Source of the DNA: Amoebophrya sp. A120
Taxonomy: Eukaryota > Protista > Dinoflagellata
Assembly: GCA_905178155.1 (NCBI GenBank)
Contig: CAJINV010000003.1
Coordinates: 3,379,600 to 3,443,599, forward strand
DNA: 64,000 bases
Direction of reading: 5' to 3'
Part shown: one piece after another, positions 1 through 64,000 of the stretch
Layout: each line of letters starts with the position of its first letter
How positions within the stretch are numbered: position 1 is the first letter of the stretch
Program-made: the position numbers and the translations under genes
Notes under the pieces: generated by a model
Database searches by the model: none
What the model was told of the DNA's origin: nothing
The model's input: only the letters and a program-made list of their open reading frames with translations

Positions 1-1584
1 CATACTCCTCTACTGTGTCGAAGTCGATGACTTTCAGCACGCCGCGCTTCTGAGTGTCCATCAGCACTACGTTTTCCAACTTGATATCTTTGTGTACCAA
101 AGACAAGGATTCGTAGTCCGATAACGCCCGCATACACTCGTACGCCACCTGACATTGTGATCATGTGTATGTTGACGTGTACTTATTTTGCAGCTGCCGA
201 TGCTGGGGTAAAAGCAGAAGGTAGAGCTAATATTACCGTGGCCAGAGTTGTATAGTCGTAGAGACAGCAGTTGTTTCATGTCAAAAATGTCAAAAAGTGA
301 GTACCTTTTTGACAAACAGCAACTTGATCCCTTCATCTTGCATTTTGACGTGGTGGATGAACTCGAAAAGATCCAATCCGTTGACAAGCTCCATTACCAC
401 GTAGTAAGCCGTCGCATCCTCGAACAGGTCGTAGAGGCCTATGGATATTAAATTTTGATTTTGCATTTATCATCTTCCTTGCTTGTGGCGAAAAGGATGC
501 ATGTGCAAGAGCGAGGACAACGACTTCGCTTCAGAAAGACTCTTTATTGAGACCGAACATGCAAACAAAAGCACAAGGGCATGATGTTGTAGCCGCTTCA
601 TCTATCAGATGAATGTGAAGCCGCGGAGCGCTTAGAGATTCAATACTCAAATAGAAGAGACTTTTCAATACCTGCTATGTGTTCTCCAAAGTGGTCTTGC
701 CAATTCAACAGGTTCTCCATGGACTGCTTCCACGTCGTTATGTCATTGCTATCCTTGAAGCTGACCAATTTCTCCCTTATTTTCACGACGATTTTAACGC
801 CGTCCTTGAGCCGGGTCCCGAAGTGAACTGCCTGTCCACGATGCGTTGACGGCATTACCTGAGAGTGACAGTAGTTGATGCTGTTGGGGAACCGAAACGG
901 CCCAATAAACAAAACTGATGAAGGTGATCATAAATTAAATTCAGCTGGAAAGAACCGCATCAAAGAAAAGCTAAAAATGCTGAAGATGTACGACAAACAA
1001 GACAACGAATTTGCACCAGATATGTAAGGTAGTTGTACTTCTAGTACCTCATCCAGTATTCGGTATTCCTTCGATACGTCTCTGAGCCAGCGACATTTTT
1101 TGTTCCCGCTATTGGCCGTGGAACTGGTGGACGCCAGGGACCCGTCTGATTTCTCTTTTTTCAGCTTTTGGCTGCTCATGTTGAAGTCTTCCGCAAACCC
1201 CAGGTCGTCGATGGTCAATTCGATCGGTGAACTGAACTTTATTTCCAGGTCGACGTCCGGACTAGCAGCGTTGTCTTTATTTTCCTTCGTAAAAACAGCG
1301 CAATCTGGAGGCCCTGCAACGAGTTCTGGTGAAGAACTCGACGCCGGGAAAAGATTCAAAGGCCCCCGTTTGAGACCACCGCTGCACTTCTTATTCGCAG
1401 CTGGTGCGAGGGCGGCGCCTGAAGAAGTTGAACTCGAGGTTGAAACTGCTGTGGTCGCGGTGGTGGTCGAGCCCGAGGAAGATTCACGAACGAGCTCCTT
1501 GAGCGACGAAAAAACGTACAAAAACAAGCTAGTGCTGCTGCTACTGCTCGCCGTCGAGAACGAAAACCTGCTTTTGCTGCTCAT
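1..1584 (-). CDS. Ser/Thr protein kinase (CAMK/CDPK-like catalytic domain), multi-exon, runs off the left edge
   Basis: Minus-strand exons translate to KEYRILDEV, KIVVKIREK (subdomain II), LYDLFEDATAYYVVMELVNGLDLFEFI (~300-438) and LVHKDIKLENVVL...LKVIDFDTVEEY (1-~130). The N-terminus is Ser/Thr-rich from the ATG at 1584. Confidence 0.85.
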
Positions 1585-2769
1585 TCACCGCCTGGCCACG
1601 CACGATTGTTCCGGGGACTGCTCTCGCTTCAATAGTACTGCAGGTAGTTTCTACAACCACACTTTCGTTGATGTTCTTCAGGCTCCACGGTTTTTCACAA
1701 GCAACATGCAACATACACGCGGTCGATAATGTGTCTGATATCAAACGAGCTGCTTAGAACGGTTCGGAAAAGTATCAGTATCTTCAAGGAGTGCGACTTC
1801 CTTGATCAAAATAAAGCAAGTTGCAGTAACTACCTCTTCTACTGCGACTGCCTCTGTATTATTTTACCTCAGTAATAATTTTTATTTTTAAGTTGGTTTT
1901 GGTCCGTACTTTTCTTCGATGCTATTTGAAATTGAAATCATTACACATTGAACATAAAGAAACAATCGGATTAGTGGTTTTGTCGACACTCGCTTTACTC
2001 TTTACAAGGCTATAGCTTCACTTCACAGACGAAATGACGAAAAATGTGAATACGACCGATTGTGAAGATACAGGAAACAACTACAGAAGACAAAAAATAC
2101 GGGGTCACTATGCAATTTTAGTTTATCTATATCTTCGAAGAACTTACTACATGCACACACACTGTTTTTCCGTTAATATTCAACGACCTGAAAGAGAATA
2201 GAGGGGTGCCGCGTGAAACCAGATCAAAGCATGTGTGAGAAAAACACTCAGGCTGCACACAAAAAAGAGACCGACAGAGAAGAAGATGGGATGAAAAAAA
2301 AAGTCCGAAAATGACAGCAAGCACGAAAAAACGAATTCAATTTAGATTTCGGATCCTTTCACTTTGACACAAAAAAGTGAGAAAAGGCTGCGCTCGCAAC
2401 TATATTAACGACGCAAAGATTGTCTTGCGTCTCGGTATTGAAAAAAAGGAAAAAAACGCGATCACGTTTTTTGTTTCAAGTGTGCCGGGATCAAATGAAC
2501 ACAAATGACGCCCGTGACAGACGCGGTTGGCGCGGAGATATCTGCTTCGTATCCATGTCCGATAGCTTCGATTTGCTTTATCTCTCCTCGGAGTCTGATT
2601 CACATTCAGTTATGATTTTCCTGTCCATGTTTCGGAATAAAGTGTTTGATTTTACTTGCTGCTTGTGGCCATGCAGTGACATCAAGAGTAGCACGACGCG
2701 GTGTTTGCATTTTTCCAGCGCGATTTTGAGCGTGCACGGACATAATTTCAGTTGCGTCGTGTATTCATC

Positions 2770-3028
2770 TATCAAGTGTAAAAATGTCTGGGTCTGGAAG
2801 AATGCGCGATTTGTCATGCTTCTCTGGCATGACTCTTAAACCTTAACCTGTCATGCAGGTTACCCAAGAGCCCCAATTTCCTGTCATGCAAAAACGCAGT
2901 TTGTCATGCAGAATAGGCAACACCTAGAAGCTCAGAAACTTGTCATGCTGAGCCAGCACTTATGGCTTCCTCACGATACGCCACCCAGCATCACAAGTTT
3001 CCAGACCCAGACATTTTTACATTTGATA
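2770..3028. mobile_element. TIR miniature element, family A1 (259 bp), just downstream of a stop codon
   Basis: Ends TATCAAGTGTAAAAATGTCTGGGTCTGGAA ... TTCCAGACCCAGACATTTTTACATTTGATA. TSD TCATC at 2765-2769 and 3029-3033. Interior closely matches 59190-59441 and the reverse complement of 27140-27394. Confidence 0.93.
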
Positions 3029-3047
3029 TCATCAAGTTTCGGCCTGC

Positions 3048-5717
3048 TCATGTGCCCGACGCAGTAGAGGTGGTGCCGCCGCCGCCGCCGGTGGTTGTGT
3101 AGGACGCGGTCGAGGTATGGAAGAGCACAACTCCCCCTCCTCCTCATTTGTACAGCATGACGGGCAACACAAGCATGAGCAAGAATGCCGGTTTTGCATG
3201 ACAAATTTACACTGGATTATAGTGCTACCTGGGCTACCAGAACTTGTCATGCAAACAGTGTCAAGAGGCAAAGGGTGGATTGGGTATTTTGCATGACAAA
3301 TGAGGGGGAGAAGGAGTTGTGTACTTTCATACGAGGTGGAGGGCAAGCGGGTCGCGCCAATGGAGATTCCCGGGATGTTGAAGCCGGCAGTATCAAAGTG
3401 AAAAAAGCCCCCACCCCATATCGGAAACGAAAGATGCGCGAATTTGTGATGCTGTATTTGAGGCGTGAGGCGGCAATGATCACACTTAGGGGAGGTGGAA
3501 CAGTCAGCAGCCCGAACTCATCGGTTTTGCCAGGTCCACAACCCCCTGGGGGTGAAATACGGGGGTGGCTCCGCGTGGCGGCGATCTAGGATCGCTACCT
3601 GGAAGAAGGAATGGGAGCCTCTTTTCAGAAGTACTCCACAAACCTAAGCCAACCACTGCCCCCGCAGTCACAAACTCACACCCGACATCGAGAACCGATG
3701 CGAGGGAGACCCCGGTAACCCTTCCCTGCGACCGAATACCGAGAGGGATAAGTGGACCCCTCAGTTTAGACGGAAGCAGAGGCATAGTCCCGGAGGGCAC
3801 AAAGTGTACGAATGCTCCCCCTAGTGAAAGCCGGGTCGTTTCAGCACTATGAAACAGGTGTACGATGCAGCACTAGTGTACGATGCTGTATTTGAGTACA
3901 CAAATCGACTTGTATTGCTAGAAGGCCAAGAGACGAAGTTGCGGCCTAAATTGCAGGCAATCTGTCATGCTGTTTCACACTTCCAGTTGCCTCCTGTCAT
4001 CCTGGGGCTGCAAGGCTTTCCCACGCTAGACAGCACTACTGTCCGCATCTTTTGCCTTCTAGCATCACAAAGCTGATTTGTGACCACAAATCTGCATGAC
4101 AGATTTCAGTTTTGATATGGGGAGGGGGCATTTTTCATTGTGATAGGCAGGGGCAGAGAGTTGCTGTGGTGCGGAGCTGGTGGATACGGCGGCTAAGGTA
4201 CCATTCGGCTGAAGCGCATACGTGGTTGTTGTCGACGTCGGGGTAGCTGTTGCTGGTGGCGCCATCGAGGACGCACCCCCCACGTGTGCTGCTGCACCGG
4301 TGGCGGGGGTGGTTGTAACTGTGGCTGCTCCTACTTGGTGCAAACCTTGCGGCGCTGATGCGGCAGAGGATGTGGTCGTTGGGAGGATACCACTCGGCGC
4401 AGTGGCGGCTATTACGCCCGGAGACACCACGACTGGGGGGTTACCAAGGGCCAGTGCCTGTTGCTGCTGGTGTTGGACTGTATGAGTTGCGAAGCTCTTA
4501 CGATTTTTAAAAATAAGAAGGGGACGATGCATCATGATCGATTTCCTGCAGCTACACCTATTGATTTATCATCAGGATCTAAATATCATCTGCTAGGAAG
4601 AATCTGAATCTCAACAATGCAGGATGGATTTTTTTTTCCACTTCTCCTCAAGAACAACGAAAAACGCACACTCGCGGTGATGACCTGCTACCTGCCAGCT
4701 GCATCGCTGCATATTGTTGCCGTAACGCCGCCTGCTGCATATCTGCGGGGCTCAGACTGTAACCGCCGGGGGACGCACCGTAGCCAAGGGGTGGTTGCCG
4801 CTGTCGAAACTCGCGGACTCGCTCTCCAATGTCACTAAAAACCTGCTGTAGACGCACCTGTTTTGTTTATAAAACATCGCTAGATCATGAGCGACAGCAA
4901 CGAGCTTTTTTTTCGGAATCAACCGACACTTCGTGTCTGTGAGAGAGAGGGTGCACCACCACTTCTAATGCAACAATTGAAAGAAAATCCGGTCCTTCCT
5001 CTGCCTCGTCTCATTCAAGTTCTCGTCTTCAAGACGAGTTGTATAGTACTTCTTTATGCATGGCAGTTTTGTAAATGTAAAACTCAGGACCTTGTGCCCG
5101 GGGAGCCACTTGACACTGTTGAAGGCCTCAATGTCTGCCAGCGTGTCTGTGGTAAGCGTTGCGAGGGTTTCCAGAGTATCGTAGCCGGCGTTTGTGAAGT
5201 GGGCCGAAATTTGCGTGGAGATTTTGTGGTGCTTGAAAAAGTGCACCACTTCCTGCCGCTCCTTTTCGAGCTCTGGATCGGCGTTCCAGATGCTTGCAAA
5301 CCCATGCAGATGCTTGCTGTAGTGCTTGCAGAGAAAGTCGACGATGAAGTGAATCGTGTTTTGGGGCTGTTTCTGTTCGATCTCCCGAGCGATGCGCTGA
5401 AAGAGAAGCTGCAGAGCGGAGTTGACGTTTTCCTTCATCTTCATCTTCTGGTACTCGTCGGAATTGGTGCGACCCCGCCGGGAGGCTGGCTCGATCTGGT
5501 GCTCGGCTTGTTCTACCGACGAAAAGTGCTGCACCGCAGGACCATTCCTGTGTGGTATAGGAAGTTTCAGAAAAGTTTCCTCCTGAAGGCGATCTGTAGT
5601 TGTACTTACGGGCATAGAACAAGATACATAGGTGGCAAAGATATCTGCGCGTGCGCACGGCACAAGGAGAGCGCACCATAGTCCTCGTACACGAGAAAAG
5701 GAAAAGTAAAAGACCAC
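3048..5717 (-). CDS. Protein with RIIa/Dpy-30-like dimerisation motif, a SAM-like helical domain and a low-complexity tail; multi-exon, 5' end uncertain
   Basis: VNSALQLLFQRIAREIEQKQPQNTIHFIVDFL resembles RIIa/Dpy-30; ISAHFTNAGYDTLETL...LPGHKV-RLQQ resembles SAM. GT-AG intron 5090..4858. Removing elements 3391-4145 and 3116-3331 (each with one TSD) gives ...LSAPAGFNIPGISIGATRLPSTSTASYTTTGGGGGTTSTASGT-stop at 3048-3050. Confidence 0.7.
3116..3331. mobile_element. TIR introner, family C (216 bp)
   Basis: Ends TATGGAAGAGCACAACTCCCCCTCCTCCTCATTTGT ... ACAAATGAGGGGGAGAAGGAGTTGTGTACTTTCATA. TSD CGAGG at 3111-3115 and 3332-3336. Removal leaves an open frame. Confidence 0.9.
3391..4145. mobile_element. 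TIR introner, family B (755 bp including a nested insertion)
   Basis: Ends TATCAAAGTGAAAAAAGCCCCCACCCCATATC ... GATATGGGGAGGGGGCATTTTTCATTGTGATA. TSD GGCAG at 3386-3390 and 4146-4150. Aligns with the reverse complement of 38971-39265 once 3463-3896 is removed. Confidence 0.92.
3463..3881. mobile_element. 419-bp nested insertion with a 15-bp TSD (SINE or truncated non-LTR retroelement-like)
   Basis: GATGCTGTATTTGAG at 3448-3462 and 3882-3896. The insert is absent at the homologous position of the 38971-39265 copy. The right end has repeated CAGCACTA..GTGTACGATG units. Confidence 0.8.
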
Positions 5718-8700
5718 GACTCATTTCTTCGAAAGTGGGTCGCGGTCTCGGTCTCTACCTAGCAAAAAAATAAGCAGATGACGGAAGAGGCAATCAAGAG
5801 CTTACCCTGCACTGACAGAGGAAGGGCTGTTGGGCTGTGTCACGTTGGTCTCCGCCTGGTATTCTCCAGCCATTTTCGTTCGCAAGGGATTATCGGTGCT
5901 TTCCGTCATGTTGTCCCCCTGGGACGAGTAAAAGAACTGCATTTCAATAGATTTTTGCCTCTCTTACCTTTTCAAACAGTGGTCGACGGCAAACGCAAAA
6001 ACAAAAGCATAAGCAAGTCGTAATGGTAACTGCTAGGCCCTCCTCCGGGAAGCAAAGGCGAGCAGAAACACGTCCACATGACGGGCACGGGAAGCTTAAA
6101 ACGGAAAACCAAAAGTCAAAAAAAGTGTGAAATGTTGATTTTTCGTTCGGGGAAATAAGCGAAAAAGAAATCTCACATCATACAGGAAAGTATGTAAACG
6201 TAAAGTCTAAAAGAGCTTTCAATATTGCAACTTTTGTATACACGATGTTGGTCGTAATCTATCAGGCCGAGAAACGAAAGAAGGACTAGAAGAGCAAGAG
6301 GTGGTGGACGAAGAAAACGTATATCAATCTTACAGAATTCTAGAAACAATACTAGCACTAGACATGAAGCCTTGACTGCGGAAGAGAAACGCGACCAACT
6401 TTTCTGGACCATTTATATTCTATCAATGGGTATTAAAGGGGCTCCTTACGTTGAGTACGATGGACGATAACCTTTAGGACCTGAGAAAAAGTTTGAACAT
6501 ACGCAAATGACACGACCAGAATAACAAGGTTAATCACTGAGTTGTTATTTTCACTCGTCTGCGTCAACAGTGAACCTCAGCATGTCAAGCAGCAAACGCG
6601 AGAACATCAATCGCAAGTGCAAGTAGGAGTAGCACACATCATCTCCCTCGATGCTGTTGGGTTGGAAAGATATATCAACGCTTCCATGACAATGATCAGG
6701 TTCGGAAGTCCCATGCAGTCTACGACTGATCATGTAGACTTCGCAAGAAAAAGCCGCTGTGCCCGAGTACCTCGGTAGGTTCGGCTGGTCTGTATCTTTG
6801 TCATCCGTATAATTTCGTCGCTGTGCTGTTCTTCTTTTTCGTCCAGAGACATCAGAAGAGAATCAGGAACTCAAAATTACAGAGGAGACCATGAAGCAGC
6901 GGCTGCAGAAGATACATACCGTTGGGGATGGCTCCTCCTAGTACTCCAGTCGTTCTCATCTAATAAGTAGAAATCAATTGTCGTGTAACAATTTGTTAAA
7001 TCCCTTGACGCACAATTTGTTCATCTTTAGACGGGAAACGCAAATTGTTCATCTTTAGAAGTTCTTCCGAAATTGCCGCTATGAAAACTTTACTTTGCAC
7101 TTTGAGAAAGAGATTGAGTTCTTAGTACATCCATGCTTCTATCATCATATCTATGAAGGTAATATCAATTTGATAAATATCCATCGGCGAATTGGCCCAC
7201 GCTGAATTAAAAGGGGGTGAAACAGACTAACTCTAACGTAATGCAATTGAAGAGCCTCAGCTTGAAACGCGAGCCCTGTAGTTTTTTTTTCGGAAGCTGC
7301 TGTTCTTGGTTAGAGTTGCCTCCATGCGTCGAAGTGATCTTTGTCGAGGGTTACTTCCACCGTCGTAGAGGAACGTATGGAGCCTCTTTTGTTTGGAGCG
7401 AGACGAGCGATAAAATAATGATATCACCGCGGAACAACTACTGAATAGCTGCTACGACAACTAAGCATATCAGTCGCAACAACTACGAGGGCTTCTAGTC
7501 TATTTAGCTGAGTAGGCCTGCTCTTCGTTTTCCAAGTGGTGCAAATATGTAGAGAGGGTGGTCACTATATGTACAACTTACACGACACCGACAGCAGACA
7601 CGAGCCATAGCTTCGATAAAATGTCGCCCCTGCTCCTCGTCAGTCGTGTGCGCAGTGCGATCGTAGCTGTGTTTTAGTACAGCCAGGTTTTTAGGAAAAT
7701 ATCAGAAACCCTAAGGGCTCAACATCAACCAAAAGCAGATCTGACGTGGCGGTTTGATGAGTTTGGTTGTGCCTTGCCCTCGCGCTTCTACAACGAAAGG
7801 TATTTTGCTGTTCTCATACACATGAAGAGAAACCAAGCAATGGTATTAGTTGGTTTGATGTTCGAGAAAAAAAATTCACCTTCCCGATAGATGTTCAGAA
7901 GCTGACATCGATTGGGTGCTAGTTGTAGCCATAAAAACAGCACAAGCTTGACGCTGACTTTTTTTTCTTGTCAGAGTTTCTCCGAGTTTCTTGCGGTTCT
8001 CTTCGTCTGATGTTGGTGTCTGAGCCTGTACTATCTGGCGCCCACATCTAACGACAGACTGTTTGTATAATTTTCTTTAGGCATGACGCATGTTTTGAAA
8101 AAAAACACTAGTCAGGCACAAAAAAAGCTGCTGCCGGTAAATTTTTAATACTTAGGTTTGCTTTAACATAACTTGTATACTTACTTCACCAGATCAAAAA
8201 GCAACTTCTTGACTTTTACACAAGAAGAAAATTTTTAAGCGGATTACAGTTAGGAGTATTGGTACACAATTCATGTGCACCTATCCTGTAATATCAGAAG
8301 CAAATCAAATTGATACAAAGTCAAAGCCATCGCTTTCGATCGTATATTTTTTTCGCGAGTATCCTACGTAGGACGTGAAACATTGATATTCATGCTGCCC
8401 TTGTTCTCATTTCTCGAGAAATCTAAAGGAGCGCCGATCAATTCGCAACAATGAATTTTCAGCAACAGGCCCTAAATTATTCGCGAGAGACGCGCGCTAT
8501 CTGAAGCGAATGCAGAGACAGAGCAAATACTCGAGTACTGAGTCGTCGTTCGTACAGATCTCAATAAAAACCATATCACAATCTGATGTTCAAGTACTTA
8601 ATTTGTTCGAGAGAGAGAGGAGGAGTGTGTTGAAACTGAAGTAGAAAAACAAAGAATCCTTGAATCGAAAAGCAAAAGAACCAATACGCGCAGTAGCAAG

Positions 8701-9609
8701 TATAATCAATAGAAGTATTTGATTGTAGCACAGACTACATTCTGAGCTCGTAAATCCTGTGACTAGATTTGTTGCTACTTATCAATCTTCATCTGTGTGT
8801 CTTGTTGTTTGCAACGCATCTAGTCATTTCAGAAATGACTGGAGCTATAGAGGAGCGTCGATCTGTACGACTGGACTGGCTAATATGAAGACACTATGAG
8901 GCCGAAGATGAAAATTAGTCAAAAATGGATACATCTCCCCTGTTTCTATGCGCATCGCGTCTCGGAGATCGTAAAGCCTCGCGAACCTCGCAACTAGTAC
9001 GCTAAAGTTGGTTCTCTTTGTATCCAACAATTTGACTTTTCCCGCTCGACACCATCACGCGGTGCTCCGTCCCCACAAAATGAATCAATTTAGAGTTTAT
9101 CATGATCTTAATCATACAAAGAGACACGACTGGCGTAATATCCAAAAATTTAAAAATCCCAATAGCTTCCTTTTCGTGTGGAAAAGCACTCCTGGAGGTT
9201 GCTTTTGTATGCTGGTATCTGGAAGGGCAACCGCCATCTGAGCGCGGTACCAGCAGAGAATAAAGTCATGGCGGCTTGTTCAGTAGCTCATTTGTTGCGT
9301 TCCATTGATACTGTTATTTTTTCGACCAGAATGAAACCCGCCCGCGATCGCTGCAGAATGCAAAGAACCTGCAGCGAGCTGGTGGAGCACTTTACTGGTG
9401 AGATAAACGAAAAGAGTTTAGATAGACGCTCTTTTGATTGAAATCGCGTACGTGTCACCGTAAGGTTGTAGTTTCTTTTCTGTAACAAGCGCAACCGTAA
9501 GAATTAACACTGCTCTATGTCGGCAGAGTATTTTTCCAATTCATCAGCAGTAAGAACTAACAAGTTTTTGTTTTTCCGACTCCGAGTTGCGCATTGCGAA
9601 TATAATTAT

Positions 9610-12600
9610 TCATGGACAACGCGTCGACCACGCGGCGTGTCGTGGTGCATTACCCAACACATCACCGCTACTGCAGGTCACGGTGCACGGATTGCCGAGT
9701 GATTGCTCCTGCAATTGCCCAGGAGCTCCTCTAGTGGCTTTATTCTGCTGGTCTTCCATTTTTCTGCTGCCAGAGTTCTTAGTATCGGCCCCCGCCGACC
9801 ACGCTTGCGTTTGCTCATAGTCTTGCAAAAATTCGACCAGACGCCGAGGGCCGTATTTGCGGGCATACTGCAGGGGCTGCATGCGGGGCAGGTTGGAATC
9901 TTGGTGCGGATGAAATGCGTGTAATGGATTCGCCTTGCGCTCCAACAGCAGCCTCAGCATCACGTAATTCTCCGCTTCCACAGCAATGCACCTGAGATGA
10001 AAAAGTCTAGTTTACAATCGATCAACATAAGTATCAACCTCAAGGATCATCATGATGCACTGTTTTAGCTGTGCTTTTTTCATCATTTGCTAGCTAGGCC
10101 ACTTATTCCTCGGGGAACTAGAACTCCGAGATGTTGCTTCACTGCACGACACAGGACGTCTGATATTGAGCGGGATAAATCGAGTCCAACAGGAGAAAAA
10201 TGAAATGCGAATGCCTACAGGCACAGGCGATAAACCAAAACCATTTTTGAAAATCATTAAACTGATTGAGTAAAAATTTATGCTGCTGCTTATGCTTTCT
10301 TACAGTGGGGTCCTTAGTAGGTGACGATCATGGAGCCCGGATGACTGCAGCTCGATATCGCAGCGCTTCACATCCAGCTCGTGCTCCGCGTAAATCTCCA
10401 TGTCACTGTCGGCAAAGGCACGGTCGTGCATATCCCTCCCCGCTGCTAGGTACATCAGTTTGCTCCACCCCGACGGGTCCATCTCCTTTTCGCCCGTCTC
10501 TAGGTATGTCCGGGTGACGAGCGCGGCCCGAGAGGAATGCTCCACGTGCGCATAGTCGCCCGGGAGCTCCCATATGTGCTCGCCTTCCTGTCGAGCGCAC
10601 GGAAGCCAGCCCATGCTCTGCAGCTTCCCTAGCAGATAAAATGCGCGGTCGTTTTCACACTCCTCATCGTTGCACGATGAATCTTCTTCACACGACGAAG
10701 GGACTGGAGTTGTAGAGGTGGTCGCGCTCGATTTTAATACAGCTGTAGTGGTCTGCTCGGTTTTTTCCTCAACGCTTTGGGTTTTTCCAGGTCCAGCAGC
10801 AGCAGGAGCTTGACCACTTCCTGTAGAAGTGTCGCAAGCAATACTAGTTTCTTTTTCTACCACCGAATAGCCCGCACCACTACACGACTGACGATGTTCA
10901 TCATGAGGGAAGTTTTCGTGGCCGAGAGGGTTCTTCTCGAAGAGGTTCTTTTCCTTTGCGGGTTTTTTCCTCGTGGTTAGCAATGCGTAATACGCTCGCC
11001 AGTTTGGCATCGCATGTAAACGCAGTCCCTGCACAAAGGCCTGCTCGCGTTCAAGAAACAACTGTGGCAAGCTCACGTCCTGCAGCTGAAGTTGAAGGTC
11101 GTCCTCACACTGAACAAGTTGTATCCCACAACCGCGCCCTTTTCTCACGACATCTTCCGCGTTTGATGTGTCCAAAGCTGACGGGCCTTCTGCGAGCGAC
11201 GGAGCCGCAGTTGCTTGGCGTAGTACAACTATGAATGTAGTCGCAGGCTCCGCCTGTTGTGTCGACGGGTGTTTATTTTCATCCACAACAAGGATCGCGT
11301 CCTCGCGTTCCCCTTCTCCGTCGCCAATAATTTCGCCTCTTCGTCGCGCAACATCATGCTTCGTCAAGGTGTTGGAGCGGACAAACTCCTCCTTTTGAAA
11401 GTCGAAAGTCTTCGTATTACAATGAAAAATGCCCCCACCCCCGAACTTGGGAGCATTTGTATTGCAAACCTTTCCAAATGAAACATTCGCCCTCTTGCAT
11501 CTATCAGCATCACAGGTTTCCAATCGTGAATGGCAAAGATTTGTATTGCAAAAGACCCGCGCAAGAGCGGCGCTTGTCATGCAAGCGATGCGATACACGA
11601 CTAGACTCTGCATCAGAAAGATTCATACTTGTTTCATGCATGACAAAACGTTTTCATTTGGAAACTTAGCATCACAAATTTTTGCAATTTCAGGGGTGGG
11701 GGGCACTTTTCCCTGTAATACTTCGAGAGATTTTTGGACTCGAAGAAGTCCCTGTCCTCCAGAGAGCGCGGAGACGGGAAGCAAGCGGATTTCATTCCTT
11801 CCAGGGGACTCATTTCCGCCGTAGTAGTTAAGACGCCGTGCTGTTGGCGAGCATTTTCATCATTTTCTATGAAGTTGAGCTGGAGCAGAGCCTTCGCTTC
11901 AACCTCGGGTTGATGTTCTTCGCATGATCGCCGCTTCTGGGCGGCAAGAGGCAGTGCAATGCCCTCGGATGTGAAGCTGCTCACAGGGCCGCCGGATGTG
12001 GTGGTTGAGCCGGGTGACCCAAGTTCTTCTAGTTGTACAGGCAGTTCTTGTAGTGCAAGAACTTGATCCTCAACATGTGGTACCAGTTGCGCAGCAGCTC
12101 CATCTGGTACCGAGTTACTAGGTGCGACAGCGGGGGACGAGGTCCTCGCGGTGTTGCAGTCGCAAGGAAAAGTTTTTTCTTGAAGAAGCGCGTCAACAGT
12201 AGTTTCTCCTGCGGTCGTCCCCGTCGCACAGCGGCCGCTCTTACCGTTGTACGACCCGTCTGGCGAAAATGCGAGGTGTAGTGGGTGACTCGGGAGTTGT
12301 TCGTCCTCTTCGTCGGATTCAGATGCTGGAGCTGCGGGCGGCGCTGTTTCCTCGGAGGAAGCTCCGCCGTATCTTCGAGGTAGCGTCGGGCTGTCAACGA
12401 CGCCGCTTCCCGCTTTGACACTCAACGTCGTGCCTTCATCCTCGGCCAGGCCGCTCTGAACGAGGTAAGCCTTTGTGCAACCCGTAGTTGAGGCCGTTTC
12501 CGGGCGAGAGGTGGACAACCGCGCAGGCGCAAGAAGATGGTGCTTGTCATGATTGATGTGTTCAAGATCAGGGCCCTGCTTTGCATCGCCTTCTCCATCA

Positions 12601-12848
12601 CGCGAGGTCGAGGCACATCGCCTGGTGGGCGACAAGCCAACCGGCGGGCTGGTCTCATTCTTTGCCTTTTTCTTCTTCGTGACGTTGGTGGAGGGTTTTC
12701 TTGTTGTGGCTGCGAAACGTCGCACGGCTGCATCATCAGCCTCTTTCTCTTGCCGAGCCCGGGATCTGTGTTGATTTTTGATGTGAGTAAAGGACTGTAC
12801 GAGAAAACATTCTTCAGCCATGATATTGCAAAAAACAGAGTTATACAC
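9610..12848 (-). CDS. Ankyrin-repeat-containing protein with a long disordered N-terminal region; multi-exon, may extend to 13331
   Basis: ORFs 11634..12848 and 10300..11613 join in frame across element 11415-11720 (ESKNLSK-TFDFQKEE). A GT-AG intron (~10303..9992) gives RTPL-CIAVEAENYVMLRLLLERKANP, followed by PLQYARKYGPRRLVEFL. Confidence 0.75.
11415..11720. mobile_element. TIR introner, family B-related (306 bp)
   Basis: Ends TATTACAATGAAAAATGCCCCCACCCC ... GGGGTGGGGGGCACTTTTCCCTGTAATA. TSD CTTCG at 11410-11414 and 11721-11725. Removal restores the frame. Confidence 0.92.
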
Positions 12849-13437
12849 CTGGACCTATCTAAACATGTTCGTGTTGTACCAGCTACAGGTAGTAAATAAC
12901 GGCAAAAACGAGGCGCATCTAGATGAAGAAAATCTACCCATACGACATAATTAGGATTGACACAAACTTTCATCTTATACAAAAAGTAACTAAGTACAAT
13001 GAAAATACCTCTTCAGTTCGTTCGAAACAGCTGTCGGCGAGGTTTCGTTTAGCAACATATTCCACAAATTGTTGCTGCTCCGAGGGCTCCGAGAGGAATC
13101 CTCATCTTCGTCGTCTTCGAAATCATTCTCAGACTCGCTTTGAAAATTCTCTTGCAACTCCTGAAGACGGTCCGGATGTTCATCACAACCTGTTTTCAGA
13201 AGCAGACTTTGGTACACCATTCGATATCGCTTCATCAGGTCTCGAACTCGATAAGGAAGTGTCTTGGTCTGATGCTGATTCAATATCAATTGTTCTGAAA
13301 ATGTATGATGCTTTGCTGTAGTTGCTTGCACAAAGTTGAACTACAACTCCAGCGCATCATCATATGGTATAGCAGTATCTCTATTTGATGTGATGTTGAA
13401 AGAAAGAACGCTATGAGAACAAATATCAGAATTCAAT

Positions 13438-16400
13438 TTAAGTAGTAATACTCGCGCTTCTTCTTGGCGGCAGCTGAATCTCGTCGTTCAAAAACGTTGT
13501 TTCCACGACCACGGGGGCATCACGAGACGTTGTCTTTTTCTCCGACACGACGTTACCGTCCAAAATTGGATCGTCGAAGTTTTGCTGCGCATTCCGAAAG
13601 TGAAAGCTTTGGCTTTGCTTCTGGTGTTCCGTGATTGGTCGTGGAGCGCCGGGGGGGAGGGTGAATGGCACTGGCATTTCCGGCACGAAAAATGTACGAG
13701 CTGCCACGACCCCCTCCGGAGCGCCGTCGAGTTCTTGTTCGCGAGCCCGCATCTTTTCCAGTTCCTCCGCGTAGTTCCAGGTAGTTGGCTTCCCAATGAG
13801 CACGCGTTGCAGGTAATACAAGTCCTGGACGGTGTGCACCTGTTGCAGCATCTTCAGTGCAGCACAGTTTTTCTTCTCTGGCGCCAGCTCCTGGAACTTT
13901 CTGGCCTCCTCAGAAATCGCGTTCTGCAGCACCAGAACCTGTGGCCGTCTTGTTTTCGACGACATGTTAGAGAGCACATGGGGCGGGGTTGCGCCGTCCA
14001 TCAGATCTTGGTCACTTTCGAAGAGACCCGGCGGAAATGGGATCGGTGCATTTCCATTTGACGTCATGCGCCGGCTCCGGCTGGTCTGCTCGGAAGTAGA
14101 ACTACACGACCCAGATAAGGAACAAGACCACGGGACGAGGTGGTCAATGGGAGCGGACTCGTCGAGGACATGATCCAGACGAGCAGGAACCCCTTCGTCG
14201 TCACCACCTCCTAGTGCAGTGTCGCTCTCCTCGACTTCGTTACCTAAAGCCGCCCATCGAAACGCAGCGCAGTCCTGCAAGTAATGCTCGGGGGGTAGCA
14301 AATCCAAATTACGTTCCTGGTTCGCGTTCCACCGTTTGAAAGTCTCCGAGAAGTGGTCCCACGGAAGTAGGCAGTGGTGTAGTTCCTGCGCTCCTGGTGG
14401 TCTGCAGCTTGTCGTGCCCAGCGTAGCCGACTTATTTTCGAGGACTTGGTCTCCTTTCACCGAAAACAGACACTCCATCAAATAGTGCACACTCGAGCCT
14501 TGCAGCAACATGTCGTGCTGGGGCGGAGGTGGAGCTGCTCCTGCTCCTGCTCCACCTGGGGCAGAAGGTGGAGCCGCCCGGGGAGTTGCAATCGCGTTCA
14601 ACGCAGCGGTGGTATTCATGTTCGCATCGTATGCCGGTAGCGGATTATACTGCTGCGAATTCTGCTGGTGCGCCAGGCCCGTAACTGGGAGATATTGGTG
14701 GTGCCCCGAATGGTTGTTCGGGTCGTGCAATGGAGAAGCTGCAACCGCATTCGGATGAGCGGTCATGAGTGCTGTGTTCGCAGCGTCATTTGCGGACGAT
14801 GGAGCAACGGTGATGTTGCCCATTCCGCTTGCAGGACGTGGAATATCGAATCTGGAATGCGCCAGGTCAAAACTGCTCTGAAGAAGGTGCGCGGGCGGCT
14901 GCTGAAGATGCTCCGGCACCACGAAAGCGTCTCCTGCCGACGGCGCGGAACAAGGACCACCTCTAGGGGGCGCGAGGTGGTGGATTTGATTCCCCGCACC
15001 CGGAGGCGAAACCAATGGCAGGCCCGTGGCGGCGAGCGAATTTAGGCCGTGTTCGTGCAAGTGGCGGTGCGCCGCGTGATGGTGCGGAGGGACAGAAGCG
15101 GAGGATCCGCTTGCGCCATGATGTTGGTACACGCCAGCTGTGTACAAACTGTGACTCGGATGTTGTTCCATATGGTGGAACTGTTGCATGGGATGCCGGC
15201 CAGGATCATACGGCCCTCGCGGTGACGCAAACATGGTATAAACGTCGAGGTCCGCGGTTGAAGCCTGGTGCGAAGAGAGACATGAGAAGTACAGGCACTA
15301 CGGACGAGTCAACAAACAGAGACATGAGTACTACAAGGAAGTACAATTACAAAGCGTCAAACTACATTGTCTTTGTCATAGATGCATATAAAAAAGTTGT
15401 ACCATTTTCGATTGATTTGGGTCGTAAGTAGCTTGGTGGTGGTGTTCCGGGTGAATGTGGTTGACGTGCTGTCGTGGGGCGGTCGTGAAGAAACCCAGCT
15501 TGCTCGGAGCCCACCCATCTGTCGTTGCTTGAGGATACATGTGGTGCGACGGCGGGGCGCTGTGAGCGGCCATGGCATGATGGTTTTGATGCGCAAAGTG
15601 GAGAGCAGGGTGGTGGTGCTGTGCGCGAGGCGCCCCAACTTGTTGTTCCCACTCGTGCTGGTGAAGGTGCGACAGTGGAGCCGGTGGTCTACAACTCGGT
15701 CTCAGAACAACAGAATGCTGATCAACCCCGCCAAAGGGCTGCTGGTCGTGATCGTCCTGAGAGCAGAGCTCGTCGCTCCCATCGTGCGGCGGAGGAAATG
15801 GCGGCGGAGGTGGGGTCTCGTCCCCATCTTCGAGCACAGGAGCCGGATCGACGTCCGCTCTATTGCCGTAAGATGAGCTGTTGGGTTGTACCAACATATT
15901 ATGGCTCAAAATATTCGGTTTGTTGTCGGTGCAGGCGGACGGCTTGTTGTGTATTTGTTCAAGAACAACGACTGGTGCTGCCATCAGTGGTTGCACATCA
16001 TTGCTGTAGTTCTTGATGCTGTGCATTATTGCGCTCCTTGGGGGTCCTCTTGAAGAAGACACGACGCGACCCATAGGGTCGTGTCGATGGTCGTGGGGGT
16101 GCTTGCTCTGCTGTGGAACTACGGAGAGTGCCGCTGAATTGCGGCCAGCACCCGCGAATGGAGGTCCAACTAGGTTGTAGCTTCGGTTTATTTCCCGGTG
16201 CTCCACCTCACCGCCGAAGTGCTCCTGAACTTCTACCGGTGGCGCAGTACCAAGTAGTGAAGATGTGCTACTAGTTGTACCGGACGACCTGGTGCCATGG
16301 CCAAGTTCAAGCTCGCCGGAGGACGGCGCGAAGCCAGACTGCCCGTAGTTGTTGGTTACCACGGTGGGCCGCCCCCTACGCGGATGTTGCTCGCCTTCTT

Positions 16401-19400
16401 GTGTTGCTGTTGAGAGGTGGCCACAGGTGGCGGGGTTTTCTTTGCTGTCTGTAGGTTTCTGCTCATCTTCCCGGACAGTAGTTTGGGTTTTCGTTCCTTC
16501 ATTTTGACGACCAGCGAATAGATTTTGATGATGATAATGATGGTCGACACGGAATTTGTCCGCTTGCTTGCTTGACGATTTGTCGACTGCGCCGATGATC
16601 ATGTCGCCATCAGCTGGGACGAAGTGGCGTGAGGACGCGGCCGCTCCAGGTGCAACTGCGTGCTGTGCCAGTTGCGCGCCGCTCATCTTCATTTTGTGAT
16701 TTTTCTCGTGGACGAGGCCCGCACTTCTACTAGTTGTACAACTGCTCGCGCTGCCAGCACTGCATTTATTTGCAATTATGCTGCTTGCTCCATCCTCGTT
16801 CGCTGTCAGGAGTCCGCCCTCAACCCGATTCACTTCTTTCAGATGTTGCGGCACCTCCGTCTGCAATTCTAGCTCTAGGTGGCGACTGCTCACACCTTTC
16901 CCCCGGCCTGCATTCCAGTTTTTCGCTGCTGTGCCATTACGCTCGAAGATCGAGGAGGCAGGTGGCGACTGATGCCCTGACACCGAGGACGCGGATGCCT
17001 GACGGCCACGGCCACCCTTGTTTGTAGTGTCGTGCGCCGATTCGATTGATGGCCTACTTGTTGTGTTTGACGGTTCTTCGTTCTTCTGTTCATTTTCAGA
17101 TGATGCAGATGAGCATGTTGCAGGTCCTGTCTTTTCGCTCTCGTGCACTGCAGCAAAGGCGCTAGCCGCATCTACTCCAGGCCGGTACTTATATCCATTG
17201 GACCGATTCCGATTCCTCGTCTGCGCGTCTACCGCACGGAGCGAAGCGCGGCCTTTCCCGTCGTTCGGTCTCCCCAGCAACGTTTTGTGCCATGGACTTG
17301 GCGCACTGATGGTGAAGTTTCAATCTCTATTTGTTTTTTTTGGTCGCGAGTCGAAACACCAAATGAAGATTTGATTTTCTGAACAGTTCAATCACGAATA
17401 ACAGTAGATGCATGATGAAAATATTCCTCAGAAAGTAGAGTGAGAAGTTGATGCACCAAGCCATACCTTCCTGAAAGTCCCTCGCTGGAAGCGATTGTAG
17501 CCCCGGATCCTCCCTTTGCGCCACGTTTGTTCACTTTGGTCTCCCTCTCCGCTTGATGTTCGTTATCGTTGTCCTCCACGGAACTACGTGCAGACGCGGT
17601 TGTGAAATAAGGTTGCCCAGATACCAAGAAGGCGGTGTGGTCGGCTTCGTACTGAGTTCTTCTTGTAGAGGAAGACGACTGCTCCTGCTCGATGGGCTCC
17701 TCTTGATGAGGAGGCGCAGGGCTGCGAGCGTCTGAAGCTTTGTGCACCGTGCTGGCGCCACCTGCTCGTATCTTATCCACGGTAGACGAAGGAGCCTCCA
17801 CCGATGCAGCGACGCGTGGAAAAATCGTCGTCGACGTAGCCGATGCTGCAGGCCGACAATGAGGATCACCGGAAGAAGTGGTGCCTGCAAGGCCGGTTGC
17901 TGCGCACGACTGCCTTCCTGTACCACGTGCTGCCAGATGCGCGGGAGTTGCAGCAGCATGAACGTCGACATTTTTCCGATTGTCTCCCCGGTATCGAATG
18001 CAAGAATGTCATGAGGGTCTGGAATATTGCAACTTGCGATGCGCAGTGTGGACTAGACAAAACTCTGTCTTGCATGATAGGCACCAAAAATGACCTTACA
18101 CTTTTTCTCACTAACTACAGGCTACGCATGAAAACGCCTGCATCGCGGATCTTGTCATGACCAGGCTGTGCGTGCATTTCAGACTTTGACCTTGTTCTTG
18201 CAGGCCCAGAAGATGCAGGATACGTGTGTAGACCTCCCAGACATTTAATTTGCATTCCATAGCCGGACAGAGGACCGCGGGAACCTGCAAGCGGAGGCGG
18301 CCGCCGCTGGTGCTCCGTATCGGTGAGCCAGCTGTTGTGCCCCTGGGGCGAAATCAGCATTCTCGTCGGGGCCCCTTCGGCGCTGCGCATCTTCGTTTTG
18401 CGTCTCGTCGGTGCTGCGCATCTGATCTGGAATTTGGTCCTCCGAGGAGGGGCCGCCGTCGGTCAGTGTAGCCGCACAATTAGAACGCGGCTTCTGAAAA
18501 TGGTCTCGCGTTATGCTCAAAAGGGACGGAGGCGGTAGTTGCCCGTAGTTCACATGTTGAACACCATGTGTCTGGGGGTACAAGGACATCCTGATTGATG
18601 AATCAGCAGGGAAATTGCGATATAATTGGGAAGAAGCACTTGTTCTTTTTGTGTTGGTCCTCGTGTCATCCTGCCGCGCATCCTCTACTACTTCTTCGTG
18701 GTGCTGGTGTCTGCCTGAAGATAGGGACGTAGAAGTATTCATCTGGTAGCTTCCTCGCTGCTGGTTTTGACGTCCGGCGGTCCGGGGCGGGTCGGGGTGG
18801 CGGGAGCTGTCGCTTTGATACTGAAAAGGATGCTCATGAGTTTGGACGTTGTAGTAGTCCTGCTGGTCTCGGTCTCGTACCCCATACGAATTCTGCTGGG
18901 CAGTGTAGTGAGCATTGAGAAAAGCACTGGCACTTTCTCGGAATATTAAACGACTCGCCTCCGCAGCCGGTCGTGTGGAACAGGTATCGGCACCCACGAC
19001 CACGGCCTCCGTATGATCCGAGAAGCTGCCGGGACGACCATTTGGCATTGCAGGGTCAATAAAACCTCCTGTAACTACATCACCCGACAACTGTTGATGA
19101 TTTCCATTTGTTCCCAGAGCAGGAGCCCTCACCAGGACATTCGCACGTGATCGATCGACAAGGTCATCATGGCTGTACGGATCTTGCTTATAGCTGCGCC
19201 CGCTTCGAGTTCGATTGACAGAAGAGGCGGCCGCACCATGATCGCCAGTCTGAGCAGGACCCTGAGAACTACAAATGGACGCATTTTTCGTAACCCTCAG
19301 GCTTTCAACGAAGTCCTGGTCATCTGCTTCCTTCTCCGCGGCCTCATTGACACCATCGTACTTGTGTTTCACTCCGCCACGGTTTAGAAAATCGTAGTCC

Positions 19401-19534
19401 GGCGGCATGTTCCGAAGCTGGTCGTCTAGCAGGACCGATATCACACAGAAAAAAGCTAGTACCGCACCATAGAAATCTTCATGTGTACTGAATACAAATA
19501 GCACTGCGAACGAAAAATGGAAAAAATTCGCCAC
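13438..19534 (-). CDS. Very large His/Gln/Ser/Pro-rich low-complexity protein, multi-exon, function unknown
   Basis: Four long minus ORFs (18245..19534, ~17388..17990, 15376..17280, 13438..15234) join in frame through element 17992-18261 (SSVR-GDNRK) and two GT-AG introns (~17465..17310 and ~15401..15265). Confidence 0.7.
17992..18261. mobile_element. Degenerate TIR introner, family A-like (270 bp)
   Basis: Ends TATCGAATGCAAGAATGTCATGAGGGTCTGGAA ... CCCAGACATTTAATTTGCATTCCATA. Flanks CCCGG / GCCGG (4 of 5 match). Removing 275 bp restores the frame. Confidence 0.82.
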
Positions 19535-19665
19535 GGGCGAGCGCGGCTCAGCATGCTGTCTAGGAGACTGCGCATTATACCCATAGCACCCTTTGGCGTG
19601 TATTTATTGTTGCGCGTCGCAAGTAGTGACACTAGTACTTGAAGTACAACCATGACATACTAGTG

Positions 19666-22600
19666 CTACTTGGCTTCCTTCTGCGGCATAACCGATGCGC
19701 TGCCCCGGTCTCGGTTTCGTTTGCTCATGGCCTGCAAGCTCCTTTTGTGCTGCTGCTGCCCTAGCCAACACATCTGGTCAACAGAAGCTGGATGATACGT
19801 TTTTGCCCCGGGTATCAAAGACCTCCTTGATGTTGCAGAATTCCTACCAAAATTACTGCTGGTCGTGCTACTTTGGTATTGGTGATGAAGCAGGTTTTTG
19901 ACGCCTTCACCATTGTGCCATTCCACTTTGAAGATGTTCTTCACTGCTTCGCTGCGCTGACCACTGCTTATTTGTTGAGAAGTGGAAAAAGAAGCACCGT
20001 TCTTGTAGGCACAGTGATTTTTGCTAGTATTTGGACCACCACCTCCCGCTGTCCCTGTTGTGGCGTTCGCCTGTTGCGGCGGCTCATAGGGTGCTCGTGC
20101 TTCTCCTCTGTCGGAATTGTGATAGTACAACTCATGTTGAGTGGTCTTTTTCGTGTTCGAGGCAGAGGTACTATTATTTCTAGTTTTCTTACTGCCTTTG
20201 GCGTTTGTTCCGTGAGAAGTTGCAAAGCTCTGTGTTCCTGCCGCCGCTGATGCGCTGCACGTGGTAGAAGTGTGTTGACCACCAGTAGTATGAGTTTTTG
20301 ATGATCTGCTGCTGGGGCGACAAGAGCCTCTAGTACCTCCGGCCGTCTCTACTCTGGAGGTGGTCATGGGGCGCTCGTCGACAGCTTTTGGATCATCTGG
20401 CAGCTGCCCGGGAGCAGCGGAAGGAGCGTGTAGTTGGCGGACACCAGCATGCTGTTCCTGATCCACCCCGTGGCCGTCAACAACATGCGGAAATGTAGTA
20501 GAACTAGAACTTGTGTAGTTTTTCGCCCGGCGAGAGGCAGAGCTGTGAGAAGTCCTCTCCTCGTCGTCATCGCCAGGCACGTGGTCCTCGTGGTCCTCCT
20601 CGTCGTCCTCGGCCTCGTTCACGTTCCGAAAGCGCGTCACACGCTTTGCTTTTCGATTTTTGCTTGTTTGCTGTGCCACGGTGCGAGAAGATGAATGCGC
20701 ACTAGAAGTTTCTTGTTCATGATCCCTCGACGTCCAGCTCGCCGATCCAGGGATGTGGTGCTGGCTTGTTTCAACAGCAGCTGCAGCTTTGCTTTGATGA
20801 TTCCCGGTAGAAGTTGTGGCAGCGGTAGCGGACGTTTTAGTAGATACTAACAGCTGGTGTTCCACATCTACTCGGCTGCGAGAATCTACTTCCGAGTTTA
20901 GCTGGTAATTTTTTCCCACAGTAGGAGATGGATTCATTTCATGTGGTGTCGGCCGCTGTTCCGGTTCATCGGGCCGGCCGCGAGGTTTCTTCTCATCTCT
21001 TGGAAGAGTTGGAAGGTCCTCAGGACGATTATGATTCATCGTGGTCAACATCATCTCCCGTGGCGCAGAAATATTTGTGGTAATCTGGACACAATCGGTG
21101 GTACCAGTTCGGTCCATAATTCCAAACGCCGAAGATGTGCTGCGTGCGGACTTGCGATGGTTGTGGTCGTTTTTCCACTCATCGTCGTGATGCCCATGTT
21201 GATCAACATCGGCAGGAGCACTACTTCTCCCGGTGGTGTAGTGACCGACGCTCTGAATAGTCACACCGTAGTCGGTATCCGCTGCAAAAGTTGTATCGCA
21301 CTCTAAGAAGTACTAATTGCACAGTACTGCATGCTGCGTGCTTTCTTTGATGAATCCACATCACACATTGCACTTTTTTTCCTTCTGGAGCTGTTTGTAA
21401 ATTATAGAGTCTCATGTAGTTGTTGTATTCTTGCAATTCTAGTTCTGAATGCGATACTTACTTTTGCATTGCCTAGTCGTCGTACAACACTTGCTCCTGC
21501 TCGGACTTTGTCTTGTTCAAGTAGGTATCAGCGGTGCCCTTGTTCCTAGCTTTATTTCCGGACGACGAACAAGATGTCGTCCATGTTACATCCTTGTGAT
21601 CCTTCGGGTAGTTCGTGTAAGGGTTCGGCGTCGCATGCGACGAAGTACTATTATTTGTACGTGATGTGTTGCTGCTTCGCGGAATATTTTTATGGTCGTA
21701 AGTGCTCATCGCCAGTTTGTTTTCATTTTCACCGCGTTTGGAGGCAGTGGTGGTCCTCGTGAGTTCGTGTTCTGGTGCGCCGTGCTTCTTTTTTTCTCGA
21801 TCACGACGGGAAGAGGTTCTTGTAGAAGTTGTCTTACTAGCCTCCAACAGCTCCACAGCAGGTTGTACTACACCAGCATCCTCCATCCACTCCACCTCTC
21901 GGTTGTACTGATGTCGCGCGCTCCTCCTGGTGTATTCTTCAGTTGATGCGTGACCCGGAGGACGACGGTGCTCAACCACGACGTGGCCTTCGTCTACAAT
22001 ATCGGTGTAAGTTGAAGCTCTACTTCCGACGATTTCATCGTAACGGTTCCCGAGAAGTGCTTTATTTCGCAGAGCAGGAGAACTTTTCCTGGGCGCGGCG
22101 TTGTGGTCTACTCCCGAGAATGTTGCCCTCCTAGCCTTGGCGTGCCGGTCTTCTCCTTCTTGTTGCGCACCACCAGCACCTTCATCGCCGTCGTCCTCAG
22201 GTGGTTCGTCTGTGGCGCCTGCTCCTGCGCACAACTCATCGGCGACGTACTTGTTGGAGGAGCTGTTGTGCTTATGTTGCAGCCGGGTTGTACTTGTATT
22301 ATGAGCCGTCGCGTCCTTTTTGGGGCCGTTCCCGTTGGCAAGATAAATATTATGGTCACCATGACGATTGCTTCCGGCAGACCTGCAAGTAGATGAGCTT
22401 GGGTTTGGTCGTGAAGCGGCCGACTCATGATCCCACTCTACCCGAGCAGAATCATGGGATCCCGATTTATTTGCTGCGACCGGTCGTGAAATGTTACGCG
22501 TTGCATTTCCCGAAGCAGAAGACCACGAGTTGGAGGAAAATGATGAAGACGCGGGATTGTTCTTTTTGCTCCCAGGAGCGCGCCGACGACTTTTAATATT

Positions 22601-23464
22601 ACTCGGCGCAACTTCTTCTACCACGTCCGCAGTATTGCTTCTGGTACTACTGTCCGGCTGGAAATGTTGAAACCCGCCTCCCCCGCTCGATGTAGCTCTA
22701 GCTGCTATTCCAGCGGCGATTGATGTTTCGCCTGAGAGTTGAGGTGGAGCAGCACTTCTGCTGGTCGTGTCCTCCTGCGGATGATGTGCTCGATTTTTAC
22801 GAATATTGCCTTTTTTCATAAGAATTTTTGCTGCCGACGTGTCCCGGCTGTGGATGTGGTCTGATTCCAATTTCGAAGGCATTGATGACCTAGCTGCAGA
22901 ATTGTAGTTGTAAGAAGTACAAGAACTGCTAACTGGTTCTCCATAAAGATCCAATAGACCGCCACCGTAGCTTGCTACTCGTGTATCCGGATCGTGACGA
23001 AGAATGAGGGCTGGCGGAGGTGCAAATTTTTTCGAAACCTCTGAAGAAAGCAGATGTTGCTCGTGCTGCTGTAGCAGTTCTGTGCCGGTTCTTTGATGTA
23101 GTTCACTTGCAGTTGCAGTCAAGAACGCGGACTGGTCATGGTTGTGGTAATGCCCTAGTAGCTGTAGTTGATCTTCCTTTCGCCGCGTTGCGGCGGCATC
23201 CTTGCTGTGGTCATCTCCATGATCCTCACAATGCTCCCTGCTTTTGCAATGTTGCACATCATACGCGGCAGGACTGCTGCCGCTATTTGACGTAGGTGCT
23301 ACCACACCTCCCGGAGTAATATTGCGTTTAGACGTTACCCGTGTAGTCTGTTTTGGACGCCAGGACTTCACTGGCTGCTGCTGATGGTGTGCGTGTTGGT
23401 GGTGTTGCATATTCTTGCTTTGCGTTCGCCGAGGTCCGGTGTTCTGATACTCGACCGGTGCCAT
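19666..23464 (-). CDS. Long Ser/Thr/His-rich disordered coding exons; probably one gene and possibly the 5' part of the 13438-19534 gene
   Basis: ORFs 21473..23464 (663 aa) and 19666..21264 (532 aa) are on the same strand, have similar composition and are separated by intron-sized AT-rich gaps. No recognisable domain. Confidence 0.6.
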
Positions 23465-24309
23465 TCTGAGCTAGAGAGCAAGAATCTCAACTCAACCTAC
23501 AAGTTGTTTTGTGTTCGCGCGGCCCGATCTATCATCATCCAGTGGAAGTGGTCGACCCAACTGGAGGCTGTGCTGGTGGAGAAAATGCCAGAGCAGGATG
23601 TCAAGAGAGAGATTGGAGCTGCAGTTTTCAAGTTGATGAACGAGCAAAAGCGGTACTATTTTTCCGTTGTTGTCAACATCAACAACTTGTTTATGCGCGT
23701 CAGGACACGGATGTACGGTTCGCAATCGCATCGCAGCGGGAGCAGCTGATGGTGGTTTTTTCTCTGATCGTGAGCAGTTCTCTTCGTTTTTCGTTCTTCC
23801 CTCTCTGTCTCCAATAGCTGCTCCACTCGGCAGGTGCAGTTCACTGCGTCTGCAGCTGCAGCTAAAGGTGTTCTGTTACTGCTGATTTCGAGGCAGGAGG
23901 AGGAGGCACGACAAAAAACAACGCGCTGACGATCATGCGTTGTCAGGTCTAGCAGGCTTCTTGTTGCATCGATCGGAGGAAAGCCAGAAACTATAGCTCG
24001 GTCCGACGTTTCTGGGTTTCTTTCCTTGATGAAAAAGATTAACCGGCACAACAATTAGTCAGTCCATTGATGCAGGCGTGACAAGGATTATTATACGCCT
24101 ATGCAGCCGATTTTCACGACCAACGACGGAGCCTCTACTTCCTCTTCAATGCGAGACCGCACACCACCGCGTCAAAAGAAAGGTACATAATCCCGTCACG
24201 ACACGAGAAGATGGAGACTTCATCTTTATTTGGGTAAATACAAAGAAACGAACTACACAACTTGTTTTTCTTTTTTAAGACTACAATATCAAGATCAACT
24301 TGTTTCTTA

Positions 24310-24794
24310 GAATATAGTAACAGGGAACCTCGACGTGACCGGGGGGGTCACGTCCATCCGTCCGGCCGGACGGACGGCACGTGACCGGGGGTAGTCCGGC
24401 CTCGGGGCGAGTTCGGCGCTGAATGCCGCAGCAACTTTGGCCCTCGGTAGCTAGAAGCCCCCGGCCGCGTCACCGACGGCGGACCAGGGGCAAGAGTCGT
24501 GCCTTTTTCCGTGAAAGACCGAACTCATGACCTTTTTTTTTTTAGTTGGGCGCCCGAGCTAGCTTACAGCCCCCGGCCGCGTGACCGGGGGCGGAGCGTG
24601 ACGAAGAGAGGCAGTTCTTCAGTGAAGGACCGAGCTCATGACCTTTTTTTTTTTTTTTAGTTGCCCGGGCGCGCATTCCACCGCGGCCACCACCTCCCAG
24701 CGCCACGACCGACCCCCGGTCACGTGCCGTCCGTCCGGCCGGCCGGACGGACGTGACCCCCCCGGTCACGTCTAGATTCCTTGTTACCCTATTC
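24310..24794. mobile_element. GC-rich MITE with ~83-bp TIRs and TTA TSD (PIF/Harbinger, Tourist-like), 485 bp
   Basis: The left end GAATATAGTAACAGGGAACCTCGACGTGACCGGGGGGGTCACGTCC...GTGACCGGGGGT matches the reverse complement of ~24712-24794. TTA at 24307-24309 and 24795-24797. Confidence 0.85.
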
Positions 24795-26158
24795 TTAGAG
24801 TTAGACTGATTTTTATCTAAAGCACTTATTTCACTATCTCTATCTCCGAAAGAGTTCCTATTACCGAGTGAAAAAAAAATTCTTTGTTGACGCTTCTTGT
24901 CCCTGCAGACTTCTTCCGCAAACACTTCTACATCGGTAAAGTATACAAGTGATGCGACTAAAGATAATACGCAGACTGCAAATGAACAGTCCTCCGGGCA
25001 GTCGGCGTGCGGTCGCTTTTTCGGAACGTGAAGCAAGAAAGAAACACTGATTCCAGTCTTTCGCAAGAAAGCTGGACGAGACAAAGGGCTAGTAGCACAT
25101 CATCATGCAAGTAGGTGATACATCAGATAGAAGATTAACGGAGGAATCAAAATTTCCGAAAACGTCCTGTGTGAATAAAGTGGCGGCCTCACCGCGTCGC
25201 GAATCGCCTTTTTTCTTGATAGGTGTCGATGTCGATAATACCGTGAAGTAAGTCTACATGCGTCGAGAGGGAAACTATAAGTTTAAGAAGTACTAAGCAA
25301 CGTCAATCGAAATTGGATCTGTGCAGAAACTACCAGCGCCGGAAATTGCTCCGATCTCGTTTTTGCAACATCACAAATCGAACAGAACCTTCCAGAGGAG
25401 TTGGGAAAAACACTGCGGCTTTTCGACAACAACGAGCGCTGTAGGCCATTAATCCCAATCAACTTTCCTCGAAACAAGAGCCTGGTACGGATACAGGTCG
25501 GCGGCAGTATCGTATATACAGTTGCAGGTAGTCGTGCTTATACTTCTTTTTGTGATTTTTAATGACGCGTTGCACTTGGACATACCTCCAGGAACTACGA
25601 AGGGTACACGCGATGTTTTTGAAATGCTTTTTGGCATCCCTCATTTTTCATTACCCACTTAATTTTAATATTAATTCCTTACAAGGGCAGTGTGCATTTT
25701 TAAGTATATTGTCAAATCGAAACATACACCAGAAGCGAAAGTTTATAACTATGTACTGAAACAACGATCAAGAGAACAACGTGTAGAAGAGAGTAGACCC
25801 ATTTTCTTTCAAATGCAGGTGCTGTTGCGTAGCAAGAAGAACGTGATAGATAAATTTTGAAACTAGTACTTTAGGAGTAAAGACAAGAGTTTATAGTTTT
25901 CTGAAGATGTTGGAGCGCACGGCTTGTCACTCGAGACCGTTTCTGTAGCAAGCATACCATAGGCACAACAAGAAGCAAGAAAGCTAATATTAATTTTTGT
26001 TGGTCGTGTAATATCTTAGGCTCACTACTGAGACACTACTGAGACAGGCTTGTAGGCAGCTGCAGGCTTTTCATTTTTGTTCTGTACAACTTGTTAGCTG
26101 TATTACAAGTCATAGATTTTTGTATTCCTTCCCCGGTTATTTCAGTCTTGATTTACCA

Positions 26159-26767
26159 TCACCGCGACGATAAGCTTGTTCTCCGGGTGCTTCTTCCGGA
26201 TTCCTTTTGATTTGTCTCAGCGACACCCGTGAGGCTTTTCCCGTAGTCCTTTGAGAAGAAGGTGTTCAGGTAGTACAGTGGGCCGCGAATCTGCGTGCTC
26301 AAGCAGGTTTCGCCTGCCAGTTCGGCGCCGCCGTTCGGCAAGGGTATGGATGTGTCAGAATCGAAATTCGCAAAATCAAAAAATTTGTGATGCGTAAAAT
26401 CTAGGGCACGGAAGGCCTGTATTGGGGAACAGGCAAAATAAGAGGCCGATTGTAAGCCTGTTTGGGGGTATAAAATACGCTGCGAGAGTAGCATGACAGG
26501 AGCAGTCTTCTTTCCCCAAACAGCATGACAGACTGGATTTTGGTGCTCCCGAAATTTGTCATGCGACACTTGAAACCTGAGGCGCCAACTGACATCGATT
26601 TTGTGCATCACAAATTTTTCCATTTTGTCAATTTCGATTCTGGCACTCCCATAAAGGGGCCGGGAACTTTACAATCCAATCCTTTTCGCGACTCGTCCCA
26701 AATTTGCTCGGTCCACAGCCGGATCGCCGCTGCGTTTTCCTCGACAATTTTGTCCCGTTGCTCGATT
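26159..26767 (-). CDS. Coding exon(s) interrupted by an introner; part of the upstream kinase gene or a separate small gene
   Basis: Removing 26345-26653 plus one TSD gives IEQRDKIVEENAAAIRLWTEQIWDESRKGLDCKVPGP-LPNGGAELAGETCLSTQIRGPLYYLNTFFSKDY with no stop. Confidence 0.55.
26345..26653. mobile_element. TIR introner, family D (309 bp)
   Basis: Ends TATGGATGTGTCAGAATCGAAATT ... AATTTCGATTCTGGCACTCCCATA (imperfect TIR of ~50 bp). TSD AAGGG at 26340-26344 and 26654-26658. Shares GAGGCCGATTGTAAGCCTGTTTGGGG with 59516-59822. Confidence 0.92.
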
Positions 26768-27013
26768 TATGCAAGAACGCAAGTATGTAGTCCTCAGGGT
26801 CAGTAGTCATGTTGAAACGTTGTGTTCTTTCACAAAGGTTTTTTAAACAATGATAAGGGCGTGGAAGTGTGCTGTCGAGGCTTCACGACCATAGTTGTAT
26901 TCTATTTAATTTTAGCACCCGGAAGGAGCAAAATTACATTTTTCATCTTGGCATGCGTTGCACTTCTTCTCTTTTCAATGATGACACCACTGTCGAAGTA
27001 CTAGCTGGTGCAG

Positions 27014-30000
27014 CTACACGGTCGAAGCATAGTTTGAAAATTGTACTTCGTTTTTTTCAAGAACGACCTCCCTGACCAAGCGAGAACTGTCGTTTGGAGT
27101 GGATACGACGGCCGTTGACAATTGTTCCCATATCACATTTATCAAATGCAAAAATGTCTGGGTCTGGGAACTTGTGAAGATGCTGCGTGGCGTATCATGA
27201 GGAGATCACAAGTGCTGGCTCAGCATGACAAGTTTCTGAGCTTCTAGGTGTTGCCTATTCTGCATGACAAACTGCGTTTCTGCATGACAGAAAAGTGGCG
27301 CTCTTGGGTAACGTGCATGACAGATTTGAGAGTCATGCCAGACAAGCATGACAAACATGCACTCTTCCAGACCCAGACATTTTCACATTTGATAACATTT
27401 CGATCCATTGCTCCTGGTCCTGCTTGCGCGCCGTCGAGAAGATTAGAAGCCGCACGACTGGTAGTGCTGTCGCCGCTGCTGCTCCGCCACGACGACATGT
27501 TGGTGAACATGGAGCTCGAACGGAAATGGTGGCTAATCGCCTCTGCGACGTTGGTGAGCATTGCAGTAATCCACGAAGTATCAAATGCAAATGTGTTTGG
27601 GTCTGGAAGAAAGCCAGGTTTGTCATGCATATTTTTCACGTCCCCTGATGGTGATGCCTGTAATGCATGACCTAGCATGGCAGATTTTTAGAGGGCTCCC
27701 TGATGCCTATCCCGCATGAGAAACAAATGACCTCCTAGTATAGCACTTGCTGGTCATGCAATACAGATTTTTTTCGAACTCAAAGACAGCATCACAACCT
27801 GCATCCTTCCAGACCCAGACATATTTGCAAATCATACGCACCGAAGCCAATACCGATGTTGTTCATCGACCCGTCTTATGCATCGCAAATACGTCTGGGC
27901 CTGGATCAATCCAGACTTGTCGCGCTAAAGCTGAATTATGCAAAAATCTGTGTTGCATGATTGCCAAAAGCTGTCTGCTTTTGACCAAGTCAGTGGTCGA
28001 GAGGGGGTTTCTCGTACCGGACAGGCATGACAGAGACCTCACAGAATCTGTCATGCTGGGTCCCGCATTCCAGACCTTATGGGTCATCATGGAGAACCTG
28101 CAGGACAAGTCTCGCAACCTTCCCGACCCAGACATATTTGCACTTCATACGTCTAGAGTGTCCTTGGTTTCGTCCATCTGCGACATGAGCGGTGAAACCT
28201 TTTCCGTTGCTGACTCAAGGGCGGCTGTGTAGACTTGCCTGACCGTTTGCAAGGTGCCGACGTTGTCCGGTTCTCTTCTATTTTTCTTTTTGGGCGAAGC
28301 AATGTGGATCTCGTCCCCGTAGGCTGTGGTGAAGGAGAAGGCAGCAAAAGGCTGCAGGCCGAACAGGGTACACTGGCCATTCTCCTCCACGCTGGACCAA
28401 AAAACGTCCTGCTGCATGGCCCACGGCGCCACGAGCAGGTAGAGGAGGTGCGCTATTTCCGCCCGGGCCGGTACAATTTTGGGAGAAAAATAGTCGCACC
28501 GGTTACCGGTGTACAATTGCTGACACAGCGCCAATTGCCGCTTGCGCCCGGAGTCGCCCACCACGTACTCGTTCGGTCCGCAGGCGTACTGCAGGGCAAA
28601 GTGCATGGCGGTTCCGACCCGTTCGCGCCCTTTGGTCGAGGCCTTGCCACCGCGGTTGACCGCCATGGTCTCGCCGAAATCGATTGCGGCCAGGTCCACC
28701 CGGACAAAGTCCTCGATGGGCAGTTCCCGCGTCAAGTACGTGTAGGCCCCGTGGATGGTTTTGTCCTCGGCTTTTAGGTTTTTCCGTTGATGCCAGCGCT
28801 CGTTCAATTTCGCAACGCTCACAGCCCACAGGTACTTCGCGATTTGGTCCCCGCTTGCAAAGCACGTGATGCCCTCCGCCGAAACCGAGCCCGCGGCAGC
28901 GCCGGTGCCCCCATTTTTGGGCAGGATCACTTGGTCCGGAAAAATCTTTTCTTGCAGCAACTCCAGACCCAAGGCAGGCAGGTAGTTGTTGAGATCTTCG
29001 CGCCCACTCGGATCGGTGGTTAGGTTAAGCAGGTTAAACACCTTCATGCCAGAGAAGGACTCGAAGAGGTCGCAAATAAGCGACGAAGCGGGGAGTATCC
29101 ACTGCAAATTTTATGTCTAAGTCTGGATGGGACTGGGAGCAGATATTGCTTGTCATGCGATTTTTGCGCCTTGCCAAGCAAGGAAGTAAGTTACTTGTTG
29201 CGTGATCCAGATCAGGCCCTGGGATGCAAGCAATGGCATCACAGCTTTTGAGGAGGTCAAGCTCCTCGAACGAATCGAATGGATGCCTATCGTCCTCCCA
29301 CATGATAAATATATACCTGATCTTCTTGGTATACAACACTTTTTCTTTTGCTCCTCTGCATGCATGACTAAAGATTAATTTGCAGCAAGGGAGTAGAAGA
29401 AGTCAGTGCGTGGATGTTTATCGAAAGCAAATTCGAATAAAATGCGTATCAACTACTACACAGGTTTCTGGCGTGATTCCAGACCTAGACATATTTTACT
29501 CTGCATAGGCTGACAATTCGACGGGAGGTCAAAGTGCTCAACAACCAAGTTGAGGCCAGCGTCGGTCGGCTTCGGGCAGAGCATGAGATTTTCCGGGCGC
29601 TCGTCCTGGTGGATCAGCGTCGCTTCGTTTTCCTGCCCGCGTCCGTAGAACAGGTACTGCATGGTCATCATCGCCCGCCCCGCGGGAACAAACACGCCCC
29701 GCCACACCAGCGTCGGTAGCACGTGGTCGCGAAAACTGTACAGGGACGTAGCGCCCCGGCAAGGGTGGTACCTGCAATCCACCGGCGGAGCCGCAGCAAC
29801 TGCCCGTTTGTCGCAGCACGCGGGGGTCAGCAGATGCTGCCGATTGGGGACACTGACCGTGTGCCCCAGAATCACGCGCTCCACCTTGTGCAGCGTGGGT
29901 TGCGACAGCAGAAGATCGCCGACGCTCGAATCGCTCCCGGGTCCGACGGCAAGGTCGGTGGTGGCAACCGACGTGGAGGAAAAGTCAGTGAATTTGGTGT

Positions 30001-31024
30001 GCAGCAGCTCGCGCCAAAAAGTCGATCCGTCGAACCCCGGCACCCGACGCATCACCAGTCCGGTGTAGCCCGCGAGGTAATCTCCCAAAACGGACATCTC
30101 GGTGTCCTGGAAGCACTGCATCTGCTCGTCTTCCGAAGCGCAACCGGAGTCATCGTCCAGGTCGCGCGCCGATCGTTCAGAACCTCCTCCGCGCCGATTT
30201 TTACGCAGGGATCCCGCCGTGCACTGCGCGAAGCAGTCCGGCTTTACCCGTTGTTCGCCCATGATCTTTTTGATGCTGGCGCGGCGCGGGTCCGGGAGCA
30301 CGAGCAGCTCCTCGATCTCGGGAAAGTTTACGGTATGCAACGGTGAGGCGCCGGCAACGTACCCTTTCTCGGCGGCCTTTGTCTGTTCCCGGAGCTTGCG
30401 CTGGGCCGCTTCGTACATGCCCGAGAGCTCGCGGCCCAGCAACCACAGGCGCTCACTGAAATCTTCCACGCCCCCGCCGCCGGTTTCGTGGGAGGAGACC
30501 CAGTTACGCTGCCACTTGATGAAGACGGAAGCCACGGTGGTCGTGGCGCTCCCGGTGGTCTTCGGTTCACTCACTTCCGCCACGACCGGGGCTAAGGATT
30601 CCAGGGTGTTGTGCGACTGGGTCAGCACCTTCAGCTTGCGGTAGCGCTGGCGCGGAAGCCCGAGCACCGGCACGGCGAAAGGAAACATGTTCTTCACCGA
30701 CCGGTCGCTGCCTTTCCTCAAGGAGGGAATCAGCGGCGGCAGGATTTCCTTGGTCACCGGACGAATCAAGGACATGCGAAACGGAAGCCGCTGGCTCTTG
30801 ATCAAATCAGCCTCCTTGGGCGTTGGCTCGCGCCCGTACAACCGCACATTCTCCCAGAACGACTGCGACAATCGTTTCTCAAAACGCGCCATCACAAATT
30901 CATCAGCGGCGACCTGCCCCTCTTTCGCTGATTTCTCCATGCCGCTCACCACGAACGCGAAGCCCGCCTGCGTCGTACGGATTCCTGTGTTGATCACGGT
31001 TTTCAAGGTGCTGCTTTTAATCAT
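27014..31024 (-). CDS. Divergent protein kinase with large inter-subdomain insertions, split by four introners
   Basis: Motifs in order: VFIKW (II), GRELSG (III), TLIHQDERPENLML (VIb), LAAIDFGET (VII), RVGTAMHFA (VIII). In-frame joins: NCQP-ASSLI, TLD-GSMNNIGIGFGA-WITAM, DRNV-IWEQL. Both ends uncertain. Confidence 0.75.
27140..27394. mobile_element. TIR introner, family A1 (255 bp), inverted relative to the copies at 2770 and 59190
   Basis: Ends TATCAAATGCAAAAATGTCTGGGTCTGG ... TTCCAGACCCAGACATTTTCACATTTGATA. TSD ACATT at 27135-27139 and 27395-27399. Confidence 0.93.
27579..27836. mobile_element. TIR introner, family A2 (258 bp)
   Basis: Ends TATCAAATGCAAATGTGTTTGGGTCTGGAA ... TTCCAGACCCAGACATATTTGCAAATCATA. 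Flanks CGAAG / CGCAC (3 of 5 match). Interior homologous to 54335-54600. Removal with 5 bp restores the frame. Confidence 0.88.
27877..28149. mobile_element. TIR introner, family A-like (273 bp)
   Basis: Ends TATGCATCGCAAATACGTCTGGGCCTGGA ... TCCCGACCCAGACATATTTGCACTTCATA. TSD CGTCT at 27872-27876 and 28150-28154. Removal restores the frame. Confidence 0.88.
29096..29507. mobile_element. Old, degenerate TIR introner, family A-like (412 bp)
   Basis: Ends TATCCACTGCAAATTTTATGTCTAAGTCTGGA ... TTCCAGACCTAGACATATTTTACTCTGCATA. Flanks GGGAG / GGCTG (3 of 5 match). Removal joins the two kinase ORFs in frame. Confidence 0.78.
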
Positions 31025-31296
31025 GTCAAGAAAAAAAAACAATCAAATCATGTCAATCCAAATGCAAGAATTGCACGATAGCGGTTTTGTTTTCCTGGTT
31101 CAAGAACTTGCTATATAGTATGAATGAAGTGAGTTCCGGGATGGCTCGGCAGTGAATGCGCGATGTCCACCAGAAGATACTCAGCCTAAATATTCCGTTG
31201 CGCGTACTTACATACTACTCATGTTTTTGACTATACCGCTCACTGTTTTGCAACTGCCGTGCCACTTTAGCGGCACTGCCGGCATTAAATACGTAT

Positions 31297-34012
31297 TTAC
31301 ACACAGCAAAGAAGTGCGAGGGTCTCAGCAAGACCTTTTACTCCTGAGGAAGTGACGAGGGCGAGTGTGGTTCTTTTTTGTGAAAAAGAAAAATTGTAAA
31401 CAAAAATACCCTTGTCGTTGGTTCGTGCCAAGTTGCCATGAGACGTGGTGTATCTTGTCGTTGTGGCGGTCTGCTTCACGGCGCTTAATGGTTGCAGATA
31501 GCTGCCGAGGCCCGGAGAGTAGCTTTTCGGGTAACGCATGACCAGAGTCCAGCCGTACAGGACAGCATCCGTACCGCGCCTCGCCGTCAGGTCGCCCAAC
31601 ACCCGGATGAAAGTGCACAAGTCCCCTTCCTCAACATTTACGAAGTAAGTACTTACTAAGCGCTAGCTCGCATCTTTCCTTTATAGCACTGACTGTGACA
31701 GCGTGGCAGATTTTGGAACTTCAAGAAACTGAACGACAAACATACTCACTTACAATTATCCGTGTGCCGATCATGTGTCATGCGAAAGCCACATTTCTTT
31801 TTCTGCGTTGCCGCTCATGCTCTTTAAATGAGTTAGAGTTTGGGGAAGACGAGTTGTGCGCTCTGATAACCTGCTCGGTGCCCTTCGGTCCGGACCACAT
31901 TTCGACGATTTCCGGAACTTGTGAAAGCGTCGACTCGGTTCCTTCCAGTTGTGCTTGTGCCCGGATTACGATGTCGACCATCGCCCGAAGTCCTTCGTCG
32001 TTCTCCGGCTTCTTGGTGCTAAGACCGGTGAACTTATCGCCGAGGTTCCAAAAAGATTTCAGGACGAGCCGATCACTCGGACCTTATCATCGTGTGTGTT
32101 TTCCATTTCATTTATCCATATCGAACGACCCTAAAAAAAAATAAAATGCACAAAAACAGGTCCTCGTCTTCCAAATTTTAAGTATTTCGATTCTTTTTTT
32201 GTGTCCTTAGACAGCACGCGATGGCGTGGGGCGCATCTTTCACGCAGACGGATACATAAGCTCAGCAACACCAGTCAGCGCACATACTGATTTTTCACTT
32301 GCAGTATTATCCTGTATACTGCGTTTCCGTTCTGTAAAAATCACTGACAGCATGGATATCAGTATCTAAATCTATATTGCTGTAGATCGACGTAGTTGCG
32401 GCTGGGACTGTCTGTGTGTCGTGGTTCTGTATCTGTTTCTGTTTGTATTGCGTTTTATATAAACTAGTCTATGATTTATGTCAGTACCTGAGGCCCCGCT
32501 CGCTCGGTCACTACCGGTTGCTTTTCGAGAAGACGAGAGTGGCGTCCCCGTTGGCAGGCCATTCGCATCTCGCCGGGAGTAAACTCGGGCCGCTGGCCTG
32601 CTGTTGCCGGGGATTCCAAACTTCGCCTTGTTTCGCAACTTGGTGAAGGGCTGGTCCTGAGCCATGGGCACGCGTGTATTTAGCCACTTTGGCTCACGCT
32701 GATCGAACACTTCCTCATAGTTGCTGGGATCGTCCATGAAATACTCGACATTCTGTTTCTTCTTCTTCGTCCTCCTCCCGGCGCCCGCGGCCCGGCCCGC
32801 GGATCTTTTCGCGTCTGGATCCTGTTCCGGGAAGGAGGATTCGAACACACGCAGCGCATCGCAGTAGTCTTCTGCCGCGATCTCCTGGTTCTGCGTTTCG
32901 TGCGCCAGAACGGCCAGTCGAAACCGCACTGTGGTGGTGAGGCCCCCGCGTTTCAGGACCAAATCTCGCGCCGTCGGGTTCGTGTCTGCGTCGTAATCCA
33001 AGGGGGTGGCAGTTGCCGTTGCGGTTGCCACGCCATTTTTATCAACCGGGTCGAGCTCGCGATTCATCGAAGTGAAAAGGTTCTTGAACTGTTTCAGCAT
33101 CGCGTCGAGGCGCTGCTTCGCCCCAGGAAAATGAAGGTCGGGATGGCTGGGGTGCTTATTGGTCCACCAGCGCGGATCAGACGAAATGCGGCACGTGGTC
33201 CTCCCCATTTCTGCAAGCTTGCCGCGAAACGTTTCCCCCTTGTCGGCTTTCGGGGGTTCAGCGTCTTCAGCAGTTGTTCCTCCATCAGCTACGTTCTCCA
33301 TCAGCCAGTCTTGGTGCGTTGTCAAGCGCGCCGAGATAGCCGCCGGTGAGTTCCTCTCGGCAGCAGCAGGCAGCTGATTGCCCTGTGTTTTCGCTGCGGC
33401 GGTTGTTGCAGCTCTAGATTTAGCTTTGGCTTTAGCTGTGCTCCCTGGCGCTTGCCCCCCAGCAGCCGGCTGGAGCTCCATTTTTGACAAAGGTACTAGA
33501 TCTTCTTCGTCCTCGGCTGTTACCGGCGTGTCTGCATCCTCCTCGTCTGCGGTCGCCAAGAACGCGTTGCTCGTCACACTGAATGTCGGCTCTGCAACTG
33601 CATCGCCGTCTGCCGAGACCGCGTATTCGCGGACTAGGGAGGTCGTGTCACCCTTGCTTATTTTGTGCGCCGTCGTGGTCCGTGGATGCTTGGCTCTGAC
33701 GGTTGTCAGCGTGCTTTCGTGCGTTCTTACCTCTTCGTGGTCCTCGTGCAGCTCGCTGTCAGATTTTCCTGCTTCTTGCGAAAACGAAGCAGAAGACAGG
33801 TTTCTTGTAGCGTCCACCTCATCTTCCTCCCCGCCGGATGAAGTCGTGCCCATCTGCCTTTCAAATCCTGCTTCGTCATCTTCCGCGGAAACGAAGCCCA
33901 GCAGCACCCGCCACGTGGAGAACAGAAGGAAGGCGCAGCTGCAACCGCACCGCCTGCTCCAAGTACAGACGAGCAACGTCGATGACATCGTGCCGCCAGA
34001 TTCGTATGTCAT
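31297..34012 (-). CDS. Uncharacterised multi-exon protein with an N-terminal hydrophobic, signal-peptide-like segment
   Basis: ORF 32372..34012 begins ...CAFLLFSTWRVLLGFVSA followed by an acidic EDDE stretch. Further minus-strand exon-like ORFs at 31778..~32090 and 31297..~31640. Confidence 0.6.
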
Positions 34013-35025
34013 TTTCTGATGAACCGAATCGAGTGCGCGTATCTGATCATTTCATTTTACGTACCAGTTGCGCTTGTTGGGCGTAGTTCCCAAGTCGCGA
34101 AGCGACGATCACGCACTTCAGAACTGTCCCTCAAACAAGGTTTCTAATGTTAGTGTTACGCGAACGGTTCTTCTTGCTATGAAGATAAAGAAGAATTCTT
34201 CCCGACACCTCAAACCTAGCAGAGTAGTTTTTGCAGTGAGGAAAAATGTAATGTTCACTTTCGCGAACGCGAATTTTGATATTTCATTTCCGCACTTTCA
34301 CAATACTATATTCAACCAATGCTGTTGAGAAATAAATAAACAACTACCACAACGGCGACTGACTACACGGAGCAGATCATGTTGACGAATAACTATGCCA
34401 ACGTCGACCAGCAATGCTACGACCCACAAACATCTGACCCCTGCTCCTACCTTCCGCGAAAACGAATCCACGAACTTTTGCTTTGAATTTTCGCTCCCTG
34501 GAGTTGTGTTTATGGAATGGTACAAGTACAACGAACGACCCGACAATTCCTAACGATTAGACGACAACATCAAGACTCTGCTTCAAGTTCAGCTTTTTGG
34601 AGATTTTTTCGGATGACTTACTTACTTAGACCCTTTGCGATTGCATCTAAACTTTTTTCTTTGAAATTTAATGAACACTTTTTCGCTCCGTTGTGGCACC
34701 TTCGCCCGACGGGAAAAGCGAATGCTACTCCTGCGAATCCGAATGTTGTTCTTCTTGTGTTGCTGTTTCTTGCCCAAATGAACAGCCGTCATCGAAGAGA
34801 TGAAAGGCTAAAACTGTACTGCGCCAAGCTTTTTGTGCGTTGGTACAACACATTTTTTCGGGTATCGATAGGGTCTAGCAGGCACAGCTGAAGAATCTTC
34901 TGCACTATCTACATAATCATCTTACTCTACTTGTTGAACATCAAATTGTTCTTGAGCGCCGAAAATTGAGGGATCAACCTAGAGTAAGTATCTATTCCTC
35001 TACGACAGACCTATACTTGCGGGTA

Positions 35026-37452
35026 TCATGGAGAAAGTTCCTCGGACGAGCTTTCAAAAAGCCGGCTGAAGATATCATCTTGATGACTTTTTTGCTTTGA
35101 TGTGGACGATGTCGCGGCGGCCTGCGGCACCGGTCGAACCAGGTCCTCTCGACCGATGACATTGTCGCTGCCACTGGTTTTCTGCTTCTTCAGGCCAGGT
35201 GCTGTTCCATTCGTGTCCAAAATCTCGTCCGACTGATGTCGAGAGGAGCCTGGCAGGACACCTTCAACATCTGCAGTGATTTGTCCTGGCGCGGCGCCGT
35301 CATCCTCACCTATTTGTGGAGGAGGCGAGTGAGAGTGTGTGTTCACCTTCATCGTTGAAGACGCCCCGACCGGTCCTGCAGGGGCAAAAGCTTCTTGGTA
35401 TCGCCCGACAGCAGGAACGCCAGCGTTTGCGTTTCTTCCCGATCCGGCCTTAGCACCATCCTCTATCATTTTTTTCTTCGATGCGGCGGTAGCGTAGAGG
35501 TTCTCCAGACTCAAATCTGCAGTCAAAAAGTCATCGTCCTCGTCCTTCCTCGTCGGCCCACTTGTTGCACCGGTATTGTTACTCGAAGCTGGTAGTGGTG
35601 GGTTAGTACCAGGCCCTGATTCTACTACATGTTCTTGTTGGAACATCAGAAAGGACTGGAAATCAGCATCAGCTGCGCTTGTTGCTCTTGCAATTGCAGG
35701 TTCTGCTCCACCCAACATTGATGTTCCGTGCAGTGGAGAGATGCCGCTGGTGAGGGGCTTCTGAGAGAAATACTCCACATCTTCACCATCGCACGCATCT
35801 TCGTCTTCCTCTGCGTCCCGATCCAGCAAGCCACTGCGGTCATCGCCTCCCTCCGGAGACGACGAATTATCTCCAGAAGTTCTTCCAGGGCCTGCATAAT
35901 TCCGATCGACACTGCGGTTGTTTGACCAAGTGAAAACTTGATCCTTTCTTCTTTTGGCACCGCCGCGTGCTGGTGCTGCAGCTTTCGCACCGCTTCTGCC
36001 TCTGACCATGAACTGTGCCAAGTCGCGGTCGTTACCCACTTCATCCGTGAGGTAGATTGCTTCGTCGCCTTCGCCCGCAGACAGTATTGCTCGAGTGCTA
36101 TTGGCAGAGCGGGTCGATGCTTGGGTTCGGGCTCCACGGCCTCGGCCTCCAGGAGCTCCCCGTCTGGCCATAAAAATGGACAAGTCGTCCTCTGGCTCGG
36201 CAGATGGTGCTATGAACGCGCCGCCCACCTCCTCGCGGTTTTCATGTGCCGGAGACAAGAGACCGCTTCCAAAAATACCAGACTTCCTTCTATTGCCAAC
36301 GGCCATCGGGTCGTGGTCCTGCTTCACTCGTTCTACTTGATGCGCTCCTTCCGGACCCAACACGACGTGCGTGGGTAAAAAGTCGCTCTCCATATTTTTT
36401 TCAAGCACCTGTACTTGCTCTTGGGCCTTGTCCGCGGCTACCGTCGCTTGCAGAGCTTTGAGTTCCGCGACGGGTACGGGTTCTTTCTTCTCTCTATTTC
36501 TGGCTAGCAAACCGCCAGCGATCATGCGCGATGTACTAGAGGAAGAAGATGATCCGCCACGTAGCTGTCGCTGGTGGGCTGATCCTGTTGCTGACGTCGG
36601 CATGATCATCGCTGTGGTCGTGGGACCAGGTGCACTTCCTCCACTGGCCATGGGGAGCGATCCTATTGCAGTAGTTCCTGTCTTGTTTGCCGCAGGGGCT
36701 CCTGGTATCCTCGCACCTGGTGCTGTTCCACCTTTTTCGTCGTGCATAATTCTTGAGGTAGAAGATAGTTGCTCGTCCAGAAAGTCTTTTTTCTGCAGGG
36801 CACTCGAACTGCTCGTCGGGGGAAATCGATTTTCATTTTCCGTTTGATCGCGAGATTGCTGCTCCTCTCGTGAGCGAAAGTGCGCCCGCTTTGCGTCCCG
36901 GAGAACGAGGAATTTCCGTGCTATCTGTTTTTTCTCGAGGTCAAAGAGTGATGAAGATAAAGACGAGCTTGATGAATTCTTTTTGTTTTTACTTGTTTCA
37001 CCCTCCTCCTCCACGGTGTCAGCACCTCCAGTAGCGGTTTCTTTATTTCCTCCGCCGTCCTCTTGTTGATGCGTGCGGTCGTTACTCGCTCGGAGTTGAT
37101 CGAGAGTTTTTTGCGCCTCCGCAATTTGGCGGTCTACTTGCTGCTCTTTTACGCGCAGCGCTCGGACCCCCAGTTGCGCTAAGGCAAACACGTTCTGCGT
37201 GCATTTCTCCTCCCTCTGCGTATCCGGATTCTTTTGCCATATCGCGTCCGGGCGGAAAATCAGGGTCCGCTTCAGCTGTTCGAGATAAATCTCGAACTCG
37301 AGCTTCCTGGTAGTAACGTTATTTTTTCCGGTCGTTGTCCCGGCAGCAGGAAGTTGTACAGAGGGCTGTAGTTCATTTTCCGCTTGCTGCACTTGTCCAG
37401 GAGCATCTGGCGCTCCCACTCCCGAAGGCGATTTCGATGAGGCCTGCTCCAT
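35026..37452 (-). CDS. Uncharacterised, largely disordered protein with an N-terminal coiled segment
   Basis: 827-codon ORF. Likely start MEQASSK at 37452; the upstream poly-Ile is a microsatellite. Confidence 0.7.
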   Translation of the reverse strand: MEQASSKSPSGVGAPDAPGQVQQAENELQPSVQLPAAGTTTGKNNVTTRKLEFEIYLEQLKRTLIFRPDAIWQKNPDTQREEKCTQNVFALAQLGVRALRVKEQQVDRQIAEAQKTLDQLRASNDRTHQQEDGGGNKETATGGADTVEEEGETSKNKKNSSSSSLSSSLFDLEKKQIARKFLVLRDAKRAHFRSREEQQSRDQTENENRFPPTSSSSALQKKDFLDEQLSSTSRIMHDEKGGTAPGARIPGAPAANKTGTTAIGSLPMASGGSAPGPTTTAMIMPTSATGSAHQRQLRGGSSSSSSTSRMIAGGLLARNREKKEPVPVAELKALQATVAADKAQEQVQVLEKNMESDFLPTHVVLGPEGAHQVERVKQDHDPMAVGNRRKSGIFGSGLLSPAHENREEVGGAFIAPSAEPEDDLSIFMARRGAPGGRGRGARTQASTRSANSTRAILSAGEGDEAIYLTDEVGNDRDLAQFMVRGRSGAKAAAPARGGAKRRKDQVFTWSNNRSVDRNYAGPGRTSGDNSSSPEGGDDRSGLLDRDAEEDEDACDGEDVEYFSQKPLTSGISPLHGTSMLGGAEPAIARATSAADADFQSFLMFQQEHVVESGPGTNPPLPASSNNTGATSGPTRKDEDDDFLTADLSLENLYATAASKKKMIEDGAKAGSGRNANAGVPAVGRYQEAFAPAGPVGASSTMKVNTHSHSPPPQIGEDDGAAPGQITADVEGVLPGSSRHQSDEILDTNGTAPGLKKQKTSGSDNVIGREDLVRPVPQAAATSSTSKQKSHQDDIFSRLFESSSEELSP

Positions 37453-37466
37453 CAACACACTCGTCG

Positions 37467-37467
<1 letters not shown>

Positions 37468-37497
<30 letters not shown>
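37468..37497. repeat. (GAT)10 microsatellite
   Basis: Ten perfect GAT units just upstream of the 37452 ATG. Confidence 0.95.
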
Positions 37498-38401
37498 AAA
37501 CAAAAACAAGATGAGTGCTCTTACATTGTAGGTACGTTTTCCTTAGGAATCTACTTCGGCGCGATTATGCTGATGGTTCTTGACATTACCGGAAACTAAA
37601 AAATCAATATTCACAATTTTCATTGTGAAAGAAAGACTATCTACTTGTAGTTTCTACGTCCCGTCATTCTTCGCCACTGATAGTACGGAGACAGGTCACC
37701 ACGCGAGCTACATCATCTATCTTTATCTACTTAAACATGGAATTCTCCTCAAAAATGGTGAATCACCAGAACGGAGACGGACGGATCGAGAAGATCATCC
37801 AAAAGGCACATGCAGATGAAGATCTTGAGCAAGTGAACCTCGAGCGCTCCCTGCATTCTCCTACTGCGCGAGGCTCTGCTTCGGAGTAAGCAAACAAGTG
37901 AGATCTCTTTCTTTTGTTCAAAACAGAACACTATCCTAAATATTAGTATGGACAATTCGATTGCGCGGTAGAATTGCATGTACGAATTGCGGTAGACGCA
38001 GAACTTAGTCGCCAATAGTTCCCGCCTAGATGCCGGCGGTAGTGACTTATTCGGTATACCATGCTTGATCGGAAATGGGACGACGAAACTTGTCTGGTTG
38101 TTCGGTGCCCCCTCTTCATCAGCAAAAATGATTCGAGTTCCTACGATGGTTTCATTGTGTCGAATCACACAATGGTCTGTATAAACGTTTTGATGTTCGT
38201 CCACAAAATAACTCTATGTCGCCTAAAAATATGGATGTTGCTCACATGAACTTGAACAATCCAACACTAGCTCAATAGTGAATCAACATCAAGATATGAA
38301 ACAAGAAACAGTATCATGGAGGTCACAGAAAATCCTACAGGACGTCGACGTGTACGCGGGAACAAGGAACGGCCTGAGCAATTTTTCCTCGGCATATCCA
38401 C

Positions 38402-41248
38402 CTAAACGTCGTTTTTGAATCTGATAGTGTCTGAATCCAATCCCACCGTGTCCCGGAGGTCCAAAGGGTCGACGGAAACCCAACCGTCTGAGCTTAGCGT
38501 CGTCGTCGATGTCGGTGCGGCTGAGGCTGGAGATTTTCCGCCCTGACGTGCGTCGGGACGAAACATCTGGGCCTTTTTGGACGACGACCCTTTCATCGCC
38601 TTGCCTTTTTGTTCATCTTGTTCTCGCCCTCGTCTACTCACGCCAGCTTTTCCGCCCGTGATCGCGCCGCCGGTAGTTTTGCTCCCCTCCTTGTTGCCCA
38701 CCTTTGCGGCTGCAGCGTCCGACGTGGCAGAATCTTCCCTGGCACCAGTTGCTGCATCAGAGTTGTCCTCGATCAGTCTCCTACGCATTTTGATATCGAT
38801 CGCAATTTTAGGTTGACGCAGGTGATGCGGAGTGGTACTACTATCGTGGGACTGAATTTGATGGCCGCCGTCGAGTCTTCCGCCTTCATCCCCGCTCTCG
38901 TCCACTTCAGACTCTGCGGCGCTCTGTAGGAGCTCGGGATCGTAGTCGGGCCTGAACTCGCGGATGTCCGTATCGAAAGGGAAAATCCCCCCTCCCCATA
39001 TCAAAGCGGAATGTTGTCACGAATCAGCTTTGTCATGCTACACGGGAAAAGATGCGGACTGTAGTGCTGGGTGGCGTGGGGGAGCCTTGCATCTTCAGCA
39101 TGATAGGAGGCAGCTGAGAGTGGGAAACAGCATGACAAATTGCCTGCAAACGAGACCACGACTGCGGCTCTTGGCCTTCTAGCATGACAAGTCGATTTGG
39201 TACCTCAAATCCTCCATCACAGATTTCCATTTCGATATGGGGAGGGGGGATTTTTCTGTTTGATAGTCCGCCACCCCTTCTGACGTCTCGTTCGGGATCC
39301 ACCAGACGGGGGCACGTTTCTTGATTTTCAGGACCTTTTTGTACGGACGCTTGGAGTACGTGGGAGCCTGGATCATCTGCAGTTCCTCCTTGGTCACCGT
39401 TCCGTCGACCGGCACGATGTACACAGCGGGCGTGCGTCCGCCAATGCTCGCACGAACATTCCCATGGAAGGTCCGGACGTCGGCCACCGGAGCAGGCTTG
39501 ATAATATTCGGTCCTCGCTGTTGAGGTCCACCGGACGTTGCAGGAGTTGTTGGCCCTATAGAGTTCGATGACGCGGTAGTTGCCGACTCGGCTCCGGGAG
39601 GTGTTTTTGACCTGTTTTGCCCATGCTTTTCCGCCAGCACTGAGAGTGCCGGCTGCATCCCGGTGTTGCCGATGATGGCAGTTTTTTTCTTCTGGGCCGC
39701 ACGCTCTCGCGCGCTGCGATAATTTTCGTCGTTCGCTTGTACTTCTCCTTCATCATCAGACGGAGCCTCTAGCTCAAAGCTTGCCTTTGACCGCAACTTC
39801 GGTTTCTGGCTGGCGTTCATCACATGAGTAAGAGTATTAATATTATACCCAGCCACAGCAAGATCCTGTTCCTGCAGCTCACGCTCGGCGTCCCCATTTA
39901 TAATTTTCCCGGTCGCCCCCGTGGAGTTATTGTTCATAGAAGGAGCGCCATTTATTTTCCCGTCTTGCGCAGCGCGCGCATCGATGTTGTGCTTCACGAA
40001 GTACATGATGCATCGGGTGACCAGGCGCGGGTACTCCATGTGCATTTGGTGCGTGCACCCGGAGATGACCCCGATGTCTCCGAGGTAACTGGCACCCTGT
40101 TTATCCATCCAGTCGTCGTCACCGAAAAACGAAATCAACGGGACGCCCTCCAAGTCCACGCGCTCGATGAGCGGCAACTCCGCCTTGTTGGTCAGGAACC
40201 GACCGAAAACGGCGAACAGGGAGCTTTCGGTGCCCGGGCTTGCGTCGTAGTTGATGCCAACCAAGTAGTCCACGAGCGCGTCGAACTCCGCCTCCGGCGG
40301 CGGGGTCGCGAACCGCGTCCGCACCCACGAACGAAAAAAGTAACCACCCCAGCTGCCCATCCCCTTCACAATCTGACTCGGGCCGCCGCTGCTGCTCATA
40401 CCGTCGAACAATGCCTCGATCATCTGCTCCTTGTAGCCCTTTTCGCTCTCTTTCGGCATGCGGGTTTTCGGAAACCCGAAACAGGGACTCAGCAAGATCA
40501 GGCCGGCCAACCGGTCTTTCACGGTGTTCGCGAACGCGGTCGAAATGTATCCACCGAAGCTATGCGCCACCAGAACGAATTTCTCGTACGTTTTATTGTT
40601 GTTGCCGGTCCGACCCTTTTTATTCTTGTTGTTTCCTCTACTAGTACTTTTGGACGTGGTTGATGTTGCCTGTGCAGCTGGGCCAGCACCTCCGCGCAGC
40701 GGTCCTTGGTTCTTACTACTTTCCGCGCTTTCACCCTCGCCCTGGAGGGACGATGCTGGCATTTTCGGGATTACCCCTGCTCGGTCATCACTTCCGGGTT
40801 GTACACCTACTCCGGGGTAGGCATCGCCATTCTCCGCCGCATCCTCGTCCCCGGGCTCCTGCTTCCACGGGATGACGGAATCTAGCCAAAAGCGGAGTCG
40901 CTTGATGAAAAAGTGCTCCACGTCCTCGGGCGACTCAAAGTGGCGCTCCTTCCGCATGCTGCAACCCATGCCGGGCAGGTCCAAAAAGTAGATGGGTCCG
41001 CTCCACCGCTCGACCATGAACTTCATGATGCGGTAGTAGACACCCACCCCGCCGCCATAGCCATGTATGACCACGAGCGGCAATCCGTTCCCTATCTCCC
41101 CACGCCCCTCACACTGGGCGTAGTGAATGCTTTCCTGCGCCCGCGGCAGCAACAGGTCGCGCACTTTCACCGGAACCCGAGCATGTTCCAACAATCGCCG
41201 CTCGATCTCCTGCAGATCCTCGGTGGGCTTCGACTCTTCCGCCCCCAT
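38402..41248 (-). CDS. Alpha/beta-hydrolase, ABHD4/ABHD5-like, copy 1; may have further 3' exons
   Basis: LVVIHGYGGG, YFLDLPGMGCS, FVLVAHSFGGY (nucleophile elbow), LILLSP, FFGDDDWMD, THQMHME. Joined across 38971-39265 as EGVAD-IREFRPDYD. Confidence 0.88.
38971..39265. mobile_element. TIR introner, family B (295 bp)
   Basis: Ends TATCGAAAGGGAAAATCCCCCCTCCCCATATC ... GATATGGGGAGGGGGGATTTTTCTGTTTGATA. TSD GTCCG at 38966-38970 and 39266-39270. Absent from the paralog at ~42455. Confidence 0.95.
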
Positions 41249-42325
41249 TATTCACTTTTTATTGTGTATGACCTTGTTGGAGTCGGCGCGGTAGAAGTAC
41301 CCCGACCCCAAGAAGGCTGTAGTACTTCTACTTACATGAAATGCATCACGGTATATATAACTGTTCCGGCGTCGAAAGTGCACTAGTTTTGTTCTACCGC
41401 TAGTAAGAGCAACCACTTTAAGAAGCTGCTGTGAACAAGTAGAATCATTGTCGATCTATCATCTAAGGTAGGGGAATCCTCTAGTAAGAGTGACTACAGG
41501 AACCTCCATGTGAATAAAGTTTTCGGTAGGGAAAAACCAAAGTGCTTGGGATTTGATGCCTGAGGTGAATGTTCGAAATAGAAGATCGGGTGTCCGTTTC
41601 TTGTTGCAATGCCAAGATTTTTGGTCGCGCGAGGATAACGAGTCTGCTATTGAAGTTGTATCTGCTTGCTCTGCCAATTGATGTTTCGGATCGGTACTTT
41701 CTTTATTGTGCCGCATGCATTTGCATACTCTATTCGACGGCCTTCGCCTATATCTTACATATGTTAGCCAGCAGGTACCTACACCGAATTTTTTACATGC
41801 GAGCGGGCACACCAACACCAACAAGACCGATAAAAGTAGCAGAAATACACAATCCGATTTCAGTCTCCGAAGTTGGCGCAACTCACGTGGAGAGGGACCG
41901 AAAACGAAGTTCTTATGTTGTGCATAAACAGGAGCACAGGACCGAGTACGCCTACAACAGGCGAAAGGGGAACCGAGTCTTGATCTTCGTATAAGTAGCA
42001 CAAGCATAGCCATCAAGGAGGAAGTCAGAAGCACCTCTAAGAAGGACGAAAACACAATTTTTCAGTCGGCGCTTGTAGCATTATTTCCTTTTTTTTCTGT
42101 GCAAAACGAGCTTCAATACGGAAATTGAAATGCAAGCGAGGCAGTGAGTAGAGACTTATTACGGTTACACGGTTATTTCGGTGTCAGGGTTCTCTCGCCT
42201 TTTCGTTCGAGCAAGAACTATCAGCGACTGCGTGAGCGAATTATTATGCTTTGGGAGTAATAGCGAGTGATAAGTACGCCGGGGTCGTGCTGCCTGTAAC
42301 ACTTTGAGATATCATACTCACAGTA

Positions 42326-45103
42326 CTATTCGTAAACAATGGGTACTCGGCGCTGTCTGATCTCAATTTTCACCTTGGGTTTCGGTTTGTTGGCAGCATT
42401 CACATCCTCGTCGTTTTGGTTCGTCCCGTCGTAATCCTTCCGAAATTCACGGATGTCGGCTAGGCCCTGCGAAGTCTCGTACGGCAACCACCAAACTCCC
42501 GCTCGCTTTTTCAGCTTCACAATCTTTTTGTAGGGCCGACGGGAATATGACTTGTCGCCCCCAAGGGATGCTGCAGCTTTATTCGAGCCAATGGAGCTGG
42601 TGCTATTTTGTTGTTGAAGCAGGTCGTGCTGTGAAGATGATCCCGGCGGTTGGGCCAAATGCGGAAGCAGTGGTGCGATGTACACCGCTGGCGTCTTATT
42701 GTTCACAACTCTTGAAGAGGCTGAACAAGAAGGAGTGGCCAACATCTCCCCCTTGGGCGGCCCGGGTCCAAACATGCCTCGTCCCTGCTCGTCGTCGTGT
42801 CCTCTGTGGTCCAATAAGTGCTGCTCATTGACATTGCAGCTTACGGACGCTATGGCGTCGCTAGTATCAGGTGGGTTGACACCAGTGTAGCTGGGTTCCA
42901 AGAAGCCATCATCTGTCGGCCTGAGACCAGTTTGTTCCCCTCCGCCCGCAGTAGAGGAGGAAGCGGAGGACGACGCTCCAGTTTTTTGGCCGCTCGTGGA
43001 AGCGGTCGTACTTGAATATGAGGAAGCATCGCTTGATCCTCGCGCACGGCGGCCGACCTGCATTTGGCCTTCATTTTGATGATCAGCAAGAACTTCGACG
43101 TTGGAAGCGCCACTGGTGCCGTCTTCAACATCTCTTTTTTCATCATTCTCCTCGGCTGCTTCAACAAACGGTAAACTCTCGTACTGTGAAGACCACGCGT
43201 TGGCAGCTCCAATAGTTTGAGTTTCTGTGCGTGGGAGCGGATCAAAAAACAAACGCTCCTCCTCCTGACGATCTTCTTGAGCAGGTAGCACGCAAGCAGC
43301 AGGCTCCGCTGAAGTAGAAGATCCAGTTCGTGTCGTACTAGCCGTGGTTTGTTCTTGATGCTGCGTGGTTGCAGTGGTTCCAGTTCCTACCTCGGAGATT
43401 ATGTCGCTGCAGCAGGGTGTCTCTTCTATGTGGTGCTTCACGAAGTAGAGAATGCAGCGAGTGACCAGCCTTGGATACTCCAACTGCATCACATGTGTGA
43501 CGCCGCCCTCAATTACGCCAACGTCACCAAGAAACGAGGCTCCCTGTTTATCCATGTAGTCCTCGTTTCCGTAGAACGATATCAACGGAATCCCGTCCAG
43601 GCTCACGCGCTCGATGAGCGGTATCTCAGCCTTATTCACCAAGTAGCTCCCGAACACGGCACCAAAAGCGCGCTCCGTGCCGCGCGGCGCATCGAAGTTG
43701 ATGGCGCCAAGGTAGTCGATCAGGGCGTCACGCTCCATTTGCGCGTCGGTAGATGAAGCCTGCTTATGAAAATGAACACCTCCTGGTCTTGGTGTTCCGT
43801 TGATGTTCCTGCTGTTCTGGTCAAAAATTATGTCTCGCTGCGCGGAGGCATGACCATCGTCGAGCTGTAGCTGCGCCCTTTGGTCGTGGTGCTGCGCGCC
43901 CCGAGGTGGACCTGCTGCTGCACTCGGGATCGCAAGCGCATTCGCGTGGCGGCTGGCTGGCGCGGCGTACGAGCCATTTTTGGTACTTCTGCGACCGCCG
44001 CCAACAACTACCCCACCTGCGGACAGTGCGTCGGCCCCCGTCCCGCCGGGAGCCGCCGGCGAAACGAGAAAAGAGCGCTGCAGATACCCCTTGAAGAAGT
44101 ATTCGCCCCAGCTCTGCCCCAGCGTGTCCCGGGCAATGGCGCCAGGTCCGCCCGAGGAATGCAGCATGTCAAACAGAGCTTCGATCGCGCTTTCCGCGTA
44201 CGTCTTCTCCGTCTCTTTCGGGGCCCGGGATTTCGGAAACCCGAAACAGGGGCTCAGGAGGATGAGGCCGGCCACCCGCGGCTTCACTTCGTTCGCAAAA
44301 GCGGTGCTCAGATACGCCCCGAAGCTGTGCGCCACGAGCACAAACTTTTCGTGCAGCTGGACACGCTTTCGTCCCTTGTCGACCTGAACCTGCAGAATGC
44401 GGTCTCCGCTCGAGGATGGGGTTGCGCCAGCAGCTCCTGTTGTTCTACTACTACTTCTGCCGTTGTTCATCTTCCCTTTGGTCGTTAACTCTGGGTACCA
44501 GGGGAGGACGACATCTAGCCAGAACTTCAGGCGGCGCACGAAAAACCGTTCCACCTCCTCCGGCGTGTCGAAGTGCCGCTCCTTCCGCAGGCTGCAGCCC
44601 ATCCCCGGCAGATCCAGGAAGTACAGAGTGCCCTGCCAGCGCTCGGCGAGGTACTTCATCATGCGGTAGTAGCACGCGAGGCCCCCGGCAAAGCCGTGCA
44701 CGAGAACCATGGGGCGCCCGTTGCCGAGCGATCCCGTGCCCTGCACTTGCGCATACCGGATGCTCTCCCCCGCGCGCGGTAAAATCACATCGCGCATCTT
44801 CACAGAAACGCCGGCGTACTGGAGTAGCCGGCGCTCCACCTCGTACAAGTCCTCCATGGAGCAGGATCCAGTTGTTCCGCGGCCGGGGGAATTAAGAGTA
44901 TTTTCTCCATACTTGTCCTCCTCCACACCATCGGCCCCTGCACCGGCAGCCGACCGACGCGCACGCTTCTGGCTTGCGCGCAAACGTGCTGCTGGGTCGT
45001 GGTCGTGCTGCTGTGATCTTGATGATGTTCCTTCGTGTTGCCCGTGCGACTCGTACTGCTCATATTCATCTGCAGCTGCTTCCGAACCCTGAGAGGATCC
45101 CAT
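42326..45103 (-). CDS. Alpha/beta-hydrolase, ABHD4/ABHD5-like, copy 2 (tandem paralog)
   Basis: MVLVHGFAGG, YFLDLPGMGCS, FVLVAHSFGAY, LILLSPCFGFPK, FYGNEDYMD, THVMQLE. Colinear with copy 1. Likely start MGSSQG at 45103. Confidence 0.88.
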   Translation of the reverse strand: MGSSQGSEAAADEYEQYESHGQHEGTSSRSQQHDHDPAARLRASQKRARRSAAGAGADGVEEDKYGENTLNSPGRGTTGSCSMEDLYEVERRLLQYAGVSVKMRDVILPRAGESIRYAQVQGTGSLGNGRPMVLVHGFAGGLACYYRMMKYLAERWQGTLYFLDLPGMGCSLRKERHFDTPEEVERFFVRRLKFWLDVVLPWYPELTTKGKMNNGRSSSRTTGAAGATPSSSGDRILQVQVDKGRKRVQLHEKFVLVAHSFGAYLSTAFANEVKPRVAGLILLSPCFGFPKSRAPKETEKTYAESAIEALFDMLHSSGGPGAIARDTLGQSWGEYFFKGYLQRSFLVSPAAPGGTGADALSAGGVVVGGGRRSTKNGSYAAPASRHANALAIPSAAAGPPRGAQHHDQRAQLQLDDGHASAQRDIIFDQNSRNINGTPRPGGVHFHKQASSTDAQMERDALIDYLGAINFDAPRGTERAFGAVFGSYLVNKAEIPLIERVSLDGIPLISFYGNEDYMDKQGASFLGDVGVIEGGVTHVMQLEYPRLVTRCILYFVKHHIEETPCCSDIISEVGTGTTATTQHQEQTTASTTRTGSSTSAEPAACVLPAQEDRQEEERLFFDPLPRTETQTIGAANAWSSQYESLPFVEAAEENDEKRDVEDGTSGASNVEVLADHQNEGQMQVGRRARGSSDASSYSSTTASTSGQKTGASSSASSSTAGGGEQTGLRPTDDGFLEPSYTGVNPPDTSDAIASVSCNVNEQHLLDHRGHDDEQGRGMFGPGPPKGEMLATPSCSASSRVVNNKTPAVYIAPLLPHLAQPPGSSSQHDLLQQQNSTSSIGSNKAAASLGGDKSYSRRPYKKIVKLKKRAGVWWLPYETSQGLADIREFRKDYDGTNQNDEDVNAANKPKPKVKIEIRQRRVPIVYE

Positions 45104-46419
45104 GATGGACCGAAATGATGCAGATTCTTTCTCTTGCTGAACTTGAAAAGCTGCTGGGCTGGGGGGAACGAAGCAGAAAAAAGAAGGCAGAAGTTTAGTT
45201 GAAAAATAAACCACTAACACCCATCTTCTTCTAACCTGTCATCGGACGACGAGGGGAAAAAGCAATAGCAAGTTGATATTAAATTTAAATTTTTCTGAAA
45301 AAATAAGGGGTCCGCGAATCAGTGAATTATCCTCCTGCCAGCTTCGCAACACGGGTTGATGTACTACATCACACGAAGCTGTGCTGAGGTGAACCTTAAA
45401 AAGTACACCACATGAAGAGTCATTTGGGGGACGAAGCGGTAGACTTGTCGTCCATCGAGGGGAAGGGTACTTAACTCATACAAACCACCTGGAGAGTGAG
45501 ATTCAGATTACTCATTATCTTTATTGTTCGAGTAGTACGACTACGATTGCATTGACGTATTTCGAACTCAACAATGGCAGTGACCGAATGAGACTCATTC
45601 AATGAGTATGGGTATGGCCGAAGACGGTGCTACACACTTGGACGGGCGCGGTACCGATGACGATTTGCTCGGTAAGGTTGTACGACAGAGTACTATGGGT
45701 ATGGGCTCACGACAAATCGTTCGGAGCAACACGATAAGTTGGCAGTTCATTTGGCGCACGTAACCGAGTTCTAGATGCTTGCTCTTGTTCACAGTTCCTT
45801 CACTGGCACAAATAGCACGACCGATGAATTGTGTCCAGCATTCTCGTTGGTTTACCACACCTGATTCGAAGGTTCATGTCTTTTGCAAGTAGCAGGACGT
45901 CGTCCATTTACTACGAACAAGGAGAGAACCACCACAGGCTCGCACTCGCTTCAGCCTCACAATACATGAGAAAAGTGCAGCTGCGCTTATATTTTTTGCT
46001 GATACTTCTGCGGACGGCACAACCGAAGCAAGAGATAAGTTAATATAGTTGTTTTTTATCCGCTCAAATAATGTCGACACGCTCGCATGTTGCGTACTCA
46101 GATAAAAAGCGCGCTCTTGATCTGCACGCGTCTCAGCTACCTAGATAGGTTCTACAACGGACGTAAAAAGGTGCAAATCAAGATCTTGTTAAAGCGATGA
46201 GATTTCCATTTCACAGGGTACAGCGGAATATCATATTATGGAAATACGATGGGAATGGGGTAGAACTAGAATGTAGAACTATATTCGACGAGAGACACAA
46301 AAAAAACCTAGACGAGCTGCGGCCGCAAGGCGTGCAATTTCGCTTGCCTAGTACGTAGCATAAAGAAAATTCATATTCAGATTCGAATATGTAGAAAGGC
46401 ACCTCCAGCAGGGACGTCT

Positions 46420-49400
46420 TTAGTGATATTTTCCCATATCGATTTCCTGCTGCAGCAGTACTTCGAAGTATATTGGATCCGTTTTGCCTTCTCGAATGTT
46501 GTCCATGGTCTCTTTTGGTGCGTCAAAGTAGTCCCGGAACTGGGGCTGCTTCGTCAAGTTGTCTTTTGCGCCGATGACGTGATGCCTATTGAACCAGTCC
46601 TCCTTTTTCATTTTCTTTACCGGTTTGTTTCCACCCTTTTTTCCGTGCAGCACGTCGTCCCCCGAGGAGTTGCCGCTGTTGTAGGCGAACCCGTCCCGAA
46701 ACCCGTCGGGGTTCCGCGGCGACAGCGGCACGGTGAGGCGCTCCTTGGTGTCGATGTCGATACGCTGTCCCGTGTTCAGCGGCAGCGTGCGCTTCTGCTC
46801 GGGGGAACCTTCCAGCACGCGCTTCGGCTCGGGCGCGATCCCGCGGTAGGTTTCCCGCGCACCGGCGATGCCACCGCCGGTGGCAACGACCGGGAGGCCC
46901 TTGGGGGAGAGCGAGCTGCCGCGGTTGCGCGGAGATCGTTTCTTGTCCCGATTCTTCTCCTCGCGCTTGATGAGCTGCCGGAGCTCCTGCTCGGACTTAC
47001 CCGTTTCGCGCATCTTCTGGTTGATCCACTCCCGCTGCCACTCCGCGTGCAGCTGCTTCTTATAACTGGCGTTGTCCATGGGCCACCTGCGATTCGGAAT
47101 CAGATCCAGGTCCATTTTCCATTCCCCCTTTTCAGACAGGCGGGAGGGAGCCCCGGGGGTGCCATGGTACTTGTAGCGCAGGGGTTTGTTGCTCGTCGGT
47201 TCCGCAGACGAAGAACTGGCCGCGGCAGCCCCGGACGGGGTAATATGATCCGGCGTCTTGGCGTGCACCGTGCTAGAAGCTACTTGCTGAGTCAACTCCT
47301 GTTGTTCGCTAGCGGCGCCTCCACCAGCGGCGGCAGGAGCTCCAGGAGAGGAAGACCCCTTTATCGTGCTTGGCAGGGTGGTGCTACTGGACGCCATTTG
47401 TTGTTGTTCCACCTTGCCTTCTTTCTCGCGAAATGTACTGGCTGCGGTAGTGGAGGAGCCGTTACCGTGCGAGTCCTCCAGAAGTTTTGGTGGTTCGCCA
47501 GTCTCGAACTTCAGGTATATCTTGCTGCGCACTTCTTCCGCCGCCTTGGCCTGGAACTCCTGCTCACGAAGCTTTTTGGCGACCGTGGGGTCGGGAAACA
47601 GTGTCTTGGTGTTCACCTCGAAGGGGGTAGTCAGACGGGGAAACTTCATGCTGGCCTCGATCTTCTTCTGCAACTTAGGATCAACTTTCTTGTCCTTGGC
47701 ACTATCTGCGCTCGGCTCGGCTTCCTGCAAATACTTCTTGGCCGAGTCTCCCAGCTCGTGTGGTCTGTCTGCGGGTCGGTTTCTCCTGCTCGGACCGTGA
47801 GATCCCTGTTTCTGTTCGTACGCAGTGACGTTAAAAGCCGCGCCGGCCGTCGCTGCACCCGCCGTGACGCCGCCTCCCGGGTGGCGCTCTCTCCTCTTTC
47901 CCGCAGCCGGAAGCACCGGCCGCTCCAACTCGGGCTTCTTCATTGGGGAGAGCGGCAACCGCCCCGTTTTGCCGCCGACGGTCTCGATGATGAAAATACC
48001 GGGGGGACCCGGCGTTTTTATGAACTCGGGCTTCGCGATGGGCTGTTTCCTCGCAGCTCTGTCTCGTGCGGCCAATTCCTGCTCCGTGAGAACTGATGTG
48101 AAAAAGAAATTATCCTTGACATTTAAGTGTGACGAAATACATTTTCGTCAGGTGCCTGAGAAAAAAATTCACAGCGCTCGCCACAAGTTGTGCCAACAGT
48201 ACGGCCGACCACGAAAGCAAAACAATAACAAAGCGTATGCTTTGGTTATAATCATGTGGTCGATGATAAAAACGTTATATGATGTGCATAAGAGTGAGTG
48301 TGAGGTGTTATCAAGGAAAGGTAAGTTGTAAGTACCTGGGGGACCGCGGGGTCCGGGGGCTTCCATGATGACTGCGGAGGGTCCACGACTCGAGGGCTTG
48401 GACGCGTCCTGCCGGAAAAATGGTAAGAATACCCCTTCCGACAGATCTAATTTCGGATCAGGCTCGCGCGCACCTCGATCTTCCCGGGGCGCGTCAGGTG
48501 GTGTCAACGACCGGTCCCGACGATGGTGCCTGCGTCGTCGTGCGACCTCCTCTTTCGTTTCGTCGGCCAACTGGAGTCTTTCAAACTCCATTGCGAGCCG
48601 CAGGTCTTGATCTTGGGGGCGATTTTTGTCTACCCTCATCGTAGCGAAGTTTTTCTTGCCTGGCAACTCGTACTCCTTCTTGTTTTTGTTGTCTTTGCGG
48701 GGGCCACCGTAAAAATCCTCATCCTGCACCGAAAAGTGCGGCTCCTGTGTCTGCTCGCCTACTTCCTGCCTGCTGGTTGGGACCTCGTGTGCAATGGAAG
48801 GGACGACTTGCTGCTGTTCTGCAGCACCCTGTTTGCTTGCTGTTGCCGGCTCCGTGGACGAGCTTGTTCCTTCGGCAGCGACCGCAGCTGATGAAGAAGC
48901 TTTCTCCATTGATATTACCTCCTTGCGAAGCTTCTCCTCCTCCAATTCCCGTTCCAGTTTTTGCGCTTCTTGTTCCAGGTGCGCCAGACGAGCTTTTTCT
49001 TCTGCCAAAAGGCGCTCGGCGCGCGCACGCTCTTCCTCGGCCGCGGCGGCTTTCTCTGCTGCCGCAGCTATGCGAGCCCGCTCCGCAGTAACCCGTGCAG
49101 CCTCGGCTTCGGCGAGTTGTTGTTCCCGTTCGCGTTGTTCGCGGAGCTCCTTTTCAGCAGTGTCTGCTTGCTCCTTTGCGCGGCGAGCAGTTTCTGCTTC
49201 CTCCTCGGCCACGGCACGTGCTTGTTTCTGCTCTTCGATTTCGCGCCGTTCTCGTTCAACGCGCCCAGCCTCTGCTTGTTCCTCTGCCTCCAATCGCGCC
49301 TTCTCTACTTCGGCCTCTTGTTGCTGAGAGAGTCGTTGCACCTCCGCTTGCTCCTCCGCCTCTTTTTGTGCACGTTTCGCTTCTTCAGCCTCTTTCTCTG

Positions 49401-50685
49401 CCTGGACAAGTCTCTCTTTTTCCTCCAAATCAACACGGGCCTGCTCTTCCGCTTCAGTCGTAGCGCGTTCCGCTTTGTTTTGGGCTGCTTCATCCCCGGC
49501 CTCGTCGACGGGCTTTTGCTCTCCTTCAGTTGTCGGGGCCGACGCCTGCGCCTCCGCCGCACGGGATCTATTTTCCTCCATCTCGCGCCGTTCGCTCTCC
49601 GCGGCCTCTTGTGCAGCACGTGCCTTTTGCTCTACTGCCTCAAGCCGCTCTTTTTCGGCTTGGGCAGCTGCTGCAGCTTCAACTTTCGCTTTTTCTTCTG
49701 CCTCTATCCGCTCCTTCTCCGCAGCCGCCGCATTTGCAGCTTCGGTTTCCGCCGCTTGACGTGCTTTTTCTTCCGCCTCCAAACGCTCTGCTTGTGCAGC
49801 CGCTGCTCTGGCTTCTTCTTCTGCTGCAATGCGATCCTTCTCAGCCTGCTGTTCCATTTGTTCGGCATCAAGGCGGTTTTTCTCGGCCACTTCCGCTTCG
49901 AGTCGTTCCTTTTCTGCTTGGTCGGCGCGAGCTTTCTCTTCTGCCTCTGCCTTCCTGGATGTCTCTACTTCCTCAGCTGCTAGGCGCTCCTTTTCGGCAG
50001 CTTCGGCCTTGGTTTTCTCTTCCTGCTCGGCGCGCTGTCGCTCACTTTCCGCTGCCGCCTGCACTTGTTCTGCCTCCTTTTTGGCCTTCTCCTCAGCCTC
50101 CAAACGCTGCTTCTCCGCCTCGGCGGCCGCCGCATCCGCTTTCGCTTGCTCCTCCGCGCGCTCGCGCTCTTCTTTGGCCTTTTGCTCCACCGCTTCGGCT
50201 TTTGCTTTTTCGTCTTCTTTGGCCTTTTGCTCCGCTTCGGCTTTTGCCTTTTCTTCGGCCTGTTCTCGTTCAATCCGCTTCTTCTCCTCCTCGGCGGCTT
50301 TAGCAGCTGCTTGTTCCTTTTCTGCCTCAGCCTCTTTCTCCTTTTTCTCTTTCTCCGCCTTTATTGCCGCCGCGTCGTCGACGTTTTCTTTTTTCGCGCC
50401 CCCACCCGCGTTGTCGGCGCCCGCTTCGGAGGAGGAGGAGCTCAGCGCCGGGGCTTCTGAGGAGGAGGAGGACACCACCTGCTTGGCCGCGGCGGCCGCC
50501 CGCGCGGCGGCTTTCGCTCGGAACCCCAGAAGCTTGGACGCCGCCGACTTGACCACGACTTGGACCTGCTTCGCATCGGGCTTCCGCCGCCACCGGTTCA
50601 GCAACTCCTTCACCCGGCTGTTGGCCTCGTCGTCGCCGCTACTGAACGGCAACGACGAGGAGCTGGACGCGCCGTCGTCCGCCAT
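46420..50685 (-). CDS. Large Ala/Glu/Lys/Arg-rich coiled-coil protein, two exons
   Basis: ORF 48169..50685 has AEKERLEAEE-type repeats. A GT-AG intron at 48335..48093 joins PPV-LTEQELAARD in frame with ORF 46420..48075. Confidence 0.82.
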
Positions 50686-52572
50686 ATTTCTATATGGTAC
50701 TACCGTTGATTCAGTAGAGGTAGAGCCAGCTCAAACTCAATAGGAAAGATGAAAGTCTATCTCCTCGAAATACGTAACGGTCGCAGTAGTACTTGACGTC
50801 CAGCAGCTGCGTGTCGTCAGAGGAAGACAAAATGAAGGCTTTCTCGACACACAGCAGCAGGTAGAGTGGGAATTATAGGTGAAAACACCTTGACATTACT
50901 TTAAGAAGAGTCAGACTACAAGAAGAACGCGTGAAACACTTCTGCCAATTAGGCTGAGTCTGAGATCTACTGGACGTATTTTTTCACTTGTGACATATGG
51001 AAACAATAACAAAGACGGGTAGATGATGGATACAACATTCATATACAGTGGGTCTTGCTTTTGCTGCAATAGTTTGAGATGAAAGTAGAATCTATCAAGA
51101 AAAGCCACCGGAATTCCTTTGCTTCCATCCTTGTACGATGAAATTGAGAACGATGCTTGAGTCGCTTTGCACGAAAGATGTAGGTTTTACCATACGATGA
51201 CGACCGAAATCATTTCGTGTGTACGAAGCGAATACCGAGAACGATTTTACATAGTTGTCCATTCACTGCACGCATACCGATATCGATCTGCTAAAAATTG
51301 CAGACGCAAATTCTAAGTTCACGTCCGACCACCATTTGTTTTTGCTCCATTTGGAGGAAAACCGAAACTGCCGGATGGCTCTGCACGTGAGTACAACATT
51401 TGCACTGAATGCAAACGACAAACACAATGGCTCGTCCTATACTGGCTGTATTGCCGCCACGAAGTCAACGCAGTTGCAGCAGCTGTGGCACTAGTCGACC
51501 AACCAGCGATGCGAGATCACCGGGTATACTTTTCAGACAAGTACAACAATAAGCAGTGAGCTAAAAAAGAACGAGGTTTCGGTTATAGTCTTCGTTTTGA
51601 TTTCGTCTTGTTATTTTTATTTGGTCGTACTAGAGGTAGAGTAGTACTAACTACTAGTACAACTAACTTTACACATTTGTATTTTGAAATGCGCTTCGTT
51701 GTCGCTTTTCTTTTGTTTTGTTGAAAATTTTTTTGTGCTGCAGTCGGTGGTCTTTACATCCCTCCGACAAGCATGCTTGTTTCCCTCTTGGAGAATAACA
51801 ATAAACGATAGTAAGAAGTACGCTTTGTCATGATAGTGTTCTTCTTTTTCATTCTCTATCTTTCTAAGAATATCTGTAACATTGACTTAGGTCGTGGTTT
51901 CCTCTACTGAGGTGGATCGGTGGCAGGCATGGGTGTGGGTACAGGTAGTCGCTTGGGCACTTATACGGGTCTATCACCTTCGTAGGTGTCGGTACTGCGG
52001 AAATTCGAAGCATGTCTTTCAAACAGCAATGTTTAAAATGAGTGGACTTTCAGGCAGTAGAAGCTCATTCACGAGAGGACGAGGGAGAAAATCATTATCA
52101 TTCATAGGGTATGCCATCATATTTTCCTGTTTTCTAACTTCGCACACTGAGCGTTGTAATCATGTAGGTACAGCCACGGGAGACAGCACCCATGCGGATG
52201 CATTCGCGTGCGAGAACCCGCACTTTCCTCCTGATGATGTAGCGCCGAGGACATGAAATGCAACGGCTGTAGCGAAGCGAAGTAGGTCCAGGATGGGTTC
52301 GTCATAAGTATCTGATAAAGAGTAGAGGTTATCAGCTGTGTCATCTGTCACAAAACCGCAACTGAACGAGACTTCATGCTTGCTCTTCAACTTCAGCATC
52401 AACTCCATAGTACTTATGTTGTACTTATTTTTACCACCTCCAACATGCTCATCACTTATAATTGAAAGGTCTGCCAGAAGGGAAAAATGTCGAAACCATT
52501 TGAAGTTCGAACCTTAAGATGAAAGAAAGCAACAGCACCAGGAAATACGAATACCGAAGTATCAGCAATCGT

Positions 52573-55500
52573 CTACTCGGGGTCCTCGTCGTCCCAGATT
52601 GGGGTAACCATGTCATCGGCCGGATGATTCCGATCGCGATCCTCGTTTATCATCTGTTCGTTTCCATCTTGATAAGAATTGTAGTGACTATCCGATTCTT
52701 CCGTAGTACCAGAATTATCTTCCGCGCCGTGTTGTAAACACTGTTCGTCCAAGTTGACGGGGCTTGGTTGCTCCGCTAGCTCGATCAAGAAAATGACTCT
52801 TCTCTGTTCGCGGAAGACGTAGTCGTAATTGTCAAAGTCTTCGTAGTAGAGGATCTGGTCCACGGAGGTGTAGTGAAAATTCAAATTGCGCCACGACCCC
52901 TTCGGAAAGTAGGTATCGTAAGGGAGGTGTTGCGGGTCGAATTGTACCTGGTCTGGCAGCAGGACCTCGCGGACCTGTAACCCGTTTTTCTTGCAGTTCT
53001 CCAGGAAAGTCTTGTCGAGCAAGGAGTAGCGATGCAGCGTGTGCGCGTACACAAATTGGTTCCACTGGGGGTCGCCGCCCGGAAGATCCCACTTGTAGTT
53101 CTCCGCCAACATCTTGGACACGATTTTGGGAAAGTATGCGAGTGCGCAAGTGCCCCTCTCCGCGCCCACGCCAAAGTTGTACTCTTGCAAAAAGAAACGG
53201 ACAGAAACGGCAGTGACTTCCACACGATGCAGCTACTTCGGCATGACATCATGTACCGATGAGTGTCATGCTCATGCGGTGTGGCTCCTCGTTCACTTGT
53301 AGATTCTCCATGACCTCCTACAAATCTACGTCGCACAGTGCTACTACAGCTGCATGTCAACGGGATCGGTTTATCTACGAAAGCTAAAGGGCATCAGAAG
53401 ATTCCTAGTGCTGGTGAGATTGGGCGAGGGGTTCTTGTGCACTTTGATAGAAGCCATTCCGCTCCGATGTCGTTGTAGACTAAATCGCTTCCGATCAACA
53501 GCAAATCGAACTTTTCGCTGTGCGACTTGTCGACTTCGAAATGATCCTCGAGAATCTTGGAAATCGGAATGCGCTTATCGTAATCTTCTTTCCAATCCAA
53601 TGGCATTGTGCCAAGTATTCCGTCCCACGGTGCGATTGGCAGCAAGGTGCCGCTCGCATCTTTGTCGCTCGTCGTGTTCTTCCCGTCGTCATCTGTATAT
53701 CATAATGTACTAGACACTGGACCATCCATTCTATTGTGGCTTGGTTTTTCTCTTATCAACATGGTGAACAGTACACGAAAACAAAGCAGGCAAGCAACTC
53801 TAAATTGCTCAATGAATTGTACATCTGTACTAAAATGTGTGAAACTTTGACTTTCGTCTTTCAGCCAAAAGCGAATTCGTATACCTGACCCGAGTGGAGT
53901 AGGAGTTGATGGAGCCGATTGAAACTCGAGATCGTGTTCTTGCTCATCTTCAAAAGACCCACTGCCTACCGGAAACATCTGTTCTGCCGATCCTCCATCC
54001 TTGTTGTTACCTAAGAGAAGACAAGTTCTTTCCCATTCTCATAGATACTTCCAAATCCAATGTCAACGAACAATGATGTAATGGTTTTTCTTTTATTTTC
54101 GAAAAATGCACCTCCTTTAGTCTGGAGTCCCACTAGTACACAAAATCACAATCATCAGAAAAGTGCTAGAAAGAAAGTAGTGAGAAAGTTGTACCTTGTT
54201 GATACGCGTCCAAGTCTATCCGTGGAACGTGTGTGAAATGCTTCTTGTGGCGAGCCACGTTGTGCGCCAGCCAATTAAACGCGGCGCCATGCTGTTCGGA
54301 TGCTATTACGTGCCAGTGTTTCTTCATGGTGTTCTATCAAATGCAAAAATGTCTGGGTCTGGAAGGATGCAAGGTTTGTCATGCACATTTTGCATGACTC
54401 ACTCCTGACGTCTGAGATGCATGCCCTAGCATCACAGATCTTTCGAGGGCTTTCTGATGCCTATACCGCACGAGAAATGCCCTCTCGCCGTGGCCAAAGC
54501 CAGGTCTCTTTTGCTGTTCATGCAATACAGATTTTTGGATAATGCAGACGCAGCATCACAAGTTGCATTCTTCCAGACCCAGACATTTTTACATTTGATA
54601 TGTTCTTATGCAGCCGCCGCAGCCAATACTGCTGCGCTTCCTCCGGGGTCGGGTCTTTAATCCGGTAATCCGGTTTCTTTAATCCGTAGGTCACTCCTGG
54701 AGCAAAAGGCATCTCGCGGCTCGCGACAACGCGTTGCAGTTGATGAGACAGATTCAAGGCCAGCCAGCCAGTGCCGGAACCCAGTTCGACGACCACCGTG
54801 TTCCGGACCGGATCATGTTCGTCCCTTTGAGTCATGTCTTGCTGCTGCAGTGTTTTCAAATGTTCACGGACACCTAACCAGTCGAAAGCCGTCATCAAAA
54901 ACCGGTGGAGCACCCGGGCAATCGGCCAGGTATGTCCACCCGTCGTGGTAAGGCCCGTGTTTTCCACCTCGAGCAGGCACATCTCCAGATCAGGCGCACC
55001 GGGCACGCGGCGCCAATACGCGGTGTCGCGGAGGTGCTCCGACTCGGACATTTTGTGATGTTTTGGCAACTGTTTCAGTGCTGCCGTACTGCGGCTCTTC
55101 TTATCATTTTTTGTAGTTGTACTCGAAGGACCAATACTAGCCTGCGCGTGCCCTGGAGTGGAGTCGAAATGTTGTGTATTGGTTGCTTTGCCATCTTCTA
55201 GTACATCTTCGTGACGACCGATAGCGGAACTAGCAGTCGTGCTGGGCGACGGTGGTTTATTTTCGCCAGATGCGTACTTACGGTTCTTTTCCGATGCAGC
55301 TAAGGTTAAATCTTCGTCCACATCATCTTCATCGTCACTGAGCCGGGGAAGAAGCAGAACTTGTTGGTGGGTTTTCTTTTTGGAAATAGCGGAGTCCTGA
55401 TCTTTCAACATCTCTCCCAGTGCAAACGATGTCGTCGTTCTCTTCATTTTTGAGAGCGAGCGACCTTGTAGTTCAACGGGCTCTGCAGCGCCGGAGTGCG

Positions 55501-55579
55501 GCGCGGGAGCACGGTCCACCACATTTGAGGCGTCGCGAAGCAGCTGCGGAGGCCCAACAAGCCAATCAAAAATCACCAT
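52573..55579 (-). CDS. SAM-dependent methyltransferase, Methyltransf_16 / METTL21-like, multi-exon
   Basis: TTGGHTWPIARVLHRFL, VVVELGSGTGWLAL (motif I), VIASEQ..WLAHNV (post-I, in frame only after removing 54335-54600), LDW, FDLLLIGSDLVY (DxxY motif). Confidence 0.85.
54335..54600. mobile_element. TIR introner, family A2 (266 bp)
   Basis: Ends TATCAAATGCAAAAATGTCTGGGTCTGGAAG ... CTTCCAGACCCAGACATTTTTACATTTGATA. TSD TGTTC at 54330-54334 and 54601-54605. Confidence 0.95.
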
Positions 55580-57000
55580 TTTGATCTCGGCGGTGAGTTT
55601 TGATTATTAAGCAACGCAACTTCCACACGACAACAAATTGCTGAAACAAACTGATACCGGCTACAAATCAATAAACGGAAAAATGCACGAGAAGATTGTT
55701 TCATATGGGTGATGATCATGCGTAGGAGTAGCAGGTGTAGCAGTAGCCATTTCCATAACGCAATGTAACAGGGACTCACTTCTTGGATTGATTCTTCATG
55801 TTGATGCTGATCGCGTTTCAGAAATGGCGATCGCAACATCCGTCTGGACGGAAGACGATGAACCTTGGTTGCCACAGGAGAAAATACCGAGAGACACAAA
55901 AAGATACAATCTTGGTATTTTTCCGACAATTTTTAGCAACCTTTTCATCTTCGCTGCGCGATCTTCGTTCAGAATGATCTGGATCTTAGTCCGCTCTCGT
56001 TGCAACCACTGTTTCAAAAAGAAATCAAATCGGATCCGAGTGAAAAATGTAAAGATCTTCATCTGTCATGGGCAAAACAAATTTATGGAAGAGCGCGAGA
56101 ATTTCACGAAACCAAGATGTGCTGCCAGCTCACATGGCCGCCATGGAATGCACTTAAGTACTTTCTGGGTCTTCCTTTCTGGCCAGGCGGGCAGGCCGTC
56201 TTTTCAGAGATCATGCAAGAAAACAATCGGACACTCACCCTACTAGATCCTGATCCGGATCCCATAAGTAAAAAAAAACGAAGAAGAAAAGGTAGAACTA
56301 GACGCATACGCTGTAAGTAATCATGGAATCACAAACACAACGACAACTAGCAGATCCTCTGGTGCCGTTTGTGCAAGGCGACGGCGCATGCGAAGGAGCA
56401 GGAGAGCTTGTGCCTTGTGCGTTTCATTTGGGAGGAAAATATCATCCTTCCAACAAATATTCATAGAACTGCCTCCGAAAGAGCCGCCGGATTTTGGAGC
56501 GCGCTGCGAACAGAACTGTTCTTTGGTAGATAAACAAAACCAACACACATACTAGATCAGTCATTAGATATTTTTTTACTACTAGATTTGTTCAGGCGGC
56601 AAAACTTGTCTGCGTCTCGAACTCGAACGATGGCAGAGGGAAAAAAAAATGTTAGATGACGTCGAGTATGCAACCACTACCTATGCTTTAGAAGAGCAGT
56701 CATGAGCAAGTTTTGATCGCTCGGGCTCGAGGTCTATGTATCCATATACGTTTTTTTGGAAATAAGAATAACGGGTTCCTTTCGGAAGAGCACGAATCGG
56801 CGACGAAAGATGGTTTTGAGGCTTAACGAGGACCACTCCTTGCGAAAATGATTTATGAAAATCTCTTTTGAATGTAAGCTATTGATACGTACAAAATAAA
56901 ACAAACACAGAGTATAACAAACAACAAAAACAAAACAAATTGGGTATCGAATATCGCAGAACCACTCGTGAACTACATTTGTCTACTAGGTCGTGTCCTC

Positions 57001-60000
57001 TCAAGCGAATGCGTATTCGAGAGAGGGATCGACCTCAGGATCGTGCGGGGCGGAGTAGATTTCGAGCGGGAACGGTGCGATTGGGACCCAGAAAGGCTCC
57101 CCCTCTGGCTCGTGCCGCGTTCCGCGCACGAACTGCATGGCCCCGCTGAATCGCCCTTTGTGGCCCGGGATGTCCCCCGTGCGTGACTGGTAGGCGCACT
57201 CCCCGGGAACAAAATAGACCGGCTTTGACGGGGCGGCGAACGCGAGGAAATCCATGAAGTCGTTCTGCCCCATCCCCATGCCCATTTGCACGGGGTTCCG
57301 CCCTACGTCGTTGCGACTGGTTTTGGGGTACCGTGTCTTCCACTCCTCGTCCGCATACTCGTCGTAAAAGTTCGAAAACTCGGATCCGTTCGAATGGCGA
57401 TCCTCCAAGTGCCGGGAGTCTGTGTGGTACTGGTCGTTTGGGTCCGAGCTCCGGCACAGAAGGTGCCCCCCATCCACAAGCAGCGGATACAAGCCAATCA
57501 CAGCGGCGCCCACCACCGGCGTCCCGGGCATATTCACGTACGTATCCGTTTCCTCGTCGTACCGCTGAATCACGATCCTGAAATCGATTTGAAGTTGGAG
57601 ACTCGGTGTTGTACAATAAAAACAGTAGTAGAACAGTAGAGACCACTCAACGCGGTCAATTCATGGCCAGCCCTTTCAACAAGTACAAGCTGATAGATAA
57701 TCATAATATGCAGCCTTCAAAAATCTATGGTCGCATGTTGCCATGGAATGTAACTAGTAACAGGTACTTTCTCTGCAGGAGCTGGCAGCATTTGAATCCG
57801 CGTTCGGCCTCCGTGCCAGTTAGTGAGAAGCGGACCGAGTATGCGAATCCGCTGGGCGCGGCCCCACCGTGTCCGTTGCGGCCAAGCCACAGCCCAGAGG
57901 CGTCGATCTTGACGAAGTTGGTGGTGCTAGAGCTGCAGAGCGGTCCCCTGTCGGGAAATAGCGAAATCCCGCATCCGATTTTCGGACCCAGGACGTCCGG
58001 CCATACTGACTTGTAGCTGTAGATGCCGTTTTCCAAGCGATAGGCATACTCGTGAATCCACTCCAGCAAGGGCACCCGGAAGTCCGCGTTGAGCGCGATA
58101 AAACTGTCTTCCTCCGTTCCTAAAGGCCTGGTGGTCAGCTTATTTTTGGTCGCAGAAGATGAAACGTCCTCAGCCAGTCCTTGTTGTTTCGAACCGTCTG
58201 AGGTGGATATAACTAGCCCAGAAGACGATGCGGATGAAGATGATGCCGCTCCAGACGGACAAGCCACACAGGCGCTCTCAATGTCTACATTGCTCGCGGT
58301 GCTGGCACTAGCCGCATCGATGCTCATCTTGGTGTTATTTCCGAGTGCGTCCACTTTATTTGGGTCAACGTCCTCCCCGATTTCTCCCCTTTGCCGCTTT
58401 CTGAACAATTCCAGCTTGGGAAGTTCCTTTGTCACGACACAACGCGGAAAGCCACGCTGCACGTCTTGGGGGTTACACCCGATGTTGAAGCAATCCACGG
58501 AGGTGGCTGGGTCCAACGAAAGCGCGGTCCCGCGCAGGAAAATCTCGTTCTTGCGGTCGTCCAGCGTGCACTGCCGGTTCGCGGCGTAGCACTGAAAATC
58601 CCGCGACTTCTGGTTCATCGGGTTTCCCGGATTGAAGCTTTTCACGTTCAGGTGGCCGCCGGAGATAATCTCGTGGTACGCCACTACCGTGCCAAACACG
58701 CCCTTCATTTCGTACCACCAGTCTGCGCCGACGCGGCACCGGTGCGCGTTGGGCCCGATTACATTTATCCGCAACAGCTGCTCGTCCTCTTCCCGTTCCT
58801 CCGCCGTGGCCGCCTCGTCGTACGCAGCGGCGCAAGCTTCGTACAGTTCGCTCATTTGCCCGCCGAGCAGGAAGAAAAAGTCCACCACGGCGGACTTGCA
58901 GACCTGCGTCGCGATGCTGTCTGCGGACGACCGGGTGGTTTGTGAGTTATTTGTTCTCACAGCGGTTGCGTGGGCAAGGCGGGACTGGTGGAACGCTTCG
59001 TTGAGCTTTTTCCGGTGCAGCGCACCCTGGCTGCGCATCATGGTCTTACGAAGTGCCCTTGGCAAGGCCCGCATGAAACGGGCGGCGGCTAGGATGGAAG
59101 ACAAGTGCAGCCGCCGGTTCCTGCTCTCTGCGGGGCTGGTTGGATCTCGTTGGTACGAAAAAAATAGCTGATCGTAGTCCGCCTTCTCGTATCAAATGCA
59201 AATATGTCTGGGTCTGGAAGAGTGCATGTTTGTCATGCTTTCCTGGCATGACACTTCAATCTGTCATGCACGCTAATCAAGAGCCTCATTTTGCTGTCAC
59301 GCAGAAACGCAGTTTGTCATGCAGAGTAGGCAACACCTAGAAGCTCAAAAGCTTGTCATGCTGAGCCAGCACTTGTGGCCTCTTCACGATACGCCACCCA
59401 GCATCACAAGTTTCCAGACCCAGACATTTTTACATTTGATATCTCGAGAAAGAGGTGTCTGGACAAGCAATGTCGCAAGCGCCGGTATGTCGCGTAACAA
59501 GTCTTGCTGTTGCTGTATGGAAGCGTCAGGTTTGAAATCGTCAAAGTTGAAATAATTTGTAATGCATAAAATGCATGACCCGAGGTACGTGTGTTGCAGA
59601 GCAGGCAAGTGAGGCCGATTGTAAGCCTGTTTGGGGTTACAGCTCGAGCTGCTAAAGTAGCATGATAAAATCGCTCTTCTTTGCCTAAACAGCATGACAA
59701 ACTGGATTTAAGGGCCACCAAGATTTGTCATGCGCCACTTGGAAACTGGGTTCCAACTGGCATCCATATCATGCATGACAAATTATTTCAACTTTGTCGA
59801 TTTCAACTCTGACACATCCATATGCTGCTCCCATCAGATTTCTGATCGTTAGCGTTCTCGTAGCGACGCAGTGCTTCATCCAAATCTGGCGTCTGCAGGA
59901 TCGTTGATATTTTCTTTTTGCTTTTCATGATCATGGGGATGGAATAGGAATAGAAAGCGGTAAATGCATTTTTTACAGAGGAAGATGAAGATCCCGGCGA

Positions 60001-60624
60001 ACGGGTCATGGCAACGCTCGAATTGAAATTGTGAAAATGAAAATTGTACATAATTGGAGATTTATAGTGGTCGTCTTTCGAACTCGACGCTTTCTATTTT
60101 CAACAAGTGGCGGGAAACATTTTCTACAATGTTGCACCTGAACAAAACGTTCGCACATACAAACATGTAGCAAGTACCAGTTTTTGCAGCAGTCTCTCGT
60201 CTCTGGAGCCGGGGCATGGATATGTGCGGGAAATACAGAGGAACTGCCGCCGCCACACATCGTCGTCCAGCAACACGTTGCGCAGTTCCTTTTCGATCAG
60301 CCGGCCCCGGAGAACTTCGCTGGGTCTCAAGAAAGCAAAAAGGTAGCTCACCACCTCGACGGGCGCGGACGCGAAGAAGCTCAATGTAGTTGCGGCATCC
60401 CCGGCCGAGGCGGCATTGCAGCCGTGGTCCACCGCGTGTTGCGAGTCTGCTTCGTGCTCTGCAGCGAGCACGCCAGCCCCGTCGTTTGCCTTTTTCAAAT
60501 CTGACACAATTGCATCCGCGGCATGATCAAATGGCTGGCTTTCGAGCCGCGTCGGCTCCTGGTAGGTCACAACCATTTTTCTTTTCTTTGATGGCGTGAA
60601 GTCTTCCTCGTCGTTGTAATCCAT
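57001..60624 (-). CDS. FBXO3: F-box protein with C-terminal ApaG domain (FBXO3 / plant SKIP16-like), multi-exon
   Basis: F-box APVEVVSYLFAFLRPSEV...DDDVWRR. ApaG region ISLFPD..CSSSTTNFVKIDAS, FAYSVRF, CQLLQR, VVGAAVIGLYPLL, AYQSRT, FSGAMQFVRG, FWVPIAPFPL. Middle exons join across two introners as DGSS-NSKTC...LFLE-KADY...LHLSSILAAARF. Confidence 0.82.
59190..59441. mobile_element. TIR introner, family A1 (252 bp)
   Basis: Ends TATCAAATGCAAATATGTCTGGGTCTGGAA ... TTCCAGACCCAGACATTTTTACATTTGATA. TSD TCTCG at 59185-59189 and 59442-59446. Confidence 0.95.
59516..59822. mobile_element. TIR introner, family D (307 bp)
   Basis: Ends TATGGAAGCGTCAGGTTTGAAATCGTCAAAGTTGAAATAATTTGT ... ACAAATTATTTCAACTTTGTCGATTTCAACTCTGACACATCCATA. 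TSD TGCTG at 59511-59515 and 59823-59827. Confidence 0.93.
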
Positions 60625-61140
60625 AGCTTTGGAGATGGAGATTGAGGTATTTATTTTGGTTTTGACTTTATCCTGATTAAGTACTAAATTCTTTTATTTA
60701 AAATACGAACGCCATCGGACATTTCGCTTTGTTTCTCGGTCCTGTTTGTATCGACAGGTGGGAAGTAGAAAAGCTATCTAACTTCTATCTCTTAATTCTT
60801 CCTCTCCCAGACAGTGAGGTGGATTGGCGGGCATCTTGAAGTTAGAATCATTCAAGATCAACAACATCCACCATAAACATAAAGTGGAAGTGCAGCACAC
60901 AGGCTAGCAATTGAAAGTCAGGATCTAACTAGTGTCACACATGCGACGTTTTCTTCTTTGGTGTGTTGAGTAACGCTAGCCTTCGCGGTGAACACAACTA
61001 ACACGTACTCAAAGCGGACAAAAAATGTCAGCAACGCCCGGATTGCTCTCTTCAGAATTTTTCGATATGATTTTTTTCGTTTTTGACAAATTTGCTTTTT
61101 AGGTCGCACTTTTCAGCGTACCGGTCAACAAAGTTTCTGA

Positions 61141-64000
61141 TCACGACTTGGCATCTTGTATGGACAGCAGCTGTGCGCGGATGCGGTCACGAGCGCGACG
61201 CAGCAGCATCGCTCGAAGACGGAAGAAGAGTTTCTTCTCGCCCCACGACTCGCGCAGAGCCTGCACGAAGGCCATGAACTCGCGTCGCTCCATTTCGCCT
61301 TTTGCGTTGGTGGCGTATCCCTTAAGCGAAAGCTCTGACAGCAGACTCCGGGTACTTGCACCAACCTCTTCGGTCAGTTTCCGCCCCCCACGGAAGTGAT
61401 CGTCCCGATTGTTGACATTTGCGCGACCGATCACAACATCGGGCGTCAATTCGTCGTCCAGGCCCGCGGGGTGCTGTTCTACCATGCTATGTTGTTGTCC
61501 AACAGCGCCGGCCTCCAGGTCGTGCAGCGTCGCGGCCGAAAACTCGGCGAGGGCCGGCTCCCACTCATTCCGGGCCAGGTAGCCTCTCCGTAGGTGGTCC
61601 AACTTTTCGTACAACAGAATCGCGAGGACCTGGTAACTTGGCCCGCGGTAAAAGTTCCGCAGCGCTGGCTGAAAGGCGGCGGCGCCCAAACCGAGCTCGC
61701 CGAGTGCACTCGGCGCGGGGCGGGAATTAGAAGGCGGCCGCGCGTTATTTATGGAGCGCTTTGATGTAGTTCCGTGGTGGAATTCGAAGCGGAATGTCTG
61801 CTGCACGATGCTGGCGGGATCATTCGGGTCCGAGCGATCTTCTGCTGTCGCAGGCAGAAAACCGGCGTCGTATTTCTCGTCCCGCTGTTTCCGACGCTCC
61901 TCGTTTTCGATCTCTTCCAGTACCGAAAGAACGTGTGCTGGCACAGTTTCCCCGTGTTCGTTTATGGTCGTGGCAATTAACTCCCCTGTTGCAGCAGTCG
62001 TGGTGCCCGGCAATGCTGCTGGAGCCGCTGAGTTAATATCATCCGCTGTTACTACACTAGCGATGCCGGCAGCTGCCCCCGCTGGTGGAGGAGAAACAAG
62101 TTCCGGCGGTGGCGGTATGAATGGACTATCGAGATCCTCAACTTCAACGCGGGGCATGCGCTCGCGCTTGCGAATCGGTCGCTTGTTACCTCCAAAAGCG
62201 GCAAGAGCTGCGAGACCCTTCATCTTCAGAAAGGGAGCCGCTTTACCAATCGCTTCTGTTCGTGGCGGAGCATAATTTCGCAAATTCTCTTCGGTGGGTG
62301 CTGCCGCAGCAAGAGGTTTTGGAAAAATGTCTTCTTGAGCAGGAGGGCGCGGAGCGCGCGGTTGTTCAATGTCCAAGCGATACGTAACCCACGAACAAGA
62401 AGTACCAGCAGGCATGGCCGGATGACTGGCCGCGGGGGCGGCTACACCGTAGTTTATTTTCGACGACGAGGGCTGCGGACTGGCAAAAAGGAAGAACCGT
62501 CGGTGCTTACTGGTCGGAAAGCCGAAGTGGATCGCACGGAGAGAGTTCGGGGCCGTGATCATGTTTCGGGGAAACTTTTCTACTGCGTAGGCTTTCTTGG
62601 GAACCAGTGCAGCCGCAGCTTTGTCCGCGAGCATTTTCTGTTGCTGGGAAGCCGCCGCCTCAATCGCTAGTGCCAGACTTGTGGCGGACGAAAGATTCAA
62701 GAAATTTCCGGGTGCGCTCGCCCGGGCCTCCGCTCGCGCCGCCAGCGCGCTGCCAGGCAGGGGACAGCCCGAGAACGCTCCCTTCCGCCACGCCAGGCCG
62801 CGCAAAGCCTCGAATTTGCGGCTCTGCCACTTGGTCCGCCAGCAAGTGTCTAGAATGCCTTCTTTCTCAATGGGGCCGTCTAACCACTCGATTTCGTCTT
62901 CCTCGTGCAGCAAGGTTTTCCCGCGTCCCTTGAACACGTACGTGTCGTCATTCAGCTTTTCGTTCAATTCCGGCGGTGGCCAGTCCAGATGATCCGAATT
63001 TTTGATGCGCAGTACCCAATTGGATGGCGGAACGGCTACCTGTGCGGGCACGACGGGCTCCTCTGGAGGAGCACCAACTGTGCCCGCCCCCGCGGCCGTG
63101 TCCTTTTTCTTGCCTCCTTTTTTCCCCTCGGAAGTAGACGACTCGGATTTATTTTGCTCATCTCCCTCTGCCTTTGCGTTGTCTTTTTCGTCACCTTGCT
63201 GACCTCCAGGGATTGCTCCTCCTTCTTCGCGCGGCAACCCGTCCTTGCCAAAGGAAACTTTTTTCTTCTTTTTCGACTTTTTCCCGTCCTCATCCGCTCC
63301 ATCATTGTCGTCCATTTCCGCCGCAACTGCCTTGGGCTTCTCGGCCGAGCCCGGTGGAGCTTCGTTAGTCATGGCCTCCAACTGAGCATCGATACCAACA
63401 GGTTTGCCGTCCCCATCATCTCCGAGGGCAAGCTGTTCGCGGATGTTCTTCAGCTTTCCAACGGCGCCCGAGAACTTTTTCTGCACATTCAGCCCGGTAT
63501 TGGGTTTCTCCAGATCCAGCTTCTCGCAGAGGGCCGTCTCAATGGCCCGCTGCAGGTCGCGAATTTTGCTGACCCGGGCGTCCCAGGTAAAACGATACTT
63601 CGACAGCCATTGAACGTGAGCCTGCGGCTTTGGTGGAGCGGCGACTTTCGGAACAATCTTTGGCAGTGAAGATTTGAAAGTTGTCAACGTCTGCGACATC
63701 ATCTTTTTCTTCTTGGCACTATCCTTTTTCTGCTTCTCCAAGGCGGTCGCTGAATCGTCATCGCTTTTCTTATCATTCCCCCCTGCGGTTCCGCCTTCTT
63801 CGCCAGAATTGTCTTGGGCTCCTGCACCTCGCTTCATGGCGCCTAGAACTCCACCCAGTTTCCGCTTGGCGCGCTTCCAGCTCGCCTTCGCTATGACTTC
63901 GACCGTCGTGGACTGCACTTCAGGCACGCCGGCAAGATCATCTCCCTCTTTTATTTCACCCTCGACGTCGCTGAGTTGTGCTTTCTGTTCCTCTGTAGCA
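61141..64000 (-). CDS. Large uncharacterised protein, 5'-partial
   Basis: The 928-aa ORF stays open in frame to the window edge. Lys/Ala/Pro-rich linkers alternate with short globular-looking segments. No confident domain. Confidence 0.75.
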   Translation of the reverse strand, partial: ATEEQKAQLSDVEGEIKEGDDLAGVPEVQSTTVEVIAKASWKRAKRKLGGVLGAMKRGAGAQDNSGEEGGTAGGNDKKSDDDSATALEKQKKDSAKKKKMMSQTLTTFKSSLPKIVPKVAAPPKPQAHVQWLSKYRFTWDARVSKIRDLQRAIETALCEKLDLEKPNTGLNVQKKFSGAVGKLKNIREQLALGDDGDGKPVGIDAQLEAMTNEAPPGSAEKPKAVAAEMDDNDGADEDGKKSKKKKKVSFGKDGLPREEGGAIPGGQQGDEKDNAKAEGDEQNKSESSTSEGKKGGKKKDTAAGAGTVGAPPEEPVVPAQVAVPPSNWVLRIKNSDHLDWPPPELNEKLNDDTYVFKGRGKTLLHEEDEIEWLDGPIEKEGILDTCWRTKWQSRKFEALRGLAWRKGAFSGCPLPGSALAARAEARASAPGNFLNLSSATSLALAIEAAASQQQKMLADKAAAALVPKKAYAVEKFPRNMITAPNSLRAIHFGFPTSKHRRFFLFASPQPSSSKINYGVAAPAASHPAMPAGTSCSWVTYRLDIEQPRAPRPPAQEDIFPKPLAAAAPTEENLRNYAPPRTEAIGKAAPFLKMKGLAALAAFGGNKRPIRKRERMPRVEVEDLDSPFIPPPPELVSPPPAGAAAGIASVVTADDINSAAPAALPGTTTAATGELIATTINEHGETVPAHVLSVLEEIENEERRKQRDEKYDAGFLPATAEDRSDPNDPASIVQQTFRFEFHHGTTSKRSINNARPPSNSRPAPSALGELGLGAAAFQPALRNFYRGPSYQVLAILLYEKLDHLRRGYLARNEWEPALAEFSAATLHDLEAGAVGQQHSMVEQHPAGLDDELTPDVVIGRANVNNRDDHFRGGRKLTEEVGASTRSLLSELSLKGYATNAKGEMERREFMAFVQALRESWGEKKLFFRLRAMLLRRARDRIRAQLLSIQDAKS

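Follow-up and report, generated by a model that had tools for sequence, protein, structure and literature searches.

Introner elements of Amoebophrya sp. A120 are probably transposase-inserted and are missing from RNA contigs together with five flanking bases

Introner elements have already been described from Amoebophrya sp. A120, and the closest account is that of Farhat 2021 (PMC7789003). In the sections of it consulted here, the introners carry direct repeats of 3–5 nt at varying positions and inverted repeats of 8–20 nt, and their border is called unknown; the same sections report that U1 snRNA was undetected in A120, that nearly all spliceosome proteins exist there, and that no transposase was found. 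The class was revisited in 2024–2025, and Gozashti et al. 2025 (PMC12130899) recognize 58 A120 introner families. Most of the families in the part of their table consulted (22 of 58 rows) are entered as 'TIR DNA, unknown', and some measure 252–260 or ~305 bp, mostly with non-canonical ends. Their automated duplication lengths, which we can compare by description only, are 2 to 5 or missing, as against 5 here.

Other systems are similar in part. Euglenid and diplonemid non-canonical introns (PMC11282704, PMC12621601) also have ends that pair, duplication-like repeats, no GT-AG and a suspected MITE origin. Euglenid introns, however, carry CAG/CTG at +4..6 and -8..-6 and exit as circles, whereas the elements described below end in TAT/ATA, and by this motif they fall outside the euglenid non-conventional class. 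The introners of Micromonas and Aureococcus are likewise non-autonomous elements with terminal inverted repeats (TIRs), and their duplications likewise lead to scarless removal, but they use ordinary splice sites, whether their own or co-opted (PMC11282704, PMC7789003), whereas here G and AG are no commoner in the repeat than chance would give. IS3EU/GingerRoot elements (PMC10045372) share TA..TA termini and terminal inverted repeats with those here, but usually make 6-bp duplications rather than 5.

The window—the whole stretch of 64,000 nucleotides that was analysed—contains A120 introner elements of the kind reported by Farhat 2021 (PMC7789003). Its host exons are 99–100% identical to proteins labelled Amoebophrya sp. 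A120, so that the likeness to Amoebophrya introners drawn in an earlier note on this DNA proves stronger than stated: the organism label and the published class are the same. As in the consulted sections of PMC7789003, the inverted repeat starts with TAT, seven variable bases and AAA (TAT stands at 28/28 ends of 14 elements, and AAA at positions 11–13 in 19/28 ends, 11/14 elements); a 5-bp direct repeat is present (their Fig. S19 legend) and GT-AG is not; there is no internal transposase; and lengths lie near their 240-nt mean. Differences from those sections are that the repeat here is strictly 5 bp long and directly adjoins the element, that TIRs reach 64 nt, and that the cut is narrowed to 3–4 bases into the upstream repeat. 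The finding as first posed is a rediscovery, for class, organism and transposon reading alike had been in print since 2021. Very probably these are known A120 introners, likely inserted by a transposase, that at the nine listed sites bridged by RNA are absent along with exactly five further bases and are likely spliced from pre-mRNA.

The earlier note listed fourteen TAT...ATA elements, and all are real, with every start correct and every end ATA. The flanking 5-bp repeat, which we infer to be a target-site duplication, is perfect in 11 of the 14; the exceptions are at 17992 (4/5), 27579 (3/5) and 29096 (3/5). TIRs, given as 27–50 bp, span a wider range of 12–64 nt when measured without gaps. 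The count was too low, because four extra copies bring the total to 18 elements in 64 kb, or 8.7% of the window. As a chance control, pairs were counted that have TAT..ATA ends, TIRs identical at 14/20 positions or more and an intact 5-bp repeat: the window contains 12, and 20 locally shuffled versions contain 1 between them. The families are dispersed, with copies 70–89% identical inside the window.

All 18 are recorded on the minus strand. The copy at 2770..3028 (259 bp, main family, perfect repeat) belongs to the 3' UTR behind a 409-codon open frame whose stop is at 3048–3050; RNA contigs in runs X1, X2 and X4 skip 264 nt here, and no contig of the DNA-like run X5 does so. Perfect repeats also flank 3116..3331 (216 bp, in a coding exon; RNA skip 221 nt), 3391..4145 (755 bp; skip 760) and 11415..11720 (306 bp; skip 311). 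The 3391 copy is a relative of the one at 38971, 77% identical and in the opposite orientation, with ~450 extra internal bases. At 17992..18261 (270 bp) the repeat mismatches at position 5, and removal restores the frame. Next come two of the extra copies: 19439..19690 (252 bp, perfect repeat) and a decayed copy at 21276..21475 (200 bp, repeat 4/5) whose 5' end is TAG, not TAT, and whose computed removal links a 665-codon frame to downstream frames. RNA depth is low at 17992, 19439 and 21276, and none of the joints listed bridges them, which speaks neither for nor against their removal.

Further along, the public protein P0001 covers 26345..26653 (309 bp, of a family shared with 59516, perfect repeat; RNA skip 314) and the extra decayed copy 26768..27105 (338 bp, TIR identity 6/20, repeat 3/5). 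The latter has no terminal hairpin (fold z -1.25), yet it is removed, with an RNA skip of 343 nt at a joint whose shorter side is 29 nt. There follow 27140..27394 (255 bp, main family, perfect repeat; skip 260), 27579..27836 (258 bp; skip 263), 27877..28149 (273 bp, perfect repeat; skip 278) and 29096..29507 (412 bp; skip 417). The alpha/beta hydrolase gene contains 38971..39265 (295 bp). In the methyltransferase gene are the fourth extra copy, 53135..53449 (315 bp, repeat 3/5), across which P0002 jumps a 320-nt gap, and 54335..54600 (266 bp, main family, perfect repeat), whose terminal stem folds at z -9.97. An F-box-like gene holds 59190..59441 (252 bp, main family) and 59516..59822 (307 bp), both with perfect repeats.

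The joints are exact. RNA contigs skip precisely the element plus 5 nt at nine of the ten listed elements examined, the 3'-UTR copy included and 17992 excepted, just as had been predicted. At the other four, public proteins cross the same distance: P0004 a 300-nt gap at 38971, P0002 271 nt at 54335, and P0003 257 nt at 59190 and 312 nt at 59516, the first three being lengths named in advance; P0001–P0004 are not independent of this genome. Thirteen elements had been proposed to behave as introns; the proposal is supported, and because the UTR copy is removed too, the number is fourteen. Six successive copies in a single 1626-aa gene are every one skipped. Members of one family are skipped in both orientations, as RNA joints demonstrate for 27140, which is opposite to 2770 (and to 59190), and for the opposed pair 27579 and 27877. 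Runs X1–X4 come from one sample and consist of assembled contigs; no run is recorded as RNA, and X1–X4 are judged to be spliced RNA on the sole ground that their contigs skip GT-AG introns. The DNA-like X5 gives zero support for joints at 2770, 3116 and 3391, keeps its canonical introns, and has a contig continuous over 11682–22100; its depth over element bins far exceeds a flat baseline, a figure that is not a copy number. Raw-read runs X9 and X10 match element ends only, with no exons at 90%, and are uninformative on splicing.

Ordinary splice sites do not account for these joints. An exact-length GT/GC-AG register on the transcribed strand exists in 0/18 window copies, and in a second assembly in only 8 of 110 oriented copies, which sets the elements apart from U2-type introns. 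On the non-transcribed strand, and there alone, GT..AG would fit the joint at 3116, which was not accepted as a canonical intron.

Thirteen of the fourteen listed elements lie inside coding sequence, as claimed, and each places 1–11 in-frame stops in its host frame. Deleting the element plus 5 nt opens a long frame at all thirteen; the frame alone does not set the removed length, because +2 or +8 also opens frames. The claim that deletion reconnects conserved motifs is partly borne out. Deletion brings the two halves of the methyltransferase back together, and at the hydrolase the junction agrees with an intron-free tandem paralog, which has an empty site near 42460 corresponding to the 38971 insertion. 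The hydrolase and F-box junctions fall outside Pfam domains, and the kinase claim finds no support, the sole kinase-like frame seen being at the window start and containing 0/14 elements. Pfam gave no match on the 1626-aa host. TIRs, a target duplication of fixed length and an empty homologous site, by which MITEs are recognized, are all present.

The analysis of a second assembly, which may or may not be from the window's strain, covered 149 loci, ~480 kb. A perfect 5-bp repeat flanks 190 of its 299 candidate TIR pairs, as against 3/299 for 4 bp and 0/299 for 6 bp. Orientation could be assigned for 110 of 329 candidates. Both orientations occur in this assembly too, 18 versus 26. The 5-bp repeat is not enriched for G or AG. 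Long TIR pairs in loci L063 and L069 were discarded as elements, since they span several copies or non-coding DNA. One copy ends in GTA; it is without RNA, as is the window copy at 21276 that begins TAG.

Where within the repeat the cut falls can be read from imperfect duplications. Judged by the mismatched positions, the RNA at 27579 and 29096 retains no fewer than 3 bases of the upstream copy and that at 26768 no fewer than 2, and P0002 uses upstream-copy bases across the gap at 53135. An upper limit comes from one residue encoded by a PseB-like gene, at a second-assembly locus without RNA: keeping 1–4 upstream bases gives arginine before a conserved GGE motif, and keeping 5 gives proline; among 79 homologs that residue is arginine in 5 and proline in 0. 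On these imperfect duplications we tentatively place the cut 3–4 bases into the upstream copy, N-UAU...AUA-NNNN. This homolog comparison covers 1 of 27 imperfect repeats; one further host, which we take to be enoyl-CoA-hydratase-like, gave an ambiguous reading. Mismatches in the 27 are spread over repeat positions 1–5 (12, 7, 7, 10, 5), and neither their position nor an A/T bias gave a register signal.

How might such elements arrive and depart? Insertion would be the work of a transposase acting in trans on short non-coding TAT...ATA elements, and, by analogy with the TA..TA ends of IS3EU/GingerRoot, that transposase is probably integrase-like. No transposase is encoded inside the window copies, where stop-to-stop frames are ≤122 aa, and no autonomous partner with the same ends was found in the window or the 149 loci (~480 kb); in the second assembly element frames reach 238 aa, and the longest looks to be derived from repeats. 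Searches of Rfam, and of viral contigs for the TIR pattern, returned 0 matches. For departure, the most likely agent is the host's own altered spliceosome, to which we would give about an even chance. Host canonical donors begin GTA in 12/13 cases and have G at +5 in only 2/13, and judged by sequence the ends N-UAU tentatively resemble the host donor GUAY at +2 to +4. The upstream cut would fall one base before TAT, N-UAU mimicking GUAY with the first base free, and the downstream cut four bases after AUA, set by distance and not at an AG. Because both ends bear the same short signal, insertion in either orientation would yield a scarless intron. More doubtfully, one may imagine a complete splicing code, with no needed terminal G or acceptor AG, of the form N-UAU(C/G)...(C/G)AUA-NNNN: a U1-less spliceosome would read UAU and measure four bases from AUA, and the 5-bp stagger of an integrase-type enzyme would make any insertion scarless, whichever way round, and still spliceable after its hairpin decays. 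A 30-bp stem, on the other hand, would mask the donor from snRNAs, and this counts against a spliceosomal route.

The main competitor, possible though it persuades us less than a spliceosome does, is removal by a nuclease that recognizes the end of the terminal stem and cuts at fixed offsets, with a ligase joining the exons. Such a route would not lead one to expect that A120 has nearly all spliceosome proteins, as the consulted sections of PMC7789003 state, or that the element ends should be similar to bases +2 to +4 of the host donor. It would suit the strong terminal stems of young copies, the indifference to orientation and the want of an acceptor AG, and a route of this kind has been proposed for euglenid and diplonemid introns, the comparable euglenid ones exiting as circles. 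The copy at 26768 is the harder case for it: only 3 of the first 20 end bases pair, and the copy is skipped exactly all the same.

That copy also tells against an artefact of reverse transcription. cDNA synthesis may skip hairpins flanked by direct repeats, and if templates were switched over the hairpin, from one repeat to the other, the joints would be spurious and the genes truly disrupted. A hairpin with direct repeats is where such skips are to be expected; this reading, too, predicts that the upstream base is kept where positions 1–3 of the repeat are mismatched; the RNA evidence is presumably all cDNA; and the UTR copy at 2770 has no coding need for removal. cDNA-only introns do exist, as the consulted part of the falsitron study attests. 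We nevertheless consider an artefact very improbable, given the stops in thirteen coding copies, the skipping of all six copies in the 1626-aa gene, and the PseB-like gene, conserved in spite of 10 listed copies (3 of 13 rows being left out as overlapping alternatives) with a 56-aa exon still 43–54% identical to homologs. Hardly credible at all, and largely refuted, is the notion that alleles with an empty site, or excision from DNA, lie behind the joined forms. The elements do look mobile and the RNA nature of the runs is a guess, but GT-AG introns are missing from the contigs with the joined forms as well, and X5, with canonical introns kept, has none of the joints at 2770, 3116 and 3391.

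Four features were not met in the published accounts consulted: a strict, sequence-random 5-bp duplication; one family removed in either orientation; removal of a hairpin-less decayed copy; and, more tentatively, a cut 3–4 bases into the upstream copy. The data narrow where the splicing machinery likely cuts. A register one base before TAT, if true, would suggest a spliceosome relaxed at both terminal bases, and such a spliceosome would explain how tens of thousands of exon insertions are tolerated. With existing RNA-seq the cut position can be measured at copies whose duplications are imperfect, and the one at 17992, mismatched at repeat position 5, is the only window copy able to decide that position.

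The TAT...ATA elements of this window are a real feature, and the earlier note's reading of them, as transposons that behave as precisely removed introns, is correct and already known. In the portions consulted, Farhat et al. (2021; PMC7789003) describe 29,850 repeated introns in A120, introner elements whose inverted repeats begin TAT and end AAA, and direct repeats of 3–5 nt; they give the border position as unknown, and report no transposase found in A120. Gozashti et al. (2025; PMC12130899) class the A120 introner families, in the 22 of 58 rows consulted, mostly as TIR DNA elements of unknown superfamily, and a 2024 review (PMC11282704), as far as consulted, leaves the mechanism of removal open. 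Neither a cut register nor orientation independence was found in the literature searched, although part of this may appear in Farhat supplementary figures S19–S25. Our contribution is a more precise anatomy, together with an inexpensive and decisive way to test where the cut falls.

All fourteen elements listed earlier (starting at 2770, 3116, 3391, 11415, 17992, 26345, 27140, 27579, 27877, 29096, 38971, 54335, 59190 and 59516) are present with TAT...ATA ends, and 11 have a perfect 5-bp flanking repeat, the imperfect ones being 17992, 27579 and 29096. The TIR length of ~27–50 bp proved too narrow a range; ungapped TIRs measure 12–64 nt. Four extra copies (19439–19690, 21276–21475, 26768–27105 and 53135–53449) bring the total to 18, or 8.7% of the window. 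These form families of 70–89% identity, and none contains an open frame longer than 122 aa. TAT..ATA pairs with TIR identity of at least 14/20 and a perfect repeat number 12 in the window, against a total of one over 20 locally shuffled windows. IS3EU/GingerRoot elements likewise end in TA..TA, but their duplications are usually 6 bp long (PMC10045372, as consulted), against the 5-bp repeat seen here. Element 3391 carries 450 or so additional bases (3433–3881); a shorter relative, represented by a DNA contig, skips them.

All host genes lie on the minus strand. As the earlier note held, the coding copies interrupt the ORF: each contains host-frame stops, and deleting the copy plus 5 nt yields long frames. 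Copy 2770 comes after the stop (3048–3050) that closes a 409-codon frame. Three exon searches returned one protein each, at 99–100% identity and named Amoebophrya sp. A120. When the methyltransferase (P0002), F-box-like protein (P0003) and alpha/beta hydrolase (P0004) are walked along the window, gaps of exactly element plus 5 appear at 54335, 53135, 59190, 59516 and 38971, and the 1626-aa protein P0001 reads through six copies between 26345 and 29507; all four derive from the same genome as the window and are not independent evidence. The junctions at which the hydrolase and F-box genes were said to regain conserved motifs fall outside the Pfam domains (hydrolase, F-box-like); the claim for a kinase gene was not confirmed, and Pfam finds no domain in P0001. 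At the site near 42460 that corresponds to the 38971 insertion, a tandem hydrolase paralog is empty. Stretches of the two paralogs (39179–41251 and 42326–45238) agree at ~70% in DNA, and it is the upstream one that has the empty site.

The elements are skipped in contigs read as RNA, compared over two stretches of the window that include ten of the fourteen listed elements. In X1 and X3, contigs skip 311 nt at 11415, 314 at 26345, 260 at 27140, 263 at 27579, 278 at 27877, 417 at 29096 and 343 at the extra copy 26768; those of X1, X2 and X4 skip 264 nt at 2770, 221 at 3116 and 760 at 3391. Every skip length measured is the predicted element plus 5, the shorter side of several joints being just 29–36 nt. 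Among the RNA rows listed, copies 17992, 19439 and 21276 have no bridging contig. Runs X1–X4, one sample of one study, were guessed to be RNA and are read as spliced because ordinary GT-AG introns are also missing from these contigs. Run X5 is DNA-like, with flat depth near 26, canonical introns retained and a single contig continuous over 11682–22100; the three element joints in its table have zero support. None of the 18 window copies offers a GT/GC-AG register of exactly the right length on its transcribed strand. Raw RNA reads of run X9, under the same species label, contain the element family of 27363–27960 with different flanks, and no exon reads align at 90%; the likely source is a single copy retained in some abundant transcript from another locus. 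RNA contigs also extend ~3.3 kb beyond the coding end near 10302 (6700–10000), crossing a short frame near 9610–10011, which would mean a long 3′ region or else transcripts that read through from one gene into a co-oriented neighbour.

A 20-base TIR pattern led to loci of one other public assembly (records JACKZZ01, to which all 80 of the matches listed belong) and matched no viral contigs. Its 149 loci hold 299 candidate TIR pairs, with a perfect 5-bp repeat in 190, a 4-bp repeat in three and a 6-bp repeat in none, and with 170 different repeat sequences. Orientation could be assigned to 110 of 329 copies. A GT/GC-AG register is available in eight of these 110; neither G at repeat position 5 (31/83, p 0.09) nor AG at positions 3–4 (7 vs 6.1 expected) is enriched. 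Families occur in both orientations (18 vs 26), as do the related window pairs 2770/27140 and 27579/27877, all RNA-bridged. No transposase-like frame was recognised in the loci examined.

Imperfect repeats show which copy's bases remain in RNA, and so locate the cut. At least three upstream-copy bases are retained at 27579 and 29096, at least two at 26768, and at least two in P0002 at 53135; skipping by reverse transcriptase would likewise retain upstream bases, positions 1–3. An upper bound comes from a bacterial-like PseB (UDP-GlcNAc 4,6-dehydratase) gene of the second assembly (locus L063, 1900–5700), interrupted by at least 10 TAT...ATA copies. At one of these, retaining one to four upstream bases gives arginine before a GGE motif, and retaining five gives proline; among 79 homologs with the motif (80 fetched), five have arginine there and none proline. 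This bound is a single residue, from an assembly with no RNA. Tentatively, then, these sequences point to a register of 3 or 4, if one register holds throughout. Register 4 would start the intron N-TAT, like host canonical donors: of 14 tried, 13 were resolved, of which 12 begin GTA and 10 carry a pyrimidine at +4. In Farhat Table S4 (PMC7789003, consulted in part), T stands at +2 in each of the nine predominant dinucleotide pairs of A120, which fits an N-TAT start but is aligner-dependent. The window's canonical donors, GTA(C/T), have G at +5 in just 2 of 13, consistent with the report, in the portions consulted of the same paper, that U1 snRNA is undetected in A120. The PseB gene was possibly acquired horizontally, with introners added later; one of its copies ends GTA in place of ATA.

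Young copies have a long predicted terminal stem (fold z −9.97 at 54335). The motif T[CG]ATGC lies inside 15 of the 18 elements, at 13.4 per kb vs 1.2 per kb outside, about 11-fold enriched; it is common to families with different TIRs, and missing from three older-looking copies. One of these, the decayed 26768, has no long terminal stem (z −1.25), yet RNA skips it exactly, and therefore neither stem nor motif is required for removal there. The motif more likely serves transposition than removal, perhaps as a candidate transposase-binding site. An intergenic element at 24288–24816, with 105-nt inverted arms (85%) enclosing a 120-nt tandem duplication, has ends that differ from TAT...ATA and no visible flanking duplication, and is probably a different mobile element.

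What the first reader, a model, noticed from the sequence alone, without database searches (positions are those of the whole stretch)
3111..59827. No canonical splice sites and both orientations: removal may be guided by the TIR hairpin
Seen: sense-strand TSDs are CCTCG, CTGCC, CGAAG, CCGGC/CCGGG, CCCTT, AATGT, GTGCG/CTTCG, AGACG, CAGCC/CTCCC, CGGAC, GAACA, CGAGA and CAGCA. Sliding the junction across each TSD never gives GT-AG or GC-AG, and the only constant terminal dinucleotide is the element's own TA. Family A1 copies at 27140 and 59190 are inverted relative to each other, as are family B copies at 3391 and 38971, although all hosts are minus-strand genes. Inference: the only invariant, orientation-independent signal is the paired TIR stem, which would bring the two TSDs together. 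This suggests structure-defined splicing (modified spliceosome or an endonuclease/ligase route, as proposed for euglenid non-conventional introns). DNA-level excision is an alternative.
Basis: partly seen in the sequence, partly recalled or inferred. Interest (0 to 1): 0.82.

Follow-up and report, generated by a model that had tools for sequence, protein, structure and literature searches.

The report
Amoebophrya transposon introns outlive their hairpin
These are the already published hairpin-ended transposon introns of the marine parasite Amoebophrya A120: contigs from probable RNA libraries lack them exactly, in either orientation and without GT-AG ends, and one copy whose tips are predicted not to pair is still cut exactly, so the end letters and a fixed spacing, likely read by a relaxed spliceosome, probably matter more than the hairpin tip.

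Summary
The window is Amoebophrya sp. A120 DNA. None has a GT/GC-AG reading at element+5. Both named pairs are inverted. Contigs from probable RNA runs skip exactly element+5 nt at 7 of 9 elements in the region laid, including the inverted pair 27579/27877, while DNA-like contigs keep them. The class, and the idea that a hairpin joins the exons, are published (Farhat 2021); this scan has reported the system many times on other DNA of this genome. Element 26768-27105 has no predicted terminal stem (first helix 17/21 nt inside) yet is cut at +5 nt and skips an in-frame GT...AG 3 nt away. Decayed repeats confine a single cut register to 0, -1 or -2; -1 matches the GTA[C/T] donors here. Most likely: a relaxed spliceosome reads the end letters and a fixed spacing, with the stem as helper. 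Chemistry untested.

The parts
2770..3028 (-).
   Evidence: no RNA laid
3116..3331 (-). TIR element, repeat CCTCG
   Evidence: no RNA laid
3391..4145 (-). TIR element, family B, repeat CTGCC; carries a nested 434-nt piece with a 15-nt direct repeat; opposite to 38971
   Evidence: no RNA laid
11415..11720 (-). TIR element, repeat CGAAG; removal joins a 747-codon frame
   Evidence: no RNA laid
17992..18261 (-). TIR element, repeats CCGGC/CCGGG; the one site here that would separate register 0 (Arg) from -1 or less (Gly)
   Evidence: laid but not bridged
19439..19690 (-).
   Evidence: present in DNA-like contig; no RNA cover
26345..26653 (-). TIR element, repeat CCCTT; 314 nt skipped
   Evidence: X1, X2, X4; P0001
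26768..27105 (-).
   Evidence: P0001; inside one DNA-like contig
27140..27394 (-). TIR element, family A1, repeat AATGT; 260 nt skipped
   Evidence: P0001
27579..27836 (-). TIR element, repeats GTGCG/CTTCG; 263 nt skipped; opposite to 27877
27877..28149 (-). TIR element, repeat AGACG; 278 nt skipped; opposite to 27579 and 54335
29096..29507 (-). Partly decayed element, repeats CAGCC/CTCCC; 417 nt skipped; limits the register to 0, -1, -2
31606..31868 (-).
   Evidence: (X1, X2)
38971..39265 (-). TIR element, family B, repeat CGGAC, in an alpha/beta-hydrolase gene; the tandem paralog lacks it at the same place
   Evidence: one X4 contig piece ends at 38965, the repeat's edge (other side not listed)
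53135..53449 (-).
   Evidence: no RNA laid
54335..54600 (-). TIR element, repeat GAACA, in a methyltransferase-like gene (weak Pfam hit, E 0.0017)
   Evidence: no RNA laid
59190..59441 (-). TIR element, family A1, repeat CGAGA; opposite to 27140; removal joins 111+488 codons
   Evidence: no RNA laid; protein search found nothing
59516..59822 (-). TIR element, repeat CAGCA; same family and orientation as 26345
   Evidence: no RNA laid
26162..34012 (-). Host gene of P0001 (1626 aa, 'unnamed protein product [Amoebophrya sp. A120]'): 7 element introns and 2 GT-AG introns
30985..31409 (-). Canonical intron, 425 nt, GTATTT...ACAG
32083..32487 (-). Canonical intron, 405 nt, GTACTG...TAAG

Best explanation
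These are non-autonomous TIR-transposon insertions in Amoebophrya A120 exons that are absent from probable RNA contigs as exactly element+5 nt, likely spliced by a relaxed spliceosome that reads the element's own end letters and a fixed spacing rather than G...AG or the tip of the hairpin. Shown: insertion with a 5-bp duplication; exact removal in both orientations without GT/GC-AG; retention in DNA-like contigs; exact removal of a copy with no predicted terminal stem. Inferred: (1) one register for all copies, which this window limits to 0/+5, -1/+4 or -2/+3; (2) that it is -1/+4, so that the donor reads N-T-A-T like the GTA[C/T] donors of this window's canonical introns, with the first base free; (3) that the 3' cut is counted from the invariant AT near the element's end (its A would be at -7 and is a candidate branch A); (4) that the stem, terminal or subterminal, only brings the ends near. 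Orientation does not matter because TAT...ATA reads the same on both strands.
For: Joints skip 314, 343, 260, 263, 278, 417 and 268 nt, element+5 in 7 of 7 observed, in X1 and X2 (7 of 7) and X4 (6 of 7), 2 samples of 1 study; the same contigs skip two GT-AG introns and have no depth over 21492-25159, as spliced RNA would. The X4 contig's 352 unlisted letters equal the five-element arithmetic exactly, and the transcript-based annotation P0001 has the same nine joins. 26768-27105: end duplex no better than shuffled (z 0.2), P(TAT:ATA paired)=0 and first helix 17/21 nt inside at all four flank lengths; TAT...ATA at that spacing arises by chance in 0.07% of 343-nt intervals. Repeats are decayed in 4 of the 7, yet the length is unchanged, so repeat homology does not set the cut. 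Canonical donors here are GTACTG, GTATTT, GTATGG. Farhat Table S4: all 9 'predominant' A120 non-canonical ends begin N-T and all 9 for A25 begin TT. A120 keeps U2, U4, U5, U6 and 83 of 89 spliceosomal proteins searched; U1 not found. Precedent: Fritillaria splices non-canonical introns with altered U2AF and snRNA marks (PMC13326754, abstract).
Against: No lariat, circle or end-chemistry data exist here. The register -1 is not proven by this window: 17992, the only site that separates 0 from -1, was not bridged and no junction-spanning protein was found; I took -1/+4 as a lead from earlier scan notes. How Farhat placed junctions within repeats is not stated in the sections read, so Table S4 may be biased. 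All 18 elements keep some end-to-end pairing: 17 strongly (z -3.5 to -15) and 26768 subterminally (duplex p 0.047 at 40 nt, 0.013 at 60 nt), so pairing may still be required. The case against the terminal stem rests on one element and on predicted folds. Only 1 of 3 canonical introns here has A at -7, which does not support a shared fixed branch position. In young copies the proposed donor and branch letters are predicted to be paired and would need unwinding. Five of the seven element joints are flagged 'between: not known', with short sides of 25-36 nt in some runs; X3 showed 0 of 9 joints. The runs are 'RNA?' by guess.
Confidence: 0.55

Rival explanations
1. Structure-defined removal: the paired TIRs set the cut sites, read by a separate endonuclease/ligase or a structure-binding spliceosome adaptor, as proposed for euglenid nonconventional introns.
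For: 17 of 18 elements have significant end-to-end duplexes; the 18th keeps a subterminal stem; first and last intron bases are free; U1 snRNA not found in A120; an in-frame AG is ignored at 26768. Euglenid introns pair their ends and leave as circles without lariats (PMC11282704 section 6).
Against: The stem base lies 0/0, 4/4, 2-3/7-8 or 17/21 nt from the element ends among the seven removed copies, yet the cut length stays element+5. Orientation independence does not favour structure over sequence. The invariant letters can be set in canonical donor register. Even in Euglena the defined signal is a sequence motif plus spacer (PMC12501133 abstract and section 7).
Confidence: 0.27
2. The joins are reverse-transcriptase jumps across hairpins between short direct repeats, not splicing.
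For: Hairpin plus direct repeat is the known substrate of such artefacts (PMC8240250, search listing and start of abstract only); all RNA evidence here is short-read contigs.
Against: All seven must go for the 1626-codon frame; retained copies carry stops or shift the frame. Exact element+5 removal holds where only 2-3 letters of repeat slide remain and where no terminal stem is predicted.
Confidence: 0.04
3. The elements are excised from DNA in a life stage before transcription, as ciliate IES are.
For: They are TIR/TSD transposon-like, with TA-starting ends; removal leaves one repeat.
Against: X5 (unlabelled, flat depth 26-29 over genes and spacers) has contigs running unbroken, with no other letters, through 19439, 26768, 29096 and 31606, and entering the young copies from both flanks. 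None of the 15 listed joints (of 301) is a flank-to-flank skip. Limits: X5 may be the source of the assembly, contigs drop rare alleles, one stage only.
Confidence: 0.05

Closest known systems
Introner elements / non-canonical introns of Amoebophrya sp. A120 (Farhat et al. 2021, PMC7789003; read: abstract, sections 10-12, 16, 25, passages of 17 and 32, supplement parts 2-3; figures not seen)
   Same: Same organism. IR begins TAT, seven looser bases, then As; direct repeats of 3-5 nt at the borders; no GT-AG; RNA-seq support; hairpin said to allow 'the joining of exon boundaries'; MITE-like; alternative splicing mechanism suggested.
   Different: The sections read give no cut register, no orientation analysis (supplement hits for 'orientation' concern genes) and no test with decayed copies. 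Fig. 3 logos and Figs S19-S25 were not visible and may already show the register.
Euglenid nonconventional introns (PMC11282704 section 6; PMC12501133 abstract and section 7)
   Same: No GT-AG, paired ends, repeats at borders, probable MITE origin, unknown machinery, coexist with GT-AG introns.
   Different: Signature there is N3-CDG ... CH'G-N5-6|R and excised introns are circles; here it is TAT...AT[A/C] with 5 nt in all outside the element, and products are unknown. Different lineage.
Fritillaria borealis non-canonical introns (PMC11282704 section 6; PMC13326754 abstract)
   Same: TIR/TSD transposon-derived introns without GT-AG, removed by a modified spliceosome.
   Different: Preferred ends AG-AC/AG-AT, U1 retained, duplicated U2AF; here terminal bases are free and U1 was not found.
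Introners that co-opt splice sites from TSD/TIR (Gozashti et al. 2022, PMC9860276; 2025, PMC12130899; passages)
   Same: Non-autonomous DNA transposons making seamless introns; A120 named as rich in TIR introners; opposite-orientation copies are allowed for in the 2022 search method.
   Different: Those shown end up with recognisable donor and acceptor dinucleotides; these do not.

Membership tests
Amoebophrya A120 introner elements | Genome is Amoebophrya A120 | tested here: met
   Exon 28154-29089 is 100% identical to a protein named Amoebophrya sp. A120, whose ten pieces map to the window
Amoebophrya A120 introner elements | Inverted repeats at both ends starting with TAT, then A-rich | tested here: met
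   34 of 34 arms in 17 elements begin TAT, positions 11-15 mostly A; 31606 has one ATC end; 26768 lacks terminal pairing
Amoebophrya A120 introner elements | Direct repeats of 3-5 nt at the exon/intron borders | tested here: met
   12 of 18 perfect 5-mers, 6 with 1-2 mismatches
Amoebophrya A120 introner elements | Removed from transcripts at non-GT-AG junctions | tested here: met
   7 of 9 elements in the region; 2 uncovered; 38971 one side only; 8 never laid
Amoebophrya A120 introner elements | Repeated in the genome | tested here: met
   Families within the window at 70-89% identity; many other-locus contigs pile on the young copies
MITE (non-autonomous TIR DNA transposon) | TIR, fixed-length TSD, empty site | tested here: met
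   the tandem paralog aligns without gaps over 68 nt across the 38971 site
MITE (non-autonomous TIR DNA transposon) | Cognate transposase | not tested
   No genome held; earlier scan notes propose a hAT-like master, unchecked by me
U2-type spliceosomal intron | GT/GC-AG ends | tested here: not met
   0 of 18; available GT...AG ignored at 26768
U2-type spliceosomal intron | Donor +2 T, +3 A in register | tested here: inconclusive
   Met 18 of 18 if the register is -1; window allows 0, -1, -2
U2-type spliceosomal intron | Lariat with branch A; snRNP dependence | not testable with these tools
   No raw reads of this strain's genes (X9, X10 hit only TIRs)
Euglenid nonconventional intron | N3-CDG ... 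CH'G-N5-6|R signature | tested here: not met
   Invariant columns are TAT and AT[A/C] (signature)
Euglenid nonconventional intron | Ends brought together by pairing | tested here: met
   Predicted in 17 of 18 terminally, 1 subterminally
Euglenid nonconventional intron | Excised as full-length circles | not testable with these tools
   No suitable RNA data

The most novel reading that the evidence does not exclude
A120 runs a second, non-spliceosomal splicing route (an endonuclease/ligase or a transposase-derived factor) that finds TAT...ATA ends held near by any internal stem, measures 5 nt and joins exons without a lariat, making every new transposon copy a perfect intron in either orientation.
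Probability: 0.2. Interest if true: 0.88.

Novelty: already known. Interest (0 to 1): 0.36.

Why it matters
About 65% of RNA-supported A120 introns are non-canonical (Table S4) and how they are removed is open in the papers read. A rule of 'end letters plus 5 nt, terminal bases free, either orientation' would explain why these transposons can saturate exons at no coding cost, and turns the question into simple tests (where is the branch, does stem or sequence matter). This window adds one natural mutant, 26768-27105, that separates terminal pairing from end sequence and offers a built-in GT...AG competitor. The class, the hairpin proposal and (within this scan) the register are not new.

Tried and rejected
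No whole genome is held, so no genome-wide count. X9 and X10 (raw RNA reads, same species label) laid 133 and 2 reads, all partial and on element ends; they do not cover these genes and say nothing on splicing. No run listed was on record as RNA holder; X1-X4 are RNA by guess. 17992 and 19439 had no bridging contig. Junction-spanning proteins were not found for the 59190 gene (266-849 aa only) or the 17992 gene (684-2000 aa only; one search returned a single-exon 323-aa fragment and one weak unrelated hit), so A1 copy 59190, B copy 3391 and register 0 vs -1 remain untested. Nearby in-frame GT/GC...AG alternatives exist for 9 of 16 elements (29096 mis-indexed by one base there, corrected from then on); for 27877, the one of these with RNA, the alternative is not used. 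A PWM of element arms did not recognise the 26768 arms (top 11-15% of 1162 TAT sites, below all member arms), so its origin as an introner rests on the TAT...ATA+5 geometry and partial repeat. No strand bias at TIR position 4 (C9 G8 T1 at the 5' arm). A fixed -7 branch A is not seen in canonical introns (1 of 3). 8595-10033 dropped as a chance hit. Rfam: no match in the window. Pfam: 4 of 26 frames hit; no transposase.

Full report
Identity. The window is eukaryotic, 50% GC, with long minus-strand frames. Exon 28154-29089 is 100% identical to a 1626-aa protein named 'unnamed protein product [Amoebophrya sp. A120]', which maps in ten pieces to 34012-26162. No whole genome was available.

The observation. 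I count 18 elements: five more are 2770, 19439 and 53135 (scans), and 26768 and 31606 (found from contig length and the annotation). Sliding never gives GT/GC-AG (0 of 18), but that is expected by chance about half the time for 13 elements: it shows no requirement, not avoidance. The inverted pairs are real: 27140 vs 59190 and 2770, 3391 vs 38971, 27877 vs 27579 and 54335. The tandem alpha/beta-hydrolase paralog at 42326-45238 aligns without gaps across the 38971 site, an empty site that confirms insertion with a 5-bp duplication.

Are they removed, and where? Two read-laying runs were possible. In 17300-33000, contigs of runs guessed to be RNA show nine joints: two GT-AG introns (425, 405 nt) and seven elements (314, 343, 260, 263, 278, 417, 268 nt), each element+5. 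X1 and X2 show 9 of 9, X4 8 of 9, X3 none; this is 2 samples of 1 study. The other two elements in the region (17992, 19439) had no bridging contig. Short exons of 28-36 nt leave five joints flagged 'between: not known', but the X4 contig's unlisted 352 letters match the arithmetic exactly and P0001, from a transcript-based annotation, has the same joins (the 27140 join was mapped in 34 and mis-framed in 37). The DNA-like run X5 keeps the elements: contigs pass unbroken through 19439, 26768, 29096 and 31606 at depth 26-27 and enter the young copies from both sides. X5 may be the assembly's source and contigs hide rare alleles, so stage-specific excision is unlikely, not excluded.

What sets the cut? 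That does not follow: a TIR makes the end sequence identical in both orientations too, and TAT (18 of 18) and AT[A/C] (18 of 18) are invariant (16 of these were ascertained by their ends, 2 were not). A cut at the stem base would leave both repeats; the removed length is always element+5, also in four copies whose repeats have diverged, so neither a symmetric stem cut nor repeat homology explains it. If one register serves all, the diverged repeats limit it to 0/+5, -1/+4 or -2/+3. Element 26768-27105 is the informative case: its 25-nt ends pair no better than shuffles, TAT:ATA pairing probability is 0 and the first helix lies 17 and 21 nt inside, yet 343 nt are removed, and an in-frame GT...AG reading of 346 nt is not used. 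It keeps a subterminal stem (p 0.01-0.05), so pairing may still help or be needed to bring the ends near; it cannot be the ruler. 31606 (3' ATC, helix from 4/4) and 29096 (helix from 2-3/7-8 with flanks) point the same way. This rests on predicted folds and mainly one element.

Mechanism. In the -1/+4 register the intron starts N-T-A-T, like this window's canonical donors GTACTG, GTATTT and GTATGG (the third from a loose end), with the first base free (G5 C5 A4 T4). Farhat's Table S4 lists N-T starts for all nine predominant A120 ends and TT for all nine in A25, whose repeats start TTA; how junctions were placed inside repeats is not given in what I read. A120 keeps U2, U4, U5, U6 and nearly all spliceosomal proteins; U1 was not found. 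I therefore favour a relaxed spliceosome that reads +2 to +4 and counts the 3' cut from the AT near the element's end (0.55), over a stem-defined or non-spliceosomal route (0.27), DNA excision (0.05) and RT artefact (0.04). The -1/+4 register came to me from earlier scan notes; this window agrees with it but cannot prove it, because 17992 was not bridged and protein searches failed. The branch-A idea is inference; only 1 of 3 canonical introns has A at -7.

Comparison. The elements meet every tested feature of the A120 introner elements of Farhat 2021, which already says the hairpin allows joining of exon boundaries and calls for another splicing mechanism. They work like euglenid nonconventional introns in lacking GT-AG and pairing their ends, but lack the Euglena signature. 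Fritillaria gives a precedent for a modified spliceosome on TIR/TSD introns. Symmetric introns with TIRs but canonical sites are known in fungi (PMC8469720, abstract). Searches for Amoebophrya with splicing, introner, U1 snRNA or lariat listed no study of lariats or circles in Amoebophrya; the library lacks most subscription papers (Roy 2023 not read), and Farhat's figures were not visible. This scan has noted the system in 228 of 238 notes on this genome that fit my words.

Verdict. New here: seven RNA-level joins in one gene and a stem-decayed copy that makes stem versus sequence directly testable. Interest 0.36.

Noticed in passing
   Followed up: partly
window 3448-3896: Nested 434-nt insertion inside element 3391, bounded by a perfect 15-nt direct repeat and ending in short 18-nt repeats, as a non-LTR retroelement might; without it the element is 321 nt.
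   Followed up: partly
all elements: Internal motif GCATGAC/GTCATGC is shared across families: 24 of 27 and 22 of 24 occurrences lie in elements that make up 8.3% of the window; candidate transposase-binding or splicing-factor site.
   Followed up: partly
window 38402-41251 and 42326-45238: Tandem alpha/beta-hydrolase paralogs; only the first carries an element.
   Followed up: yes
window 27363-27394 and 27915-27960: Raw RNA reads of X9 match only element ends with other flanks, so a population not covering these genes transcribes a related element unspliced.
   Followed up: no
window 17306-17466: Canonical intron GTATGG...ATCAG, seen as a loose end of an X4 contig; links the 17992 gene to the frame at 15376-17319.
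   Followed up: partly
window 48169-50730: 853-codon minus-strand frame rich in Ala/Glu/Lys repeats, coiled-coil-like, no Pfam hit.
   Followed up: no
window 54335-54600 and 59190-59441: Family A arms carry GT or GC eight bases inside the sense 5' end; at 54335 a GT...AG of the same length as element+5 exists but would give a different mRNA; no RNA laid.
   Followed up: no
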